Below are positions 1-64,000 of a stretch of 64,000 bases of DNA, piece after piece. Each line of letters begins with the position of its first letter. Within the stretch, counting starts at the first letter, position 1. The position numbers were made by a program, and so were the translations under genes. This DNA comes from Lepidodermella squamata. Lineage: Eukaryota > Animalia > Gastrotricha. The stretch covers positions 1,612,001 to 1,676,000 of the forward strand of contig JBLDXI010000011.1 of NCBI GenBank assembly GCA_047495785.1, given 5' to 3'. Below the pieces are notes generated by a model that saw only the letters and a program-made list of their open reading frames with translations, was not told where the DNA came from and did no database searches.

Positions 1-102
1 TTCAGATGTCACTTTTGTGATCTTTGTAATAGATATAGGATGCATTCATATATTTATCCATGACAAATTATTCATTTTTTTCTTGCGTAGATTTATTAAA
101 GA

Positions 103-806
103 ATGTTGCCTAATCTACAACAAGCGCCAGCTGTTCCGTTGTACCGGAAAAGGCCGCATTGTTTACTCGGTCTTGGATTCAGTGCGGATGATGGCTTACT
201 GCTCGAAGATGGCATTGAGCTTCAACCTGACCAGAAGCACCCTCGAGTCGAGATCAGCGATTCGTTGCAGAAAATGACAATCGGAGCGCAAGAATTCGCT
301 GCAAATCCGGCAGATCATTTCAAAAATCCAGAAGCGACTGCGACGCCATCAAACTCGCCGGAAGATGTCGAAATGCTGCCAATATCCGATGAAGATACGA
401 AGACCGCTCAAAATACTATTGCTACTGCTATTGATGATGACGATTTGGAAGATCTGCCTTCAACTAGCTCAGAGCCGGGTGGAATTATTTTCAAAGTACC
501 TCTTTACCAACTCATCTCCTCGCCTCCTCAAGACAAATTTTTGAAAGAAAATCCGTAAGTACTAGCTAATATTGTTGGATTTTTTTTAGCTTCGTTGTTT
601 AAAGGTGGATTCAGGCTAATGCTGGTGATAAGGCACTTGTGGTGTGGCAGCCATCTCCTTTCAGGGCAGCAGAGTCAAATCGAGTGCCATCAAATTGCAG
701 TACGACATCATCTTCGAGCGCCTCAGATGCAATGCCAACTGATAGCGATGACGATCGCGATTCAGGTCATATCGATGAAGAGCCACTCGACCCTGATTAT
801 GACTAG
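103..806 (+). CDS. Two-exon acidic/disordered protein (~217 aa), CCDC117-like; exons 103-554, 605-806
   Basis: ORF 103-558 contains a GTAAGT donor at 555. Splicing to the AAAG acceptor at 604 continues in frame (PWIQANAGDKALVVWQPSP...DPDYD*). AATAAA follows at ~880. The basic RKRPH..KHPR segment and the ALVVWQP motif recall the CCDC117 family; this is recognition from memory only. Confidence 0.55.
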
Positions 807-1342
807 TAGGCGTTGTCTTGACTCGATAATTTCATATTCATGTCTTTCATCTGCGTGTGTAAATAATACTTATTGTTATAATAAATAAGTAGTAAATCGG
901 TGGTTCAATAATTCGCTGCTGATCTATGATCTCTCTCGCGTATGTATCAGGTTCATTTGATTCGACGCGTTGTTTTGTTGATGATTATAACAAACCTGTC
1001 GCCTCCCGCCCGCCGCGAAAGCCGAAGCGTGTGGACGCATCTCACGACGAAAGGGCGCGCCTTATTTACGACATCTATTGTTGTGTTATTAATGCGCGCG
1101 CGCACCGTGCCGTTTTATTAAGTAGACATCGTACACACCTAGTCGTTTGTTTGCGATACTACGCCACACGCAACTGCCAAAGACCTGTAAATTATACTGT
1201 CAATTCGGTGCGAAATGTGACCGCCAAAAACACGCGTCCATTTTATTATTATACAATTAATTTTCATGACATATCACCCTTCTGCCTTAATTTTTTTAGA
1301 TTTTTTCTGAACAAAATTATTCGAAAAAATGACGTGACTATA

Positions 1343-4300
1343 ATGATTTTATACTTGCTGCTCATCGCATTTTCGACTTGCGAAGCATTCGAACGGCCGG
1401 TTTCTGTAATTTTCGATGGATCCAGCCCGTCGGCAGTTTGCGGCGCCTCGTATACCGGCTATTCGTTTCAAATGTCAATGTCGTGTCTACGACCGGCGGC
1501 AAATGCTGTGATTTTGGCGTCTTCAAACTTCAGCAATTCCATCCCTCGTTCGTCATGCTCGGCTAATTTTGTGACGCCCTGGACGCCTGCGTTGCCGAGA
1601 ATGTTTTTCATTGTGAAAATCACGCGTTTGCGGGTTCCGGCCGGTTCGAGGCTGCGAATCATTTCAGTCAATTCGAACGGTTCGCCGGTCGGAAATGCTG
1701 ATGTCGATGTTCGAAGTGGAAATCTCGATAATTTCAGAGAACAGGTACGCTTTAAATCTCAAGAAATTAGCTGAGCACTTAATTTTTCGGAATCATGTTG
1801 TATTATTTTGCGAATTTTCCCTCATCTCAAATTAAATTGAAAAAATAATTGAAATTTAATTTAATTTCAAATATTAAAAAATTAATTTTAAGCGCACTTG
1901 ATCGTAAGAATTCCTGAAATTGAAGAAGCGGGACGCGCAAATTGAAAGCTTTCAGCGTTAATTAACGATGATGTTAGCACTTGAGTTCGCTTCCCTCGGC
2001 ATTGTTTCATTTCCTCCCCATTAAAATGTGATTATAGCATTCTATTTATTGCAAATCTCCCTTGAAAAGCTGCGGACAGGGTTGAAAATGGGGCCAAAGT
2101 TGGCATTTTTTCGAAAGCATGTCATAGAAATATCATTGAAAGACACATTAAAATTGGACATTTGATTAAAAGCTGTCATTTAGCGAAATTGAATTATAGA
2201 AGGCTAATCACCGTTACTAATTTTTTCCAAAAGCCTAATCGAACGCAATTTCATAAGTTTTGCAGTTACGTGATGAAATGCAAGAAAAAAGGCTGAGAAA
2301 TTGTTCAAAATTCGCAATCTGAGAATTGAAGAAAGGAAAGAAATTAATTCGTTGGGGAACCAAGTAGCGTGTCCCTTAACTATATTCTAATTTTAAAAAA
2401 TTTCGCAGGAAATTGATTTATTTTTCTAAAATTAATCCCCCGGGATAAAATTTATCCGCAATTTCACCGCAAATTTAGCGGAGAACCCGATGGTAACTGG
2501 TTCGGTAATTTTCCGTATTTCAGCCGGTCTACTTCTCTTTTTCATTTATTTCACAATTCATTCTTCATCGCCTTATTTCTATGGTATTTGGAACATTCCT
2601 ACATGCGCATGATAAAATTTTCCCATTGGGAAATTGAATTTCTCTATGGCTGAATTAAATTTTTTAAGGCAGACTTTTTATTTCAATTTTTTACGTTATT
2701 TTCACAGGGGTATGACCCTTTAACACCCCAAAAAGTGGCTCCAGATAGTGCGCATGTAGGAATAGCACTGGCTATCGCTAGCCATAGAGTATTCCCTTAT
2801 TTCTGGCCTTGAAATGTGATCTCTAATTTGAGACATTCTGATTTCTTTTCCATGTATTTTTCGCTTGCGTTAATTTAAGCACGCCCTGTAAAAATCAGGG
2901 CCAAAATTATTGAGAAAATCAAATATTTGAAAACAAAAAGTCTTGAAAATTAGCGCTAGAGCCTTTAAAATAAGCGGTGCAAAGGTCACAATAAATCGGA
3001 AAAAAATAACGAACGGCATCAGATCGCGTGCGCGACTAGCAAAAAAACAGCCACGTAACAATCGCATTTTCGCCTCGAAAGAGCACGCGTTTCAATATTC
3101 TTCAATCAAAAAATCTCATGATGAAAAGTATTTATCATGATTTTAGTCTCCTATATTAATAGGAAAACATTTGATTTTTTCCTAAATTTTTCTAGCATGG
3201 ATCTGAGTATGTCGAAATGACCGGTACAATCCGAGTGATGTGGGAATCAACGAACCCTGTCATCGACTGGGGCTCAACCTGCGTGCCGTACACGCTCGAC
3301 TTCGACCTCGCAATCATGGCCTTCTGGCCGCGCTGGGTCAACCGAACAAGCGGCGCCCTCGAGTGCCCGATGGGCTCGTTCGAATGCCGCCGCATCCACT
3401 ACTGCCTGCCGCGGCAGTTCGTCGGCGATGGCGTGAATCACTGCGTCGATGGCGACGACGAGCTGGGCGTCTTCCCTGGGTCGAACCAGCACAATTCGTA
3501 CCCAGACACCGACCAACCGCCCCCGCTGCCCTACTCGCCGACGAATACGGTGAACGGCCCTGGACTGGGCGCGTTTAACAGCGCGATTTTTGTACCGTTG
3601 ATTGTTTTTGTAATAATTTGCGTCTTTCTCGCGGCTTGCATTGTGCGCAGTCGAGTCGCGTGCCGGCAATTAGCGCTGCGACAGGCCACGTTCAGCGAGG
3701 CGTGTCGGCAGATTTTCTGCGGCTTCCGCTCGTCGATTCGGCTGTCTGTCCGGCCGACTGATCGCCTGCAAATGCCACCGACTATTCGAGTGAGGAATCA
3801 GCAACAGCAGCAGCAGGCTGATTTGGCGGGGAATGACGGCGGCATCAGTTCGGACCCGCTGGGCGTCCCGTCGCAGTACCGGTCGTCAGGGTTCAGCACG
3901 TCGAGTGGCGGGTTTCGCCGGTGGCAGGAGCAGTTTTTACGAAGCCACCCCTCGCCGGCTACCAGTGTTAACATCATTCCAAGTGAGTTTTAAAATCTGA
4001 TTTTTTTCACTTTCATAACTTAAAAATAAACCAAGCTGAAACTGCTAAATAATTTTAAGGAGGTGATTTATTTGAATTTTTAAATGAAAAACTAAATTCC
4101 CGAAGTAAAGCGAATTTGTTATTGAAAAATCAAAATTCCACCTTAAATGCCTAAAGGAACTCCGCAAGTGAAAATAAATTGTGTTGAATGACAAATTGAA
4201 CGCCCTTAATTTTGAAATTTTTTCTCAAGTTCTATTTTTCGTTTAACCTCGACACTTGGGCTCTGAAATTTCAAATTTTGTTGAAGATTTCAAATTTATT

Positions 4301-7300
4301 ATTAAATTATCATATTTATTTGAAATATTATTGAAAACTATCCTGCGATTTATTTTATTAGAGGAGCAAAGGGATTATTTCAAAAAATTTAATATTTTGC
4401 CTTCAATATTGAAAATGATCGAAAAATGATTGAATTTTTAGGAAAAGAATCTACTTTCTGGTAGCGAGTGGTTATTCTTAAAAAATCGTGTAAATCTAAA
4501 GACTTTGGGAGATGCTGAGTGGCTTTTCTTCATGACTTCAAGAATATAAGCTTAGTTTTCAGAAAAGGGATGGCCATTTTGAGAAATTAGGTGAGTCCGC
4601 CACAAAATAGCTGAGGTGAAAGTCGCCTTGGGGCAATCAGTTGTCAAAAATCGCCTTTTGGAGGTGTTAGCTAAAGGAGAAGCTCAGAAAAACAATAAAC
4701 AACTTGGGTTAAGTAATTATCATCAAATTGAAGTGGCACCGAGAAAATTATAAGTAACGAAATAAAAGCCCAGCGTAATCTGGTCGATGACTCTTGCCTC
4801 GGTAGCTCGCTTCTGCTGCGTCTTGGGCTGCTTCTACTGCCCGCCACAGCTCCGTCCGCTCTCGCCTCGCCGCGGCCAACTCGGCCAGAACGGTCTACAG
4901 CGAATCTTACAAGTACCGAAAAACAAATTAAAAAGATGATGTAAGTTGGGACGAGATGTCCCCTCGAGGCAACGGACGGCAGCCCACAACTCGCCGATTT
5001 CTGCTGCTTGCGCTTCGGCGGCAGCTGTGACCCGTGCGTCGACGACTTGGCCGCCATTGCTGTTAGTATCTGAATGATTCCAGATGAATGAGAAGCACAG
5101 GCAAACGATGATCATCGTGCATTTGAGTTGTATGCTAATCGATCATTGAATTGTAGCGAATTTCCAAACAAAAAAACCCAATTAGGTATTTTTTACCGGA
5201 TGTCTTCCGGACAAATTATGAAAATTGCATAAAACATAGGAATTTAATCAGTCTCAAATTAAATAATCATCATCAATTAATCATTCTCAGATTAAACGTA
5301 AGCTTACCGTTGCCAGTTTTTGGAGTGGAAATTGCAAATGTAGCAGGAAGTTCTGAGGTTTCAGCACGATCTGTATTCTGATCTTGAGACATTATTTCAC
5401 CGAACTTTTTCCTGACAAATCATGATAGTTGCAGAATAATTTGTCATTGTCCTATACTTTTGTAACCATCCTGCAATTTTGTTTCCTTTCTACTTTCAAG
5501 AGCCGATACATGGAGGGCTATAAATCTTGCGTGTTATAGCTCTTGAATAAATAAATAAATTGAGCAATTACAACATGAAACTCGACACGTTCTAAGAGTA
5601 AACGTCGGAAAAGATAGCTTACGGATCTCGGTTGAAGCAGCAGCAGGAGTATCACGGGTAGCAGCAACAGGAGAGTCACGAGTATTAGTGGTTTCCATTA
5701 TGCTTTTCTTTCTTTGCAAAAAAATTGAATTTTTCTAACAGATGAAAAAAGGTTTTGTGGATGAAATTTTTCAAGAAGGAAATGAGCTGGATGATCTGTT
5801 TTGATCTTGAGACATTATTAGAATAATAAGCAACTTTTTAAGAAACACAGGAATTGCTGAAATCTTGGGCTTGGGCGGCCCGCCCGCCTCAGCTCCGTCC
5901 GCTCTAGCCTCGCCGCGGCCAACTCTGCCAGAATCGCCTGCAACACGTCTTGCATAGTTGAGAAGCACAAGAAACGATGAAAACAAAGCATGAACACCTT
6001 GGGTCACGAGATTAAAGCGAATCTCACAAGTACCGAGAATTAACCAAAAAAAAATCGAACTAAATTTAAGGCTAAACCATTTGGTAGTTAACCAAATTTC
6101 CTCAAGGCAAATAGCAGCATTTAAACATAGGACATTACTCAGAATGAATGTATAAAAACTCTTGCGATGCCTTCAATCATCAGTAAAACAAGCCATGCAA
6201 CCGAATTAGAAGATGGGAAATTAGACACTTTCTCAGAGAATAGCTTACACAGATGAGCCGTTGAGCTGTGTTTCAGCAGTTGTGTCGTCTTGATTTTCCG
6301 AGATTTTTTTCGATAGAAGTTGCAACAAGACAGTTGCTTAATATGATCAAGTTACTTGCGATGGGACGAGATGTCCCATCGGGGCGGCATACGGCATCCC
6401 GCAACTCGCCGATTTCGGCAGCCTGAGCTTGGACGGCATCCCGCAGCTCGCCGATTTCGGCAGCCTGCGCTCAGGCGACAGCTTGGGCGGCTTCAGCTAC
6501 CCGCCTCACCGCGGCCAATTTGACTCGTACGGCGGCCAGCTCTTCGGCTTCGGCGGCCCGCTTAACGATGGCCAGCTCGGCCACAATGGCCTTAGTCAGT
6601 TCAGCAATGTCTTCAAGGATCAGTAAAAAAGCCATTCAACATAATTTTAAGATAGCTTACCGGTTATCGGTAGTTTGAGATCGCTTTTGTATGTTCGCAA
6701 AAATTGAAAAAAGGTTGTTCGAAGAAATTGTTCGTTGGAACAGATTTCCGAAGTTCTCAAGAAAAAAAGAAAATAATAATTAGGAATAAAATTATGAAAA
6801 AATTAGAAAGCCGACGTTTTGGGCTGCTTCTGCTGCCCGCCTCACCGTGGCCAACTCTTGGGCTTGTGCTAAATCTTGGATTGGAGGCTTCGGCGGCAGC
6901 TTGTGCGGCTTCTGCAGCCCGCTTCACCGTGGCCAACTCGGCCAGAACGGTCTGTATCAATTCTCGTAGTTCTCGTGTCATTTAATTACAGCGACTCTCG
7001 TACTCAGTACCGAGAACATCGAAATTAACCAAATAAAACTCAACTAAATATAATGGTAAGCCATTCGGTATTTCTTTGTGGCAAATTTCTTAGAAGAAAT
7101 TGATCTCTTCCTTGAAATATAGCTTACAGCCATTGAGTTGGTGGAAGTAGGATCGGAGTGAATTTGAGAACGTTTCGACGTAGCAACAATACCTGTTACA
7201 AAAATTTTTGAGTACTTCATATCCGAGTCCTGATTGCTTTCAGTGCTTTTTCTTGAATTTTTCGGCGCATATGTCGCATCGGAAATCGTCGGACGAATCA

Positions 7301-8895
7301 GGCTCCTGGGTCGCGACATTAATATTTTAAGCGATGGAGCACGTTTTAGTTTTTCATCTTTGTGGCTCGAATAGACTCCTTTCGCCACAATACTTATAAA
7401 TCCGAGTCCTGATTGGTTTCAGTGTTTTTCGATTTTCAACAAATTTTACAAAAATGATCAGCATAAATGTTAAAATCCGAATAATTTATTTCGTATAAAT
7501 CGTCCAGAAATGGCCTTACAATACACACACAATACACACACAGTCTGTCACTTTGTATATATTGTATATATTGTAGGCCCATTTGAAGCGTTTTGTGAAG
7601 AATAAGAAAACGTCATATCAGCCTTCGAGTCTTCGAGTTATATCCGAGTTGAATAATTCGCTCTTAACATCTCATGTCAACCCGGTATGAGAACTTGAGA
7701 GAAGTTGCAGCCAGAGGGCGATTCGGACTGAATATTGTCAAATTTCTCTAGAATTTCGATTAACCTTGGGATATCGCGTGAAGTTGTAAGATTGTTATGT
7801 TGTTTTGATGAAATGTATTATTTGTCGTTGAGATTTTGCATTGATATTGTCATCCGTCGAGCCAAAGTTCAATTTAGAGGATACTGCCATCGTCGTCCGC
7901 GGCGAGTGGAGCGGACGTTCGGCCGCCCAGCGGAGACTGCCTCGGTGAGTTGTTGGCGCTCGCCGAATTCATTGCCTCTTCGGCCTTGATTATGGGCAAA
8001 AACGTTCCATTGCGTCGGATTTGTGTCTTTTCATCGGAAGGATTTTGCCACCAATATCAGCGGTTAAAATAAAGTTCAAATACAAAAAAGATAGTAAATA
8101 CGGATTTCTAAGTCTAAAACGAGTTACTGACGAAAGCCGTTCAATAGAATTTCAATAAAGCTCAGCGTTGTTCTCAGCCATTTTCAAGAAAAGGAAGAAT
8201 GGAAAATATTAAAAAATGAATAAATTATAGGCAAAATATTGATAAATTTTTCTTTCGTGAAAATTTGAATTGAGCGGAATAAATATTCAAAAATTCCCAA
8301 TCGCAATTATTTTTTCGCAATATTTTTGTTCAATTTTCCTGGATATCCTGGATCACAATTTTTTCGCAATATTAATTCGAATTTTTTTTTTAATTTTTTA
8401 GAAGAATTCGACATGTCCCCGCCGAGTTACGAAGAAGCGTTGCGGCTGCCCTCGGCAAACACGCGGTCGATAACGGACTGGTTTGGCCATTTCAAAGCGT
8501 CCGAAGCTGTCGACGACTCATCGGCCGACCAGCCTAACAATAATACCGAACAAACTGCTGTTGTACCTGTGATTAGCGCCCTGAATGCACCCCCACCGCC
8601 GCTGCCTTCAGACCACCGAAACAACGACGGCAACTGGCATCGACTGGCTGAATCGATTGACCAAAGTTTGACTTCAGTCATATCGCTTTCATCGACCAAT
8701 TTATCGACAACAGCCGGCGGCGGGGTAGAAAATACGACGACGACCAATAATATTACCAATAATCGAACTGCTGCTGCGATATCGACGAGTGAAAGCGCGC
8801 TGCCGGTGAGTCATGACGATGAATCACCGGCTAGCCCGTCCAGGCCTCAGAGCATGGTTTTACTTGAAGACCAGTCTTCAGTTGAATGGGTCTAG
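1343..8895 (+). CDS. Type I membrane protein (~560 aa): signal peptide, CUB-like beta domain, one LDL-receptor class A repeat, TM helix, cytoplasmic PPSY motif; exons 1343-1744, 3196-3982, 8402-8895
   Basis: Signal peptide MILYLLLIAFSTCEA. Junctions CAG|GTACGC...CTAG|CAT (phase 0) and A|GTGAGT...TTAG|AA (phase 1) are both frame-compatible. LDLa repeat CPMGSFECRRIHYCLPRQFVGDGVNHCVDGDDE; TM AIFVPLIVFVIICVFLAACIV; SPPSYEEAL; C-terminus SVEWV. Confidence 0.85.
2595..2763. repeat. Small inverted-repeat (MITE-like) element in intron 1
   Basis: ATTCCTACATGCGCA (2595-2609) is inverted at 2749-2763; no clear target duplication. Confidence 0.35.
4660..7420 (-). repeat. Internally duplicated modular insert in intron 2, with antisense exon-like units encoding Ser/Thr-rich and Ala/Glu coiled-coil peptides
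   Basis: Recurring blocks: GGGACGAGATGTCCC (~4948, ~6363), CAACTCGCCGATTTC (~4987, ~6402), CTCCGTCCGCTCT.GCCTCGCCGCGGCCAACTC (~4850, ~5893), TGATCTTGAGACATTATT (~5379, ~5802). Five minus-strand GTAAGCT donors occur at 5301, 5616, 6242, 6654 and 7121. Confidence 0.6.
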
Positions 8896-9779
8896 TTCGA
8901 GGGAAAAAAATCGACAAAAAATTCATCGCGTTCTCGTATCTTTGAAAAAAGCTTTATTTTGCGATCTTACGCACTGTTGAAAAAGGTTGACGTCCAATTT
9001 CGAGGAAAAATGCCATTAAATTCCAAAATTGAAATCAAAATAAAAAAATTTCTTAAAATTTGATAAAATAATTCGATTATCGATTTTTTTATTTAAATTC
9101 GATTTTTATCAAAATATTTTGAAATTTATAGTTTTAAAGTTGAAATAATTGGCTTGTTAGATTTTTCAAGAAAATTCACAGTAATATTAATTTTTAATTT
9201 TTTGAAATTTCCAAATAATGGCATTTTTGTCCGAAAAGAGGACATTTTTGTAATTTGGGCCCGACTCACCATAATTGTTGTCTCGAGATCTTGAAATCAT
9301 CACTCATTGTTATTTCTTCTGTTTTTGTTCTAATTTCCGCTCTTGGAGCTGGTCCTTTAACCATCCATTGCTCTCCTCTTCCCATTTCTACTTTCCTTCC
9401 TCAAAAAAAATAATCATACCTTCTTTAACATCAAAAATAATGCAAAGAAGCCTCTCTTTTTTCTACCTTTTGTCTCGTGCTTTTCCAGAAAAAAATTGCT
9501 CCAAATTTCTTTCACGAAAAAAAGATAATAATAACATGATTTTGGTTGTATGGCGGCGATATTCATGTGTTCGGCAGCTCACTTATCCGGTTGTGGCTTT
9601 TCATTGTTTTCCCTTGAATCAACGCGAAATAATTCGATTTTACCTCAATGATTGAAATTTAAACGCAAATTGTTGTGTTTTTTTTATGTGTCTGATAAGA
9701 TTTGATGATGATGAATTTTTATTTCTGTGCCTAATAATTGAAAACGCTAATATTTGTACAATATCAATAAAATCGGTCG

Positions 9780-12700
9780 ATTTTTGAGACGAGTTCATTT
9801 TTCGCACCTGTAATAAACAGCCGGCGGTGATTGGCAGCTAAATTGCGGCGTTGCTATGGCGACGCTATTCAATTTCAATTTCAAATTATTTTTTTTTCAG
9901 TTAAATTGTTTTTCAATGCAAGTGCAGCGCGCGCAAAAGGTAAACAAGATGCGAGCTGTGAGTTGCAATTGATACCTTAAGGCTGCATTTTGAGCCTAAT
10001 GAGGTGCTAAACGGCTACTCGAGATGTTGATGGCAAATTGTTTGCGCGGGATTTTTTTTTGTCACCCTGCTAATACTCGTAAGCACACGGACAGCGGCGG
10101 GTTGGTTATATTTCTCATGGTTTTTCGAGGAAGTGGCGACGCGAGCCGGCGCTTTTATCATCACAGCGCGCGGCTACTATCTTATTCCGTGATAATATCT
10201 TAGGTTGCAGCAGCAGGCCTCCCAAGTGGCGATTCTCACCGCACGCTCGCCGGCTATCTTCCCCTATTATAGGTAAGTATATCACTCGACCGGTTACACA
10301 GCCACATGGTCAAAAGTCCACGTAAAATGCAGCTCAATTTGTCCACCCTAATTTACTTCGCGTACTTGTGATGAGATGATGGCCATCAACAACAAGCTTC
10401 CGATGTGAGATGCCCTTGATTTTAGCTATACTTAAGGCTTTAGGATATCTTTTAAGGAAATTATAAGTTCAATTTTTTTTTAATTTTAAATTATTATTTT
10501 TTTGTTCAAAAGCATTTTTTTCAACGTAGGACGACGAAATATAATGATGATAATATAGTCGACTGTTTTATTGCCCCTAATTTAACTCGATGATCATTTG
10601 TCGACTCGAATAACTGCGCATTTATAAAATGCACATTTCATCAGCCTTTTTTTAAAGTATAATCATTATAGTTTGGACATATTCCGAAAAAATATGGGTC
10701 AATATTGAAGAAAGTCACCACTCAGCTCCAGATTTTCAAAACACGTATTTGCAGTTTTTGAACATATTCGAACAACGTCTATCCTTACTGCTCGTTGAAT
10801 TAGAAAAATGCCAGTTTTTCGAATGGATCCTAAACAATTTTAAATTTTCAAGTTTTTTCAGCGGGTCCTATCTTTTATGTTGAAAGCTGCATAAAAATCC
10901 GGAACCTTTGAGAGCTCGGATTCAGTCTGTACCATTAACCAGCAGATGGTATTTACCTTGGACAAACCCATGTTTTTCACCGGTTAAAAATCTGCTGCTT
11001 TTAGGGAAAAAGAAACGTAGGGAAAAGGTAATTCCTTATTTTTTTTAATATTTTACTAAATTTTTATTGATTTTCTGCGAATGCTCTCTTTTGCATATAT
11101 AAAGGCATTAAGCATTTCAAGGCTCGCCTTTGACAAGGATCGAATTTTTAAGAATTTCAAGAATTCACTGCTTGAATTTTTCTGAAGATCTATTCGGCTC
11201 CAATCACCTTGAGTTTTATGCCAAGCGAAAGCTGGGAACACAGAATTTTTTAAATTCCATATTGTTGACGATCAACCTTAAATCTTTTGCAAAGTCCAAA
11301 GTGTCCAAGGCTACCCAATTTCCACAGCAAAATTTTTCATCTTAAAACTCTCACCATCATTTTTCTATCTTCATAGTACATTTCACCTATTTAGTTCGCT
11401 CACACTTGTTGTAGAGTGCAATCGATTATAGCCGGAAATCAATCGACCAGCCATGTGAATGATTAGATTGCCACATTGGCCGCGATTTGTGCCTCACGAG
11501 GTGACCACAAGACCAAATAGCATTAATTACTGGTCTCATACTCGCAAAAACATATGTCTCATCTACTAAAGCCTGTGTGACTTTGCCCCGATAAGTTAAC
11601 GCGCTAATAATCGCCCATCTCAGGGCGCGTATGTTGGTAATATTACTAATAATTAACTTTTATATACAGAGTGAAACACACATTTTTCGCCTCTTGTTCG
11701 TTCCATTAGGCACGCTTGTAAAAGTAACGCTCGAGTAGCGCCTAGCCGCAAGGCGGCGCGCTAAATTGGCGCAAAATCCCCCTAAAAATATATTCTAATA
11801 TACGATGACTTTGCTCTAAATATTAAATCAGATGCCCGTCGGCTATTTAATCCGTGCGACTTTGGCCATGCGATACACGCGCTTTGCATTGTTAAACAGG
11901 GTGACCTCATCGGTGACCTGTACCCAGCCGAGTATATAATATATTATTATTATTATAACTATCACGTAATAATAAATCCTTTTGTATAAATGTAACTAAT
12001 AATGATAAACAAAATCTAAGAAAAGACAGTCAAATTATTCAACGCAAAATTTAGGGCGGCGCTTTTCAGAGACAAGCTTCAAAGCTAAATTGCGCACTTT
12101 ATTAAGTAGGGTGACTCTAACTGCGCGCGCGCGATTGATACGCCGAGTAATTTAACGACGATGATCAGGAACGCGTTTAAACCCACAGCCGGCGTCCACT
12201 TGCAAGCAAACGACGCGATTTTCTTGTTATAACAATATAATTTATTTTTAAGGCGGAATTTATATATAGCCCCTCATTTATCATTATACACAGATATTTG
12301 CGGCGCAACTTTTGATTTGTATCAAAAGACAAAGCGGCAAAGTGATATTATTAACTGTATATGTGTGTAAGATAATAAGGCCGCCAAACTTTGACTTGTG
12401 CGTCGATGCGCGCGCGCGCTTTTATTACATTCATCATCATCAACGTTTTCGCGCATTTCTGCGCGCGCGCAAAAACAAAGAACACGCGCGCGCACTTCAT
12501 TATTACTATCATAATCAACATGCTCTCGCGTTATTATTATTATAAAATAGAAAAATTGTAATTTTATTTATTTATTTATTATTTTTATTTATTATTATCA
12601 ACTGCGCATTTTTAGCCGCATGTGTCGCAATCTATATAGATTAGATTCATGTATTATATTAATCATATTATATGTATACAGAGGCCGTCAAATTTTTGTC

Positions 12701-15700
12701 ATTTATATTAACGCCTTGTTTTCTATCATTTGCGGTTATTATTATTATCATGCCTTAGTGACCGGCGAACAAAATATCGCATCTCTTCTTTCTTTCTGAA
12801 AAAAGCGCGCCGAACAACAACAAACACTTGCTCTGAATACCGGCAAGTCGTAAATGCTAATTATGGCTAAAAAAATTACTGAAATGAGAAACTCAAAATA
12901 ATATGAATTTTCAGCGTTTTCTCATGATTCTTAAAATTCAACAATTTTTCCGAAATTTTTCTGATTTTATAGGATTTTTCAAATATTTTCCCAACTGTTT
13001 TGGGTTTGGTGTGGGAAATGGTTGCGTAACTGCGATGATATTATGACCTTTTCATGGGATACATTTCCGTTTAACGCTGTTGCGGCCGTATTTTAATAAG
13101 TTTATCATCATCATTACTATTATAACTCGTTCGCACTCATTATAACAGTTTCAAGTTTCTACAAACTCACTAAACGCTGCTGTTAATATACTTTGCGCCT
13201 GTAAATGAGTATATACTTTCACCTATAAATATACTTGTTTTAAGGTGACCTCAATTTATTCAGCGCACACAGCGCGCGCGCGCGTTAACAAAGCGAAACC
13301 CCGCCGAACACGCGCGTAAAACTTGAAATGAGTATATTATTATAACTGCTACTGTTAATATCTATATTTAGTGCCCTAAAGAGTGTAAATGACGGCAATT
13401 ATGAGGTCTTTTACAACGCCGTTGAAATATATATCGTAGAAATGCTTTATGATGGCGCATACCTTTTACTATTTCTACACGATTCATATTTAATCGCTCT
13501 GTTATGAAATTCCACGCGCGGTTAAAACGTCCTCCTTAATATTTATAAAAAAATATTTTTGTAGCCAGTGCCTCAATAAAAAAATTTGGATTTTTTTCTT
13601 ATTTTTTAGGAGGGCCCATTGTCGAGTGCGTTACCCATGGGTGGTTTTTGAGACACCCTGCAAAGTCACGGTAAAAAAATGTCGCACCGGCTCGCCACAA
13701 ATAATAAAACGCGCATAATAATGTGGGAAACGCTGAAGAATTATCCCGTAACATCAAATACTATCTAGCAAAACCTATACCTATATCTAGCCGCCAGTCA
13801 GTCAGTCAGTCAGTCATAACTCGCATTAATCGCATGGCAAACAGCGGCTATATAGGCGCGACAAGTTCACACCTTACGATGATGAGACATGAGACACCCT
13901 GGAAAATGAAGATGATGGACATCTTGGCACCTTTTCTAGGTAGTTAGTTATTATTATTTATATTTATTTACCCAGTTATGTCCGGCTCGCCCCACCGCCC
14001 GAGCACGTGAGCGGAGGTGCGCGTGAAATTATAGTAGGTATAGGTAATAATAATTGGCATTTTATTACCCGCCTCACACAGGTGTAACCACCCTGGTTTT
14101 GTTTACCTGTGTGACGTCTCAATATAAATAATGCAAAGCGCGCCTTTTGTTCTTTTCGTTCGCTTACGTAGTATTTCTACCTACCTATAACGTATATTAC
14201 TACTGTCTGTTGATAGGCTGTCCGAGAATCATCGCACAGCAGTTGGGCGCTTTTTGCGTTAATATTTTAATATTTAACGAAAAAATTTTCATCAACGCCG
14301 CTGTTTTGCCTTCGACGGCAAACAACAATCCGCGCTCTCGAGCCGCAAGAGCCACGCGCGCGGCAAGTGGGCCAACTAATCTTTCGGCTACGGCTAAATA
14401 ATTGGCTCAACAAAGCAGCAGTCTCGTCCGTCGTCTGCCCTTTATGAGTGTAATATTGTGATTTTATAATATTGTAATCTGGCGCTCGCGGTCAATTTTG
14501 CGCGCTAGCTCGCTCGGCGTGTTGTAAAACAATTTATTTAATTATTATTTTCTCAATGACTTTTCGGCTGAGACACGACGCCAAATATTTGTTCTATATA
14601 CTTGAAATATTCATAATTTTACCTCGTTTCGTTTTACAATTGAATCCAACAACAGGTGTTTTTAGGCGGATGTCACTCGTTTGCTTCATTTTTTAATTAT
14701 TTTATTTCCCAATTTTTCGAAAATGGTTCTCGAAATTCTTTAGATATATATGGTTTCCTGAGAAAGGAACCTTAATTGGATATTTTCTAACAGCTTTCGC
14801 ATTTTTTTAGGAATTTTGCGCATATTTCAAGTTCCTCCTTAATATTTCCCCACTTTGATCTGATTTTGATCCTTAGGAATGTTCTCAAAGCAAACCAGCT
14901 ACCTATTGATACTTCGGCTGAAATCAGCTTTATTTTATTTCATTTTGATCCCATTTTGATCTCAGTTTGATATTTGAACGAAGAAAAATCCATGCACACT
15001 TATAGATTGCTGACAGCTGAATGTTGATTATTCTTCGATTTTATATTTTAGAAAATCCTGTTTCAGCGTTTCGTTTTCCCATTTCTTAGGTTCGATCAAA
15101 TTTAGATCAAATATTGCCTCATTTGCGCTCAATTATTTATCTTTGATTGTATCAGAGTAACTGTAAGGATTCGCAATTTTTAAACACTCTATGCAGTGAT
15201 TTTTCTCAACAACGTTGCGAAATCAAATGGATGATGATTTGAAGGCCGGCTCAGCTTTTATTGCCGATAAACATCGATCATCATCCTCATCATCATCGCC
15301 ACCTTAATCATCTTGTTTGTTTTCGCGCGCGCTCGAAAACGGCCATTTCTCGCGGCGAGTGGGAGCGCTGCGGCTCTCCCCTCTGTTTTATTGTTCGATC
15401 AACAAGAAGAGAGCGCGGCGATCAAAATACAACCGCAAAAACAATAATTGCTATTTTTTCATCTCAACCCACATCGTTGTGTTTTTACTGTTTTTCTAAA
15501 TAATTCAAAACGCCGTGTATCCGCCTTAAAAAGGTGCTAAGTGGCGCGTCGTGAAATTACTATTATTTTTTAATTAATGGCCTTATATGTATAGTAGATA
15601 TTTAAATAATGCGCATTTTTATCATCATCATCCATCCAGGCTATTTTTCCGCCCGTTTCTGCGTGTGTGTGTTAAATTTATTATTTTATTGTAGTATTGC

Positions 15701-16910
15701 TCAGCCGCGCGCATTATTTATTGCGCGAAAAGAGCGCGCATATTTTTATTACACGCATGCCGCAACTTCGAAAATGCCGCCTCGACTGAAAAACTTCCGC
15801 TACTCTCGAGGAAATTTATCGCGCTTGACCGGTTACCCGAAAATATATCTCGCTCACAGGTGTGTTTCGCGAAAAAATCGAGAGTCCAGCTTAATGCGAG
15901 GGGAGAGGCTTATATTTTGGTCACTCTATTACCACCGCCCGCGCGCGAGCATGACTAGGCTCTCTATTCACCTGAGTGGCGTTTTCTTATCTTATCGGTC
16001 TCGCAATAACAGTAACCGGCTAAAACGCTGACCCGTTTTTGCGATAAGGTGACTAATATAGCTATGTAATTATTACATTATCGCGCAGAATTTTCGTCTT
16101 TATCAGCATCTCGATACAATAAAATGTTGCGCATAACAAACCACCACCCCCGTATGTTTATACTCTCGACACCACATTATAGCAAAATATTTCCGATTAT
16201 ATGTACATTAATATGCCGGCATATGTTGCGATTGTTATATAATATTTACTTATTTTTCGGTTTAATAATGAATAACTAATTTTTACCCGGCGAGTGTTTG
16301 GTCACGTTCACGGTTACACCGGTGCTGATATCCGGCTAACGGGTCAAAATCGCGCGAGCACCAAATAAAATCTCTTGACCTAATAATAATAAGGCTCATC
16401 GCGCGCATATAGGGTGTGCGTACACCTTTTATTACAGGTGTGCGCGAAAATTTGCACATTCTTCCACGCACACCTTTTACCTATATGATGTGTCCTTCGC
16501 ACTTGGTGAAACAAACACATTAGAATATGCGCCTTTTATATTGTAGTATCTCTCGTATTTTTCTCTGTGCGAATTATTCGCGGCGGTAAAGCGTGACGCG
16601 ACTCGACGAGCCTTATTAGCCGGCTAATAAGTGTCTCTTGAGCCGGTTTGGTCGTACGTTCGGGCAAATAGGCGGCGACACGTCGCAGCGCGTTGTAACA
16701 CCTTTTCAGAGGGTCTCAAGCCCACGCAACGCACGTGCCTCAACTTGTTTGAAATTCAACGGGAGTGATGAACCTGTGGGCGGACGCACACGGGTGCGCT
16801 ACCAATTATACGCGACGCGCCTTATCAAATTTTGCGGCGACCTAATTAAAATATTTGGATGTGCCGCTGGTCTCGTAAATAGTCTTTTGACCAATTCTTC
16901 TTCCGATTGC
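9780..16910. promoter_or_regulatory. Long non-coding region upstream of the Mesh-like gene, probably cis-regulatory
   Basis: No credible CDS. GCGCGC-rich, CpG-retaining blocks alternate with A/T-tract blocks. Recurrent motifs include CAGGTG/CACCTG, (A/G)CCGGT(T/A) and GGTGACCT. Confidence 0.45.
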
Positions 16911-17204
16911 TAACTTTTTTACTGAGTTGAGCAAATTTAGAGGAATTCATTAAGGAGGATGAAAATAGTATCATTCTGATTAATCTGAATCCGGTTTGAT
17001 ATGATTTCACTCGGAAAAATTGATCTTAGCAATTATTGATCAATTTCCGATCAAATCATGGACATTTATGTAAAATTGATTTTTATTATTAAGGCGGATT
17101 TAATTTTCATAATTTTTTCCATTCGTGATTTAAACATTAATGTCATGTTTTCTAGGGTTTTTACGGCTGTTACATAAAAATTATCAACTTTATTTGATAT
17201 TTAC

Positions 17205-20200
17205 ATGTCTCAGCGGCGCTTGATGCTGAGGTCGCTCGTGGCCTTGGCGCTATGCCTCATCCACGAGGCTTCATCAGCTACTCTTTTCCAATTAGCCCCA
17301 ACCAAAACCGTCGGCTCAAACGCGCGGACACCTGTTGATTTTACTGTCAATTTCTTCGGCCGGCGCTACAATCGGTTTTGGATCGAATGGAAATCTGGCA
17401 TTATTTCATTCGACGAAAACACAGCTTATGATACTGACGAAGTTAAATCATTCCCGAACCCGAATTACAAGCCTGACGCAGGTGAAGCCTGGCGGTTAGA
17501 TACGCCTCTGATCGCTGTATATTACGCGAATGCGAAAAAATTCCAACGGCCGCTGATTACGGTCGTAACACCGCAGAACCAGGTTGAGAATGCGAGCTTG
17601 GTGAGCGAGTGGTGCCGCGATTTGATCCATGCGAATGTCCCAGATTCAAACTCGTTCAAATGCGACCATTTCGCGCTCATCTCATGGGTCGGCTCAGGAC
17701 CAGGCGGTACATTTGCCGTGGTAAGAAAATTTTTTTGATCGACGTTTGATGTTGCATAAAATTTGATCTGTATTTGATCCACCTTTATTTTCGAGCCCAA
17801 TTTGATATTTGATCCTTATTATATCAGCTAATTTTTCAATTTTTTTATTCCTTTAGGTGCCTCGAAACAATTTTCAACTCTTGATCGCAACTTCTGGCGA
17901 AGAAACCTACACAATCTTCAATTACCAAGATCTGAGATGGCACGCTGATCAAAATAACGGCGGAAATGATAAGGGCATCATTGAATCGACTGACAGCCTC
18001 AATTTCCCGAAAGTAGGCTTCAACATGGGATCTGGCCGGCGATTCATGTCGCTGCCCTACTCGGGCCGGGCTGAGGTTATCAACCTTTCGGAAGGCGAGG
18101 CTTCGGTTCTACCGAAAAATTGGATGATTAACGAGGAAGATAAGTCGACCCAGCCGTCCGTTAAAGGCGTTTACGTCTACCGAATTTCGAGCCGGTTTGA
18201 AATTCTGCAAGGATCCTGCTATCTCGGCGCGTTAACAGCCGCGGCTAGCGAGCAGCATCGCAGTTTGCTGATCAGCCCATCGAGTGGGTACTTTATGGGC
18301 GGGCAACAGGTCACGATTCGCGGCCATTGCTTCGATAATAACATCGAGTATGAGATTCAGTTTGACACCGAACCTCGCATTACGGCACCCTGCAAATTCG
18401 TCGACCGGTTATCTATCACCTGCGTTCTTACCGACTGGTTCTTGCGACGCGGATACATTCCATTCCGGTTGTTCGAAAATAAATTTTCGACTAAATTCAC
18501 TGGAAATTTCTACGCAAGTAAGTGATTTTTTTGGTTTTCATCTTTTCTCAATTTTTGCTGAAAATTTTCAAAATTTGACGAAATATGAAAAGTTGGTATA
18601 ATTTTAAAAATATATTTTTTGCTCGTTTTTAGCCATTGTTGGACCCGCTGTGACTATGAACAATTACATGGATTTACCCGGCAAGTTGGAAGTCGAAAAA
18701 ATTCCGCTATCCTGGGACCACAAAATTTTCGCCAACTCGCAAGCTGAACACCTAATTGTCTCACTCTACGGCTACCGTGAAGTCGACGTAAGTCTCAACC
18801 TCCTTAAAACTTTTCAAACAATTTCAAAATTAATTTCGCTTGCTATATTAATAAATTTTTACTACTTACCTCATCGTCAATGCAGGAGCCTGAAAATGAA
18901 GATGAAAAATTACCGCCGGTTACTCTTACTCAGTTGTGGAGTGAAGAAATGGTAGGATTATTTCCCATAAAAAACACCGCTTCCTATTAGTCACTGCTGG
19001 TTTTTTCACCACTTTGCACGATTTTTCTCTGTTTCACCTGTTTGCACGATACAATTTTCGGTTTTGGCTTTGAATTTTCAATTTTTTCGTATTGAATTTT
19101 TTTTCTGATTTTTTTTCAATTTTCTACGATTTTTTCGAATTTGGAAAATATTGGAATTTTTCATTTTTCCAACTTTCTCCAATTTTTTCAATTTTTTAAT
19201 CATTTTTTTTTAATTTTTCAGAAAGAGCCAGTGCTGGATTATTTGAAAAACGTCGGCAATATCAGCTCAGTCGATGTGAGCACATTCATCGTCGAAGCCT
19301 CAAAAATCCGCTGCAAGTCCGAAGTCGACTGTAAACGCATGGACTCAGGCATTTTCGCTATTGAAGACCCAACAAACGGCCGCCGCATTTGGACGCCGCC
19401 CTTCCAACTCGGCTGGCTGTACACCCAGCTCGAAAAGCAACCCCGAACCGTCGCCAGCATTTGCCAGACGCGTTATTCCAAGGAGAAAAACCGCCAGGAG
19501 GAGGACTGGCGCGACGCTGTGCCCAACTGCCCGTGTTCGCAAAAGCAAGCCGAGGCTGATTTTCGATTTTTGAGGGAAGATAAATTCCTCGGGTTCGGAG
19601 ATGCGACCCGCTGCTATATTTCCTACCCGATTCGCGGCTCAACCGGGGCTAGCCAGTGTTGCTACCGGGTCGATGAGACTGGTCTACTGGTTTATTCGAA
19701 TGACTCAGCCTCCCCAATGGCTATCGACAGCCCGATGCTAAGAGCTCACTACCTCGGCGGGTTCCCTTTCAATCAATACGGCCGGGTTCCAGTGTTTTCC
19801 TACCTAAGTACTGATCAGTTGCTGAAGCATACCTGCTGCCAATGGGCTCAGAAAACTTCGCCGACTTCTTGCTCGTATTATAAGGAAATTCGCGCGACGA
19901 AAGATTGTTCCGTTTACCGAACGCCGCATTTAGCGTCTGCGTATGGCTTGGGGCATTTTAAGACGTTCCGGGGCACGTTTTATCAGTTCTATGGCAAGGG
20001 CGAGTACGTGCTGATGAAGGGCGAAGATTTGACGATTCAGGGACGCTTTGAACAGGTCGAAAATATCAATACGGGTAAATACAATTTTACGCTAAAATTT
20101 TGAAATTTAATTTTCGATGTTTTTTGAGATAATTTTTTTGTTTTAGAATTTTTCAGAAATTTATAGTATATTAAGAAATTTTATGAATTTCGAAATTCAA

Positions 20201-22571
20201 AAATACTCTATACGCTTATACTTATGAAATTTTGATTCCATTGTCAGACTGAATAAGAAATTTCGTAAAAATTCCAAAATTTCAAGAAAATTTCAAAATG
20301 AATAAATTCCATTTTTTTTATTTCAAAAATATTTAAAAATCTGAAAAACCTGGGTGATTTTCTAGAATTTTTATAATTTTTTGAGATGAGAGTGAAAAAA
20401 TCAGAAAAATCCAAATGATATAGACTTTTATTCTGAAATATTCTGAATTTGTCAGTTTTCGTATTGTTTATTTTGTTATTTTGTTGATATTTAAAATAAA
20501 TAAAGCAAAAGTTCAGCGAATTCACTGTAGCCTTCCAGAGTTGATTTTTTGGCATTTTTTTAGTCGTAGAAAATCCCAGAATTATTCTGGAGTGGTGGGG
20601 AAAATTTGAGAAAATAAAAGAAAATATTTAGTTTTTTTCGAAAAAATTGAATTTCTATTTGAATTTTTAATATTTTTCTAGATGAACCAGCCGCCGCGAC
20701 TGGTATTACAGCAATTGGCGCTAAAGTCCAGTGCAAATATGGCTCATCAAAAGTCTACGTCCAGCACAACAAATTCGACCCGCCCGGGCTTTACGTCTAC
20801 GTCGACGGCGTGAAGCAGGAACACATCGACATTCGCTTTAAAGACGGCCGAGCCGTGACGAAAAACATGATCGAATCACCCTGCATCACCGTTATCTACG
20901 ACGTCGACGACCGTGCTGAGAGTGTCAACCTCCTGCTAGCTGATGGCGCTGTTGTCCGCGTCCGGGCTGTATCTCAGGTGCTAAATCTCGACGTTCAAAT
21001 GCCGGATAACACGAAAAAATACGACACCATGCCGAAATATACCGGTCTGCTAGGCGAGCTATCGGCCGAAAAGCGCGCACCTGGTCACGATTTGACAGAC
21101 CTAGAGGGTAATCGCATCGTTGAACCGCACGAAATTCAACTGCCGGCACGCATTGAAAACCTAGCGGCGACAAGCTTGGTGCGTGACCAAATCGAATCGG
21201 TCATGCTATGGTTCAGTGAACACCTTAAACCTATCGATTACCACGATGCGGAATTCAAGGCGGATTACCGGCGTCACGATGTCGCGAATTATCATGTCGT
21301 CAGTGAAGCGGAACATCGCCCCACTCCAGCCGTTCCGGTTGAGGTGACGCAAAAAATCGAGGAAATCAAAACTACCCAGCATACTATTAAGGTGGAAGAT
21401 TCAAACTCGACTCATCACCACCATGTTGAAACTAATAGAACCAGTCAACCGGAACAGGGCCTATCAGCTACGCCAATGAATGCGTTGGCGAAGCGGAGAA
21501 GGCGCCGTGAGGTGTTTACGCCCTCCTACCTCGAAACCCCGGATGCCTATGACCTGAGGATGACGGGTGATGCTCGGCTGCAGGCTGCGACAAAAGCGGC
21601 GGATAGCTTTTCGCACGAGTTCCAGCGCGATTTGGTTGATAATCAGGATGTTTACTGTCCGTTTTTGAATATCCCAAATGCGGTGAAATCGACGAAAAAC
21701 ACGCGCCAGGGCGCTGAGGTGACGATTAAAGACTGTTATCCGGGTTTCAAAATGCTGAGCGCCAAGCCGGTAACGTACCGGTGTAGCCCGGTCAACGGCT
21801 CTGATGTCGCTCGGGCACACTGGGTGCCTGAACCCAGCATGACCCATTGCACAGGTAAGAATACAAAATAGAACATAGACATTTTGTAAATAAAATTTTA
21901 AATTTGAACTAAGCAAAAGTTTTCCGAAAAGCTATCCGATTCGATTTTCTGATCATATCAGGATCAAAAATTGATCAATTTGCTTTTATCAAGTTTTGAT
22001 CAAAAATGGATCCAATTAGAAATTGATCACTCTTTGATTAGAATTATTTTTTCTTATTTTTATATGCAAGACCACCATAATATAAAGTTCTGAAAAATTA
22101 TGTTTTTAATTTTTCGATTTTATTCCAGTTGTTACAACGGCGTCAGAAGTCACACAGCAAGGCATGTCAACCCTCTACATCGTATTAATCGCCCTGGGCG
22201 CTCTCCTCGTCGTTGCTATGATCGTCGTCACAATCTTCATCATCCGCAACAAATCCGCGCAGAAAGCGAAAACCGCAGCTGCTGGGGCCGATCCAGCCAC
22301 AAAGTACGGCGTTGACCCTAGCGTAGACACCGAAGAATCAGCGCCGTTGAACGAGGTAAAAGTGCTGCCGGGTAGCCGGCCGGGCAGTGTCGCTCCAGTG
22401 CCGATGAGCCCAACTGCGACTACGACAACCTCGGGCCAAAGTATGGGCCACTATGACGCGGCGGATTACAAGTCGCCGGTGACTATCCAACCGCCGACTG
22501 CCTTCCCACCCAGCTACTCATCGGCGGCCAACTCTCCCGCCCCAGTTGTTAAACCGGACGAAGACGTATAA
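17205..22571 (+). CDS. mesh: Mesh/SUSD2-family adhesion protein (NIDO, IPT/TIG, AMOP, VWD, Sushi, TM), ~1266 aa; exons 17205-17720, 17857-18517, 18633-18787, 19222-20074, 20682-21854, 22129-22571
   Basis: Signal peptide; NIDO (NNFQLLIATSGEETYTIFNY...VGFNMG); IPT (ISPSSGYFMGGQQVTIRGHCF); AMOP (CPCSQKQAEAD...SQCCY...CC.W...C..Y); VWD (HFKTFRGTFYQFYGKGEYVL); Sushi (CP...CYPGF...YRC...W...C); TM LYIVLIALGALLVVAMIVVTIFII. All five GT-AG junctions are phase-compatible. Confidence 0.9.
18886..18951 (+). other. Candidate 66-nt symmetric cassette exon of the Mesh-like gene (EPENEDEKLPPVTLTQLWSEEM)
   Basis: TGCAG acceptor at 18885 and GTAGGA donor at 18952. The exon is phase 0-0 and stop-free, and it lies inside a phase-0 intron. 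Confidence 0.55.
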
Positions 22572-24328
22572 CACTTCAAAACCGCGACAATCGTTTTTTA
22601 TTTCAAAAAATTACGCAACATAATTCAGGGCCAACAAAATCGAAACTTTTCCTAATTTTCTGATCAAATCAGGATCAATAAATGAATTTTCCAATAAAAA
22701 ATTTATCGAACTTTGATCTATACTTTTTGGATCAAAAACCGATCAAATTGATCAAAAGTGATCGCGATTTGACCATTTGATCAGAAAATTTCGGATTTTT
22801 CTCGAACATAATTAGGGCTGATTGATGATTTCCCTGAAATGATGAATTGATGATGAAAAAGCAGCCATCTAGTCCGTCACGGCGTTAAAGACTCTGATGA
22901 AAAAAGGTTGTAAATTTACTACGCTATAAATGGCAGGAAAAATACTTCGTGTTTATATATTATAATATTATAATAAATTTTATTGTAATTTTTATCGATA
23001 TAAAAAACCGCCTTCATGTTTTTGGGACAACGCCATTGTGTTATTTTGTTTCTCTCTTCTTTTGTTCTCTGTTTTTTCTCTCTGTCTGTCTCTCTCTCTC
23101 TCTCGCAAAGAATTGATGGGAAAAATTGGAAGATTTTTTTACCCATCGAAAAAATTTATCCGCAACCAACTAACAGCTAAACACGCCAACACGTCTCGTG
23201 CATTGATTTTTTCGATAAATAAAACGTATTTTATTCTCGACTGACTGTAAAATTCGACTCGTCTATCAATTTCAATGTCGAAATTTCTTAAATGAATGTT
23301 GAAATAACGCTAAATATTGTGTAAAATATTTACTATTGCTATATAGCTATTGCTATTGTAACAAGAGAGAACGACCTCAGCTTCTCGTTGTCACTTTTAA
23401 TGTAAATATTTTGAGATAGAATCGTGAAATATTGTTGCCAATATTATTATCTTGAAATTTCGATGAAGGTAAAAAAGAGTGGAAACGCTTGTGCGAAAAA
23501 TGCGGCGATAACTGTTTAATCACTTGAGAAAAACGTGAAAAATTGAAAATGTGAAAAATAACAATAAAAGAATGAAAAATGATAAAATACGACCGTTTGT
23601 TTTGGAATCCAAGTCTGACAAGTCGGCACCAGAAATGTACAGTTCAAGCACTAGATTCCAGCACTAGATTTTCCCTAAATATCGATTCTTTGACGTCCTC
23701 CTTAAAATCTCAATGTTTTACCGCTACGCCTAACCGATAGAACTCACGATTATGCATATTTTGGGTTATCGGTGATCATTCTATACGGGTTACCCTTCAG
23801 CCTGCAGAGCCGATATCGATTTTACACAACACTGATTTTCAGCTCGAACGCATTAATGTAGTTCTCGAATCTGGAACCTCAAGCAAGTTTCAGACCCAAG
23901 CAGAATGTATTTCCAAGTTGATTTCGCCAGGAATATGACATTTTCCTCCTTAACGTGTGGGTTTCAATTTTAACGACCTCAAGGTGCGAAATCACGCAAG
24001 GTCACGTGACAAACTTGGGATTCGCTCTTGAGTGGTTCGTGAACTTGGAGAAGTGGAGTATCTAAGTTAAAATCAAGCCAATCACAATTGCATAACTAGC
24101 AGTTGTTCTTATACATTGTGTACTCCCAATTGCCTTACTATGCAACGCCCTGATAAGATAAGCTAATATCATTCTCATTAGTAACCATGCGACTCAGACT
24201 ATAACCATGCGCAATAAGGCACCTAAAAATGGTTCTATACGCAAAGGACCACTCACCGCCCTCGTCGTCATCTGTCGCTACACTGATATGTATCCAACTA
24301 TGTAAACACCCTTCTGCTTATACCGAGC

Positions 24329-24913
24329 ATGACTTCGACGATTTTCGCGATTCTTCTCGCTGCCAGTACGATCGCAATCGTTGGCACAATGCCAATGAAC
24401 GCTAGGATCCAACTGATATTCAAGTCAGCCAACGGCGATAACGTGACAGTTATCCACGTTTTCAACACATCAATGGCGAGGTATTCGCCGCCTTCTGTAG
24501 CTGGATCTAATTTAGATCAAAATCGAGAACCGAGTAACGATCAAATGGTTACTCGATCGTCTTTCGGCTTTATTGAACGACATTCGATAAATACTACCTT
24601 AATCGCAATTTTAGTGCCAATGGGCTTTGTCTTTCTAATTCTAGCCATTGTCTTTAGCTTTATTGGCTATAAGGCGAGGAATCGACGAAACGGTAGTTAC
24701 AATGTATCGAGAGCTTCTCGAACTTTGGATGCAGCTAATTTAAGGTCGCCTGAGGTGACTACTTATTTCTTTGACCAGGCAGATCGATCGGGTGGCACGG
24801 TGCCAAGAATTCATTGCGAACCTTTGCCGAGCTATGATGAAGTCATGAAGGCGGACGCGGCCAAAAAAGAAGCTGGAATATCAGTGATTGCAACAAGGAC
24901 TACACGCTTGTGA
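24329..24913 (+). CDS. Single-exon small type I membrane protein (194 aa) with juxtamembrane RRNGSY, LPSY (PY) motif and C-terminal TTRL PDZ-binding motif
   Basis: Signal peptide MTSTIFAILLAASTIAIVG; N-glycosylation sequons NVT, NTS, NTT; TM LIAILVPMGFVFLILAIVFSFIGY; AATAAA at ~24940. Confidence 0.8.
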   Translation: MTSTIFAILLAASTIAIVGTMPMNARIQLIFKSANGDNVTVIHVFNTSMARYSPPSVAGSNLDQNREPSNDQMVTRSSFGFIERHSINTTLIAILVPMGFVFLILAIVFSFIGYKARNRRNGSYNVSRASRTLDAANLRSPEVTTYFFDQADRSGGTVPRIHCEPLPSYDEVMKADAAKKEAGISVIATRTTRL

Positions 24914-25287
24914 TACTTGGCATACTTGCTTTTGATTAAAATAAAACAGAATAATGTCCTTAGAATGATTCAAAACTTTGGGGTGGAAATACTTGAAAAT
25001 TGAACCTACTTGGGGTAGATTTCGAAGCCTTCCTTAAAGGGTTCTATGAAAATGCTTCTGGGTGTAAAGTTCCCTACCCCTTACCATCAATTTTGGAACT
25101 TGGGACAAATGCGACCATCAATTCTTTCACCAAAAACTTAACTTCTCTGAATGAGTCGTTCATTTAGGGAGAGTAATTTTTCATTTACTTTCATCATTTC
25201 CATTTGTGTATAAAATCTTAGTAGAAAACATGTCTATCAAATAACTAAACAACACAAAGAGCACATGAAAAAGTTGTAAGCCTTATT

Positions 25288-26253
25288 TTAAAGCTTGATG
25301 TCATCACTATGATTTGCTTCACACGCCGGCGTGCCGTCATCATTACTTGTAGACAGTTTTCGAGAGCAGAGCGACGTATGACGTTCGAGGCACGCTTTCG
25401 ACGGGAATTTCAGATTGCACTTACGGCAGATGAGTGAAAAACTGACGACGTGGCGCTGCTCGTGCTTACGCATATCGGCTGCTTGGCGGAATTTCTTTTC
25501 GCAAAAGGCGCATTTGAACGGAAAAATTCCACGATGAATGTAAGAATGCATTGTCAAACTAAAATAATGAAGAAACAGAAAGTCAAATTTTGACCTACAC
25601 ATTTCGGACATCATCGAAATTCAGTAATTATCTTTCAGCCTGAAACCAACTAACCTGTATTTTCTGGCAAAGCTTCGCCCGCAAACTTCGCAGGAAAAAG
25701 GTCGGTAGCTTGGGTCATGCGTCTTAATGTGGCCATTTCGATGCGTGGCCTGCGTGAAGCAAGCGTCACAGATTGGACATTTGTACGGCTTCTCGCCGGT
25801 ATGAATTCGCTTATGAGCCACCAAAGTTCGCTTCTGGTTGAAGCCCTTATCACAAAACTCGCATATGTGAACTCGAGTTGTCGAACCAGGCGAAATTTTC
25901 GAAGTAGACGATGAGGATGAAACAGCTTGTTGGCTGTTATCGCTGAAATCACTCACAACTTCCAACTTCTCCGGCTTCCGAAAATCGACCGGTTCGTTGC
26001 AGATAACCAACTTTGGCCGTTTGTTTGATAAATTTAACACTTGGTCTTCCGGCTGGGTGTTGCTGGTCGAAGGCTCTTCCTGCCGCTGCTCTTGGCTTTG
26101 GGCTAGCAATTTTTCAGCCGCCTTAAAAATCGCAAGAATCGATTCGTCGATTTTTGGCGATGACTCATCGCTATTTTTCGGACATTTGACCGTATGCAGT
26201 ACGATTTGTTCCATAGTCTCCAGCTTTATTTCGCATTTCACGCAGTTGGACAT
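25288..26253 (-). CDS. C2H2 zinc-finger transcription factor (~289 aa, five C-terminal fingers); exons 26253-25655, 25558-25288
   Basis: Fingers begin CEFC, CPIC, CEVC, CAFC and CRKC, with an HTGEKPY linker. A phase-2 intron AG|GTTAGT...TTTAG|T restores finger 3 (RKYSLTMHSYIH). There is an N-terminal CxxC..H..C and CtBP-like motifs VLNLS and PVDFR. Confidence 0.9.
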
Positions 26254-28021
26254 GATTTAAGGTGGTTCTTTGAAGTAGTGAGGCAGTCTTGCAATAATAA
26301 CAATGCTAATATTTTGAGGCCTACCTTTTTTCTCGTATAAGAAGATTGTGCTAAGAAGTTTTTTGGCGTAGTGAGTTTGAGCAACAGGGTGCCCGAAGTT
26401 CGCCATGTGCTTTCGCCTGTGCGTGTGCTACATACAGCAGCGCGAAGTAATAACAGTATAGTAATAATATTAATATTTAACAAAAAAATATTTCTAATTT
26501 TTTATACTAACCCACTCACTAAGTGTTAACACTGCAACGGCGTGCACGTAGCCGGGGTGCAATAATGCGCGCACCTGTTTATACTGCTGTGTAATAGGGA
26601 GCCAGCCGGTGGCGGGGTCGTGATGTGTTGCCGGCGCCGGCTCTCCGTGGACAAGTGGCGGTTCATGTTCGCACAAGCGCTTGGCGAAGGCTGCACATGA
26701 AAAAAGTGAGTGAGAGCGGGAGAGAAAGAGAGAGAGAGAGAGCAATTTCAGCCATAGTTTTATTTTGTGTAATAGCTTTAAATACGCTTTCAAAATAAAG
26801 CTGCCGTACACGCGTTCGTTGCTTAGGGTGGCTACAAGTGCTGACGCGCACGTTCTTGTTGCACTAGCGTGTTCCCTCGGTCTTGATTTTCTGACACTTA
26901 ACGAGGAATAATGATTCATTTATGCCGCCCTATATAACTGAGATAATCAGACATCTTGTTGGAACTTGGAACACGGTCAAGATTCCTGGCTGATGCGGAG
27001 AACGGCGATCTTCCGTTTTAATGCCTACAACCCTCGAAATTTGGGCGAAAAGTGAATAAGAAACTAATAGACTCTTATAGGAGGTATCGAATAGTCTTAT
27101 ACTGAGATAAGAGAATGCAAACCCATGAATTAGTCATTAATACTAGCAAGCCTTCAACCGCTTAAATGCTGCAGGGAAAGTTTATTTGGCGAAATCTCGA
27201 AAATTGAAATTGAAGCAGCTGCTGAAATTTTTCCTCGAGTTGAAACAGTCAATGAAATTATCCCACTACAGCCTTCAACACGCTTGCCATATGGCATCGA
27301 AGGTTCATCCCATCGATCTTATTCGCGCCCATCAAATTTCGTCATGATTCCAAATTTCAAGGTTTATGTAACGAACAGATTGGTTGCAATTCTTAATTTC
27401 CGTTGATATGAGGGAAGCTGTACATTTGGCTCGAAGCTCGTCTTTCAGCGATCGTTATTGTTGATATAACGGTATATTTTTATAGTTTCCAGGTTGATAT
27501 TTTGTACGCTCATTCATCTTGTACAAATCAGATCACGATTCTTATACAGATCAAAACTGGTGGAAGTATATAGGTCACATCTCAAGAGAGGAAAATTCGT
27601 GTCAACATATTTGATTGGATTTCCTTTCATTAACTGTGTAATTTTAAGAAATTACTTTTTCAATCTTAGCCTTGGCTGTTATTAGTTATTAAATTGAAAT
27701 AATACCGCAAAAAATGAGGGGCTGACTTCGGTTGAAACGATGGACGCGTTGTTGTTGCAGGAAAACAAATAATGGCATATTTTGAATGTCGACTACGCCA
27801 TTCGCCATTACTATTCTACTTTGTCCTCACTCCGCGAAACAAAGCGACCATAGATAATAGTAACTACTACTATTACTATTGCTATTATCTATGAAAGCAA
27901 CGCTAACAAGTAGATCCACCTCTCAGTGTGCGTCCTATTGTTGTCTCTACGCAAGATAAAGCCGACTCGCATGTCCCTAGACTCTAGTGTGAACAGTAAA
28001 ACTGTAACATAAAGCGAAAGT

Positions 28022-28908
28022 ATGTTAAGCTATCTAAGCGGCTATTCTACTGCCTTCTTCAGTATAGCCTTACTTTCTGCCATACCTCTACTGCAGTTTG
28101 GCGTAATTTACCCATCTGTCTACACGTCAACGTTTCCTGCCGTTGATCGGAAAACCTGTAAGACCAATTTTTCACTGCGGAACGATTGTTTATTCCGTAA
28201 TTTTAAGGCAAATGTGATTGTTGGGACGGTCTTTTCAAAGGATGGTACGAACGCTGGCCGAGTAGATACCACCATTTGTACTTCAACGTAAACTGGCAAG
28301 TCTTATGCATCTGGGTTGTCACGCTCATTTACGTCCTAGCGATTTACGAATCCATTCGAAAATTGGTGACATGCCAGAAAATTCGCTGGAATTTCGCAGT
28401 GTTATTTTTCAGTGGAATCTACGCCCATCACTACTCGTGGTGGATGTACTTCGGCTATTTCAACGATGACTACTACGTCCAGTACTGGCATCAAGCTCTG
28501 TTTTCTGCTAGTGAAATCTACGCAGCTTGGATTGCGTTATCGTTAGCCGCCTCGTCAGATCAAGCCTTGGATATTTCGATTGAAGTTGAAAAGCTTACTG
28601 CACTGGCTTCGATCAGTCTTGCGCATCTTGTCATCGGAGGGCTAGATCAGTTCATTGAACAAAATATATACGGCTCGGGCCAAGTTTCGGAACAATCCCG
28701 GAATATCGGTTTCATCATACCTGACGCTCTCGGATTGGCTATCGCTTTGTTTGAGCTGAGGCGTCAACTGCCGACTTACTTAGAAGAGACTGCGACTGAT
28801 GTCTGGGCGGCGAAAGCGACGACTTTTACGGGGTTCTCGCAGTCAAAAGCTTTCAAGAAAGGCGTCCGGATATTCATGATTATTACAACAATAGGTCTCA
28901 TTTTTTAG
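28022..28908 (+). CDS. Uncharacterised multipass membrane protein, paralogue 1 (~278 aa); exons 28022-28157, 28208-28908
   Basis: A 50-nt phase-1 GT-AG intron gives VDRKTCKCDCWDGLFKGWYERWPSRYHHLYFN. Other motifs: HHYSWWMYFGYFNDDYY..WHQ, HLVIGGLDQF, RNIGFIIPD. Confidence 0.88.
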
Positions 28909-29641
28909 CTGCTCCGGCGTTTTATAGAAATAAAGCATTGGAAACTGTGAATAATGACAGGAAACTCTTAATTCTGCCCTGTTATCAATTACAAAACCCG
29001 AAGAATTTCGGCTGAAAACCGAAATACCGAAATATACCGAATCGGTAGCCATGACTGGTTTTTCGGGTTTTCTTCGGTAAGTCCGAATTTTCAATGAATG
29101 GTTTCGCTGTAAGTTTACTTGGGGAGTTAAACCAACCCAATAGAAATAGAGGTTTGAAGTAATGCAGGAACGACATTTTGCAAGACACTTTGCTTTACAA
29201 CCGAACAGAAATGTTTACTGTTACCGTTTTTCACAATTCGGTAAGAGATGAGTGGTACCACCATCCAGGCTGCTGAAGATCGCTGTGAGAATGCTCTAAG
29301 GTCCTTTCCTTGTGTCCTATATGTTGATAGTTTCGTCCCGTGAATGAAAAATCCTGCTATACCCAGCGGAACCATGGAAAATCCGAAAATTACCGAAAAT
29401 CTTACCATTCCGGGTTTTCTCCGCAAAACGCTTTGAATCGAAAATCTCCCCAAAATTGAAATTCCTTGAAAAAAACTCAATTTAAGGCTGCCTAAAAGGC
29501 ACTGTTGTAGCGACTCACCAGCTTTTAAGCGGGCTTGGAAGATCCTGTGATGACACCTAGAAATCGGTATTTTTTCTGTTTCGCGTACGCTTTTTGAACC
29601 TTCGTTTGCAAAACTCTGATACGATTCAACAATGTTTTATT

Positions 29642-32600
29642 TCAAGCCGATCTCCCTGGCAAGTAATCCAGAAAGCTCTCCCGTGATTCAGAACCCGAGA
29701 AAAGTCCAATAACCATAAAAAACGCAAAAATCATCCAGCCTAACAGCATTTCCCTTGAAAACAACAAAATCGCTAGGTTGGAACGCAGGAACAACCGAGA
29801 CTGCGAACTTCGAACCGCAACAAAAGCCGGCCATAACTTGCGCAAATCACACAACGGCAGGACAAGACCGAGTAAGTCCGGCAGAACGAGGCCCATATTC
29901 CGCGTCCGCTGCGACGTGTCACCCTTGCCCAAAATGTTGTGCGTCACAAATTGGTCAAGGCCGCCAATTGCTAAATGCGCCGCGCTCATCGCTGCCAGCC
30001 CGAACAAATGCATTATCGAGTAATTGAAACCGTTTTGATTCTGGTTTTTATTCGATGATGATTTAGTCGCCATTGTCAGCGCGACCCATGACGCGTAGAT
30101 TTCGCTGATGGAAAACAACGCTTGGTGGAAGAATTGGTCGAAGAAATTGTCGTTGAAATAGCCAAAATATACCCACCATGTGTAGTGGTGGGCGTAGAGA
30201 CTTAGGAAAAACAGGACAACATAACGAAATTGCAGTTTTTCAGCGTTCAAAAGAGCGCGGAAAGATTCGTGGACTAGAAGGACGTAGAGTAAGGTTATAG
30301 CCCAGATTCCGACGGTCTCTCGCGTTAGGTTGAAGTAGACGTGGTGATACCCGCCTGGCCAGGATTCTTCGTAGCCTTTGAAATCAGTGTCCCAACATCC
30401 GCATGAGCCTGCAAATATGTAAAAAGATTTAAAAAAATTGGATTAATCATGTTGACTTTTAATGTGATATAGGGCCAGTTAGGTACCTGAATTTGGTTTA
30501 CCTGTACTTGCACAAACGATTTTGCACAAAAGACACTGCACAAATGCACTTGCACAAAAAATTTTGCACAAACACATTTTTTTCAGCTCGTTCGATTCCT
30601 CTTTGAAAATTACATATAGCGAATATAAAATAACAACGTAAAACCTTATAAAAAATGAATCAACGTAAGAATGAAAGCGTGAGGCCTACACGCGCTTCAA
30701 ATCACACGTTTTACGGATATAAAAGCCTTCAATATTTCATTTTATCTCAACACCCAATTTTTCATTTTTCCTTTTAATTATTTTGAAACACTTTGATATT
30801 GCTCGTCATGCCTGTGACTTGCGAGGATTGTGGCAAAATTTGCAAAAGTAAGGCAGGATACAAGTGTCATTGGCGCCTGATACACAACAAAGATGATGGC
30901 GGCCGTCGATCTCGTTCTCTGGAAACCCCCGTTGTCGACGAAGCCGAAAGGCGCGCTGCAACAGCTGTCGGTAGAAGATCACGTTCACAAGACAACGACA
31001 GGCCGCGCTCTGCCCTCTCGAATTCCTCTTCGCCAATACGAATCCGCAATAAACCCGCCATGCGTCTGATTTCGCCTGAGGCATCGGTCGTGGTGACTCG
31101 AAGCCAAGTTGAGAGTCCAGTCGTTGACAGCAGCGATGATTCTATTCCACGGGATCAAGTTTCAAGCACGAAGTCGACGCCATCGGAAAGGAGTCTGACC
31201 CCACCAATTGTAAGACTTGATAGAATCTATGTATCTCTAAAGTTTTTATTTCCGATTTCACACAGTCATCTCCAATTCGTGTGCCTAGCGTGCCGGCATC
31301 TAGGCCGAACACGGTGAAAGGTTTCTACCAGCTGGGTTCCGCTGAGCGTGACGCCTTTTTGCGCGAATTGCTGGGGAACATTCAAGGGTCTTCAAGTGCT
31401 GCTGATGGTGAAGCTGCCGCCAATCCATCTGCCGATTCTGCTGAAAATGAAGAGAATGTAGTCCCTGATTTCGAACTGGACCTGTTCGAAGATGATGCTC
31501 TCACCGAGTTGAGTGACGATGACTTCGTCACTCAACCTGTGCTGAGGAGGCTTTTCCCTGGAATTGTCATTAAAGGTAATTACTTGAGATTTTCAAGACT
31601 TCAAAATTGACTGATTTTGTAATTATTCTAGGTTGTCTCTTCCATTATTGCCAAGCAGTATTGAATTGGTTGAAAGAGCATGGTTTGATTGTCGAGTATC
31701 GTAGAAATGGTGTCTTACGAAAGCTGGTTCGCCGCTTCATGGCACTTGCCCTCCTACCTCTGCGTCACGTTTTCCCTACCGCCGAGCGCCTGCGTCGACT
31801 TGCTCCCGCTCGCATGAAGTCTTTCGTCACGTACTGGTTTCAGACGTGGGGCAACCATCCTGAAGACTGGAATTGCTACCGCGAGAGCCACAGAACCAAC
31901 AACAACGTGGAAGGGTGGCACTCACGGCTGAACCGGAAAGCGCGTTTCGTGTCCAAAAACATCTGGAGTTTCATCTCGCTCATCAAAAAAGAAGACGACG
32001 TAGTGAAGTCCAAGGTTGGGAAACAAGATGCTGGCATCAACCCGAATCGCGTCGTCCGCAAATACGCCCAGGTCGATGAGCGTGTCCAAATGTTTAGCCG
32101 TCGCTGGGCGAAAAAAGAACTAACGACGATGGACTTTTTGGACAAGGTCCAGTCTGCACTACTCAACCTTGATAATGTTTTTAATTGATTTGTGTGAGCT
32201 GAAGAGTAGTGATGAGGATGAGAAAATCACTTTGGGACCAATTAAAAATGTGCGTGATCGCATTTGGATGAATAAAGAAGCAGGGCACTTTAATGCGATT
32301 AATAAATAAAACAATTGCGCTAAATATAGCTAGTTTTGCATCTATTTCCCAATTTGAAATAGCTTGAACTTTATTTAAAAATGACAAGTACTATTAATTG
32401 ATTTTTTATAAGGTTTTACGTTGTTATTTTATATTCGCTATATGTAATTTTCAAAGAGGAATCGAACGAGCTGAAAAAAATGTGTTTGTGCAAAATTTTT
32501 TGTGCAAGTGCATTTGTGCAGTGTCTTTTGTGCAAAATCGTTTGTGCAAGTACAGGCATACCCTGAATTTGAAGCTAAAACTAGATTTCTCCAAAACAAG

Positions 32601-32969
32601 GTTTTCGACTTCGTATCGCTCCAGCTTTTTAGCATTTAATTTTAAAATTTTAATTAAATTGAAATTTTTTAAAATGCTTTCAAGTTTCAAAATTTTTTAA
32701 AAATTCAAGAAATAATAATCACATAATAAAGAAATTAGTTTTCAAAATTGAAAAATTGAAATTTGAAAATTTTAACTAAATTGAAAAATCGGGTATTTTC
32801 CAACGAAAAATTGCAACTTACAGTTGTGACGCTCAAATGGCATCGGTTTTTCCCCGATAATTTTCGGGTACAAAAATCCGAAGGTAAATAACGGAATTCC
32901 CAACTGCAACAACGTAGTCGAAGCAACTACAATCAACGGCCTTTCTTCGACCTCCTTCAAATTAACCAT
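29642..32969 (-). CDS. Uncharacterised multipass membrane protein, paralogue 2 (~304 aa); exons 32969-32822, 30408-29642; the intron carries a MULE
   Basis: The phase-1 junction T|GTAAG...TGCAG|GC yields HNCSCGCWDTDFKGYEESWPGGYHHVYFN. HHYTWWVYFGYFNDNFF..FHQ, HLAIGGLDQF and RNMGLVLPD match paralogue 1. Confidence 0.88.
30496..32561 (+). mobile_element. Mutator-like (MULE) DNA transposon, ~2.07 kb, with ~160-bp TIRs and a target-site duplication
   Basis: Near-perfect inverted repeats at ~30496-30656 and ~32401-32561, each with five TGCACAAA sub-repeats. The flanking direct repeat CCTGAATTTG lies at 30486-30495 and 32562-32571 (8-10 bp TSD depending on where the terminus is called). Confidence 0.93.
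30808..32188 (+). CDS. Three-exon gene inside the MULE (~422 aa): C2H2 finger, Ser/Arg-rich and acidic linker, C-terminal half of a MULE transposase; exons 30808-31209, 31266-31575, 31632-32188
   Basis: Two 56-nt GT-AG introns (phase 0 and phase 1) join three ORFs with no stop. Finger CEDCGK..CHWRLIH; MULE signatures LFPG..IKGCLFHYCQAV and RTNNNVEGWHSRLN. Confidence 0.82.
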
Positions 32970-33020
32970 CGCAAAAAATTCTAAAAATATTGGGGAAAAA
33001 ATAAGAAATCAATATTTCAT

Positions 33021-34139
33021 TCAGGAGAACAGCCCTAACAACAACAGAAAATTGAAAGCGATAAATCCATTGGCAAAATGGTGCGAGTTGAAAATCGACT
33101 TCCAATTCGCCAACAAAAACGATGAAGTCGGGACATTTTTAGTCACCCCTAACAATTGCGGCGCGATTCGGCAAATATCAATCGATGCCAGGGTGACTGC
33201 AAAAATTTCCGGAAGAACAAGAACTGAAAAATTTCGATTTTTCAACGAATAGCCCGAATTTCCGTAGAAATCCAGCCCAGTACATAACAGGAAAATTTTC
33301 GCGAAATTCGTGAAAAATATGTTTGTATATCGATGAAAATTATCCGATAGATCTGCCCAAGGCTGGGCGACAAATTCCGTTGATCGGCGTTGATTAATAG
33401 CCAACAATAAGCACATCCAAGACGCGTAGATTTCAAAGCACGTGACCAGGAGGCGAATGGCAAATTTCGACCCGTAAAAATCGTCGTTAAAATGGCTGAA
33501 CGCCGACCACCAAGCGTTGTAGTGCGCAGGCAGGGTGGCTACAAAGAGTGCGCAGTATCGAAAATTCAAGCAATTTGACGCTGCGTTGAGGTAGATTTTT
33601 CGTAACGATTCGTGGATTAACAGGACGTAGAGTAAGGTGGCTAGCCAAATGAACGCTGTTTGCCATGTTATGTTGAAGTAAACGTGGTGGTATCGACTTG
33701 GCCATATTTCATAAGACGCCTTGAACTGCGTGTCCCAACATGCGCAGGTACCTTGTAAGAAAAATCAATCGAATGGTAGAAAAAAAATCGATAATGGCCC
33801 ATAAAGAAATTTTCAACAATTTCTGAAAATGAAATATTGAAATAATTGAAATTTTATGTAAAATGAACAATTTCACGGATTTCAAATTGAGAAAATTAAG
33901 AAAATTCAAATTTTCCAAATTCAATTATTATTCAAACGACTCATTTAAAATTTGAAAATTGACTGAAAAAATTGAAATTTATAAAAAAAAATCTCACAAT
34001 TGAATTTTTGTAAAAATCGACGTTTATAGCTGCCCTGGCCGAGGGTCGGCGATCCAAAGTGAAGCCATGGAAATAAAATCAGCAACAAAGTCGTTAAACC
34101 AGTAACAACTAACGGTGAAGCTTGGCGTAGGCCTTGCAT
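33021..34139 (-). CDS. Uncharacterised multipass membrane protein, paralogue 3 (divergent, ~290 aa); exons 34139-33998, 33751-33021
   Basis: The phase-1 junction T|GTGAG...ACAAG|GT yields FNCTCACWDTQFKASYEIWPSRYHHVYFN; HYNAWWSAFSHFNDDFY. The intron position is the same as in paralogues 1 and 2. Confidence 0.85.
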
Positions 34140-35039
34140 TTGTATATATTTCACTTTAAAATTGCATATGAATGGCTGTAAATATTGTACCAGAATGAGA
34201 AGTAAAGCGCGAACATTTCATATCATAGAAGAAACAATACTTGGCGCTTTTGTGTCCAGGGTGTTTACACTCGCTGCTCAACAAATAAGTGCCTTTTACA
34301 GGTGTTACGCTTTTGTGTCACCTTTTAAACTCGATACCGTATATTGATATCTTAGCAGCTTGAAAAATATTAGAAATTCTTTAAATTACTTCGAAATCTT
34401 ACAACAGATTGAGTACAGTGCCCGTGACGTAAATTCAGAAAAAAAGAAAAAAATACTTCAACATTTTATTTAGGGACAATTTTCATCTACTAGACTCATT
34501 AATTTTGGTGCCCCAGCTTCGAGAATTTTAGACTTGAACACCTCGAAATAGGGATTTCGAAATTTTTCTTCGAATCTTCGAACCTTTTCAAACCCAAACA
34601 GTATATTTCACTCTTATTAGTGGTTTTCGCGATCGACGGTCAGTTTACGAGCTGGAGGGCCGATTTCGATTCCAAGTATCGATTTTACAAATCAGTGATT
34701 TTTCCGATACCGGCAGTCTTTGATGCCAACTTTGAAAATTTTTCCAAATAGCTGGTTGCAACAAGTAGCTAAAATAAAAAATCCGCCGGTGATAAGAAAA
34801 AGTCGAAATTGAAAAAATCTGAAAAATTAGGAAATGATAATTCTTGCCCATTTTGGCCGATATGATTTTAATTTAATTTAATTTCAATTTTTATGATTGT
34901 TCATTGATATCACATAATAGGGACAAATGACAAGTTTTATGTTTTAATTGAAAGGCTAAAATAATTCAAAATTTCCAAAATCTTCCGCGATGTGATCTTC
35001 AGACTTTTCTGAGTATTTTTTCACCTGCCGCGACCAAAC

Positions 35040-35490
35040 TATCGACGATATCAGCTTTGATCAGCCGGGAAGAATGGACTACGGTATCACTGCGGATGAC
35101 GTTAGTATACCAACACCAGGATGTGAGGTTATTGATAATGAAGAAGGAGCAAATGTATTACTCGGATCTACAACATGTATAGATGCAAACTCGACATTTT
35201 TTTACCCGTCTTTCTGTCCATTTATATGATAACACTACCATTTTTACCGTGAAACAGCTTACACCATTGCATTTTAGCCGAAAAAGGTGCGGTTCTCTGA
35301 TCCGCGGACTTGAACTTGAGCAACAATTTATCAGGGCCGCTTGATACATATACCATTGGCATCCTTAATGACAGCAGACAACCACATTGCACCGACGTCT
35401 TTTTGATCCCAGCGGTGAATTTCAACGGCAATAAGGAAGCGCAAGTTGAGGCTCCTTTTACCGATTTTGGGTATATCATATCGCGAAAAC
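35040..35490. mobile_element. Internal fragment of the long terminal arm of the CAGGGTG-ended element family
   Basis: Co-linear with 54925-55355 (e.g. TCTCTGATCCGC.GACT..AACTTGAGCAACAATTTATCA.GGCCGCTTGATA and TTTTGATCCCAGCGGTGAATTTCAACGGCAA). Confidence 0.7.
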
Positions 35491-35506
35491 TATTTACCGA
35501 ACGAAC

Positions 35507-35980
35507 GCTATTTACCGTACGTTCGAAGAAACGACGAAGTGGTACAAGGCGAAATATCATTAAGTACCTGTTCTTGTCATCGACAACGTAAATAGGCTGG
35601 CAAGAAAGAAACCAAAAATGTTAGAAGTGCTTCAAGAAGGCGCAAAAGACGCTATTGACCATCGCCAATTCGTTACTGTATTTGTATCATCCGATAGTGT
35701 GACGCCTCAGCAAATTACGAGTTCGTTTATTTCCTGTCAATTCGTTCCAGTAAATGCTAACTGTTTTATTTATTCAATAGGCAGAAATGCCTTTTCACGT
35801 GGGAGGTTGTATCGCGTAGGCGATATCAATCAAGATCAAGTGTTCGAGTACCTTCAGAAATGTTGCGTGATGAACACTGATGGTACGCTCTACTCGCGCG
35901 TCTTTGCCCTTGTCGGTGGACGTGTGAATGAGTTGAGCTGAGTTTCTGCTGACCTGATAAACGGAACATCGTTTCAAGGT
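35507..35980 (+). pseudogene. Internal/C-terminal fragment of the P-loop ATPase family (copy 1)
   Basis: Near-identical to ~43060-43300 (MLEVLQEGAKDAIDHRQFVTVFVS). It continues past a 60-nt intron (35721-35780) into RNAFSRGRLYRVGDINQDQVFEYL...LVGGRVNEL. It lacks the 5' half and has a stop/frameshift at the Walker B region. Confidence 0.75.
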
Positions 35981-36414
35981 AGTCACTTGTATTTTGCTCT
36001 TCTATATGTAAACATTAACCCGTTTTAACCTACCGTCCTTTATTTGGGACGCACTTTTTTGAAGCCGGATATAACTACGTTAAGCGCGAAATAAGCCTAA
36101 AAGGACCACCTTAATCTACCTAACCCAAATCTACCCCTAACCTAACTTTAAAACTAAACTTAACCAGGATTGCAAATCTTCAGGATTACAAATCTCAGGA
36201 TTGGGGATTTAGTTTGTCGCCAATCCTTTCCGAACGACGGCATAATACACTCAAACCTCAAACGTAAATCCAAAATTCTACTAAAAACTCTGCGGCAAAT
36301 TTTAACATCTTTATTACAATCAAATGACAAAATATTTCTAAAATATGTTCCCTGTTTATTATCAATAATTTTATGTGATGGTTATATGAATTTTGAATTT
36401 GAATTTTTGGGCGA

Positions 36415-36990
36415 TCTGGACCTCCGCATCGCTAGCCAGAATCGCCTACCTCTCCAAGCCAGAATAAATATCTACAATAGTCTCGTCGCTTGCCACCTTT
36501 ATTTCGCTGACGTCGTTGCTAATCTAGCTACCTTCACTAGCTCGCAAAAAACCTACCAATCCGCACAGAATAAGGCAACTAGGGCTCTGCTTAACAAACC
36601 GTACTCGTTCGACGCCACCGCTCTCCTCAAACAGTTAGTTTGGCTACCAATTGACGGGAAACGCCTAATCCACGAAATGACTCTAGTTTGGAAATGTTTG
36701 CACTCTCAATAATTTTTGCTCGAAATCCCTCGACAAGCTCACCATCTCAGCTTTCGATTTCGTGCTGCTAGCAAGTGGAATGATTTACCTCCATCGATAA
36801 GATCTTCCGAAAACCCGAAGATCCTCAGAGACCAACTCCTGAAAGTACTGTTGAAAGCAGAATATGTGGACGATTTCGTCTACACAAAGAAGAGGTGACC
36901 CGCCACCTTACCTCGACGCGCCCATCTGCGACCGTTGGATGGAAGACCGCCTTAGTGCGAATTCAACGCTATTAGCTATTATACATACAT
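36415..36990 (+). mobile_element. 5'-truncated LINE (CR1/L2-type ORF2 C-terminus and 3' UTR)
   Basis: LPLQARINIYNSLV..HL, AQNKATRALL, LKQLVWLPI..R, SFRFRAASKWNDLPPSIR; ends in short (ATAC)-type repeats. Confidence 0.75.
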
Positions 36991-37016
36991 GCATACATGG
37001 GGCGCGTCTTTCTTTG

Positions 37017-37074
37017 CTCTTTCGTGCGCTTGATTGATGTTTTTGTGTCAGGCAAGTTCTTACGTAGCACTTGG
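37017..37074 (+). repeat. 58-bp sequence identical to 62985-63042
   Basis: CTCTTTCGTGCGCTTGATTGATGTTTTTGTGTCAGGCAAGTTCTTACGTAGCACTTGG occurs at both sites. Confidence 0.85.
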
Positions 37075-39702
37075 CAAATATGGCTATTCCACTTGTGTCT
37101 CAAGCCCCAAGTGTCAAGCTCCCCAAGCGGAGCGCGGTTTCGGGTTCGGGTTTTGGGTTCGCGTCCTTCGAAAGAAAGAGTTAGACAAAACCGTGTTTTC
37201 AAATGGTGTCTTTAAACTTTGCACTTTGAGCTCTCTCTGATTGGTCACAAATAAGAATAGCATATAAATTCGTAATTCGTTTCCAACAGGCGAAACCAAA
37301 CTGGCCTTCCTGAGCCACGGTGAAACGTCTGTGGAGCTTCTCGACGAGTTGAATATACCTGTGATCACCGCACTTCGCATCTCCGACAAATGTAGCCTAT
37401 ATCAAAATCGACTAAATCACATATCCCTCATCTGTGGCTCGAAGGCTGTCAGTCAAACTTCTTCATTGCTAGCATGCTAGTAGACCTCTTATCACAAAGT
37501 TGCCCACCTGCAGCAATTTTTATCGAGTAGGTGTCCTAGCGGACCACATGGATCATTCCTCTATTTTCGTCATTTATTTCTGTATTTTGTTTACCTGCGT
37601 CTAACACAGAAGTATCGGTGACAGTTTTCCTCCCGTATAAATGCAAGCTCTGTTAAATCACCCGAATAATCGGTGGCAGGGTATAACATCCATCAATTCA
37701 TCATTTTTTTCATTTTGGACTGGCGTTTCTGAAAATGTGTCCTGAGTGATGAATGTCTAGCACTCCTTATTTCTCAACATGCATTCCACAATACCGAGCT
37801 TTTAACGCGAAGAACCCGAATCAATGCTAAATATTACTCATTATTTTTTGAATAATTGTTTACCTCGTAATTGTTTTTTTGACTTGTAGCTTTTAGTCTG
37901 AGTATTTTAGGATATATCTCGTTTTGATAATTATAAAATCGGTGTATACTAATGGAATACGATTTTTAATCGATTTTATACTGAAATGTGCAATTTCTAG
38001 ACGTAAAAATTGACTTTCGAGATGTTCAGGATGGCTTTTCGTCCTCAAATGGGGCCTCTTTGACTCCATAGAAGTATTAATTAGAGGTAGCCGAGTATTA
38101 TGAGGGGTTACTTTCCCATTAAGTCCTGCATATTTCCACTTTGTTGCTGTTCAAAACTGAGAATTTTCGCGTCATCACCGTTACCTCGTTTTAGGCTCGT
38201 TTCTCTTAGTTTAAAGTTTTTTCTTGAAAAGTCGTGATTTTTAAGAGTTACAGGCTTATTGGCGAACACATTGGTAGAGCTCTCTTCGACTGAAAATCGT
38301 ATTTCAGGCCATTTATATATTGAACTGCGCATTGGACTAGAAAATCACTTCTGATTTTGCGTCATCAATTTTTAGAGCGGGGATGGGCTTCATTTTCTCA
38401 GTTTGAGTCCGCTGGCTTCTTAAATTTTTTTAATCACTCTTCTGAGTGGTCTTATTCGAAATTCGTTGGCGCAGTTTACACTAAAGTTCACTACAATAAA
38501 CACCACAATGATGAGTTATGCTTGAACCCATTTATAATCTCTAGCCGTTGAGTTGATCGTCAAAATCGTTTACCCTTTACCCCGCTACGAGAGCCTTTAC
38601 CTTCTCATCAATCGTCGCATTTACACGAGTTACTTCGTAATTATCGATGTTAATTACTTTGGCTGTTGCGTCATCATTTTTACTTCAACTCAAACGAGCG
38701 CGGTTTATAGCCGCTTTTACACTACTACTATGCGAATGGTAAACGATGGTAATTGATGGTAATTACTCAATTGTTGAATAACAAGGATTAGCTTGTTTTT
38801 GCTTATTTTCACGGTTTTATCGTGATTTTGAGAAAACTAAAAATGATTAAAACCAGTTTACGTGGGTATTTCTGCGACTCATTTGCAACGTGATTAATTT
38901 TCCGTCTAAACGGATAGGAAGCCTGAGCTTTATTCGGTGCCTAGCCGAATTTAATGAAAAAATTATCGTGTAAATTCCGCGAATTTTCCGCGATTCCGCG
39001 ATGCGTTTCTCTAAATTTGTTGGACCAAATTTCCTTGCTTCATCACCTTAAACTCGCGGCTTCTCCGCGTTTGGAAATTGTCGAGATGCCAATTTTGGGT
39101 ATTTTAATTATTTTTCTAGGTATTTCTTGACAGCTTTTCCACACAAAATTGCTGTAAAATTATTAATTGGTCTCACTTTTAGCGGAACCAAATTTGGCCG
39201 AAAACGGAAACTAAAATGCATTTTCCGAATTTCCAGATTAATTTCAAAAAATCAAAAAACTTTGATAAAACTAAAAAAATTTCCAAGTCTGGAAATATGG
39301 GTCTACAGCCAATTTTGGTTCCACGCAATTGTGTGGCACTTGCTTGCTATCGGCGACCAGGGCCCATGTTATTGCCTCGCCCATGTTTAATTAATTCAAA
39401 CTACGCCAACTATTCCGCAACTGACAAATTTGGCTCCGCTAAAAGATAATCAGGTTATTAATTGCTCGCTGGAAAATCGCCCGGGGTTTACCGATTCTCT
39501 TGTCGCATCAAGAAATAATTTCAAACTTCGAATTTATGGTTTATAACGATAATTTTAGAAAGTCGAGAAATCGTCGCAATTTCGGTAATCCATATCAAAG
39601 GGACTCCTCAAAATGTTTTTGAAAATTGCCTGATTTTTAGCCTGATTTCCTGTCATTTTTCTGATAATAATCAAATAATATTTAAAAAAATATTTTAAGG
39701 TT

Positions 39703-40718
39703 CTACGACAACTGAGACCCGACAACCGAGAAAACGACAACTGAGACCGGACAACCGAGACCAAAATATAAATAAATAATTTTATTTTCGCTAACCGAGA
39801 CACCGACAACCGAGACCAAATAATTCGATTTAATAATTAATTAAATCTCGGACAACCGAGACTCCGACAACCGAGACACCGACAACTGAGACCAAATAAT
39901 TATAATAAATTAGATTGGGTGCCAACTTTCATACATAAATATGTATGACAAAATTAACTTTCATACATATTTTTTTTCATTAAATTCGAGCTGAAAACAT
40001 TAGGGAAATGCCAGATGACTAGATTTCTGTTTATGTGAAAGAAAAACGGGGTTCCGAAAGCGAAGTCAATTTTTTCCGCATGAAAATGGTTATTGGGGAA
40101 GCGCAAGGGCCAAAAAATCGAACTTTGTAGAAACCCGAAACTCGAACTACCCTAACCCTAAACCTTAACCGTGAGACCTAACCAAACCCTAAACCTAACC
40201 CTAACCCTAACCCTAACCCGAACCCTGGCACCTAACCCTAACCTCCAACCCCAATTCCTAATTACTGCTTGGCTAAAAAGCACGATTTTATGAAAAAAAA
40301 TATGTATGAAAGTTAATTTTGTCATACATAAATATGTATGAAAGGGAAAAATTTCATACATAAATATGTATGAAAGCGCACTTCGAATTAGATTTTTAAT
40401 AAAAGCCTAAATTGAAGCCGAATATTGAGCATATTCAGCATATTGAGACCCCAATCCAGCCCTAACCCTAACCCTAACCCTAAAACGTAAAGTATATGTG
40501 AGTAAGCCATTCCTTTGTAAATTTAATTTATTATAATTATTTGGTCTCAGTTGTCGGTGTCTCGGTTGTCCGAGATTTAATTAATTATTAAATCGAATTA
40601 TTTGGTCTCGGTTGTCGGTGTCTCGGTTAGCGAAAATAAAATTATTTATTTATATTTTGGTCTCGGTTGTCCGGTCTCAGTTGTCGGATCTGAGTTGTCG
40701 TGGTCTCAGTTGTCGGAG
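39703..40718. mobile_element. Foldback-type non-autonomous element with ~200-bp arms built of GACAAC(C/T)GAGA sub-repeats
   Basis: Arm ~39703-39915 is inverted at ~40520-40718; internal (CCCTAA)n at ~40460-40483; no TSD found. Confidence 0.75.
39917..40385. mobile_element. MULE-type MITE (469 bp) nested in the foldback element, with a 9-bp TSD
   Basis: AATTAGATT flanks it at 39908-39916 and 40386-40394. Inverted CTTTCATACATA sub-repeats lie at both ends. It contains degenerate (CCCTAA)n at ~40150-40250. Confidence 0.8.
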
Positions 40719-42359
40719 TATATCGCGAAGAGTAAAAAATGCGGAAATTATCGTGGTTCGAACCTTGATCGGAAAATAAGGAAGTTCGATATCGGTTCCG
40801 TTAAAATTGATCAATACGCTAAATTATTTCGGTTTTCATTCCTGAACATAGCCTAGGAAAATAAATTCTCCCGTTTCAGGATTTTTGGTTGTATTTCCCT
40901 CAATTTATGAAGTAATCCGAGTTTCAGAAAATTGAATGTTGATTTTTTCCGAAGCGTCAAGAAAGCAATTTCAAAGAGAAATTTTAAAATTACGTTTTCT
41001 TCTTAATTGGCACTCCGAAGTCATTTTTACTAGCAGCCTCAATTATTATTCGAATATTTCGACACATTGAATTTTTTCAATAATTGTATTATTGATTAAA
41101 TTTACAAATTTTGCCATTTGCCAGTCGGAAATTTGATCAGCAAAAGAATATTCGGCTACAACCCGAACGTCGAAAATTGTTTAAAATTGGTTCAGCTGAT
41201 TTAGATGGCCATCGCTTGAGAATTTTGTCCTATTTTTCTGAAAAAATTCGTAACCTACAAAAAATACGTGTCCTGGAATTTACGCAATTATTTTTTAAGT
41301 TTGCAAGTTTTTGGACGTAATTTTGGAAAAAATCCAAGGAGAATATTCGATCCTTCATCCGCCATTTTACCGAATAAATTGAAAAATTTAGCGGAGAGAA
41401 CCCGGAAAACTCCGATTACAACTGCTTCCGTAATTTTGATTAAGGTATTTTACCCCGTTGGACCCTTTCATCTCATTCACAACTCATTGACAAGTGACAT
41501 ACTTGCTTACTATTCTCATGACATTTTGAATTTTTCTAAGATTTCTCTGCCCATGAGATATGAATTTACCTCGCATTTTAGATATTCGTCAACTATTTTT
41601 CCCTGTGTTTCTATGTTTGATGAACTTATGGCATAGAACACGGTTCGTTGTCTAGGGTGATTAATCGTCCCCATTTTCGAAAAAATATGAAAAATGAAAA
41701 CATCGCCGCGGCCTTGAAGAATAGCATTAGGTGACTCGTTTTGACCGTAAATGCAAATATATATAGCAAATTTTGATCACATTTGACAGTCAAAATATTC
41801 ATTACCCATTTTCGGTGACATTCAAAAATGAATTTTTGTTTCTCCATGGCTTTAATCTCGAGGGCCATAACCACGAAAATTGATTTTCAGGTGGCTCAAG
41901 TTGATACAAACCCTGCCTAATAATGATTTTATGTACTAACGACTGATTTTTCCCTGAACAAAATAACGGCGGCATTGAAAATTCGCTTTCTCGTGAAAGC
42001 TCAGTTGCGTAATCAAAACAGAGCCTTGAAATAGGTGTGGCAACTGATGGCATTAACGAAGGCCTCCGTAACCCTCCGCTAGTGTAAAAACGACGAATGC
42101 AAGGCGGTTTAAAAATGAAATTTTGCGGTATTAAGGAATCGCAATTTCGCGATCACATCGTCGGCTGGCACGTGATCTATACATTTCTCCTGCTGGTAAA
42201 TAGAAATGATCGATTTCGCGATTATAAAAATGGGTCTAAATTAGTGCACCACCTAAAATGAGGTTCCAGCAGTAAATTTGAGAGTGCGTTTACCTAATTT
42301 GCAAACAGCTCGCACTAAATCCTTTGGTCATGTATTCATAGATATTCAGTTAATTAAAA

Positions 42360-43305
42360 ATGATTCTACGAAACTTGCGCCTGCTGACGCGATAACTGGC
42401 GACCAAAGGATTTCGTGTCGACCGTCGTCATGCTCTTCTAACGCCAAAGCTTAATACGAGTCACAACTCATTCGTCATTTTCCGGCGTTCCTTCTCAGCC
42501 GTGCCATCCAATAATGCCTGGCTTGACTTTGTTAAACGAATCACACTGGGCGAAATTGCCGGTACTGCTGTCGTGCTTGTTATTGGTAGTATCCCAATTA
42601 ACTACGCCTATGTTGGATATAAGAATGCGGAAGCGTTGAAACATCGTTTAGAACAAGGCTGTGGCGCATAGTTAGACACGGACAACCGAGTTTTCATTGA
42701 TCGTCCAGAGTTGGAGAAGGATTTACAACACTTGATAACGCCATGTACACCGGACTTATTTCCTCATTACTGGAGAGTATGGCACAGGCAAGACGACTGC
42801 GGTTATGAAAGCGTGTCAATCTGTTGGGAGTGGTGTGATTTACGTGACTGTCCCTGAGCATGTCTCCAAATTTGCCTCAGCTTTCGCCAAGGCTACAGCA
42901 TACAAAACTCGTGCTAGCGGATTGCTTCCATTCTTAAACCAACATTTTATTGGACATGAGCCGAAAACTACTGGTAAGCCTTGTAAGGTGAAAGTAGAGT
43001 TTCCCGCGCTCATTTATATGTGCTATATTTGTTCTTCTATAGGGAATGAAGGAAACTTGGACGCTATTTACCGTGCGTTCGAAGAAACGGCGAAGTGGTA
43101 CAAGGCGAAATATCATAAAGTACCTGTTCTTGTCATCGACAACGTGAATAGGCTGGCAAAAGGGAATCCAAAAATGTTAGAAGTGCTTCAAGAAGGCGCA
43201 AAAGACGCTATTGACCATCGCCAATTCGTTACTGTATTTGTATCACCCGATAGTGTGACGCCTCAGCAAATTACGAGTTCGTTTATTTCCTGTCAATTCA
43301 TTTAA
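42360..43305 (+). pseudogene. P-loop ATPase pseudogene (copy 2): predicted mitochondrial presequence, TM anchor, Walker A/B
   Basis: MILRNLRLL...FRRSFS presequence; TM EIAGTAVVLVIGSIPINYAYV; FIDRPELE; Walker A ITGEYGTGKT; Walker B VLVIDN; 69-nt intron at 42974-43042. It has in-frame stops at ~42393 and ~42669, a frameshift at ~42750, and is truncated in intron 2. Confidence 0.82.
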
Positions 43306-44091
43306 TAGTTGCTAATAATAATAATTGTTAGTAATTGCTAACACGGTACCCGCGTGACGTTAGCGGACCACTTTTGCGCGGAAAATCAGGTAAGTTTTTC
43401 AACATTGCTCATTTTTAGGTTGATATTTTTTTTTTTTTTATTTAAGAAAGTTTTCGGGTGCGCACTGTTGGTTATAGCACAAGCCCTAGGACATGTATCG
43501 AAGATTTAAAAAAATTGATGTCAATGACAGCAGGGAAGCATTCTTTCGGAATTGTATTCCATTTTCTGATGATACCAAGCATTCTTTCAAATGGCTCGAT
43601 ATTCTTCCTGATGATACCAGGATATCATCATAATTTAAATTATTATTGTCTCATCTTGGCAAATTTGGGAAACTTTTCCAAGTTTAAATTTCTAAATCAA
43701 AATTCTATAAAAATTTAATTAAGCGCAAATTTGTGAATGATTTTTTTTCAAATTTTAATGCATAGCTCTATAATTTGAAATATTTTTTCAGTTCCTTTGA
43801 GTGAAAACTTCCTCAATTGCACCCCAACATTTTGCTCGACCCCATTTGATATGACGCCATTGCCGACGTCGTCCTTCGAAACCTTGGCCGTTGTTGCTGA
43901 TTTCGTATCGCACATGATATTACGCATCCTTAACGCCTTAACGCCTTAACTGCCTTAACGCAACCAGGTTGGTTTTTCTTATATACTATTATTATATACC
44001 ATCAAATTAAAATAATAATAAAATATTTTGCCATGAAATTTGGAGGCTAGGAAAAATGCACAAAAATTGAAATAATTTTCATTTATTTGCT

Positions 44092-44705
44092 TTGGTTTTT
44101 TTAGAATATCGCGTTTTGCAAATTGAACTTCAAAATTCGAAATCGGTCATTCAAGATCTCGAATCTAGGCTGACGTCATCTTTCGCTGAAATCGGAGGCT
44201 TGAAGGAAAAAGTCTCATTTCTCGAGAAAGAAAATTCAGATTTTCGCAAAAAAGTCGACGCCCTTGAGAAAAATTTCTCTGTTATCTCTGTCCTACATGG
44301 CTGGTTTTATCACTCGCCGCCTCGGTCTAAGCAGCGACTCAAGCAGCATATATCGAGTGGAACGAGCGGGTCGCGCAGTGTAGCCGCGGCGGTCTTGTTC
44401 ACCCTTACTACCACGTCAAGACTATTTTGACGGCGATTTGCCATCCCGACAATGCGGGTTATCTACTCGACGACGATTTTCACGAACGACTCGTAGCGTG
44501 TTTGCCGCACTTTGACGACTCGCGCGTTCGAGGCGTATCGCAATACGCCCGCATGTTGTCTCAAGAGGGGAATGACGGCAGGCAAACTCGGTTCTGGTGT
44601 TGCCGAACCCATTCTCGATTCTACGCGGTTTTCTCTTTGAGGCTTCGGCTTAGATTTCCGGCGCTTCTTCTTGCTCTTTTTGGACGATTGAAAGGAAACA
44701 GATGA
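44092..44705 (+). pseudogene. Frameshifted coiled-coil ORF convergent with the NOF-like transposase; possible accessory gene of the element
   Basis: Heptad pattern LQIELQNSKSVIQDLESRL...LEKENSDFRKKVDALEK; AG acceptor at ~44104; the reading frame continues in the overlapping ORF 44427-44705. Confidence 0.4.
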
Positions 44706-47058
44706 GTCGGTGGTTGGCGTTGCCGATGAAGAACTTTGCACCACTACATTTGAAAAGGAAACCTTCATCAGAGCGAAAACATATTGCCACAGAAATGTCT
44801 TTATCTCGTTTTGACTGCTGCCTTCTGCGTGGCTTATTGATAAGGTCAGATAACGGAAGTTCATCATCAGGCGATTGATTTCTCAGCTGAGCGGAGGGGG
44901 AAATGTCATCAATACTAGCCAAATCGGACTCGACAGGTGTTGCAGTTTTGCGTTTCACACTTCGCCTCTGAAGTGGTATTTCAACATTAACAAGGGGAAA
45001 AATTAACGAAGATGAATTCTCACCGTCAAGTCGAGATTTGGTCCGAGGGGATAGCCTTGGACAGTATTTCGGAGGCTTGGGCTTCCATTCCTTCCATCGG
45101 GATCTTGCCAGCTCCGGAAGTTTGCAGTACGTGTTTTTACCGCGAGTCCATTGCAATTTGGATACGAATCTGGGCATCGAAGCTTTACGAATGCGGCCGA
45201 ACGGCAGGTGGTGTGCTGAAAGTTTTCTTCACGTTGAGGTCTGATTTGTACACTCGCGTCCAACTTTCGACCGGCGCATTGGAAACATGACCCGTCGCGT
45301 TCTCAGGCAGTGTAGCGAGAATGTAGCTTGCTCCCCAACAACAGTACATTGACATGAAGATAGGGTTGTCGTTGAGAACGTTGACAACAGCTGGGTTGTA
45401 ATCAGGGTTATCAGCTCTTTGTCGTCTTTTTTCTTGCCATGGATTGCTTTCTTCAACGCGATGCCGTAATCCTTCATCAAGTGTGAAAAACATATAAACA
45501 GCATCGTGTAGCCTGGCGGTATGAAGATCTTGTCATTGACAATGAATTTGTAAACGGCGCAGAGGTAGCGATGCAAATCAAGGCGGTTGAAAGCCATCGA
45601 ACCGGCCTGTAACTGCAAAACAAGCGTCGGTAACTTGAGCTCGAGGCAATCTGGCTGTCTGGGAGCGATTCATCAGCGCCGTTTTCCACAACAACAGACA
45701 ACAGCCATGATGTAATGGAAGAGGTGTGTTGATCAGCGGAGACCAGCTCGAGGACTGGAACACCAATACTGGTTCCGTCACTGCGACATAGGATAGCCGC
45801 GTAGTAGTAAAGCGGCTTCCCAGTTATTGGATCGTGGCGGAAAACCCTTCCAGTGGCATCAACGTGAAGCACGGTGAATTCTAAGTCAAAAAGGGCGACG
45901 GTAAGTTTAGGTTAAGCACTAGTTTAGCTTAGAGAACGACCGTAGGTATTATTATTCTGCGATTTCTATTGCAAATTTGCCGACTCAATGAAATAGGTAT
46001 ATAGATTTTTCAATTTTAAAATAGGCAGCCTTTTTTCGGATGATCGCTGCTAACTCTAGGCATTACACAGTATAGTAGACTAATGAATCATGAGTAAATA
46101 ATTATATTACTTTGCATCAAATTTTTCGCGTGTTATTTTAAACCCTTACTTTAGTTAAACTCACTTTGCTTTATAGCCGAAAGATAAAGTTCGATATGAA
46201 GTGGCGACCAAAGGCAGGTCACGAAGGGATAAGCTGCGTAAAACTGCACATACTGCTCGTCGCCCAACTGACTTTCTTCGGCTACCAGTAACAGCATGTC
46301 AACGAAGGGATCGACATGCTGGCGGTCACGAAGGCTGTCTTCGCTCTTGATTTTGCGTAGAACTTCGACAGAAGGCAAGGAATTATGGTTTCCTACCAGT
46401 TACCTTTCGTCATCGATTTCCCGAGCAGCGGCATCGTGAAAGGCAACAGCAGAGACGCTTCTCAGTCGACTCGCCATTTCTTCGCGCTCTTGACCGCGAA
46501 TTTGACTGCATGTTGAAACTCCTTCAAGGTGATTAACCTCCCCAGTCCAATTGACGCCGAATTGTAGTCGACCTTGGTTGTCAACCTTGTTCATCTCGCA
46601 CCTATGGTAAACAAGTTTTACTAGACAATTAGTAGCTTGAAAGGTCGAATTACTCACGTCAGTGATAACTTGCGACAGTTGTCGAATGGACAGTTCGTGG
46701 TGATGGACAAGGTTCCTGCTGTGTTGATTTGATGTGAGACTTTCGCCCAATTGCATCTGTGATCCACCGTGTGGAAAGCATCACGTACCACCTTACCCCA
46801 ACCAGGGTCAAGCTTCAGGCGTTTCCTAGCTTGCCCCTAGCGATTTCGTTTTAAATATTCACAATAATTCTTACGTTAAATATGCTTACCCGCATGCGTG
46901 GTCCGAAGCGATCCAATTCTGTCATCAACAAGAAGAAACAAGGCTGCTCTGGGCCTTCTTGCTCTCATGGGGTCTTTACCCTGCCGTTTCGATATTTGAG
47001 TGGCTAAAGTCACCCCTTTCAGACATGTTAAAGTCACCCCACTGTGCAAAGTCACCCC
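44463..47058 (-). mobile_element. Degenerate MULE-superfamily (NOF/FB-like) transposase relic with one putative terminus
   Basis: Ordered motifs across frameshifted ORFs: LHVDATG..LYYY, P..QVTDACFA, ICFSHLMK (CxxH), SNAPVESW. Three AAAGTCACCCC repeats at 47006-47058 resemble a TIR; the partner end was not found. Confidence 0.72.
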
Positions 47059-47174
47059 AAATTACGGTATATGCGAAAATCATCAACAAGTGTCTGCGAA
47101 AGTGGTTGAGTGTATTTTCACCATCGAAACAGTGTCAGTTCGGTTTTTAGGAAGGTGTCTCTACCACTGATAGA

Positions 47175-47988
47175 CCGCGGGTAGACCGCGAACTGTTGTT
47201 CAGGAAGCTGGTAAGGAGAGGTCGTTAGCGTTTCGGTATAACTCTCCATTTGACGGTAACTCCATCTCGCCATTGTTCTCTACTTGCGGTAAATAATTTA
47301 CCGTAAACGGCACTACCTCGACTCTGAAGCATACAAATACTCGCGCGCGGTAAAATAAATGTTTCTGCGGTAAATTTAGCTCATATTTTGGAGGAATAGA
47401 AATAATGGAGTCGGAACTGCGCGCGAGTCTTGGCTCGCGTTCTTACAATAGAGCGTGTTACGCAACCCTGAGCATGAGGATGACAGAAAAATTGCCTGGT
47501 GGTTTAGGGTGTTATAAAATGACGCGTTACCATGGTGATGCGCGCGGGATTCCTCCATGGCTCATATGTAGCCTGCTTCTTCACTAGCTGTATAAAAGCC
47601 TCACGGTAAGTGGAAAGCATGCTTCTTCACTAGCTGTATAAAAGCCTTACGGTAAGTGGAAAGACAAAAGCTTACGTTAAATAGTAACTGCCGCAAGTGC
47701 TTCTGCGGTAAAACTGACGCCGCGTGCGGTAAAAATTTACAAACGCGGCGGCGTTCGTTATACCGCACGGGCATTGATGTGACGTTGTTTGCGTGCTGCG
47801 GTAAAATATTTACCGTCGAATGGAGAGTTATACCGAAACGCTAGCGAGGTGTCCCGCTGCTGTTTGTGGCAATGCTGAGGGACATGTACACCGGAACGGA
47901 GGCAGCGGTCGCAGTTGGTGGCGAAGTCTCGGACCCATTTGAGACCAGGACCGGCGTGAAGCAGAGCGATCCTTCTGTTTTGCGTGTA
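47175..47988 (+). mobile_element. LINE reverse-transcriptase fragment, split by a MITE and cut by the Tc1-like terminus
   Basis: RVDRELLFRKLVRRG [insert] GVPLLFVAMLRDMYTGTEAAV...TRTGVKQ...LLFCVY; homologous to the LINE at ~61430-61600. Confidence 0.75.
47226..47843. mobile_element. Non-autonomous TIR element (hAT-like TAG...CTA termini), 618 bp
   Basis: TAGCGTTTCGGTATAACTCTCCATT.GACGGTAA is inverted at ~47810-47843. Many internal GCGGTAAA motifs; degenerate flanking duplication GAGAGGTCGT / GCGAGGTGT. Confidence 0.7.
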
Positions 47989-48899
47989 CAGGGTGTTCTT
48001 TTTAAAACCGAACATCCTGCCGTAGTCGCGAAAAATAAATCTGCCGGCTATTTTACGAAAATAAGTTACGAAAATAAATACTAAAATAATTTTTTATCAC
48101 TTTTAATAATAATTTTTAATTTTATTTTCAATTGCACGATGCCCTTGAATTTTAGCGCGCGTTGCCACGTCGACGCGTTGGTTTTTAAATTTTAGCCGTT
48201 AAAACGCCGGAAATCAGGGTATTCGCGCCTGGTTCCTAAGGTAACCGGCAAGCGTGTGGCTCCTTGCCGCGCATCATTCAAGTCAGTTAAGCGAGCTAAA
48301 TGTTTTAGACGCGCCGTTTTTCCTTATTCCGTCTCAGTTTTCACTGTGTACTATACCCAAAAACGGTAAAAAGGGCCATTAATCCCTCTTCCTCGCTGGT
48401 GAAATCCACCGCTAGGATCAATTAAACATCGGTGCAATGGGGTTTTCTGTTATCAGTAATAATGTTTAAGGTATATCAAATGATCCTGAATAATTTTTGA
48501 GCAATTCGAAGTCCGCGGATGAGAGATATACACCTTTATTCGGCCGAAATGCACTGCATGAGGCCGTTTCACGTTGAAAATGACAGTGATATCATGTAAA
48601 TGGACGGAGTAGCGGGCGAAAGCATGTCGAATTTATTGGCATAGATGTTGCTGATGCGGAAGACACTTTCCTTACTTCAGTTCTTTGATATTCTCTCAAC
48701 CTGATGTGATACTACGTCCCCAGTGATGTCTCCAGTGATGTCCCCAGTGATATCGTAGTTAACTTCTCTCGACTAATCAAAGCTGATCTCAAAGGCGTTA
48801 ACAGCCTCATCATCAAAATGGTCTCTCAGGACTATTATTATTACACATGTTCATAACATCAAAAAGAAAGAATTCAAGGTATTTTAGATATAATGATGT

Positions 48900-49240
48900 A
48901 GCCGCTCAATTTATTTCATTTCATAAATTCCGAACCCATGTTCAAGCCGAAATGCGACTCAAAACGAGAAATGCTTAGTCTGAGTTACAGAGGTCCCGAA
49001 CTGTGGAATCAACTGCCTATTGAGGCACGGCAGGCCGAGTCAGCTGACATATGCCGTTCAATTGCTCACGCTTTTTTCTACAACAAAAATGCCTCAACAG
49101 CACTTTAATAAATTGATTGCACTCTATTTTTTTACTGTTGTGCAGCTATTATGAGCTGAGCCGTAGCGACGCAAGTCGGGAGGCTGACTCATATTTTTTA
49201 TTGTAATTTGTAATTAGCGATAGAAATAAGAATAAAACCT
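48900..49240 (+). mobile_element. Short LINE (CR1/L2-type) 3' remnant
   Basis: Translates as FKPKCDSKREMLSLSYRGPELWNQLPIEAR; downstream AATAAA. Confidence 0.55.
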
Positions 49241-49537
49241 ACATTTACCAGCTATTATGAGCTGCTACTGCCTTTTATGAAGTTGTTGAGATTTTGTTTT
49301 AATATTATCTTTATTATTTTTACACACTATGTACTACTGATCAAAATTGTTGACTGATCACTGCTACATATTAAAACGATGAATTGTCCAAACCTTTGTT
49401 TCCACTTACTGTGTTCACTTTTCCTGTCCTAAATCTGAACCTGTCCTGAAATTATCTGTTGCTTTTTCCTTCAAACATTGTCAAGCTGCCCTCTCTTGGG
49501 TGTCATAGCTTCTAAATAAATGAATAAATAAATAAAT

Positions 49538-52500
49538 TTAACCGCCAAATCTAACACCAGCAATGCTCCGAAAAACCCGAAAAAACCTGAAAAATGGATG
49601 CCAAGCCACTTAAAGCTGAAAACCACGTTGACCAACCTAAAAGTAATGGTAACTAAGAAATATACAGTTTGGTCTACAAGAAAACCATGAGAAAGATTGT
49701 TCTCACCAGATTATTTCATGAAATTGGCTATCCTTAAGGTTGCTGATCTGACTCAATGATGATGTCTAACCAGAGTGTGTAGGGCAGACGAAAGTCGATC
49801 CTGCGCTCGAATTACGGCGGCAACACTAGCTTTTTCCTGCTTTGTCGTCATATTGATATAGCCTCCAAGCAAAATCACCCAATTTTACCCATATCTGACC
49901 GTTGATTATTTCCCATCATCAATAAATGTTCCGATAAACCCGAAAAACTCCATTTTAACGTCTAAATGCATCCTAAGACATAAAACGTGAAATACATTGT
50001 GGAACCACTGGTAAGTTGAACCTTGGCGCGCACGCTGATTGGTCAATTTATCGTTGCTAATGACGAATTTCCGTCGTGCAATAAATTATTTTATATTTAT
50101 GAAAAAAATGACCTTGCCACACCCTCTGCCCGGTTTCCATTGACCACGAGCGTAAACTCCATATTAATTGTGGTAAATTGCTGCGGCAAAAAACACTTGT
50201 TGCAAAAAATCTTATGGATCGCACGACAGAACGTTTCATCCGGGAGTCATAGCAACGATCGATTGACCAAACCGCGTGCGCATTGGATTTGACTTTTAAG
50301 TGGTCACACAATGTACCGCGGTGACCCCCCAAAAAGACTTGGTAACTAAGAAATGGATGTGGCTATTCGGACACAAAATTGTGTGTCACGCAATGGCTAT
50401 TCGAACACAGTGTGTGTGCGTGACTGGCTACTCGAACACAAGTGGGCGTGAAGTGGTGTGTGCGCGCATTCGGCTATTTGAACACAGCATCTCAAGTCAC
50501 CTGCTAATCACCGAAATCCGGATTTTAACAACTTTTTGTTAGTCCGGAAAATGCTAAAACTGCGAAAATTCGAAATACCAGCATAACGGGAAAATACCCG
50601 GTCCAAAATTCGAGCGCACATTAGAATCAGCAATAAAGGCGATAAAGCAGTAAAGCAATAAAGCAATAAAGGCCGCTCTCTTTGACTTTGGGTCGCGGCC
50701 ATCGAGTCTGGCAGAAATTCCGATATAAGGCTGCTGCGCGGCGTGATTGCAACTGATAATTAGCGATTTGATAGCTCGAATTTGACTCCGCCGGACGTCA
50801 TCTTTCGGTTTGATTTCAATATGGCTTGCCGGCGGTCTTAAAAGCGCGCGGCGAGGTGAGACCCCTTGATACCATTGGAGGCGCGGGCAGTGAGGATAGG
50901 TTTAAAATCAAGAATACATGACACTAGCAGGGATAGTCTTTGAAATTAAGCTAAAAACGCTAAATCCGTCTTAAATCCGGTCAATTACCGTCTTTTCGCT
51001 AGCCTATTACCGTTATTCCTCGACTTCGAGGGGTGTGTTCGAATAGCCACTTTCGCGCACACCCCGCTGTGTTCAAGTACCCAATCACGCATACACAGTG
51101 TGTTCAAATAGCGAAAAGCGCGCACACAATGTGTTCGAATAGCCATTGCGTGACACACATTTCGCTGTGTCCGAATAGCCTCGTCCCTAAGAAATGTACA
51201 CTCTATTCTACAAGAAAACAATGAGTAACAATGCTAATTAAGCAGATTTTATGACGTGGACCATGTTGAAGGGTGTTCATCTGACCAGAAGATGAGATCA
51301 AACAGCAGATATGGCAGAAGGAAGTCAAGCCTGCTCACGATAAAGTATGGCAACACCGACTTTTTCTTGTTTCATTGTCAAAGTATTTCTGTCTCCTAGT
51401 GAATTCACTCATTTGAGCCCCCATTTGACCGCTGAATTGTTTGCTAACATTGTAAATGTTCCGAATATCCCGAAAAACTCCAAGTATCGACAGAATGCAT
51501 CCAGATTAAGGCGGTGAAAACAATTTAACCGCTTTTATTTTATAATCAAGTTCAGCTTAATTTTGGGTCCAGTTTTTCTGCGCTTTCAATTGCTTTTCGT
51601 TGAATTATTCGGCTATCGATTTGGGTGATTTTTGCTTATTACCTAAAACTAATTTTTAGCTAGGAGTTGAAGGCGAAATGTTTACATTCGGGTGAACAAA
51701 TCACAGCCTTTGCTCATTTTTTCAATTAGTGGTTTCACAGGATTTTGGATTTTTTTAGAAATTCCTATTTCAACTGAATTTGCAAATTAGGCTCTTTTAT
51801 TTGCGCCGTTCTGCATTATTATTATTAACCATGAATCCGTGAAGTCGACGGTTATTTTGTTTTGCACCGGCATTAATGCGACTCCCGCGCTTATTTTTGA
51901 ATCGACCAATAGCGTGCGAGCAAATCATTGTTAAAGAAAACTAGCATTTCACGGCTTTTTAGTGACCGGAGGAAACCACCGCGGATCCGTAAATGTGCAT
52001 CCATAGCAGCAGCAAGTGAAAAACCGCGGTGACCCTCCGAAAAGTAACGGTAAATAAGTAGTATTTACTCTGTTTTACAAGAAAATAATGAGAGACAGTG
52101 TTTTTGACGGGTGATTTGAAGGCATGGACCTCGTTGAAGATGGTGATAATGAGATTTATGCTCTGAAAGACCGACTGGCTGTTAGGGCAGACGTGCTAAA
52201 AATAACCATCATCCTACAAAAAAAGCTGTGGTAATCTTGTAGAGAATACATTACTGTACTTAGAAACACTGTTTCCGCAAGGTATAACCGCACTTAAGTG
52301 AAAGTTTCCTGGGTTAAACGCTTAAGATCTGCGAAAAACGGCATAAAAAGGGCTTGTTTAGGCTTAGCGCATATGTATAATTGAGCCATATTTAGAAAAA
52401 ATGACGCCGGCTGCCTTATTAAATGCTTGAAATGCTATCAGACAAACACTAACAAAGGTGTCGTCACCGGTGATAAAATGCGGAATTACGGGGATGAAGT

Positions 52501-53495
52501 TTCATTGAAGTTTAGCCAGTCGGTGTTTCAGAGCATAAATCTCATTATCACCATCTTCAACGAGGTCCATGCCTTCAAATCACCCGTCAAAAACACTGTC
52601 TCTCATTATTTTCTTGTAAAACAGAGTAAATACTACTTAGTTACCGTGACTTTTTGGGGGGTCACCGCGGTTTTTCACTTGCTGCTGCTATGGATGCATG
52701 CTGTCGATAAAATGGGGTTTTTCGGGATATTCGGAACATTTACAATGTTAGCAAACAATTCAGCGGTCAAATGGGGGCTCAAATGAGTGAATTCACTAGG
52801 AGACATAAATACTTTGACAATGAAACAAGAAAAAGTCGGTGTTGCCATACTTTATCGTGAGCAGGCTTGACTTCCTTCTGCCATGCCTGTTGTGTTAGAT
52901 CTCATCTTCTGGTCAGATAAACAATCTTCAAGATGGTCCACTTCATGAAATCTGCTTAATTAGCATTGTTACTCATTGTTTTCTTGTAGAATAGAGTGTA
53001 CATTTCTTAGTTACCATGTCTTTTTGGGGGGGTTACCGCGGTATTTCACGTTTTATGTCTTAAGATGCATTTAGACGTTAAAATGGAGTTTTTCGGGTTT
53101 ATCGGAACATTTATTGATGATGGGAAATAATCAACGGTCAGATATGGGTAAAATTGGGTGATTTTGCTTGGAGGCTATATCAATATGACGACAAAGCAGG
53201 AAAAAGCTAGTGTTGCCGCCGTAATTCGAGCGCAGGATCGACTTTCGTCTGCCCTACACACTCTGGTTAGACATCATCATTGAGTCAGATCAGCAACCTT
53301 AAGGATAGCCAATTTCATGAAATAATCTGGTGAGAACAATCTTTCTCATGGTTTTCTTGTAGACCAAACTGTATATTTCTTAGTTACCATTACTTTTAGG
53401 TTGGTCAACGTGGTTTTCAGCTTTAAGTGGCTTGACATGCATTTTTCGGGTTTTTCGGAACATTGTTGGTGTTAGCAAATAATTTAGCGGTTAAA
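49538..53495. repeat. Large interrupted palindrome built from a diverged ~340-bp monomer
   Basis: Near-identical inverted pairs in nested order: ~49540-49995/53040-53495, ~51187-51480/52710-53010, ~51995-52170/52535-52700. Confidence 0.85.
50355..51186. mobile_element. MULE-type MITE (832 bp) with a 9-bp TSD
   Basis: CTAAGAAAT at 50346-50354 and 51187-51195; TIR GGA.G.GGCTATTCGGACAC with GCTATTCGAACAC sub-repeats. The empty site is present in the mirror arm at ~53000-53015. Confidence 0.88.
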
Positions 53496-56129
53496 TTTTG
53501 GCCAACATAAGTGAATTTGCTAAGAGAAGATGTCAGTTTGACAATAAAGCAGAAAAATGCTGGTGCTGCCGCCCTAACTCGAGCGCTGGGTCGGCTTTCT
53601 GATACCATACCATCCTTGTTAGAGGACGTTTCAACGCGTTGTAGCCGCATTTCTTCGTCATTTGTGCGGTCATAAGAGGTCCATGCATGAATTTTACACA
53701 TTATTTGAATACATAGCTATAGTCGGGCTAAAATTCTGCAAGTGACGTACTGTTGACGCTTTACAGTCACTGCTATTTGTTTCAAGCGGCCGCATTAGGT
53801 CTGGAATCGTTTTTTTCGCTATGGATACTTACTCTTCTGATTCTCCGGGAAATTCAGCGGACCGGACGCGTTATATTATTGCTATTTATTGCGTCGTAAA
53901 GTTACATCAATCAAATATCAAATAATTTTACCAGTAGAAATATTTACAAGAAAGTATCTATGCGAGCATGCCGGACTGGTAGGACATTTAGGACGTGTTG
54001 AAACCGATATCACAAGGATGCATATCAAAAGACAAAGACCGGCGCGGTGCTGAACTTGTTTTTTAACCGCAGTCACACAAACAGTTACACCCGCCCGCAA
54101 CTGCGGTTACCGCAGGGAAATGGATGACAGGACACAGGCATCCTCAGGGAATATTCTGGCCGCCGCCCCGCGCCGCTGCAAACGAGTGAACAATATCTAA
54201 ATTAGATCTCGGTTATCAGTGTCTAAGCGTTGTCTCAGTCATCGGCTGTCCTCAAATCTTCGGCGGATCCAGTGATATCAATGAATTTTTCGCCGAAAAT
54301 GATGCTAAATTCTCACTCTTAACGACTCACGCCGCGCGCCGGATGCTGCCAATTATGTTAAAGTTTAGATGACATTTTGTTAAACACTCAACTTGATCTG
54401 AATGGTGGTGCAAATAAACGGCTGTTCCTAGCCAAGCGATGTTGATTTTCCATGCTATGGATACTAAAGATGCATTATGAGTAAAGGAAATGCTAAGCGC
54501 TCTCTTTACTTAAAAGCCATCTTGCTAAGGAATTAGCAAGACATTCTTAGCATGATGACTTCCACGTAAGGACGCGGTGTCACTGGTATGCTTGGTATGA
54601 ATGGCTTACTCAACAATCCTTACTGAGACTTCGCCGCTTCAGACTGAGCCATCTAAGGATCTGATCTCAGACCTGTGCACCTTAAATGACGCGGCGTAGA
54701 GTGGGTGTCCATAGTTATGATGATTAGGACGGCAGTCCTTACTTAGACCAAGCTATGCTCATTGGTGAACCCCTATCCTTAGTAAGGAACATGACAACGT
54801 CACGAACAGAGTAAACGAAATAAATTTAGCTGCTAAATCATTATAATCGAAAATACCTAGCATTTTCTTTTTGATATTACCATGTTCTGCGAGACAGTTT
54901 CGATGATAACGGTGGTAAGTCATTTGAGATCAGCTTTGACTAGTCGGGAGGAGTTAACTACGGCATCACTGCGGACGACGTATCACAACATCAGAATGAG
55001 AGGTTATCAAATGTAAAGAAGGAAGGAAAAGTGTCTTCCGCATCAGCAACATCCATGCAATTAAATTAGACATGTTTTCGCCCGGCTTTCCGTCTATTTA
55101 CATGATACCAATGCCCTTTTCATCGTGAAACAGCTGGTTGCATTGCATTTCGTCCATAAAAGGGTGCGTTTCTCTGATCCGCAGACTCAAACTTGAGCAA
55201 CAATTTATCAAGGCCGCTTGATATATCGTGAACATTCTCAATGACAGCAGAAAACCACGTTGCACCGCCGTTATTTTGATCCCAGCGGTGAATTTCAACG
55301 GCAAGGAAGCGCAATTTAAGGCTCATTTTACCGATTTTGGGTATAGCACATCGCGATAACTGAGATAGAATAAGAAAAAAGGACGCGGCAGTTGCATTCA
55401 GCTCGCTTTACTTACTAGAAATTTGTCAGGCATGGAGCTTCGCGCTTGCAGACTATCTTTAGAACTGGATTAGAAAACCCGGATTTCAGGCGTTTTAACG
55501 GATAACATTTGAAAACCGACGCGTCGACGTGGTTACGCGCGCTAAAATTCAAGGGCATTTTGCAATTGGAAATAAAATTTAAAAATAAAATTAATATTGT
55601 TTAAAAATTATTTTAGTAAAATTATTTTCGTAAATTAGCCGGCAGATTTATTTTTCGCGACTACGGCAGGATGTTCGGTTTTAAAAAGAACACCCTGTAG
55701 AAGAATCTATTAGAACAGAGTTATATCAAACCAGTAGTTTGATCAACTCGAATAACATATAGAGAATTAATTCTGGTATTTTGATACTTTATTGTGACCT
55801 ACGTCGATTGTGACGTATCGATTGCGCCATGGAAATGAGCCATCATTTCTATTGCGTATTGATTGCGCATTATCTTTGAATCGATCGGTGGATGAATTCC
55901 TATTGCGTATTTCGGGATTCTAATTTGTAGTAGCGCATTGCTGTTGCGCACGGAGGTTCCTTGTAACTAATTTCTGGTGTTCGAGCGTTGGTGGCTTGAA
56001 ACTGGTAACTGATATTTAAAATATGAATAAACCATCTGAAACATATTGGTGTTGAGTGTTTAATCCGATGACACCTTCCGCGTAACTTTACGTTTCGTCC
56101 CGAAATGATGGCGATTTTCAATAACGCGT

Positions 56130-56425
56130 TGTGACGACAGTGTATTATATTGGTTATTTCATAGCTAACTGAAATACAAATTTTAGAATTTAATTTAGTT
56201 CAAGGTTAATTGAGTTCCTTGGTTCTCGGACTCTTCTCTTTCTTGCTTTCGGCTTTTAGCTCGCTTCACGAGTAAAATAATTAATTAACGATTGCTAACT
56301 AATTGCTCTCCTGTTTAGATTGTTATATCTCACTGTTATTTTCTTATCGTTCGATTCCGGTGCAGTCGAGCAGTATCTGACCACGGAAGATAACAGATAA
56401 CCAGGGTAAAGTCTCAATCGTTACA
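56130..56425. repeat. Candidate LTR (296 bp) of the adjacent Gypsy relic
   Basis: Inverted termini TGTGACGAC...ATCGTTACA. No second copy, TSD or convincing polypurine tract was found in the window. Confidence 0.45.
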
Positions 56426-57656
56426 ATTTTTGGCAAAAATTCCAGAATCCTGCGGCGAGAAACAAAATTTATTTGATAAAACAATTTTTAAAATATTTTT
56501 AAAATATTTTTAAAAATTATTTCAGCATCAATAATTATCAAAATGTATTTTTCCTTCACATGTCTCAGGAGTTTTCGAGAAAACGTTTCAGGTCCTTTGT
56601 TATGATTGTTTGCCTAGATGATCAGCGGGCTCGTCCCAAGGATAGATCCCGTTGCTAGCAGCTGTTTCTTTAGCAAGAGTTCTCCTCAGCTGGATGGCTT
56701 CTTCATCTTCTTGTTGCCTTTCTTCGCGCGATATGTATTTTGATCTCAGCGGAATACTTTCCTGGTAAAATTGATCGTATGGAGTCGGCCTTTTTGTCTG
56801 GTTCATACGGACTCGTTCTTCCGGTGTGGCCTCTTGATCTTCGCGAGCATAACGGCAACGCCGTAATTCCCTTCCGGACGGTGACAACTCTTTCTTCGAT
56901 CCCTTCGCAGCCATGATGATAACTTTTTAAAATTCCAAGATTATAGAACTTAAGTTATTAATTTTTGCTTTCTTCTTTATTGTTTTTAGGATCTAGATTT
57001 GTTAGAGCAGCCAAGGCCGAGCTTATAATTTAATGAGTTGGCTTCGTCGGGTGGCTTGTTGGTGCTAACATTGCTGTCATTGTTGGTTGTAGGATCGAGG
57101 AGCATCGAAGTTTATCTGGATATGATGGGAGCAATTTATTCCTCCATCATTGGTGACCCGTTGGTCAACGTTTCCTCGGATGTTGAAGGCGTTGTGTTTG
57201 GCGAGATGGTATCTAATACGAGTAAGATTAGCTCGAATGACGTCTCGAGAAATATAAGGATCGTTGGTATGATCCTTGTTCCTATCGGGCTCACTGGGCG
57301 GCGTCGTAGCCGACCGGGTTGAAGTGATTGACCCTCGCAAGGATTTCTCCAAACCGTTGTTGGTTGGCTGAATAGGGCTGCGGCGTGATTTTGCAGAGCC
57401 ATTCGTAAGTTTTAAATGAGGTGTTATAGTTCTAGTTAAATAAGTCGAGGACATAAGGCTAGGCTTAATGTATTTATTACACCTTAGTTATTTTCTTTTC
57501 ATGCAAGGATGTAAGAGTAATATTGTTTCCAGTAGTTGACTAGTATTGCATAACAAGGCATTATTTAACAATCGGTTGTTAGCAATGTTCATTTTTGTTT
57601 TAGGAATACGATTTTACTGGTTGCTGCCGTTCTCGAGTCCGGAGTAAGCTGCTGGT

Positions 57657-58076
57657 TTATGGGTCGGCAGGCGGCTGTCGCTGCTCTGGGGCGACGACGG
57701 CGAGCAATCGCTGCGACCCGCGCTGGCTGTTTTGTTCGCTAGGCTCTCTCCCGAAGAGGTCATAACAGCACCGGGCGACTTCCTCCACCCCGAATGTATC
57801 TCTCAATTGTGCGAGGACGTTGCGGTTCTTGACGACTTCTTCAAGGCAAGTGAAGATTTCTGGGCCAAATTGGCTGACGTTGGCTGGGCGGTGCAGGGCT
57901 TCGACCATCAAGTGGAAATTGGCTTGATCTGCCAGCGCCCGCCACCAGACCCAGAACTCGTCGGGCCGTCCTTCCTCGAAGTCGAAGAGCGACGTGAACA
58001 AGATGTCAAGAGTTTCGGGTATACAGTTGTGGCAATACTGATAATTGGTGGCAAACCGGGCCTCGCGGGGCGACAT
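57657..58076 (-). CDS. Uninterrupted 139-aa ORF of unknown function between the Gypsy integrase and the candidate LTR
   Basis: ATG start, GC-rich coding-like composition, globular-looking sequence (YCHNC, EFWVWWRALAD), same strand as pol. Confidence 0.4.
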   Translation of the reverse strand: MSPREARFATNYQYCHNCIPETLDILFTSLFDFEEGRPDEFWVWWRALADQANFHLMVEALHRPANVSQFGPEIFTCLEEVVKNRNVLAQLRDTFGVEEVARCCYDLFGREPSEQNSQRGSQRLLAVVAPEQRQPPADP

Positions 58077-58739
58077 GAAGTTGTAATGGGTACGTTATTT
58101 AAAGTTTGTAACCTGTAGCGCTAGGGCTAGCTTGTTGCTCTTGTCACGCGCTTAGATTACTGCGCGTTTCTGCAAATGCAAGCAAGTTCACCGATGAGGC
58201 GATAGTAAATGCACTGGTCTATTTCCAAGTCGATTTCGTATATGTCTGAGCATTGAACTACTAGCTCTTTATATAGTGCCACTCCGCATTTTTCAAACGT
58301 TTCGCAGCGAAGTTCTAGAACAGTGGTTTCGCAGCGACTCGTTACTGTTTTCATTGGCTGATGCCCTGGAATACCGTTGGTGTTTTTGTCGGTTAACACC
58401 TCGGCACAGGGCGCGGTTGCGCTCGTTACGTTGCGCGCCTCAGTATTATTGCCCGCGTGTTCATTAGCGACTGCGCACGGCGCCTATTGCGTTTCATTTA
58501 TTGATGTGCGCGCGGGCTCGGCGGCGATCGGTATTTCCTGTTTTAGCGCTTCCAAACCGCTTACAGTTTTATAAATCAGAAATGCGGTCGTCGTGACCAT
58601 TGCGCTGACCAACGCTTGCAGCACGTTCTTTCCGAAAGCGATGTAGTTACACAGAGTCGCGTTGGTGAATACGGTTTCTGTAATTTCATCCTTACGTAGT
58701 TTATGCGCTCCGGCTTTTGAGCTGTCGATTCCTTATTCA

Positions 58740-60400
58740 ATCAAAAAGAAAAGGTTGCTCGTAAACGCTCTCCCCGGGAAATTTCAAGACGTCTTGCTAG
58801 CGAGTTTTCTTTTTTTGTTTGAATATCTCTCCCTCCTTTTCTGGCTACTTGTCCGATTTCTGGTACATGGATTTGTTTATGCGCGGTTCCTTGTAACAGT
58901 TTCCCAGTTTGGCTGCTCTTGCCGGTAACTCTCTGTGTGTGATGCTGCTTCCGCTCATTTTCCACGTGATCCCTGTTTCTGCAGAGCTTGGTTCTGAGGC
59001 CTTTATGGTGTTTGGTGGCGTGATGTTGGGCAGGATCCTGCTTGCTGCCTCACTGTATGTCATGTATTGCGTATTCTGTATCGGTGTTATGGTTTGGCAG
59101 ACTAGGCGCTGGCGCCTCATTGTTCCATTGTTCTGTTTCGTACTCGTCTGCGGGTAAAAATTGCAATGTGCGGCTTTTGTTTTGTAACGTGGTTTGCGTT
59201 GTGCTGCGCGTGTTGCGCTGTTGCTGCTGCGCTATCTCGAATTCCGTCATTTTGTCTAGTTGAGTAGGCACATCGCCATAGTATTCTTTTAAGCGATTGC
59301 GATGTACTACTTTTTCCTTGCCGCTACCGTTAAATAGTCGTATCACGTAGTTGAGCGCTCCGTAGCGCGCTACAACCGTGTGAGGACCGCGCAGACATGG
59401 AATTTCGGAGACTGCCCTCTTTTTACCACAGGGTTATGTAGCCACACCAGCTCGCCTTCTTGAAAAGGCTCGCAGTTATTGCTGCCTTGATCGCATTTGC
59501 GCTTTTGGCGTGCGCGCGCTTGCGCTAGTTTTTGCCGTGTTTCCTTGAATGCGGTGCGTAACCGCGTGTAGACTTTTTGCGCGTACTCACTACGGTTTCG
59601 GATTTCATGACTGAATGCTGGCTCTTGAATGGCTACGACTATTGGGAGCTTTGCATGCCGGCCAGTCATCAGATAGAATGAAGCGTAAGATGTAGAGTCA
59701 TGCGTGCTGGTGTTATAAGCGAACAGCGCTGATTTAAGGTATACTTAGACATCCCAATCGAACTGAGTAGCAGGAGTGAGGTATTTGGCTATGATATCCT
59801 GCACAGTTTTGTTCATGCGCTCGCAAAACCCATTACTCATGGCATGGTATGGTGTGGTGTGTACATGTTTAGTACCCAGGATTGTGCAGATATCGTTTAT
59901 TAGCTTGGCTTCGAAATTTCGACCATTGTCATTTAACAAAATTTGACTGCGTCCACACTTAAAAACGAAGTCGAGCAAAAAATCGGCCACTGATTCGGCT
60001 GTAATATTTTTAAGCGGATATCCCTCAATATATTTTGTGAAGTGGTCGCCTAGTAGCTGAATATAATTGTTGCCTTTCTTTGTTGTAGGTTGAATTGGAC
60101 CCGTTACGTCCCATGCGACGAGTGCCATGGGCTCCGTCGTATCAATTGGTTGCAGGGGAGCGACTGGGTGCGCATTTGGCGCTTTTCGTTGTTGGCAGTC
60201 GTGACACTTCCGGACGTAATCAGCAATTGTTTCTTCCATCTTTGGCCAGTAGAATCGTTGTCCTGCGTTCACATCGTTGTGCAAACTCTTCAAATCTCGA
60301 GCCTGTAGTGCTGGTGGTATACAAGGGCGGTTATCGTTGCCGAGTGTTACTATTACATAATCTTCCCGCATGTGGTGCGTGACAGGGCGGTTGAATGAGT
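58740..60400 (-). mobile_element. Ty3/Gypsy pol remnant (integrase zinc-binding, core and C-terminal domains), 5'-truncated
   Basis: LH...RFYWPKM..YVRKCHDCQ; WDVTGP, DHFTKY, NDNGRNF, PYHAMSNGFCERMNKTV; FQEGELVWL, VVHRNRLKEY; stops and frameshifts present. Confidence 0.9.
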
Positions 60401-60502
60401 GCGGGATAATCTCCCGCACAATCCCGCAGCTAATCCTGCACCATCCCGCTGTAATGCGGGATCGATGCGTGATACAGTGTGTTATCGTCGCGCACTTATC
60501 CC

Positions 60503-60695
60503 GCACCACGTCGGCACGTTGGTTTTCAAATTTTAGCCGTTAAAACGCCTGAAATCAGGGTTTTCTAACCAATTTCTTAAGATAGTCAGCAAGCGCGCAG
60601 CTCCATGCCTGACAAATTTCAAGTCAGTAAAGCGAACTGAATGCAATAGCCGCGCCCTTTTTTCTTAATCTATCTCAGTTTTCGCATTGTGATAT
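60503..60695. mobile_element. Further fragment of the CAGGGTG-family arm
   Basis: Co-linear with ~48165-48360 (CGTTGGTTTT.AAATTTTAGCCGTTAAAACGCC.GAAATCAGGGT). Confidence 0.7.
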
Positions 60696-60989
60696 AACTC
60701 ACAGAAGATTAATTGGAACTGGAGATGGCGAAAACCGAAAGCTACGGCTGCACCTCGCTCGAGCAAATTGGCGCTTTTGTCTGATGAAGGATAGGTTGAA
60801 ATGCTTAGTCAAAAGGCCAACAATGTCTGGGAGCTGAAGCGTAAGGAAGACAACAAATGCCACCGGTAGAAGTTTGAAGTTTTTCGCTGTCACCTGATGA
60901 AGGCACTAGGCGGTGGAAATTCATCTATTCTGGGGGAAAAGAAACCGACTGCTACTCGTGAGAAAATGGCTGTCACTGCAGTGAAGCGA

Positions 60990-62122
60990 ATCGCTATCGA
61001 CGACGGTGTTCCCACCAAATTGATCAAACTGGATGCTCTAAGTGCTTGGTCCAACCCGTTCACGAATGCGATGAAGCCCAGCGAGAGTTTTTTGACGCGG
61101 GTATTTTGAACGGGCAACCGTACCCGAAACAGTGGAAAACCGCCTTCCGGTTCTTCAAACCGGTCTTCAAGCAGGGAGACTCGAATGACCCGAACAACTA
61201 CCGACCGATATCATTGCAACCTTGCAACGTTGCAGAAGTTTTCTCGAAGATTCTGGATGTTCGGTTGAGAGAATGGCTCAGTCTGTTTTCGAAATTGCAA
61301 AAATGCCAATTCGGATTCCAGGAGGGCTGCTCAACATTAAGCGCGGTAATGGTCCTGAACGCTGTTATGGCCTATTGGCACGAGCGTCACCCACGTGTAT
61401 ATGCAACTTTTGTCGACTTTACCTCGGCGTTCGATAAGATCAACCGCAACCCTTTGTCCAAGAAGCTCGATCGACGCGGCGTGCCGCTTCAATTCGTTGC
61501 TTCAATGTATGATGACACAAAAGCGGCTGTATCAGTGGGCGATCTCGGCTACCTTCGATTTTGTTTTGCTGTTGTTTTGCGTCTACATTGACGACATATA
61601 GGAAGCGCTGTGACATATAGTGCATATAGGCAGGCGTAGCTGGTTTGCCTCTCGGCATCGAGAGCGTGAGGTATTCTGTTCGCAGACGATGTGGCCATAC
61701 TGTCGGCCCATGGACACAAAATGGAGGGCTATTTGTATCGACTGCTAAATTACGAAACGGACAACAGACGGAAAACAAAGCACGTCATTTTCGGCGAACA
61801 AGAAGCTGAACCGAAACCGCCTTGGCGACGTCGAGCTGGAAAAGGTCAGTATTTTTAAATTCTCCGAAGATCTTTCCTTCAACGAGGCTATTGCCAAAGT
61901 AGACTGAAACTGCTGAGGCTTACCGGGCTCTTGCCAAGCTTATTTGGAAAATTTACGAGTTGCTGATTGCAAGTCTCAGACTACTGTATAATGGGGTCGT
62001 ACTGGCGGCTGGTCTTTACGCGCGGAGTTATGGGGCCTTGAGGCAATCAGCTATTCCGCCTATGCATTGCAGGGTGATCAAGAGAGCTCACCGACTGCCT
62101 ACATCTACCTGCCAAAGGTTGC

Positions 62123-62157
<35 letters not shown>

Positions 62158-62975
62158 ATGGTTGCCTGGCACGAATACGGAGAGAAAAAACTACGCGATT
62201 AGATTCTAGATTTCTATTTTCGAATGAGAGACGAATGGGAGAGACGATAGTCTGTTGCGAACAGCATACCTGACACAGCTGATGTCAATGTCACGAAGAA
62301 TGTACAACAAGGTACTTCGAGCGGAGTTGAAGTTAGGAAACATCGGACCAACCGGCCTGACGAAACCTGGTATTAACGCGGCCGCCGCGAAGGCTGTTTT
62401 CAGAAACATGTACACGGCAATCGCAAGAAAGGAGAACGAAGAGAACAAAGGCTCACAGTTGTGGCCGATTATCGCGCGAGGCTTCTCACGCCGAACGGTA
62501 TCTGTACGATTTGGGCCCGAAATTAGGCAGAATACTGTTACGTATAAGAACTGACTCGACTTTTGGTGTAAGTGTTTATGTGAACTAGCGGAGGGAAGAG
62601 AGGGTCATCTGCAAATGGTGCGGTGCTCCAGGCATCGAGCCTACGAATTGGCTGCTGCTTCAACATGCGATGTGCGAGTGCCCGAGAAACGAGGCAAAAT
62701 GGACGAAAGCCGATAGGGACCGGCTACTGTTCGGGCGTCCAATTCTGTACACAGGGCCAGCTACCTTGGAGAAAATCAATATTGCCTAGATATTATTTTA
62801 TTAGATCCGTCGTGTATTTTTCTAATTAATTTATTTATATTTCTAATTCTACTCCTTTGTGCCTTTTGGCCCGTGTAAAACATCGCTACAGCGGTGACTC
62901 AGGTGCTGAACTCTCAACTGATGCCCAAGCATATCGCCGGGCAACTGGCGACTGGGCTCATAAATCCATCCATCC
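60990..62975 (+). mobile_element. Degenerate LINE (non-LTR retrotransposon) RT and 3' region
   Basis: PKQWK..PVFKQGD..DPNNYRPISL, QFGF, FVDFTSAFDKINR, LLFCVYIDD, LFADD (~61675); frameshifted; (CATC)n tail at ~62965. Confidence 0.85.
62125..62155. repeat. (GA)n microsatellite
   Basis: About 15 GA units are visible directly. Confidence 0.9.
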
Positions 62976-63621
62976 ATTTCTTTCCTCTTTCGTGCGCTTG
63001 ATTGATGTTTTTGTGTCAGGCAAGTTCTTACGTAGCACTTGGAAAACGCAAGCATGTGGAATGTAGAACTGAATAGTTAAGTTCAGTTCTGTTCCTAATC
63101 CATCGTTTTCAGTTTTCAGTTTTATTCCGTTTTTCTAACTTTGCTGATTCAAGTTGTTTGGTTGCTTCAGGTGTTTACGACATTTTGTGGCTGTGATTTC
63201 ATTCTCGGACATTTTAATATTAAAGCACCTGCCACAATAGTAATTTGAAACATCTTCAATCGTAGATTCGTGCTGTGCCTGCGCCTTTTTCTTACCTTCA
63301 AAATTGTACATTTTCGTTCGTTTCATCTGGAAAAAAGGACAAAATAAAAAGCTTTTCGTTTTCGTTTTCGTAGATAGCAATTCTGCCAAAGCAATTCTGC
63401 CAATGCAATTCTGCCTGTTTCATTCTTGGACATCATCATAATATTGAAGCACCAGCCACTGTAGTCATTTCAAACATCTTCAATCGTAGCTAGCGATTCT
63501 GTCGAAAGAAGGAGCTCGCATCCGTGAAAACATTAAAAATTACGCTGGATGCTGTGGGTATTGAGTATCTTTTGTTGGTTAATAAGTTCCGATATATTCA
63601 TAGATATACAGTTAATTAAAA

Positions 63622-64000
63622 ATGATTCTAGGAAACTTGCGCCTACTATCACTGGCGACCAAACGATTTCGTGTCGACCGTCGTCATGCTCTTCTAACGC
63701 CAAAGCTTAATACGACTCACAACTCATTCGTCATTTTCCGACGTTCCTTGTCAGCCGCGCCATCCAATAATGCCTGGCTTGACTTTGTTAAACGTATCAC
63801 AATCGGCCAACTTGCCGGTACTGCTGTCGTGCTTGTTATTGGTAGTATCCCACTTAACTACGCCTATGTTGGATATAAGAATGCGGAAGCGATGAAACGT
63901 CGTTTAGAACAAGGCTGTGGCGCATATTTAGACACGGACAACCGAGTTTTCATTGATCGTCCAGAGTTGGAGAAGGATTTACAACACTTGATAACGCCAT
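63622..64000 (+). CDS. 5' end of an apparently intact P-loop ATPase gene (copy 3), running off the window
   Basis: 126 stop-free codons, MILGNLRLLSLATKRFRVDRRHALL...FRRSLSAAP..GQLAGTAVVLVIGSIPLNYAYV..FIDRPELEKDLQHLITP. Both stops of copy 2 are absent (TAT in place of TAG; the TAA codon is deleted). It is missing from the ORF track because no stop lies in the window. Confidence 0.75.
   Translation, partial: MILGNLRLLSLATKRFRVDRRHALLTPKLNTTHNSFVIFRRSLSAAPSNNAWLDFVKRITIGQLAGTAVVLVIGSIPLNYAYVGYKNAEAMKRRLEQGCGAYLDTDNRVFIDRPELEKDLQHLITP

What the first reader, a model, noticed from the sequence alone, without database searches (positions are those of the whole stretch)
42360..64000. Multi-copy, predicted mitochondrion-targeted, membrane-anchored P-loop ATPase family of non-animal appearance, turning over inside a transposon field
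Seen: three related copies (fragment 35507-35980, pseudogene 42360-43305, open 63622->end). Together they give an Arg/Leu/Ser-rich presequence, one TM helix, FIDRPELE, Walker A GEYGTGKT, Walker B VLVIDN, VFVSSD, and a late LVGGR motif, with short spliceosomal introns. Knowledge: this layout resembles archaeal-ATPase/AAA_16 (STAND-related) NTPases; from memory, similar proteins are expanded in fungi and protists rather than animals. Inference: this may be a horizontally acquired, intronised gene undergoing birth-and-death evolution in repeat-rich chromatin. That pattern is typical of immunity, cell-death or genetic-conflict genes, here possibly acting at mitochondria.
Basis: partly seen in the sequence, partly recalled or inferred. 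Interest (0 to 1): 0.78.

Follow-up and report, generated by a model that had tools for sequence, protein, structure and literature searches.

The report
Membrane-anchored Yme2-like ATPase gene copies
The window holds two dead copies and one still-open start of a multi-copy, expressed gene family for a single-pass membrane-anchored ATP-binding switch protein that distantly resembles the yeast mitochondrial protein Yme2; it is unstudied and rare in animals, but there is no good evidence that it was recently acquired from another organism.

Summary
Self-BLAST finds three related copies on the + strand. Copy 1 (35505-35978) is a fragment with two stops. Copy 2 (42360-43302) has two stops and a frameshift and is cut off in an intron. 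Copy 3 (63622-64000) is open for 126 codons to the window's end. Reads show many near-identical paralogues and spliced transcripts, so the family is alive.

The protein has a basic, acid-poor N-terminus, one membrane helix, and an ORC/STAND-like AAA+ domain of Pfam type ATPase_2/AAA_16, followed by a lid and a winged helix. The fold of the closest full-length relative best matches archaeal ATPase_2 proteins. In the ESM Atlas it matches yeast Yme2 from the membrane helix onward (TM 0.72). A mitochondrial inner-membrane location is therefore plausible but untested.

All relatives whose source organism I could look up are bdelloid rotifers, Glomeromycota and other fungi, and dictyostelids. However:
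- All three introns are shared in position and phase with Adineta vaga, and two with glomeromycete genes.
- The window clade is sister to bdelloids.
- A tree with fungi held apart is not rejected (p-AU 0.52).

"Recently acquired and then intronised" is not supported. An immune or conflict role rests only on copy turnover and replacement-biased variation. The scan noted paralogue variation just beyond this window (s1-394214).

The parts
35505..35978 (+). Copy 1: a 5'- and 3'-truncated pseudogene fragment. It runs from the Walker B exon through the LVGGR exon. Intron at 35721-35780, stops at 35561-35563 (TAA) and 35939-35941 (TGA), next donor GT at 35979.
   Evidence: Its exon end matches the exon end in L001 and the A. 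vaga intron.
42360..43302 (+). Copy 2: pseudogene. Exon 42360-42973, intron 42974-43042, exon 43043-43276, donor at 43277. Homology ends at 43302, inside the intron. Stops at 42393-42395 and 42669-42671. Frame change between about 42744 and 42756.
   Evidence: The intron is confirmed by RNA-like contigs.
42772..42795 (+). Walker A motif (GEYGTGKT) of copy 2.
   Evidence: G-x-x-G-x-G-K is invariant across the family.
43126..43143 (+). Walker B motif (VLVIDN) of copy 2. The aspartate is followed by asparagine, not the catalytic glutamate.
   Evidence: The family consensus is VLVIDN with the aspartate invariant.
63622..64000 (+). Copy 3: an open start of the gene, 126 codons to the window's end. 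Homology to copy 2 begins at 63592.
63622..63753 (+). Presequence-like N-terminus of copy 3 (residues 1-44). It has 7 Arg, 2 Lys, 1 Asp and no Glu. Peak helical hydrophobic moment is 0.67. An Arg-x-Leu|Ser pattern lies at residues 42-45.
   Evidence: Composition only; no targeting predictor was run.
63796..63852 (+). Predicted single membrane helix (residues 59-77, mean Kyte-Doolittle 1.75), 77 residues before Walker A.
   Evidence: The family median distance from helix to Walker A is 76 residues.
63949..63972 (+). FIDRPELE motif, the conserved start of the ATPase_2-type domain.
   Evidence: It aligns with the same motif in P0003, P0027 and dictyostelid and fungal members.
35047..35491 (.). 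Dispersed repeat that abuts and truncates copy 1. Other copies lie at 54926-55361 and 48336-48634.
42244..42327 (.). End of a very high-copy repeat immediately upstream of copy 2. In other genomic copies it continues into different sequence after 42327.
   Evidence: summed depth 9215; loose ends at 42327.
59745..61591 (.). Retroelement remnants between copies 2 and 3: an integrase ORF at 59745-60509 (-) and a reverse-transcriptase ORF at 61046-61591 (+).
   Evidence: rve 9e-10, Integrase_H2C2 2e-10, RVT_1 1.1e-10.

Best explanation
This is a decaying, same-strand cluster of a lineage-expanded gene family, with two pseudogenes and one possibly live copy.

Shown:
- The family encodes a protein of roughly 400 residues (the closest full-length relative has 406): a basic N-terminal extension, one membrane helix, an ORC/Cdc6- and STAND-like AAA+ module of the Pfam ATPase_2/AAA_16 type, a helical lid and a winged-helix domain.
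- The family is transcribed and spliced.
- It is old in eukaryotes. It occurs in bdelloid rotifers, several fungal phyla and dictyostelids, with intron positions shared between animal and fungal genes.

Inferred:
- The N-terminus is a mitochondrial presequence, and the helix is a stop-transfer anchor in the inner membrane. The ATPase module would then face the intermembrane space, as in its distant structural relative Yme2.
- Walker B reads D-N instead of D-E, and Yme2 has D-R. The protein therefore probably acts as a nucleotide-dependent assembly switch that forms oligomers, not as a fast motor.
- In this genome the family has been amplified by local duplication. It is eroded by point mutations and transposon insertions.
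For: - Three copies and their lesions.
- Many paralogues: 170 DNA contigs of run X1 lie on 1.3 kb at 88-100% identity. Summed depth on most of the exons is about 7-30 times that of the one contig identical to copy 2 (depth 42).
- Expression and splicing: X2 contigs cover exons only, join 42972 to 43043, and continue from 43275 into the next exon.
- Family and fold: ATPase_2 is above Pfam's cut-off in P0003, P0005, P0009 and P0033. At E<=0.01, AAA_22 matches 30, AAA_16 29 and ATPase_2 27 of 30 members. The AlphaFold model of P0003 (54% identical to the window protein) has pLDDT 90. Its best PDB matches are 2fna and 2qen, then ORC/Cdc6 and CED-4/NLR.
- Yme2 link: the Pfam RNA12 profile matches 8 of 30 members at E<=0.01, and one of them (P0196) reaches its cut-off with 28.4 bits against 27. 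In the ESM Atlas the model aligns to the 'Mitochondrial escape protein 2' cluster at TM 0.72 over residues 7-406, membrane helix included. Yme2's topology and its D-R Walker B are described in PMC9284673.
- Presequence-like N-termini: 67 of 84 full-length members have 30 or more residues before the helix. In these, Arg is 9.6% against 5.6% and Asp+Glu 4.1% against 13.2% in the ATPase part.
- Age: introns shared with A. vaga, Gigaspora and Paraglomus. The window clade is sister to bdelloids with support 94/91.
Against: - No targeting predictor or experiment was available. 17 of 84 members, including the closest relative P0003, start directly with the membrane helix and could sit in another membrane.
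- The Yme2 link is distant. RNA12 scores are below the cut-off in most members, there is no RRM domain, and no Yme2 sequence was available for a profile comparison.
- The window's own pieces score only sub-threshold generic P-loop hits.
- Copy 3 is seen for 126 codons only.
- The transcripts may come from paralogues outside the window.
- Logan contigs give no true copy number.
- The RNA nature of X2 is inferred from its exon-only coverage, not from its record.
Confidence: 0.6

Rival explanations
1. Origin by horizontal transfer. An ancestor of the rotifer-like lineage took up an intron-containing genomic copy from a fungus, for example a glomeromycete or a relative. The gene then spread within that lineage and was amplified here.
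For: Every relative whose source organism I could look up is a fungus, a dictyostelid or a bdelloid rotifer. No other animal appeared among about 40 such proteins. In the 94-row quick tree a Gigaspora protein is the nearest outside row (support 91). Two introns are shared with glomeromycete genes, which a eukaryote-to-eukaryote DNA transfer would also explain. Other agents' notes report further fungal- or protist-type genes in this genome (not checked by me).
Against: In the careful tree the Gigaspora protein joins the other Glomeromycota, and the animal-containing clade stands apart. Holding all fungi together costs nothing (p-AU 0.52). Identity to fungi, dictyostelids and rotifers is equally low, at 28-34%, so no donor stands out. 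The A. vaga gene sits among ordinary animal genes (SYF1, glutamate dehydrogenase, cyclin). Only 150 of 1054 hit clusters were listed and few were named, so absence from other animals is not shown.
Confidence: 0.3
2. Origin by vertical descent. The family dates from the common ancestor of animals, fungi and amoebozoans, like its relative Yme2. It was lost in most animal lineages and kept in rotifer-like animals.
For: The family occurs in three major groups of Amorphea. Intron positions and phases are shared across animals and fungi. A tree arranged like the species tree is not rejected. The window clade and the bdelloids group together.
Against: It needs many independent losses in animals. Part of the window's clade (P0027/P0196) lies on a compact, intron-poor environmental contig of unknown, possibly non-animal origin. 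The tree is unrooted.
Confidence: 0.45
3. The family is an organelle-based immune, cell-death or genetic-conflict sensor. Paralogues diversify under positive selection, and this drives the birth-and-death pattern.
For: The fold is STAND/ORC-like, the type used by Apaf-1, CED-4 and NLR proteins. There are many paralogues and pseudogenes in repeat-rich DNA. Of 37 listed paralogue differences that fall in codons of copy 2, 32 change the amino acid and 5 do not. An earlier first-reader note describes replacement-biased paralogue differences just beyond the window.
Against: The protein has no sensor repeats and no effector domain. It ends after the winged helix. A count of 32 of 37 is not clearly above the roughly 75% expected without selection. 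The reference is itself a pseudogene, and only the best-supported 40 of 70 differences were listed. Bdelloid species I looked at carry a few paralogues, and the one A. vaga locus examined is in ordinary gene context.
Confidence: 0.15
4. The protein is anchored in a membrane other than the mitochondrial inner membrane, such as the outer membrane or the ER, and the basic N-terminus is not a presequence.
For: 17 of 84 members have the helix at the very N-terminus, like signal-anchored proteins. No predictor was run.
Against: The acid-poor, Arg/Ser/Thr-rich extension is family-wide. The N-terminal hydrophobic stretch of copy 3 is broken by Arg, unlike a signal peptide. The structural match to Yme2 includes the helix.
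Confidence: 0.25

Closest known systems
Yme2 / RNA12 (yeast 'mitochondrial escape protein 2', Pfam PF10443)
   Same: Both have a presequence, a single membrane helix about 60-90 residues before Walker A, and an ORC-like AAA+ module with lid and winged helix. In both, Walker B lacks the catalytic Glu (D-R in Yme2, D-N here). The predicted structures align at TM 0.72 from the helix to the C-terminus. RNA12 profile hits are weak to borderline. Yme2 forms large homo-oligomers that depend on the Walker motifs (PMC9284673).
   Different: There is no RRM domain before the helix. The protein is much shorter (about 400-490 residues against about 850-880). Most members fall below the RNA12 cut-off. The family occurs in an animal and is multi-copy.
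Archaeal ATPase_2 proteins (PF01637), e.g. SSO1545 (2fna) and PAB2304 (2qen)
   Same: They are the best solved-structure matches (Foldseek E 3e-10 and 3e-9) and the second-best PDB sequence hit (2fna, E 1.6e-4). They share the motif order: F-x-x-R-x-x-E-L, Walker A, Walker B, a sensor strand, an Arg-rich loop and a G-G-R/P motif.
   Different: The archaeal proteins are soluble, with no N-terminal extension or membrane helix. Sequence identity is 12-15%.
ORC1/Cdc6 initiators and STAND NTPases (Apaf-1, CED-4, plant NLR)
   Same: The AAA+ base, lid and winged-helix arrangement is the same. N-terminal sequence hits to Apaf-1 are weak.
   Different: There are no DNA-binding partners, no CARD/TIR effector domains and no WD40/LRR/TPR sensor repeats. 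The protein is membrane-anchored.
Uncharacterised 'AAA+ ATPase domain-containing proteins' of bdelloid rotifers (e.g. Adineta vaga I4U23_009371)
   Same: The architecture is the same. They are sister to the window clade in the tree. All three window introns are shared in position and phase.
   Different: Identity is only about 30%. The A. vaga gene has four more introns in the 5' half. It lies in ordinary gene context, not in a repeat-rich cluster of decaying copies.
Fungal 'Orc1-like AAA ATPase' cluster with WHD_AAA_fung (PF24913)
   Same: It is the best predicted-structure match in the ESM Atlas, at TM 0.78 over residues 1-406.
   Different: PF24913 did not appear at E<=0.01 for the nine members scanned singly or among the 25 families listed for alignment A3. 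Its function is also unknown.

Membership tests
Pfam ATPase_2 (PF01637) / AAA_16 (PF13191) P-loop NTPases | Profile score at or above the curated cut-off (33.2 bits for ATPase_2, 32.6 for AAA_16). | tested here: inconclusive
   The window's exon pieces reach only 12-22 bits because they are fragments. The closest full-length relative P0003 (54% identical) scores 34.5 on ATPase_2. P0005, P0009 and P0033 score 36.9-44.1. At E<=0.01, 27 of 30 members match ATPase_2 and 29 of 30 match AAA_16.
Pfam ATPase_2 (PF01637) / AAA_16 (PF13191) P-loop NTPases | AAA+ fold with Walker A, Walker B, a helical lid and a winged helix. | tested here: met
   The model of P0003 has pLDDT 90. The top PDB matches are 2fna and 2qen. 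Walker A and B are present in copy 2.
Yme2 / RNA12 (PF10443) | RNA12 profile score at or above 27 bits. | tested here: not met
   Only P0196 reaches it, with 28.4 bits. P0033, P0048 and P0027 score 19-24 bits, and P0003 and the window pieces show no hit. 8 of 30 members match at E<=0.01.
Yme2 / RNA12 (PF10443) | An RRM domain on the matrix side, before the membrane helix. | tested here: not met
   No RRM hit in any member scanned. The stretch before the helix is 58 residues in copy 3.
Yme2 / RNA12 (PF10443) | A single membrane helix followed by an AAA+ module, located in the mitochondrial inner membrane. | tested here: inconclusive
   The architecture and the structural superposition are met (TM 0.72). 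Localisation cannot be tested with these tools.
STAND NTPases (Apaf-1/NLR type) | An NTPase, helical and winged-helix core, plus C-terminal sensor repeats and usually an N-terminal effector domain. | tested here: not met
   The core fold is shared. The protein ends after the winged helix, and no repeat or effector domains were found.
Classical AAA (PF00004) | A profile match over the whole domain, with the second region of homology. | tested here: not met
   There are only partial, weak matches around Walker A and B.
Horizontally transferred gene in an animal | Robust nesting inside a donor clade, or rejection of the species-tree arrangement. | tested here: not met
   In the careful tree the window clade is sister to bdelloids and apart from fungi. 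The AU test does not reject fungi as one clade (p 0.52).
Horizontally transferred gene in an animal | Absence from other animal lineages. | tested here: inconclusive
   No animal other than bdelloids appears among about 40 proteins with an organism on record. But only 150 of 1054 hit clusters were listed, and most carry no name.

The most novel reading that the evidence does not exclude
An expressed, rapidly diversifying multi-copy family of STAND-like NTPases is anchored in mitochondrial membranes of a rotifer-like animal. It works as an organelle-based surveillance or genetic-conflict system, and Yme2 is its housekeeping cousin.
Probability: 0.12. Interest if true: 0.8.

Novelty: new variant of a known kind. 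Interest (0 to 1): 0.45.

Why it matters
Yme2 is poorly understood, and it is described as an AAA+ protein in a compartment, the mitochondrial intermembrane space, that supposedly lacks DNA or RNA. A widespread family without the RRM domain but with the same anchor-plus-ATPase layout would show that this module is older and more common than the yeast protein suggests. The family is present in fungi, dictyostelids and a few animals, and amplified here. It would also offer simpler proteins for studying the module.

For this genome, the result replaces a 'recent foreign gene' story. The family is old, patchily retained and locally amplified. Its copies turn over fast, which is worth testing for selection once intact copies are in hand.

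Tried and rejected
- Pfam and NCBIfam on the window's own exon pieces gave only sub-threshold generic P-loop hits.
- The ESM Atlas feature search on the copy 2 piece gave only generic bacterial and archaeal AAA clusters at 0.88-0.89.
- The word-based protein search with the window piece found just two environmental proteins. With family alignments it was dominated by bdelloid sequences or returned few hits.
- MAFFT misplaced the short N-terminal pieces (alignment A1), so A1 was not used.
- Pfam on ten further ORFs of the repeat field found nothing convincing. Neighbours of the environmental relatives gave no taxon-specific domain.
- Literature searches for the family (PF01637 with transfer, Arch_ATPase with rotifer or Glomeromycota, CR-ATPase) found no description of it.
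- A Crinkler-type 'CR-ATPase' reading was dropped. No Crinkler header or related Pfam hit was seen.
- The organism could not be identified by me. 'Probably a rotifer' comes from other agents' notes, supported here only by the sister position to bdelloids.
- TargetP, MitoFates and DeepLoc are not available here.


Full report
**1. What is in the sequence**

A self-comparison of the window confirms three related pieces, all on the + strand. Region 42330-42744 matches 63592-64000 at 94.0%, and 43061-43302 matches 35505-35746 at 95.9%. A tblastn search with family proteins finds no further piece in the window.

Copy 3 starts with ATG at 63622, preceded by an in-frame stop two codons upstream. It is open for 126 codons until the window ends.

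Copy 2 has the same start at 42360 and carries several lesions:
- TAA at 42393-42395, next to a 6-nt insertion.
- TAG at 42669-42671, where copy 3 has TAT.
- A +1 frame change between about 42744 and 42756.
- Loss of homology at 43302, inside an intron.

Copy 1 begins at 35505, directly after a dispersed repeat (35047-35491). It has TAA at 35561-35563 and TGA at 35939-35941, and runs to an exon end at 35978.

The introns are 42974-43042 (69 nt) and 35721-35780 (60 nt), with a further donor at 35979. All are GT..AG and phase 1.

The surroundings hold integrase and reverse-transcriptase ORFs, several repeat families within the window, and a very high-copy repeat ending at 42327. Upstream, at 3-26 kb, lie typical animal genes with NIDO, AMOP, TIG, LDL-receptor class A and C2H2 domains. 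The contig is therefore from an animal.

**2. Is the family alive?**

Contigs of four public runs were laid on 42200-43500 at 88% identity or more.

Run X1 behaves as genomic DNA. It gives 170 contigs in four identity classes (34 at 99% or more, 69 at 95-99%, 55 at 90-95%, 12 under 90%). The one contig identical to copy 2 has depth 42. Summed depth on most of the exons is 300-1370, so about ten or more close paralogues are likely. This is a rough figure, because Logan contigs give no true copy number.

Run X2 has no RNA label on record but behaves as RNA:
- It covers 42376-42990 and 43036-43299.
- It has nothing inside 42992-43035, nothing after 43300 and almost nothing upstream of the start codon.
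- One contig joins 42972 to 43043 with ten extra letters. These keep the frame and add three codons, so it comes from a paralogue.
- Contigs ending at 43273-43275 run on into the sequence of the next exon as known from copy 1.

The family is therefore transcribed and spliced at the predicted sites. Fourteen X2 contigs are 99% or more identical to copy 2 segments. That does not show which copy is expressed.

**3. What the protein is**

The window's exon pieces alone give only weak generic P-loop hits. The word-based search found two environmental relatives. An exhaustive profile search found 1054 clusters at E<=0.001 and 453 at E<=1e-10.

The closest is P0003, 54% identical over 283 residues. 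It sits on a 1346-nt intronless environmental contig.

Full-length members pass Pfam ATPase_2 and match AAA_16 and AAA_22.

An AlphaFold model of P0003, built with 60 family sequences, has pLDDT 90.3 and pTM 0.87. It shows a long N-terminal helix (residues 5-42, containing the membrane segment), a five-stranded AAA+ core, a helical lid, and a helical plus winged-helix end.

The best solved-structure matches, in order:
- The archaeal ATPase_2 proteins 2fna and 2qen.
- ORC/Cdc6 initiators.
- CED-4 and plant resistosome NTPases.

In the ESM Atlas the model aligns at TM 0.78 to a fungal 'Orc1-like AAA ATPase' cluster. It aligns at TM 0.72 over residues 7-406 to the cluster 'Mitochondrial escape protein 2', which is Yme2.

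Sequence support for the Yme2 link is weak but present. The Pfam RNA12 profile matches 8 of 30 members at E<=0.01, and one of them (P0196) reaches its cut-off.

Yme2 is an inner-membrane protein with a presequence, a matrix RRM, one membrane helix and an AAA+ domain in the intermembrane space. Its Walker B reads D-R, and it forms large homo-oligomers that depend on the Walker motifs (PMC9284673). Another paper groups RNA12 with DAP3 among STAND-like NTPases (PMC8195603).

The present family has the same layout without the RRM. Its Walker B reads D-N, with the aspartate invariant.

**4. Targeting**

Copy 3's first 44 residues hold 7 Arg, 2 Lys, 1 Asp and no Glu. The peak helical hydrophobic moment is 0.67, and an Arg-x-Leu|Ser pattern lies at residues 42-45. 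The membrane helix is at residues 59-77.

The trait is family-wide:
- 67 of 84 full-length members have 30 or more residues before the helix.
- In their first 40 residues Arg is 9.6%, against 5.6% in the ATPase part.
- Asp+Glu is 4.1%, against 13.2%.
- The remaining 17, P0003 among them, start with the helix itself.

This fits a mitochondrial presequence followed by a stop-transfer anchor. It is composition only. No predictor or experiment was available.

**5. Where it comes from**

The roughly 40 proteins for which the sources give an organism fall into these groups:
- Bdelloid rotifers (Adineta, Rotaria, Didymodactylos).
- Glomeromycota (Rhizophagus, Glomus, Diversispora, Gigaspora, Paraglomus, Entrophospora, Scutellospora, Dentiscutata).
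- Endogone.
- Pezizomycetes (Tuber, Trichophaea).
- Dictyostelids (Tieghemostelium, Cavenderia).

The transfer story is not:
- Identity to rotifer, fungal and dictyostelid members is equally low, at 28-34%.
- In a careful 29-row tree the window groups with four environmental sequences (support 99/97). That group is sister to bdelloids (94/91) and apart from fungi and dictyostelids. The quick 94-row tree agrees on the rotifer link.
- Holding all 15 named fungal rows on one side of a branch fits as well as the free tree (p-AU 0.52).

Gene structure points the same way. The A. vaga gene has seven introns. The last three split the same aligned codons at phase 1 as the three introns seen in the window. 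The Gigaspora gene shares two of these and the Paraglomus gene one, again at phase 1. The environmental relative on L001 shares the two introns that could be checked there.

So the introns were not gained after a recent arrival. Either the gene is ancestral to animals and fungi and was lost in most animals, or an intron-bearing fungal copy entered an ancestor of this lineage and the bdelloids long ago.

I cannot decide between these two. Most hit clusters have no taxon, the tree is unrooted, and part of the window's clade (P0027/P0196) lies on a compact environmental contig of unknown origin.

In A. vaga the gene lies among ordinary genes (SYF1, glutamate dehydrogenase, cyclin), not in a repeat field.

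Other agents' notes call this genome 'probably a rotifer'. My only support for that is the sister position to bdelloids.

**6. Turnover and selection**

Copies 2 and 3 differ at about 20 sites in 378 nt, 13 of them replacements. This is what a dead copy is expected to show.

Of 37 listed paralogue differences from the reads that fall in codons of copy 2, 32 change the amino acid and 5 do not. This agrees in direction with an earlier first-reader note on DNA just beyond the window (s1-394214). It is not clearly above the neutral expectation. The reference is a pseudogene, and only the best-supported 40 of 70 differences were listed.

An immune or conflict role therefore remains a guess. The protein also lacks the sensor repeats and effector domains of classical STAND immune proteins.

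**7. Verdict**

The family assignment, the multi-copy decay and the taxonomic skew are right. 'Recently acquired and intronised' is not supported. Mitochondrial anchoring is plausible and gains a concrete model from the Yme2 resemblance, but it is untested.

The family is unstudied, and I found no paper on it. Its architecture is best described as a Yme2-like anchor plus ATPase without the RNA-binding domain. I rate it as a new variant of a known kind, of moderate interest.

Noticed in passing
window 17205-21871 (+): Large exons of an animal extracellular protein with NIDO, IPT/TIG and AMOP domains (mucin-4/SUSD2-like). This shows the contig is metazoan.
   Followed up: partly
window 3217-3993 (+) and 25621-26253 (-): An ORF with an LDL-receptor class A module, and an ORF with tandem C2H2 zinc fingers.
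   Followed up: no
window 47987-55699: Nested inverted repeats: 53041-53498 against 49995-49534 (95%), 52691-53010 against 51503-51187 (94%), and 54813-55699 against 48921-47987 (75%). This looks like transposon copies in opposite orientation or a large palindromic arrangement.
   Followed up: no
window 40160-40510: A low-complexity tract that reads as Arg-Val or Gly-Leu dipeptide repeats in ORF translations. Probably a microsatellite-like simple repeat.
   Followed up: no
L005 (Adineta vaga CP075495.1, gene at 6001-8201): The bdelloid homologue has seven short introns plus one of 404 nt. It sits between glutamate dehydrogenase, SYF1 and cyclin genes, which is ordinary gene context, unlike the repeat field here.
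   Followed up: partly
family-wide (P0003, P0010, P0013, P0017 against P0005, P0009, P0032 and others): There are two N-terminal types. In one the membrane helix is at residue 1-30. In the other a basic extension of 40-180 residues precedes the helix. This may mean two different target membranes within one family.
   Followed up: partly
window 42744-42756, compared with run X1 and X2 contigs: In other genomic copies and in the transcripts, the letters before 42756 differ from copy 2: they end in GCTGAAA(G/A), reading Ala-Glu-Ser before Tyr-Phe-Leu. So copy 2 carries a small local rearrangement at the frameshift, not a simple one-base slip.
   Followed up: partly
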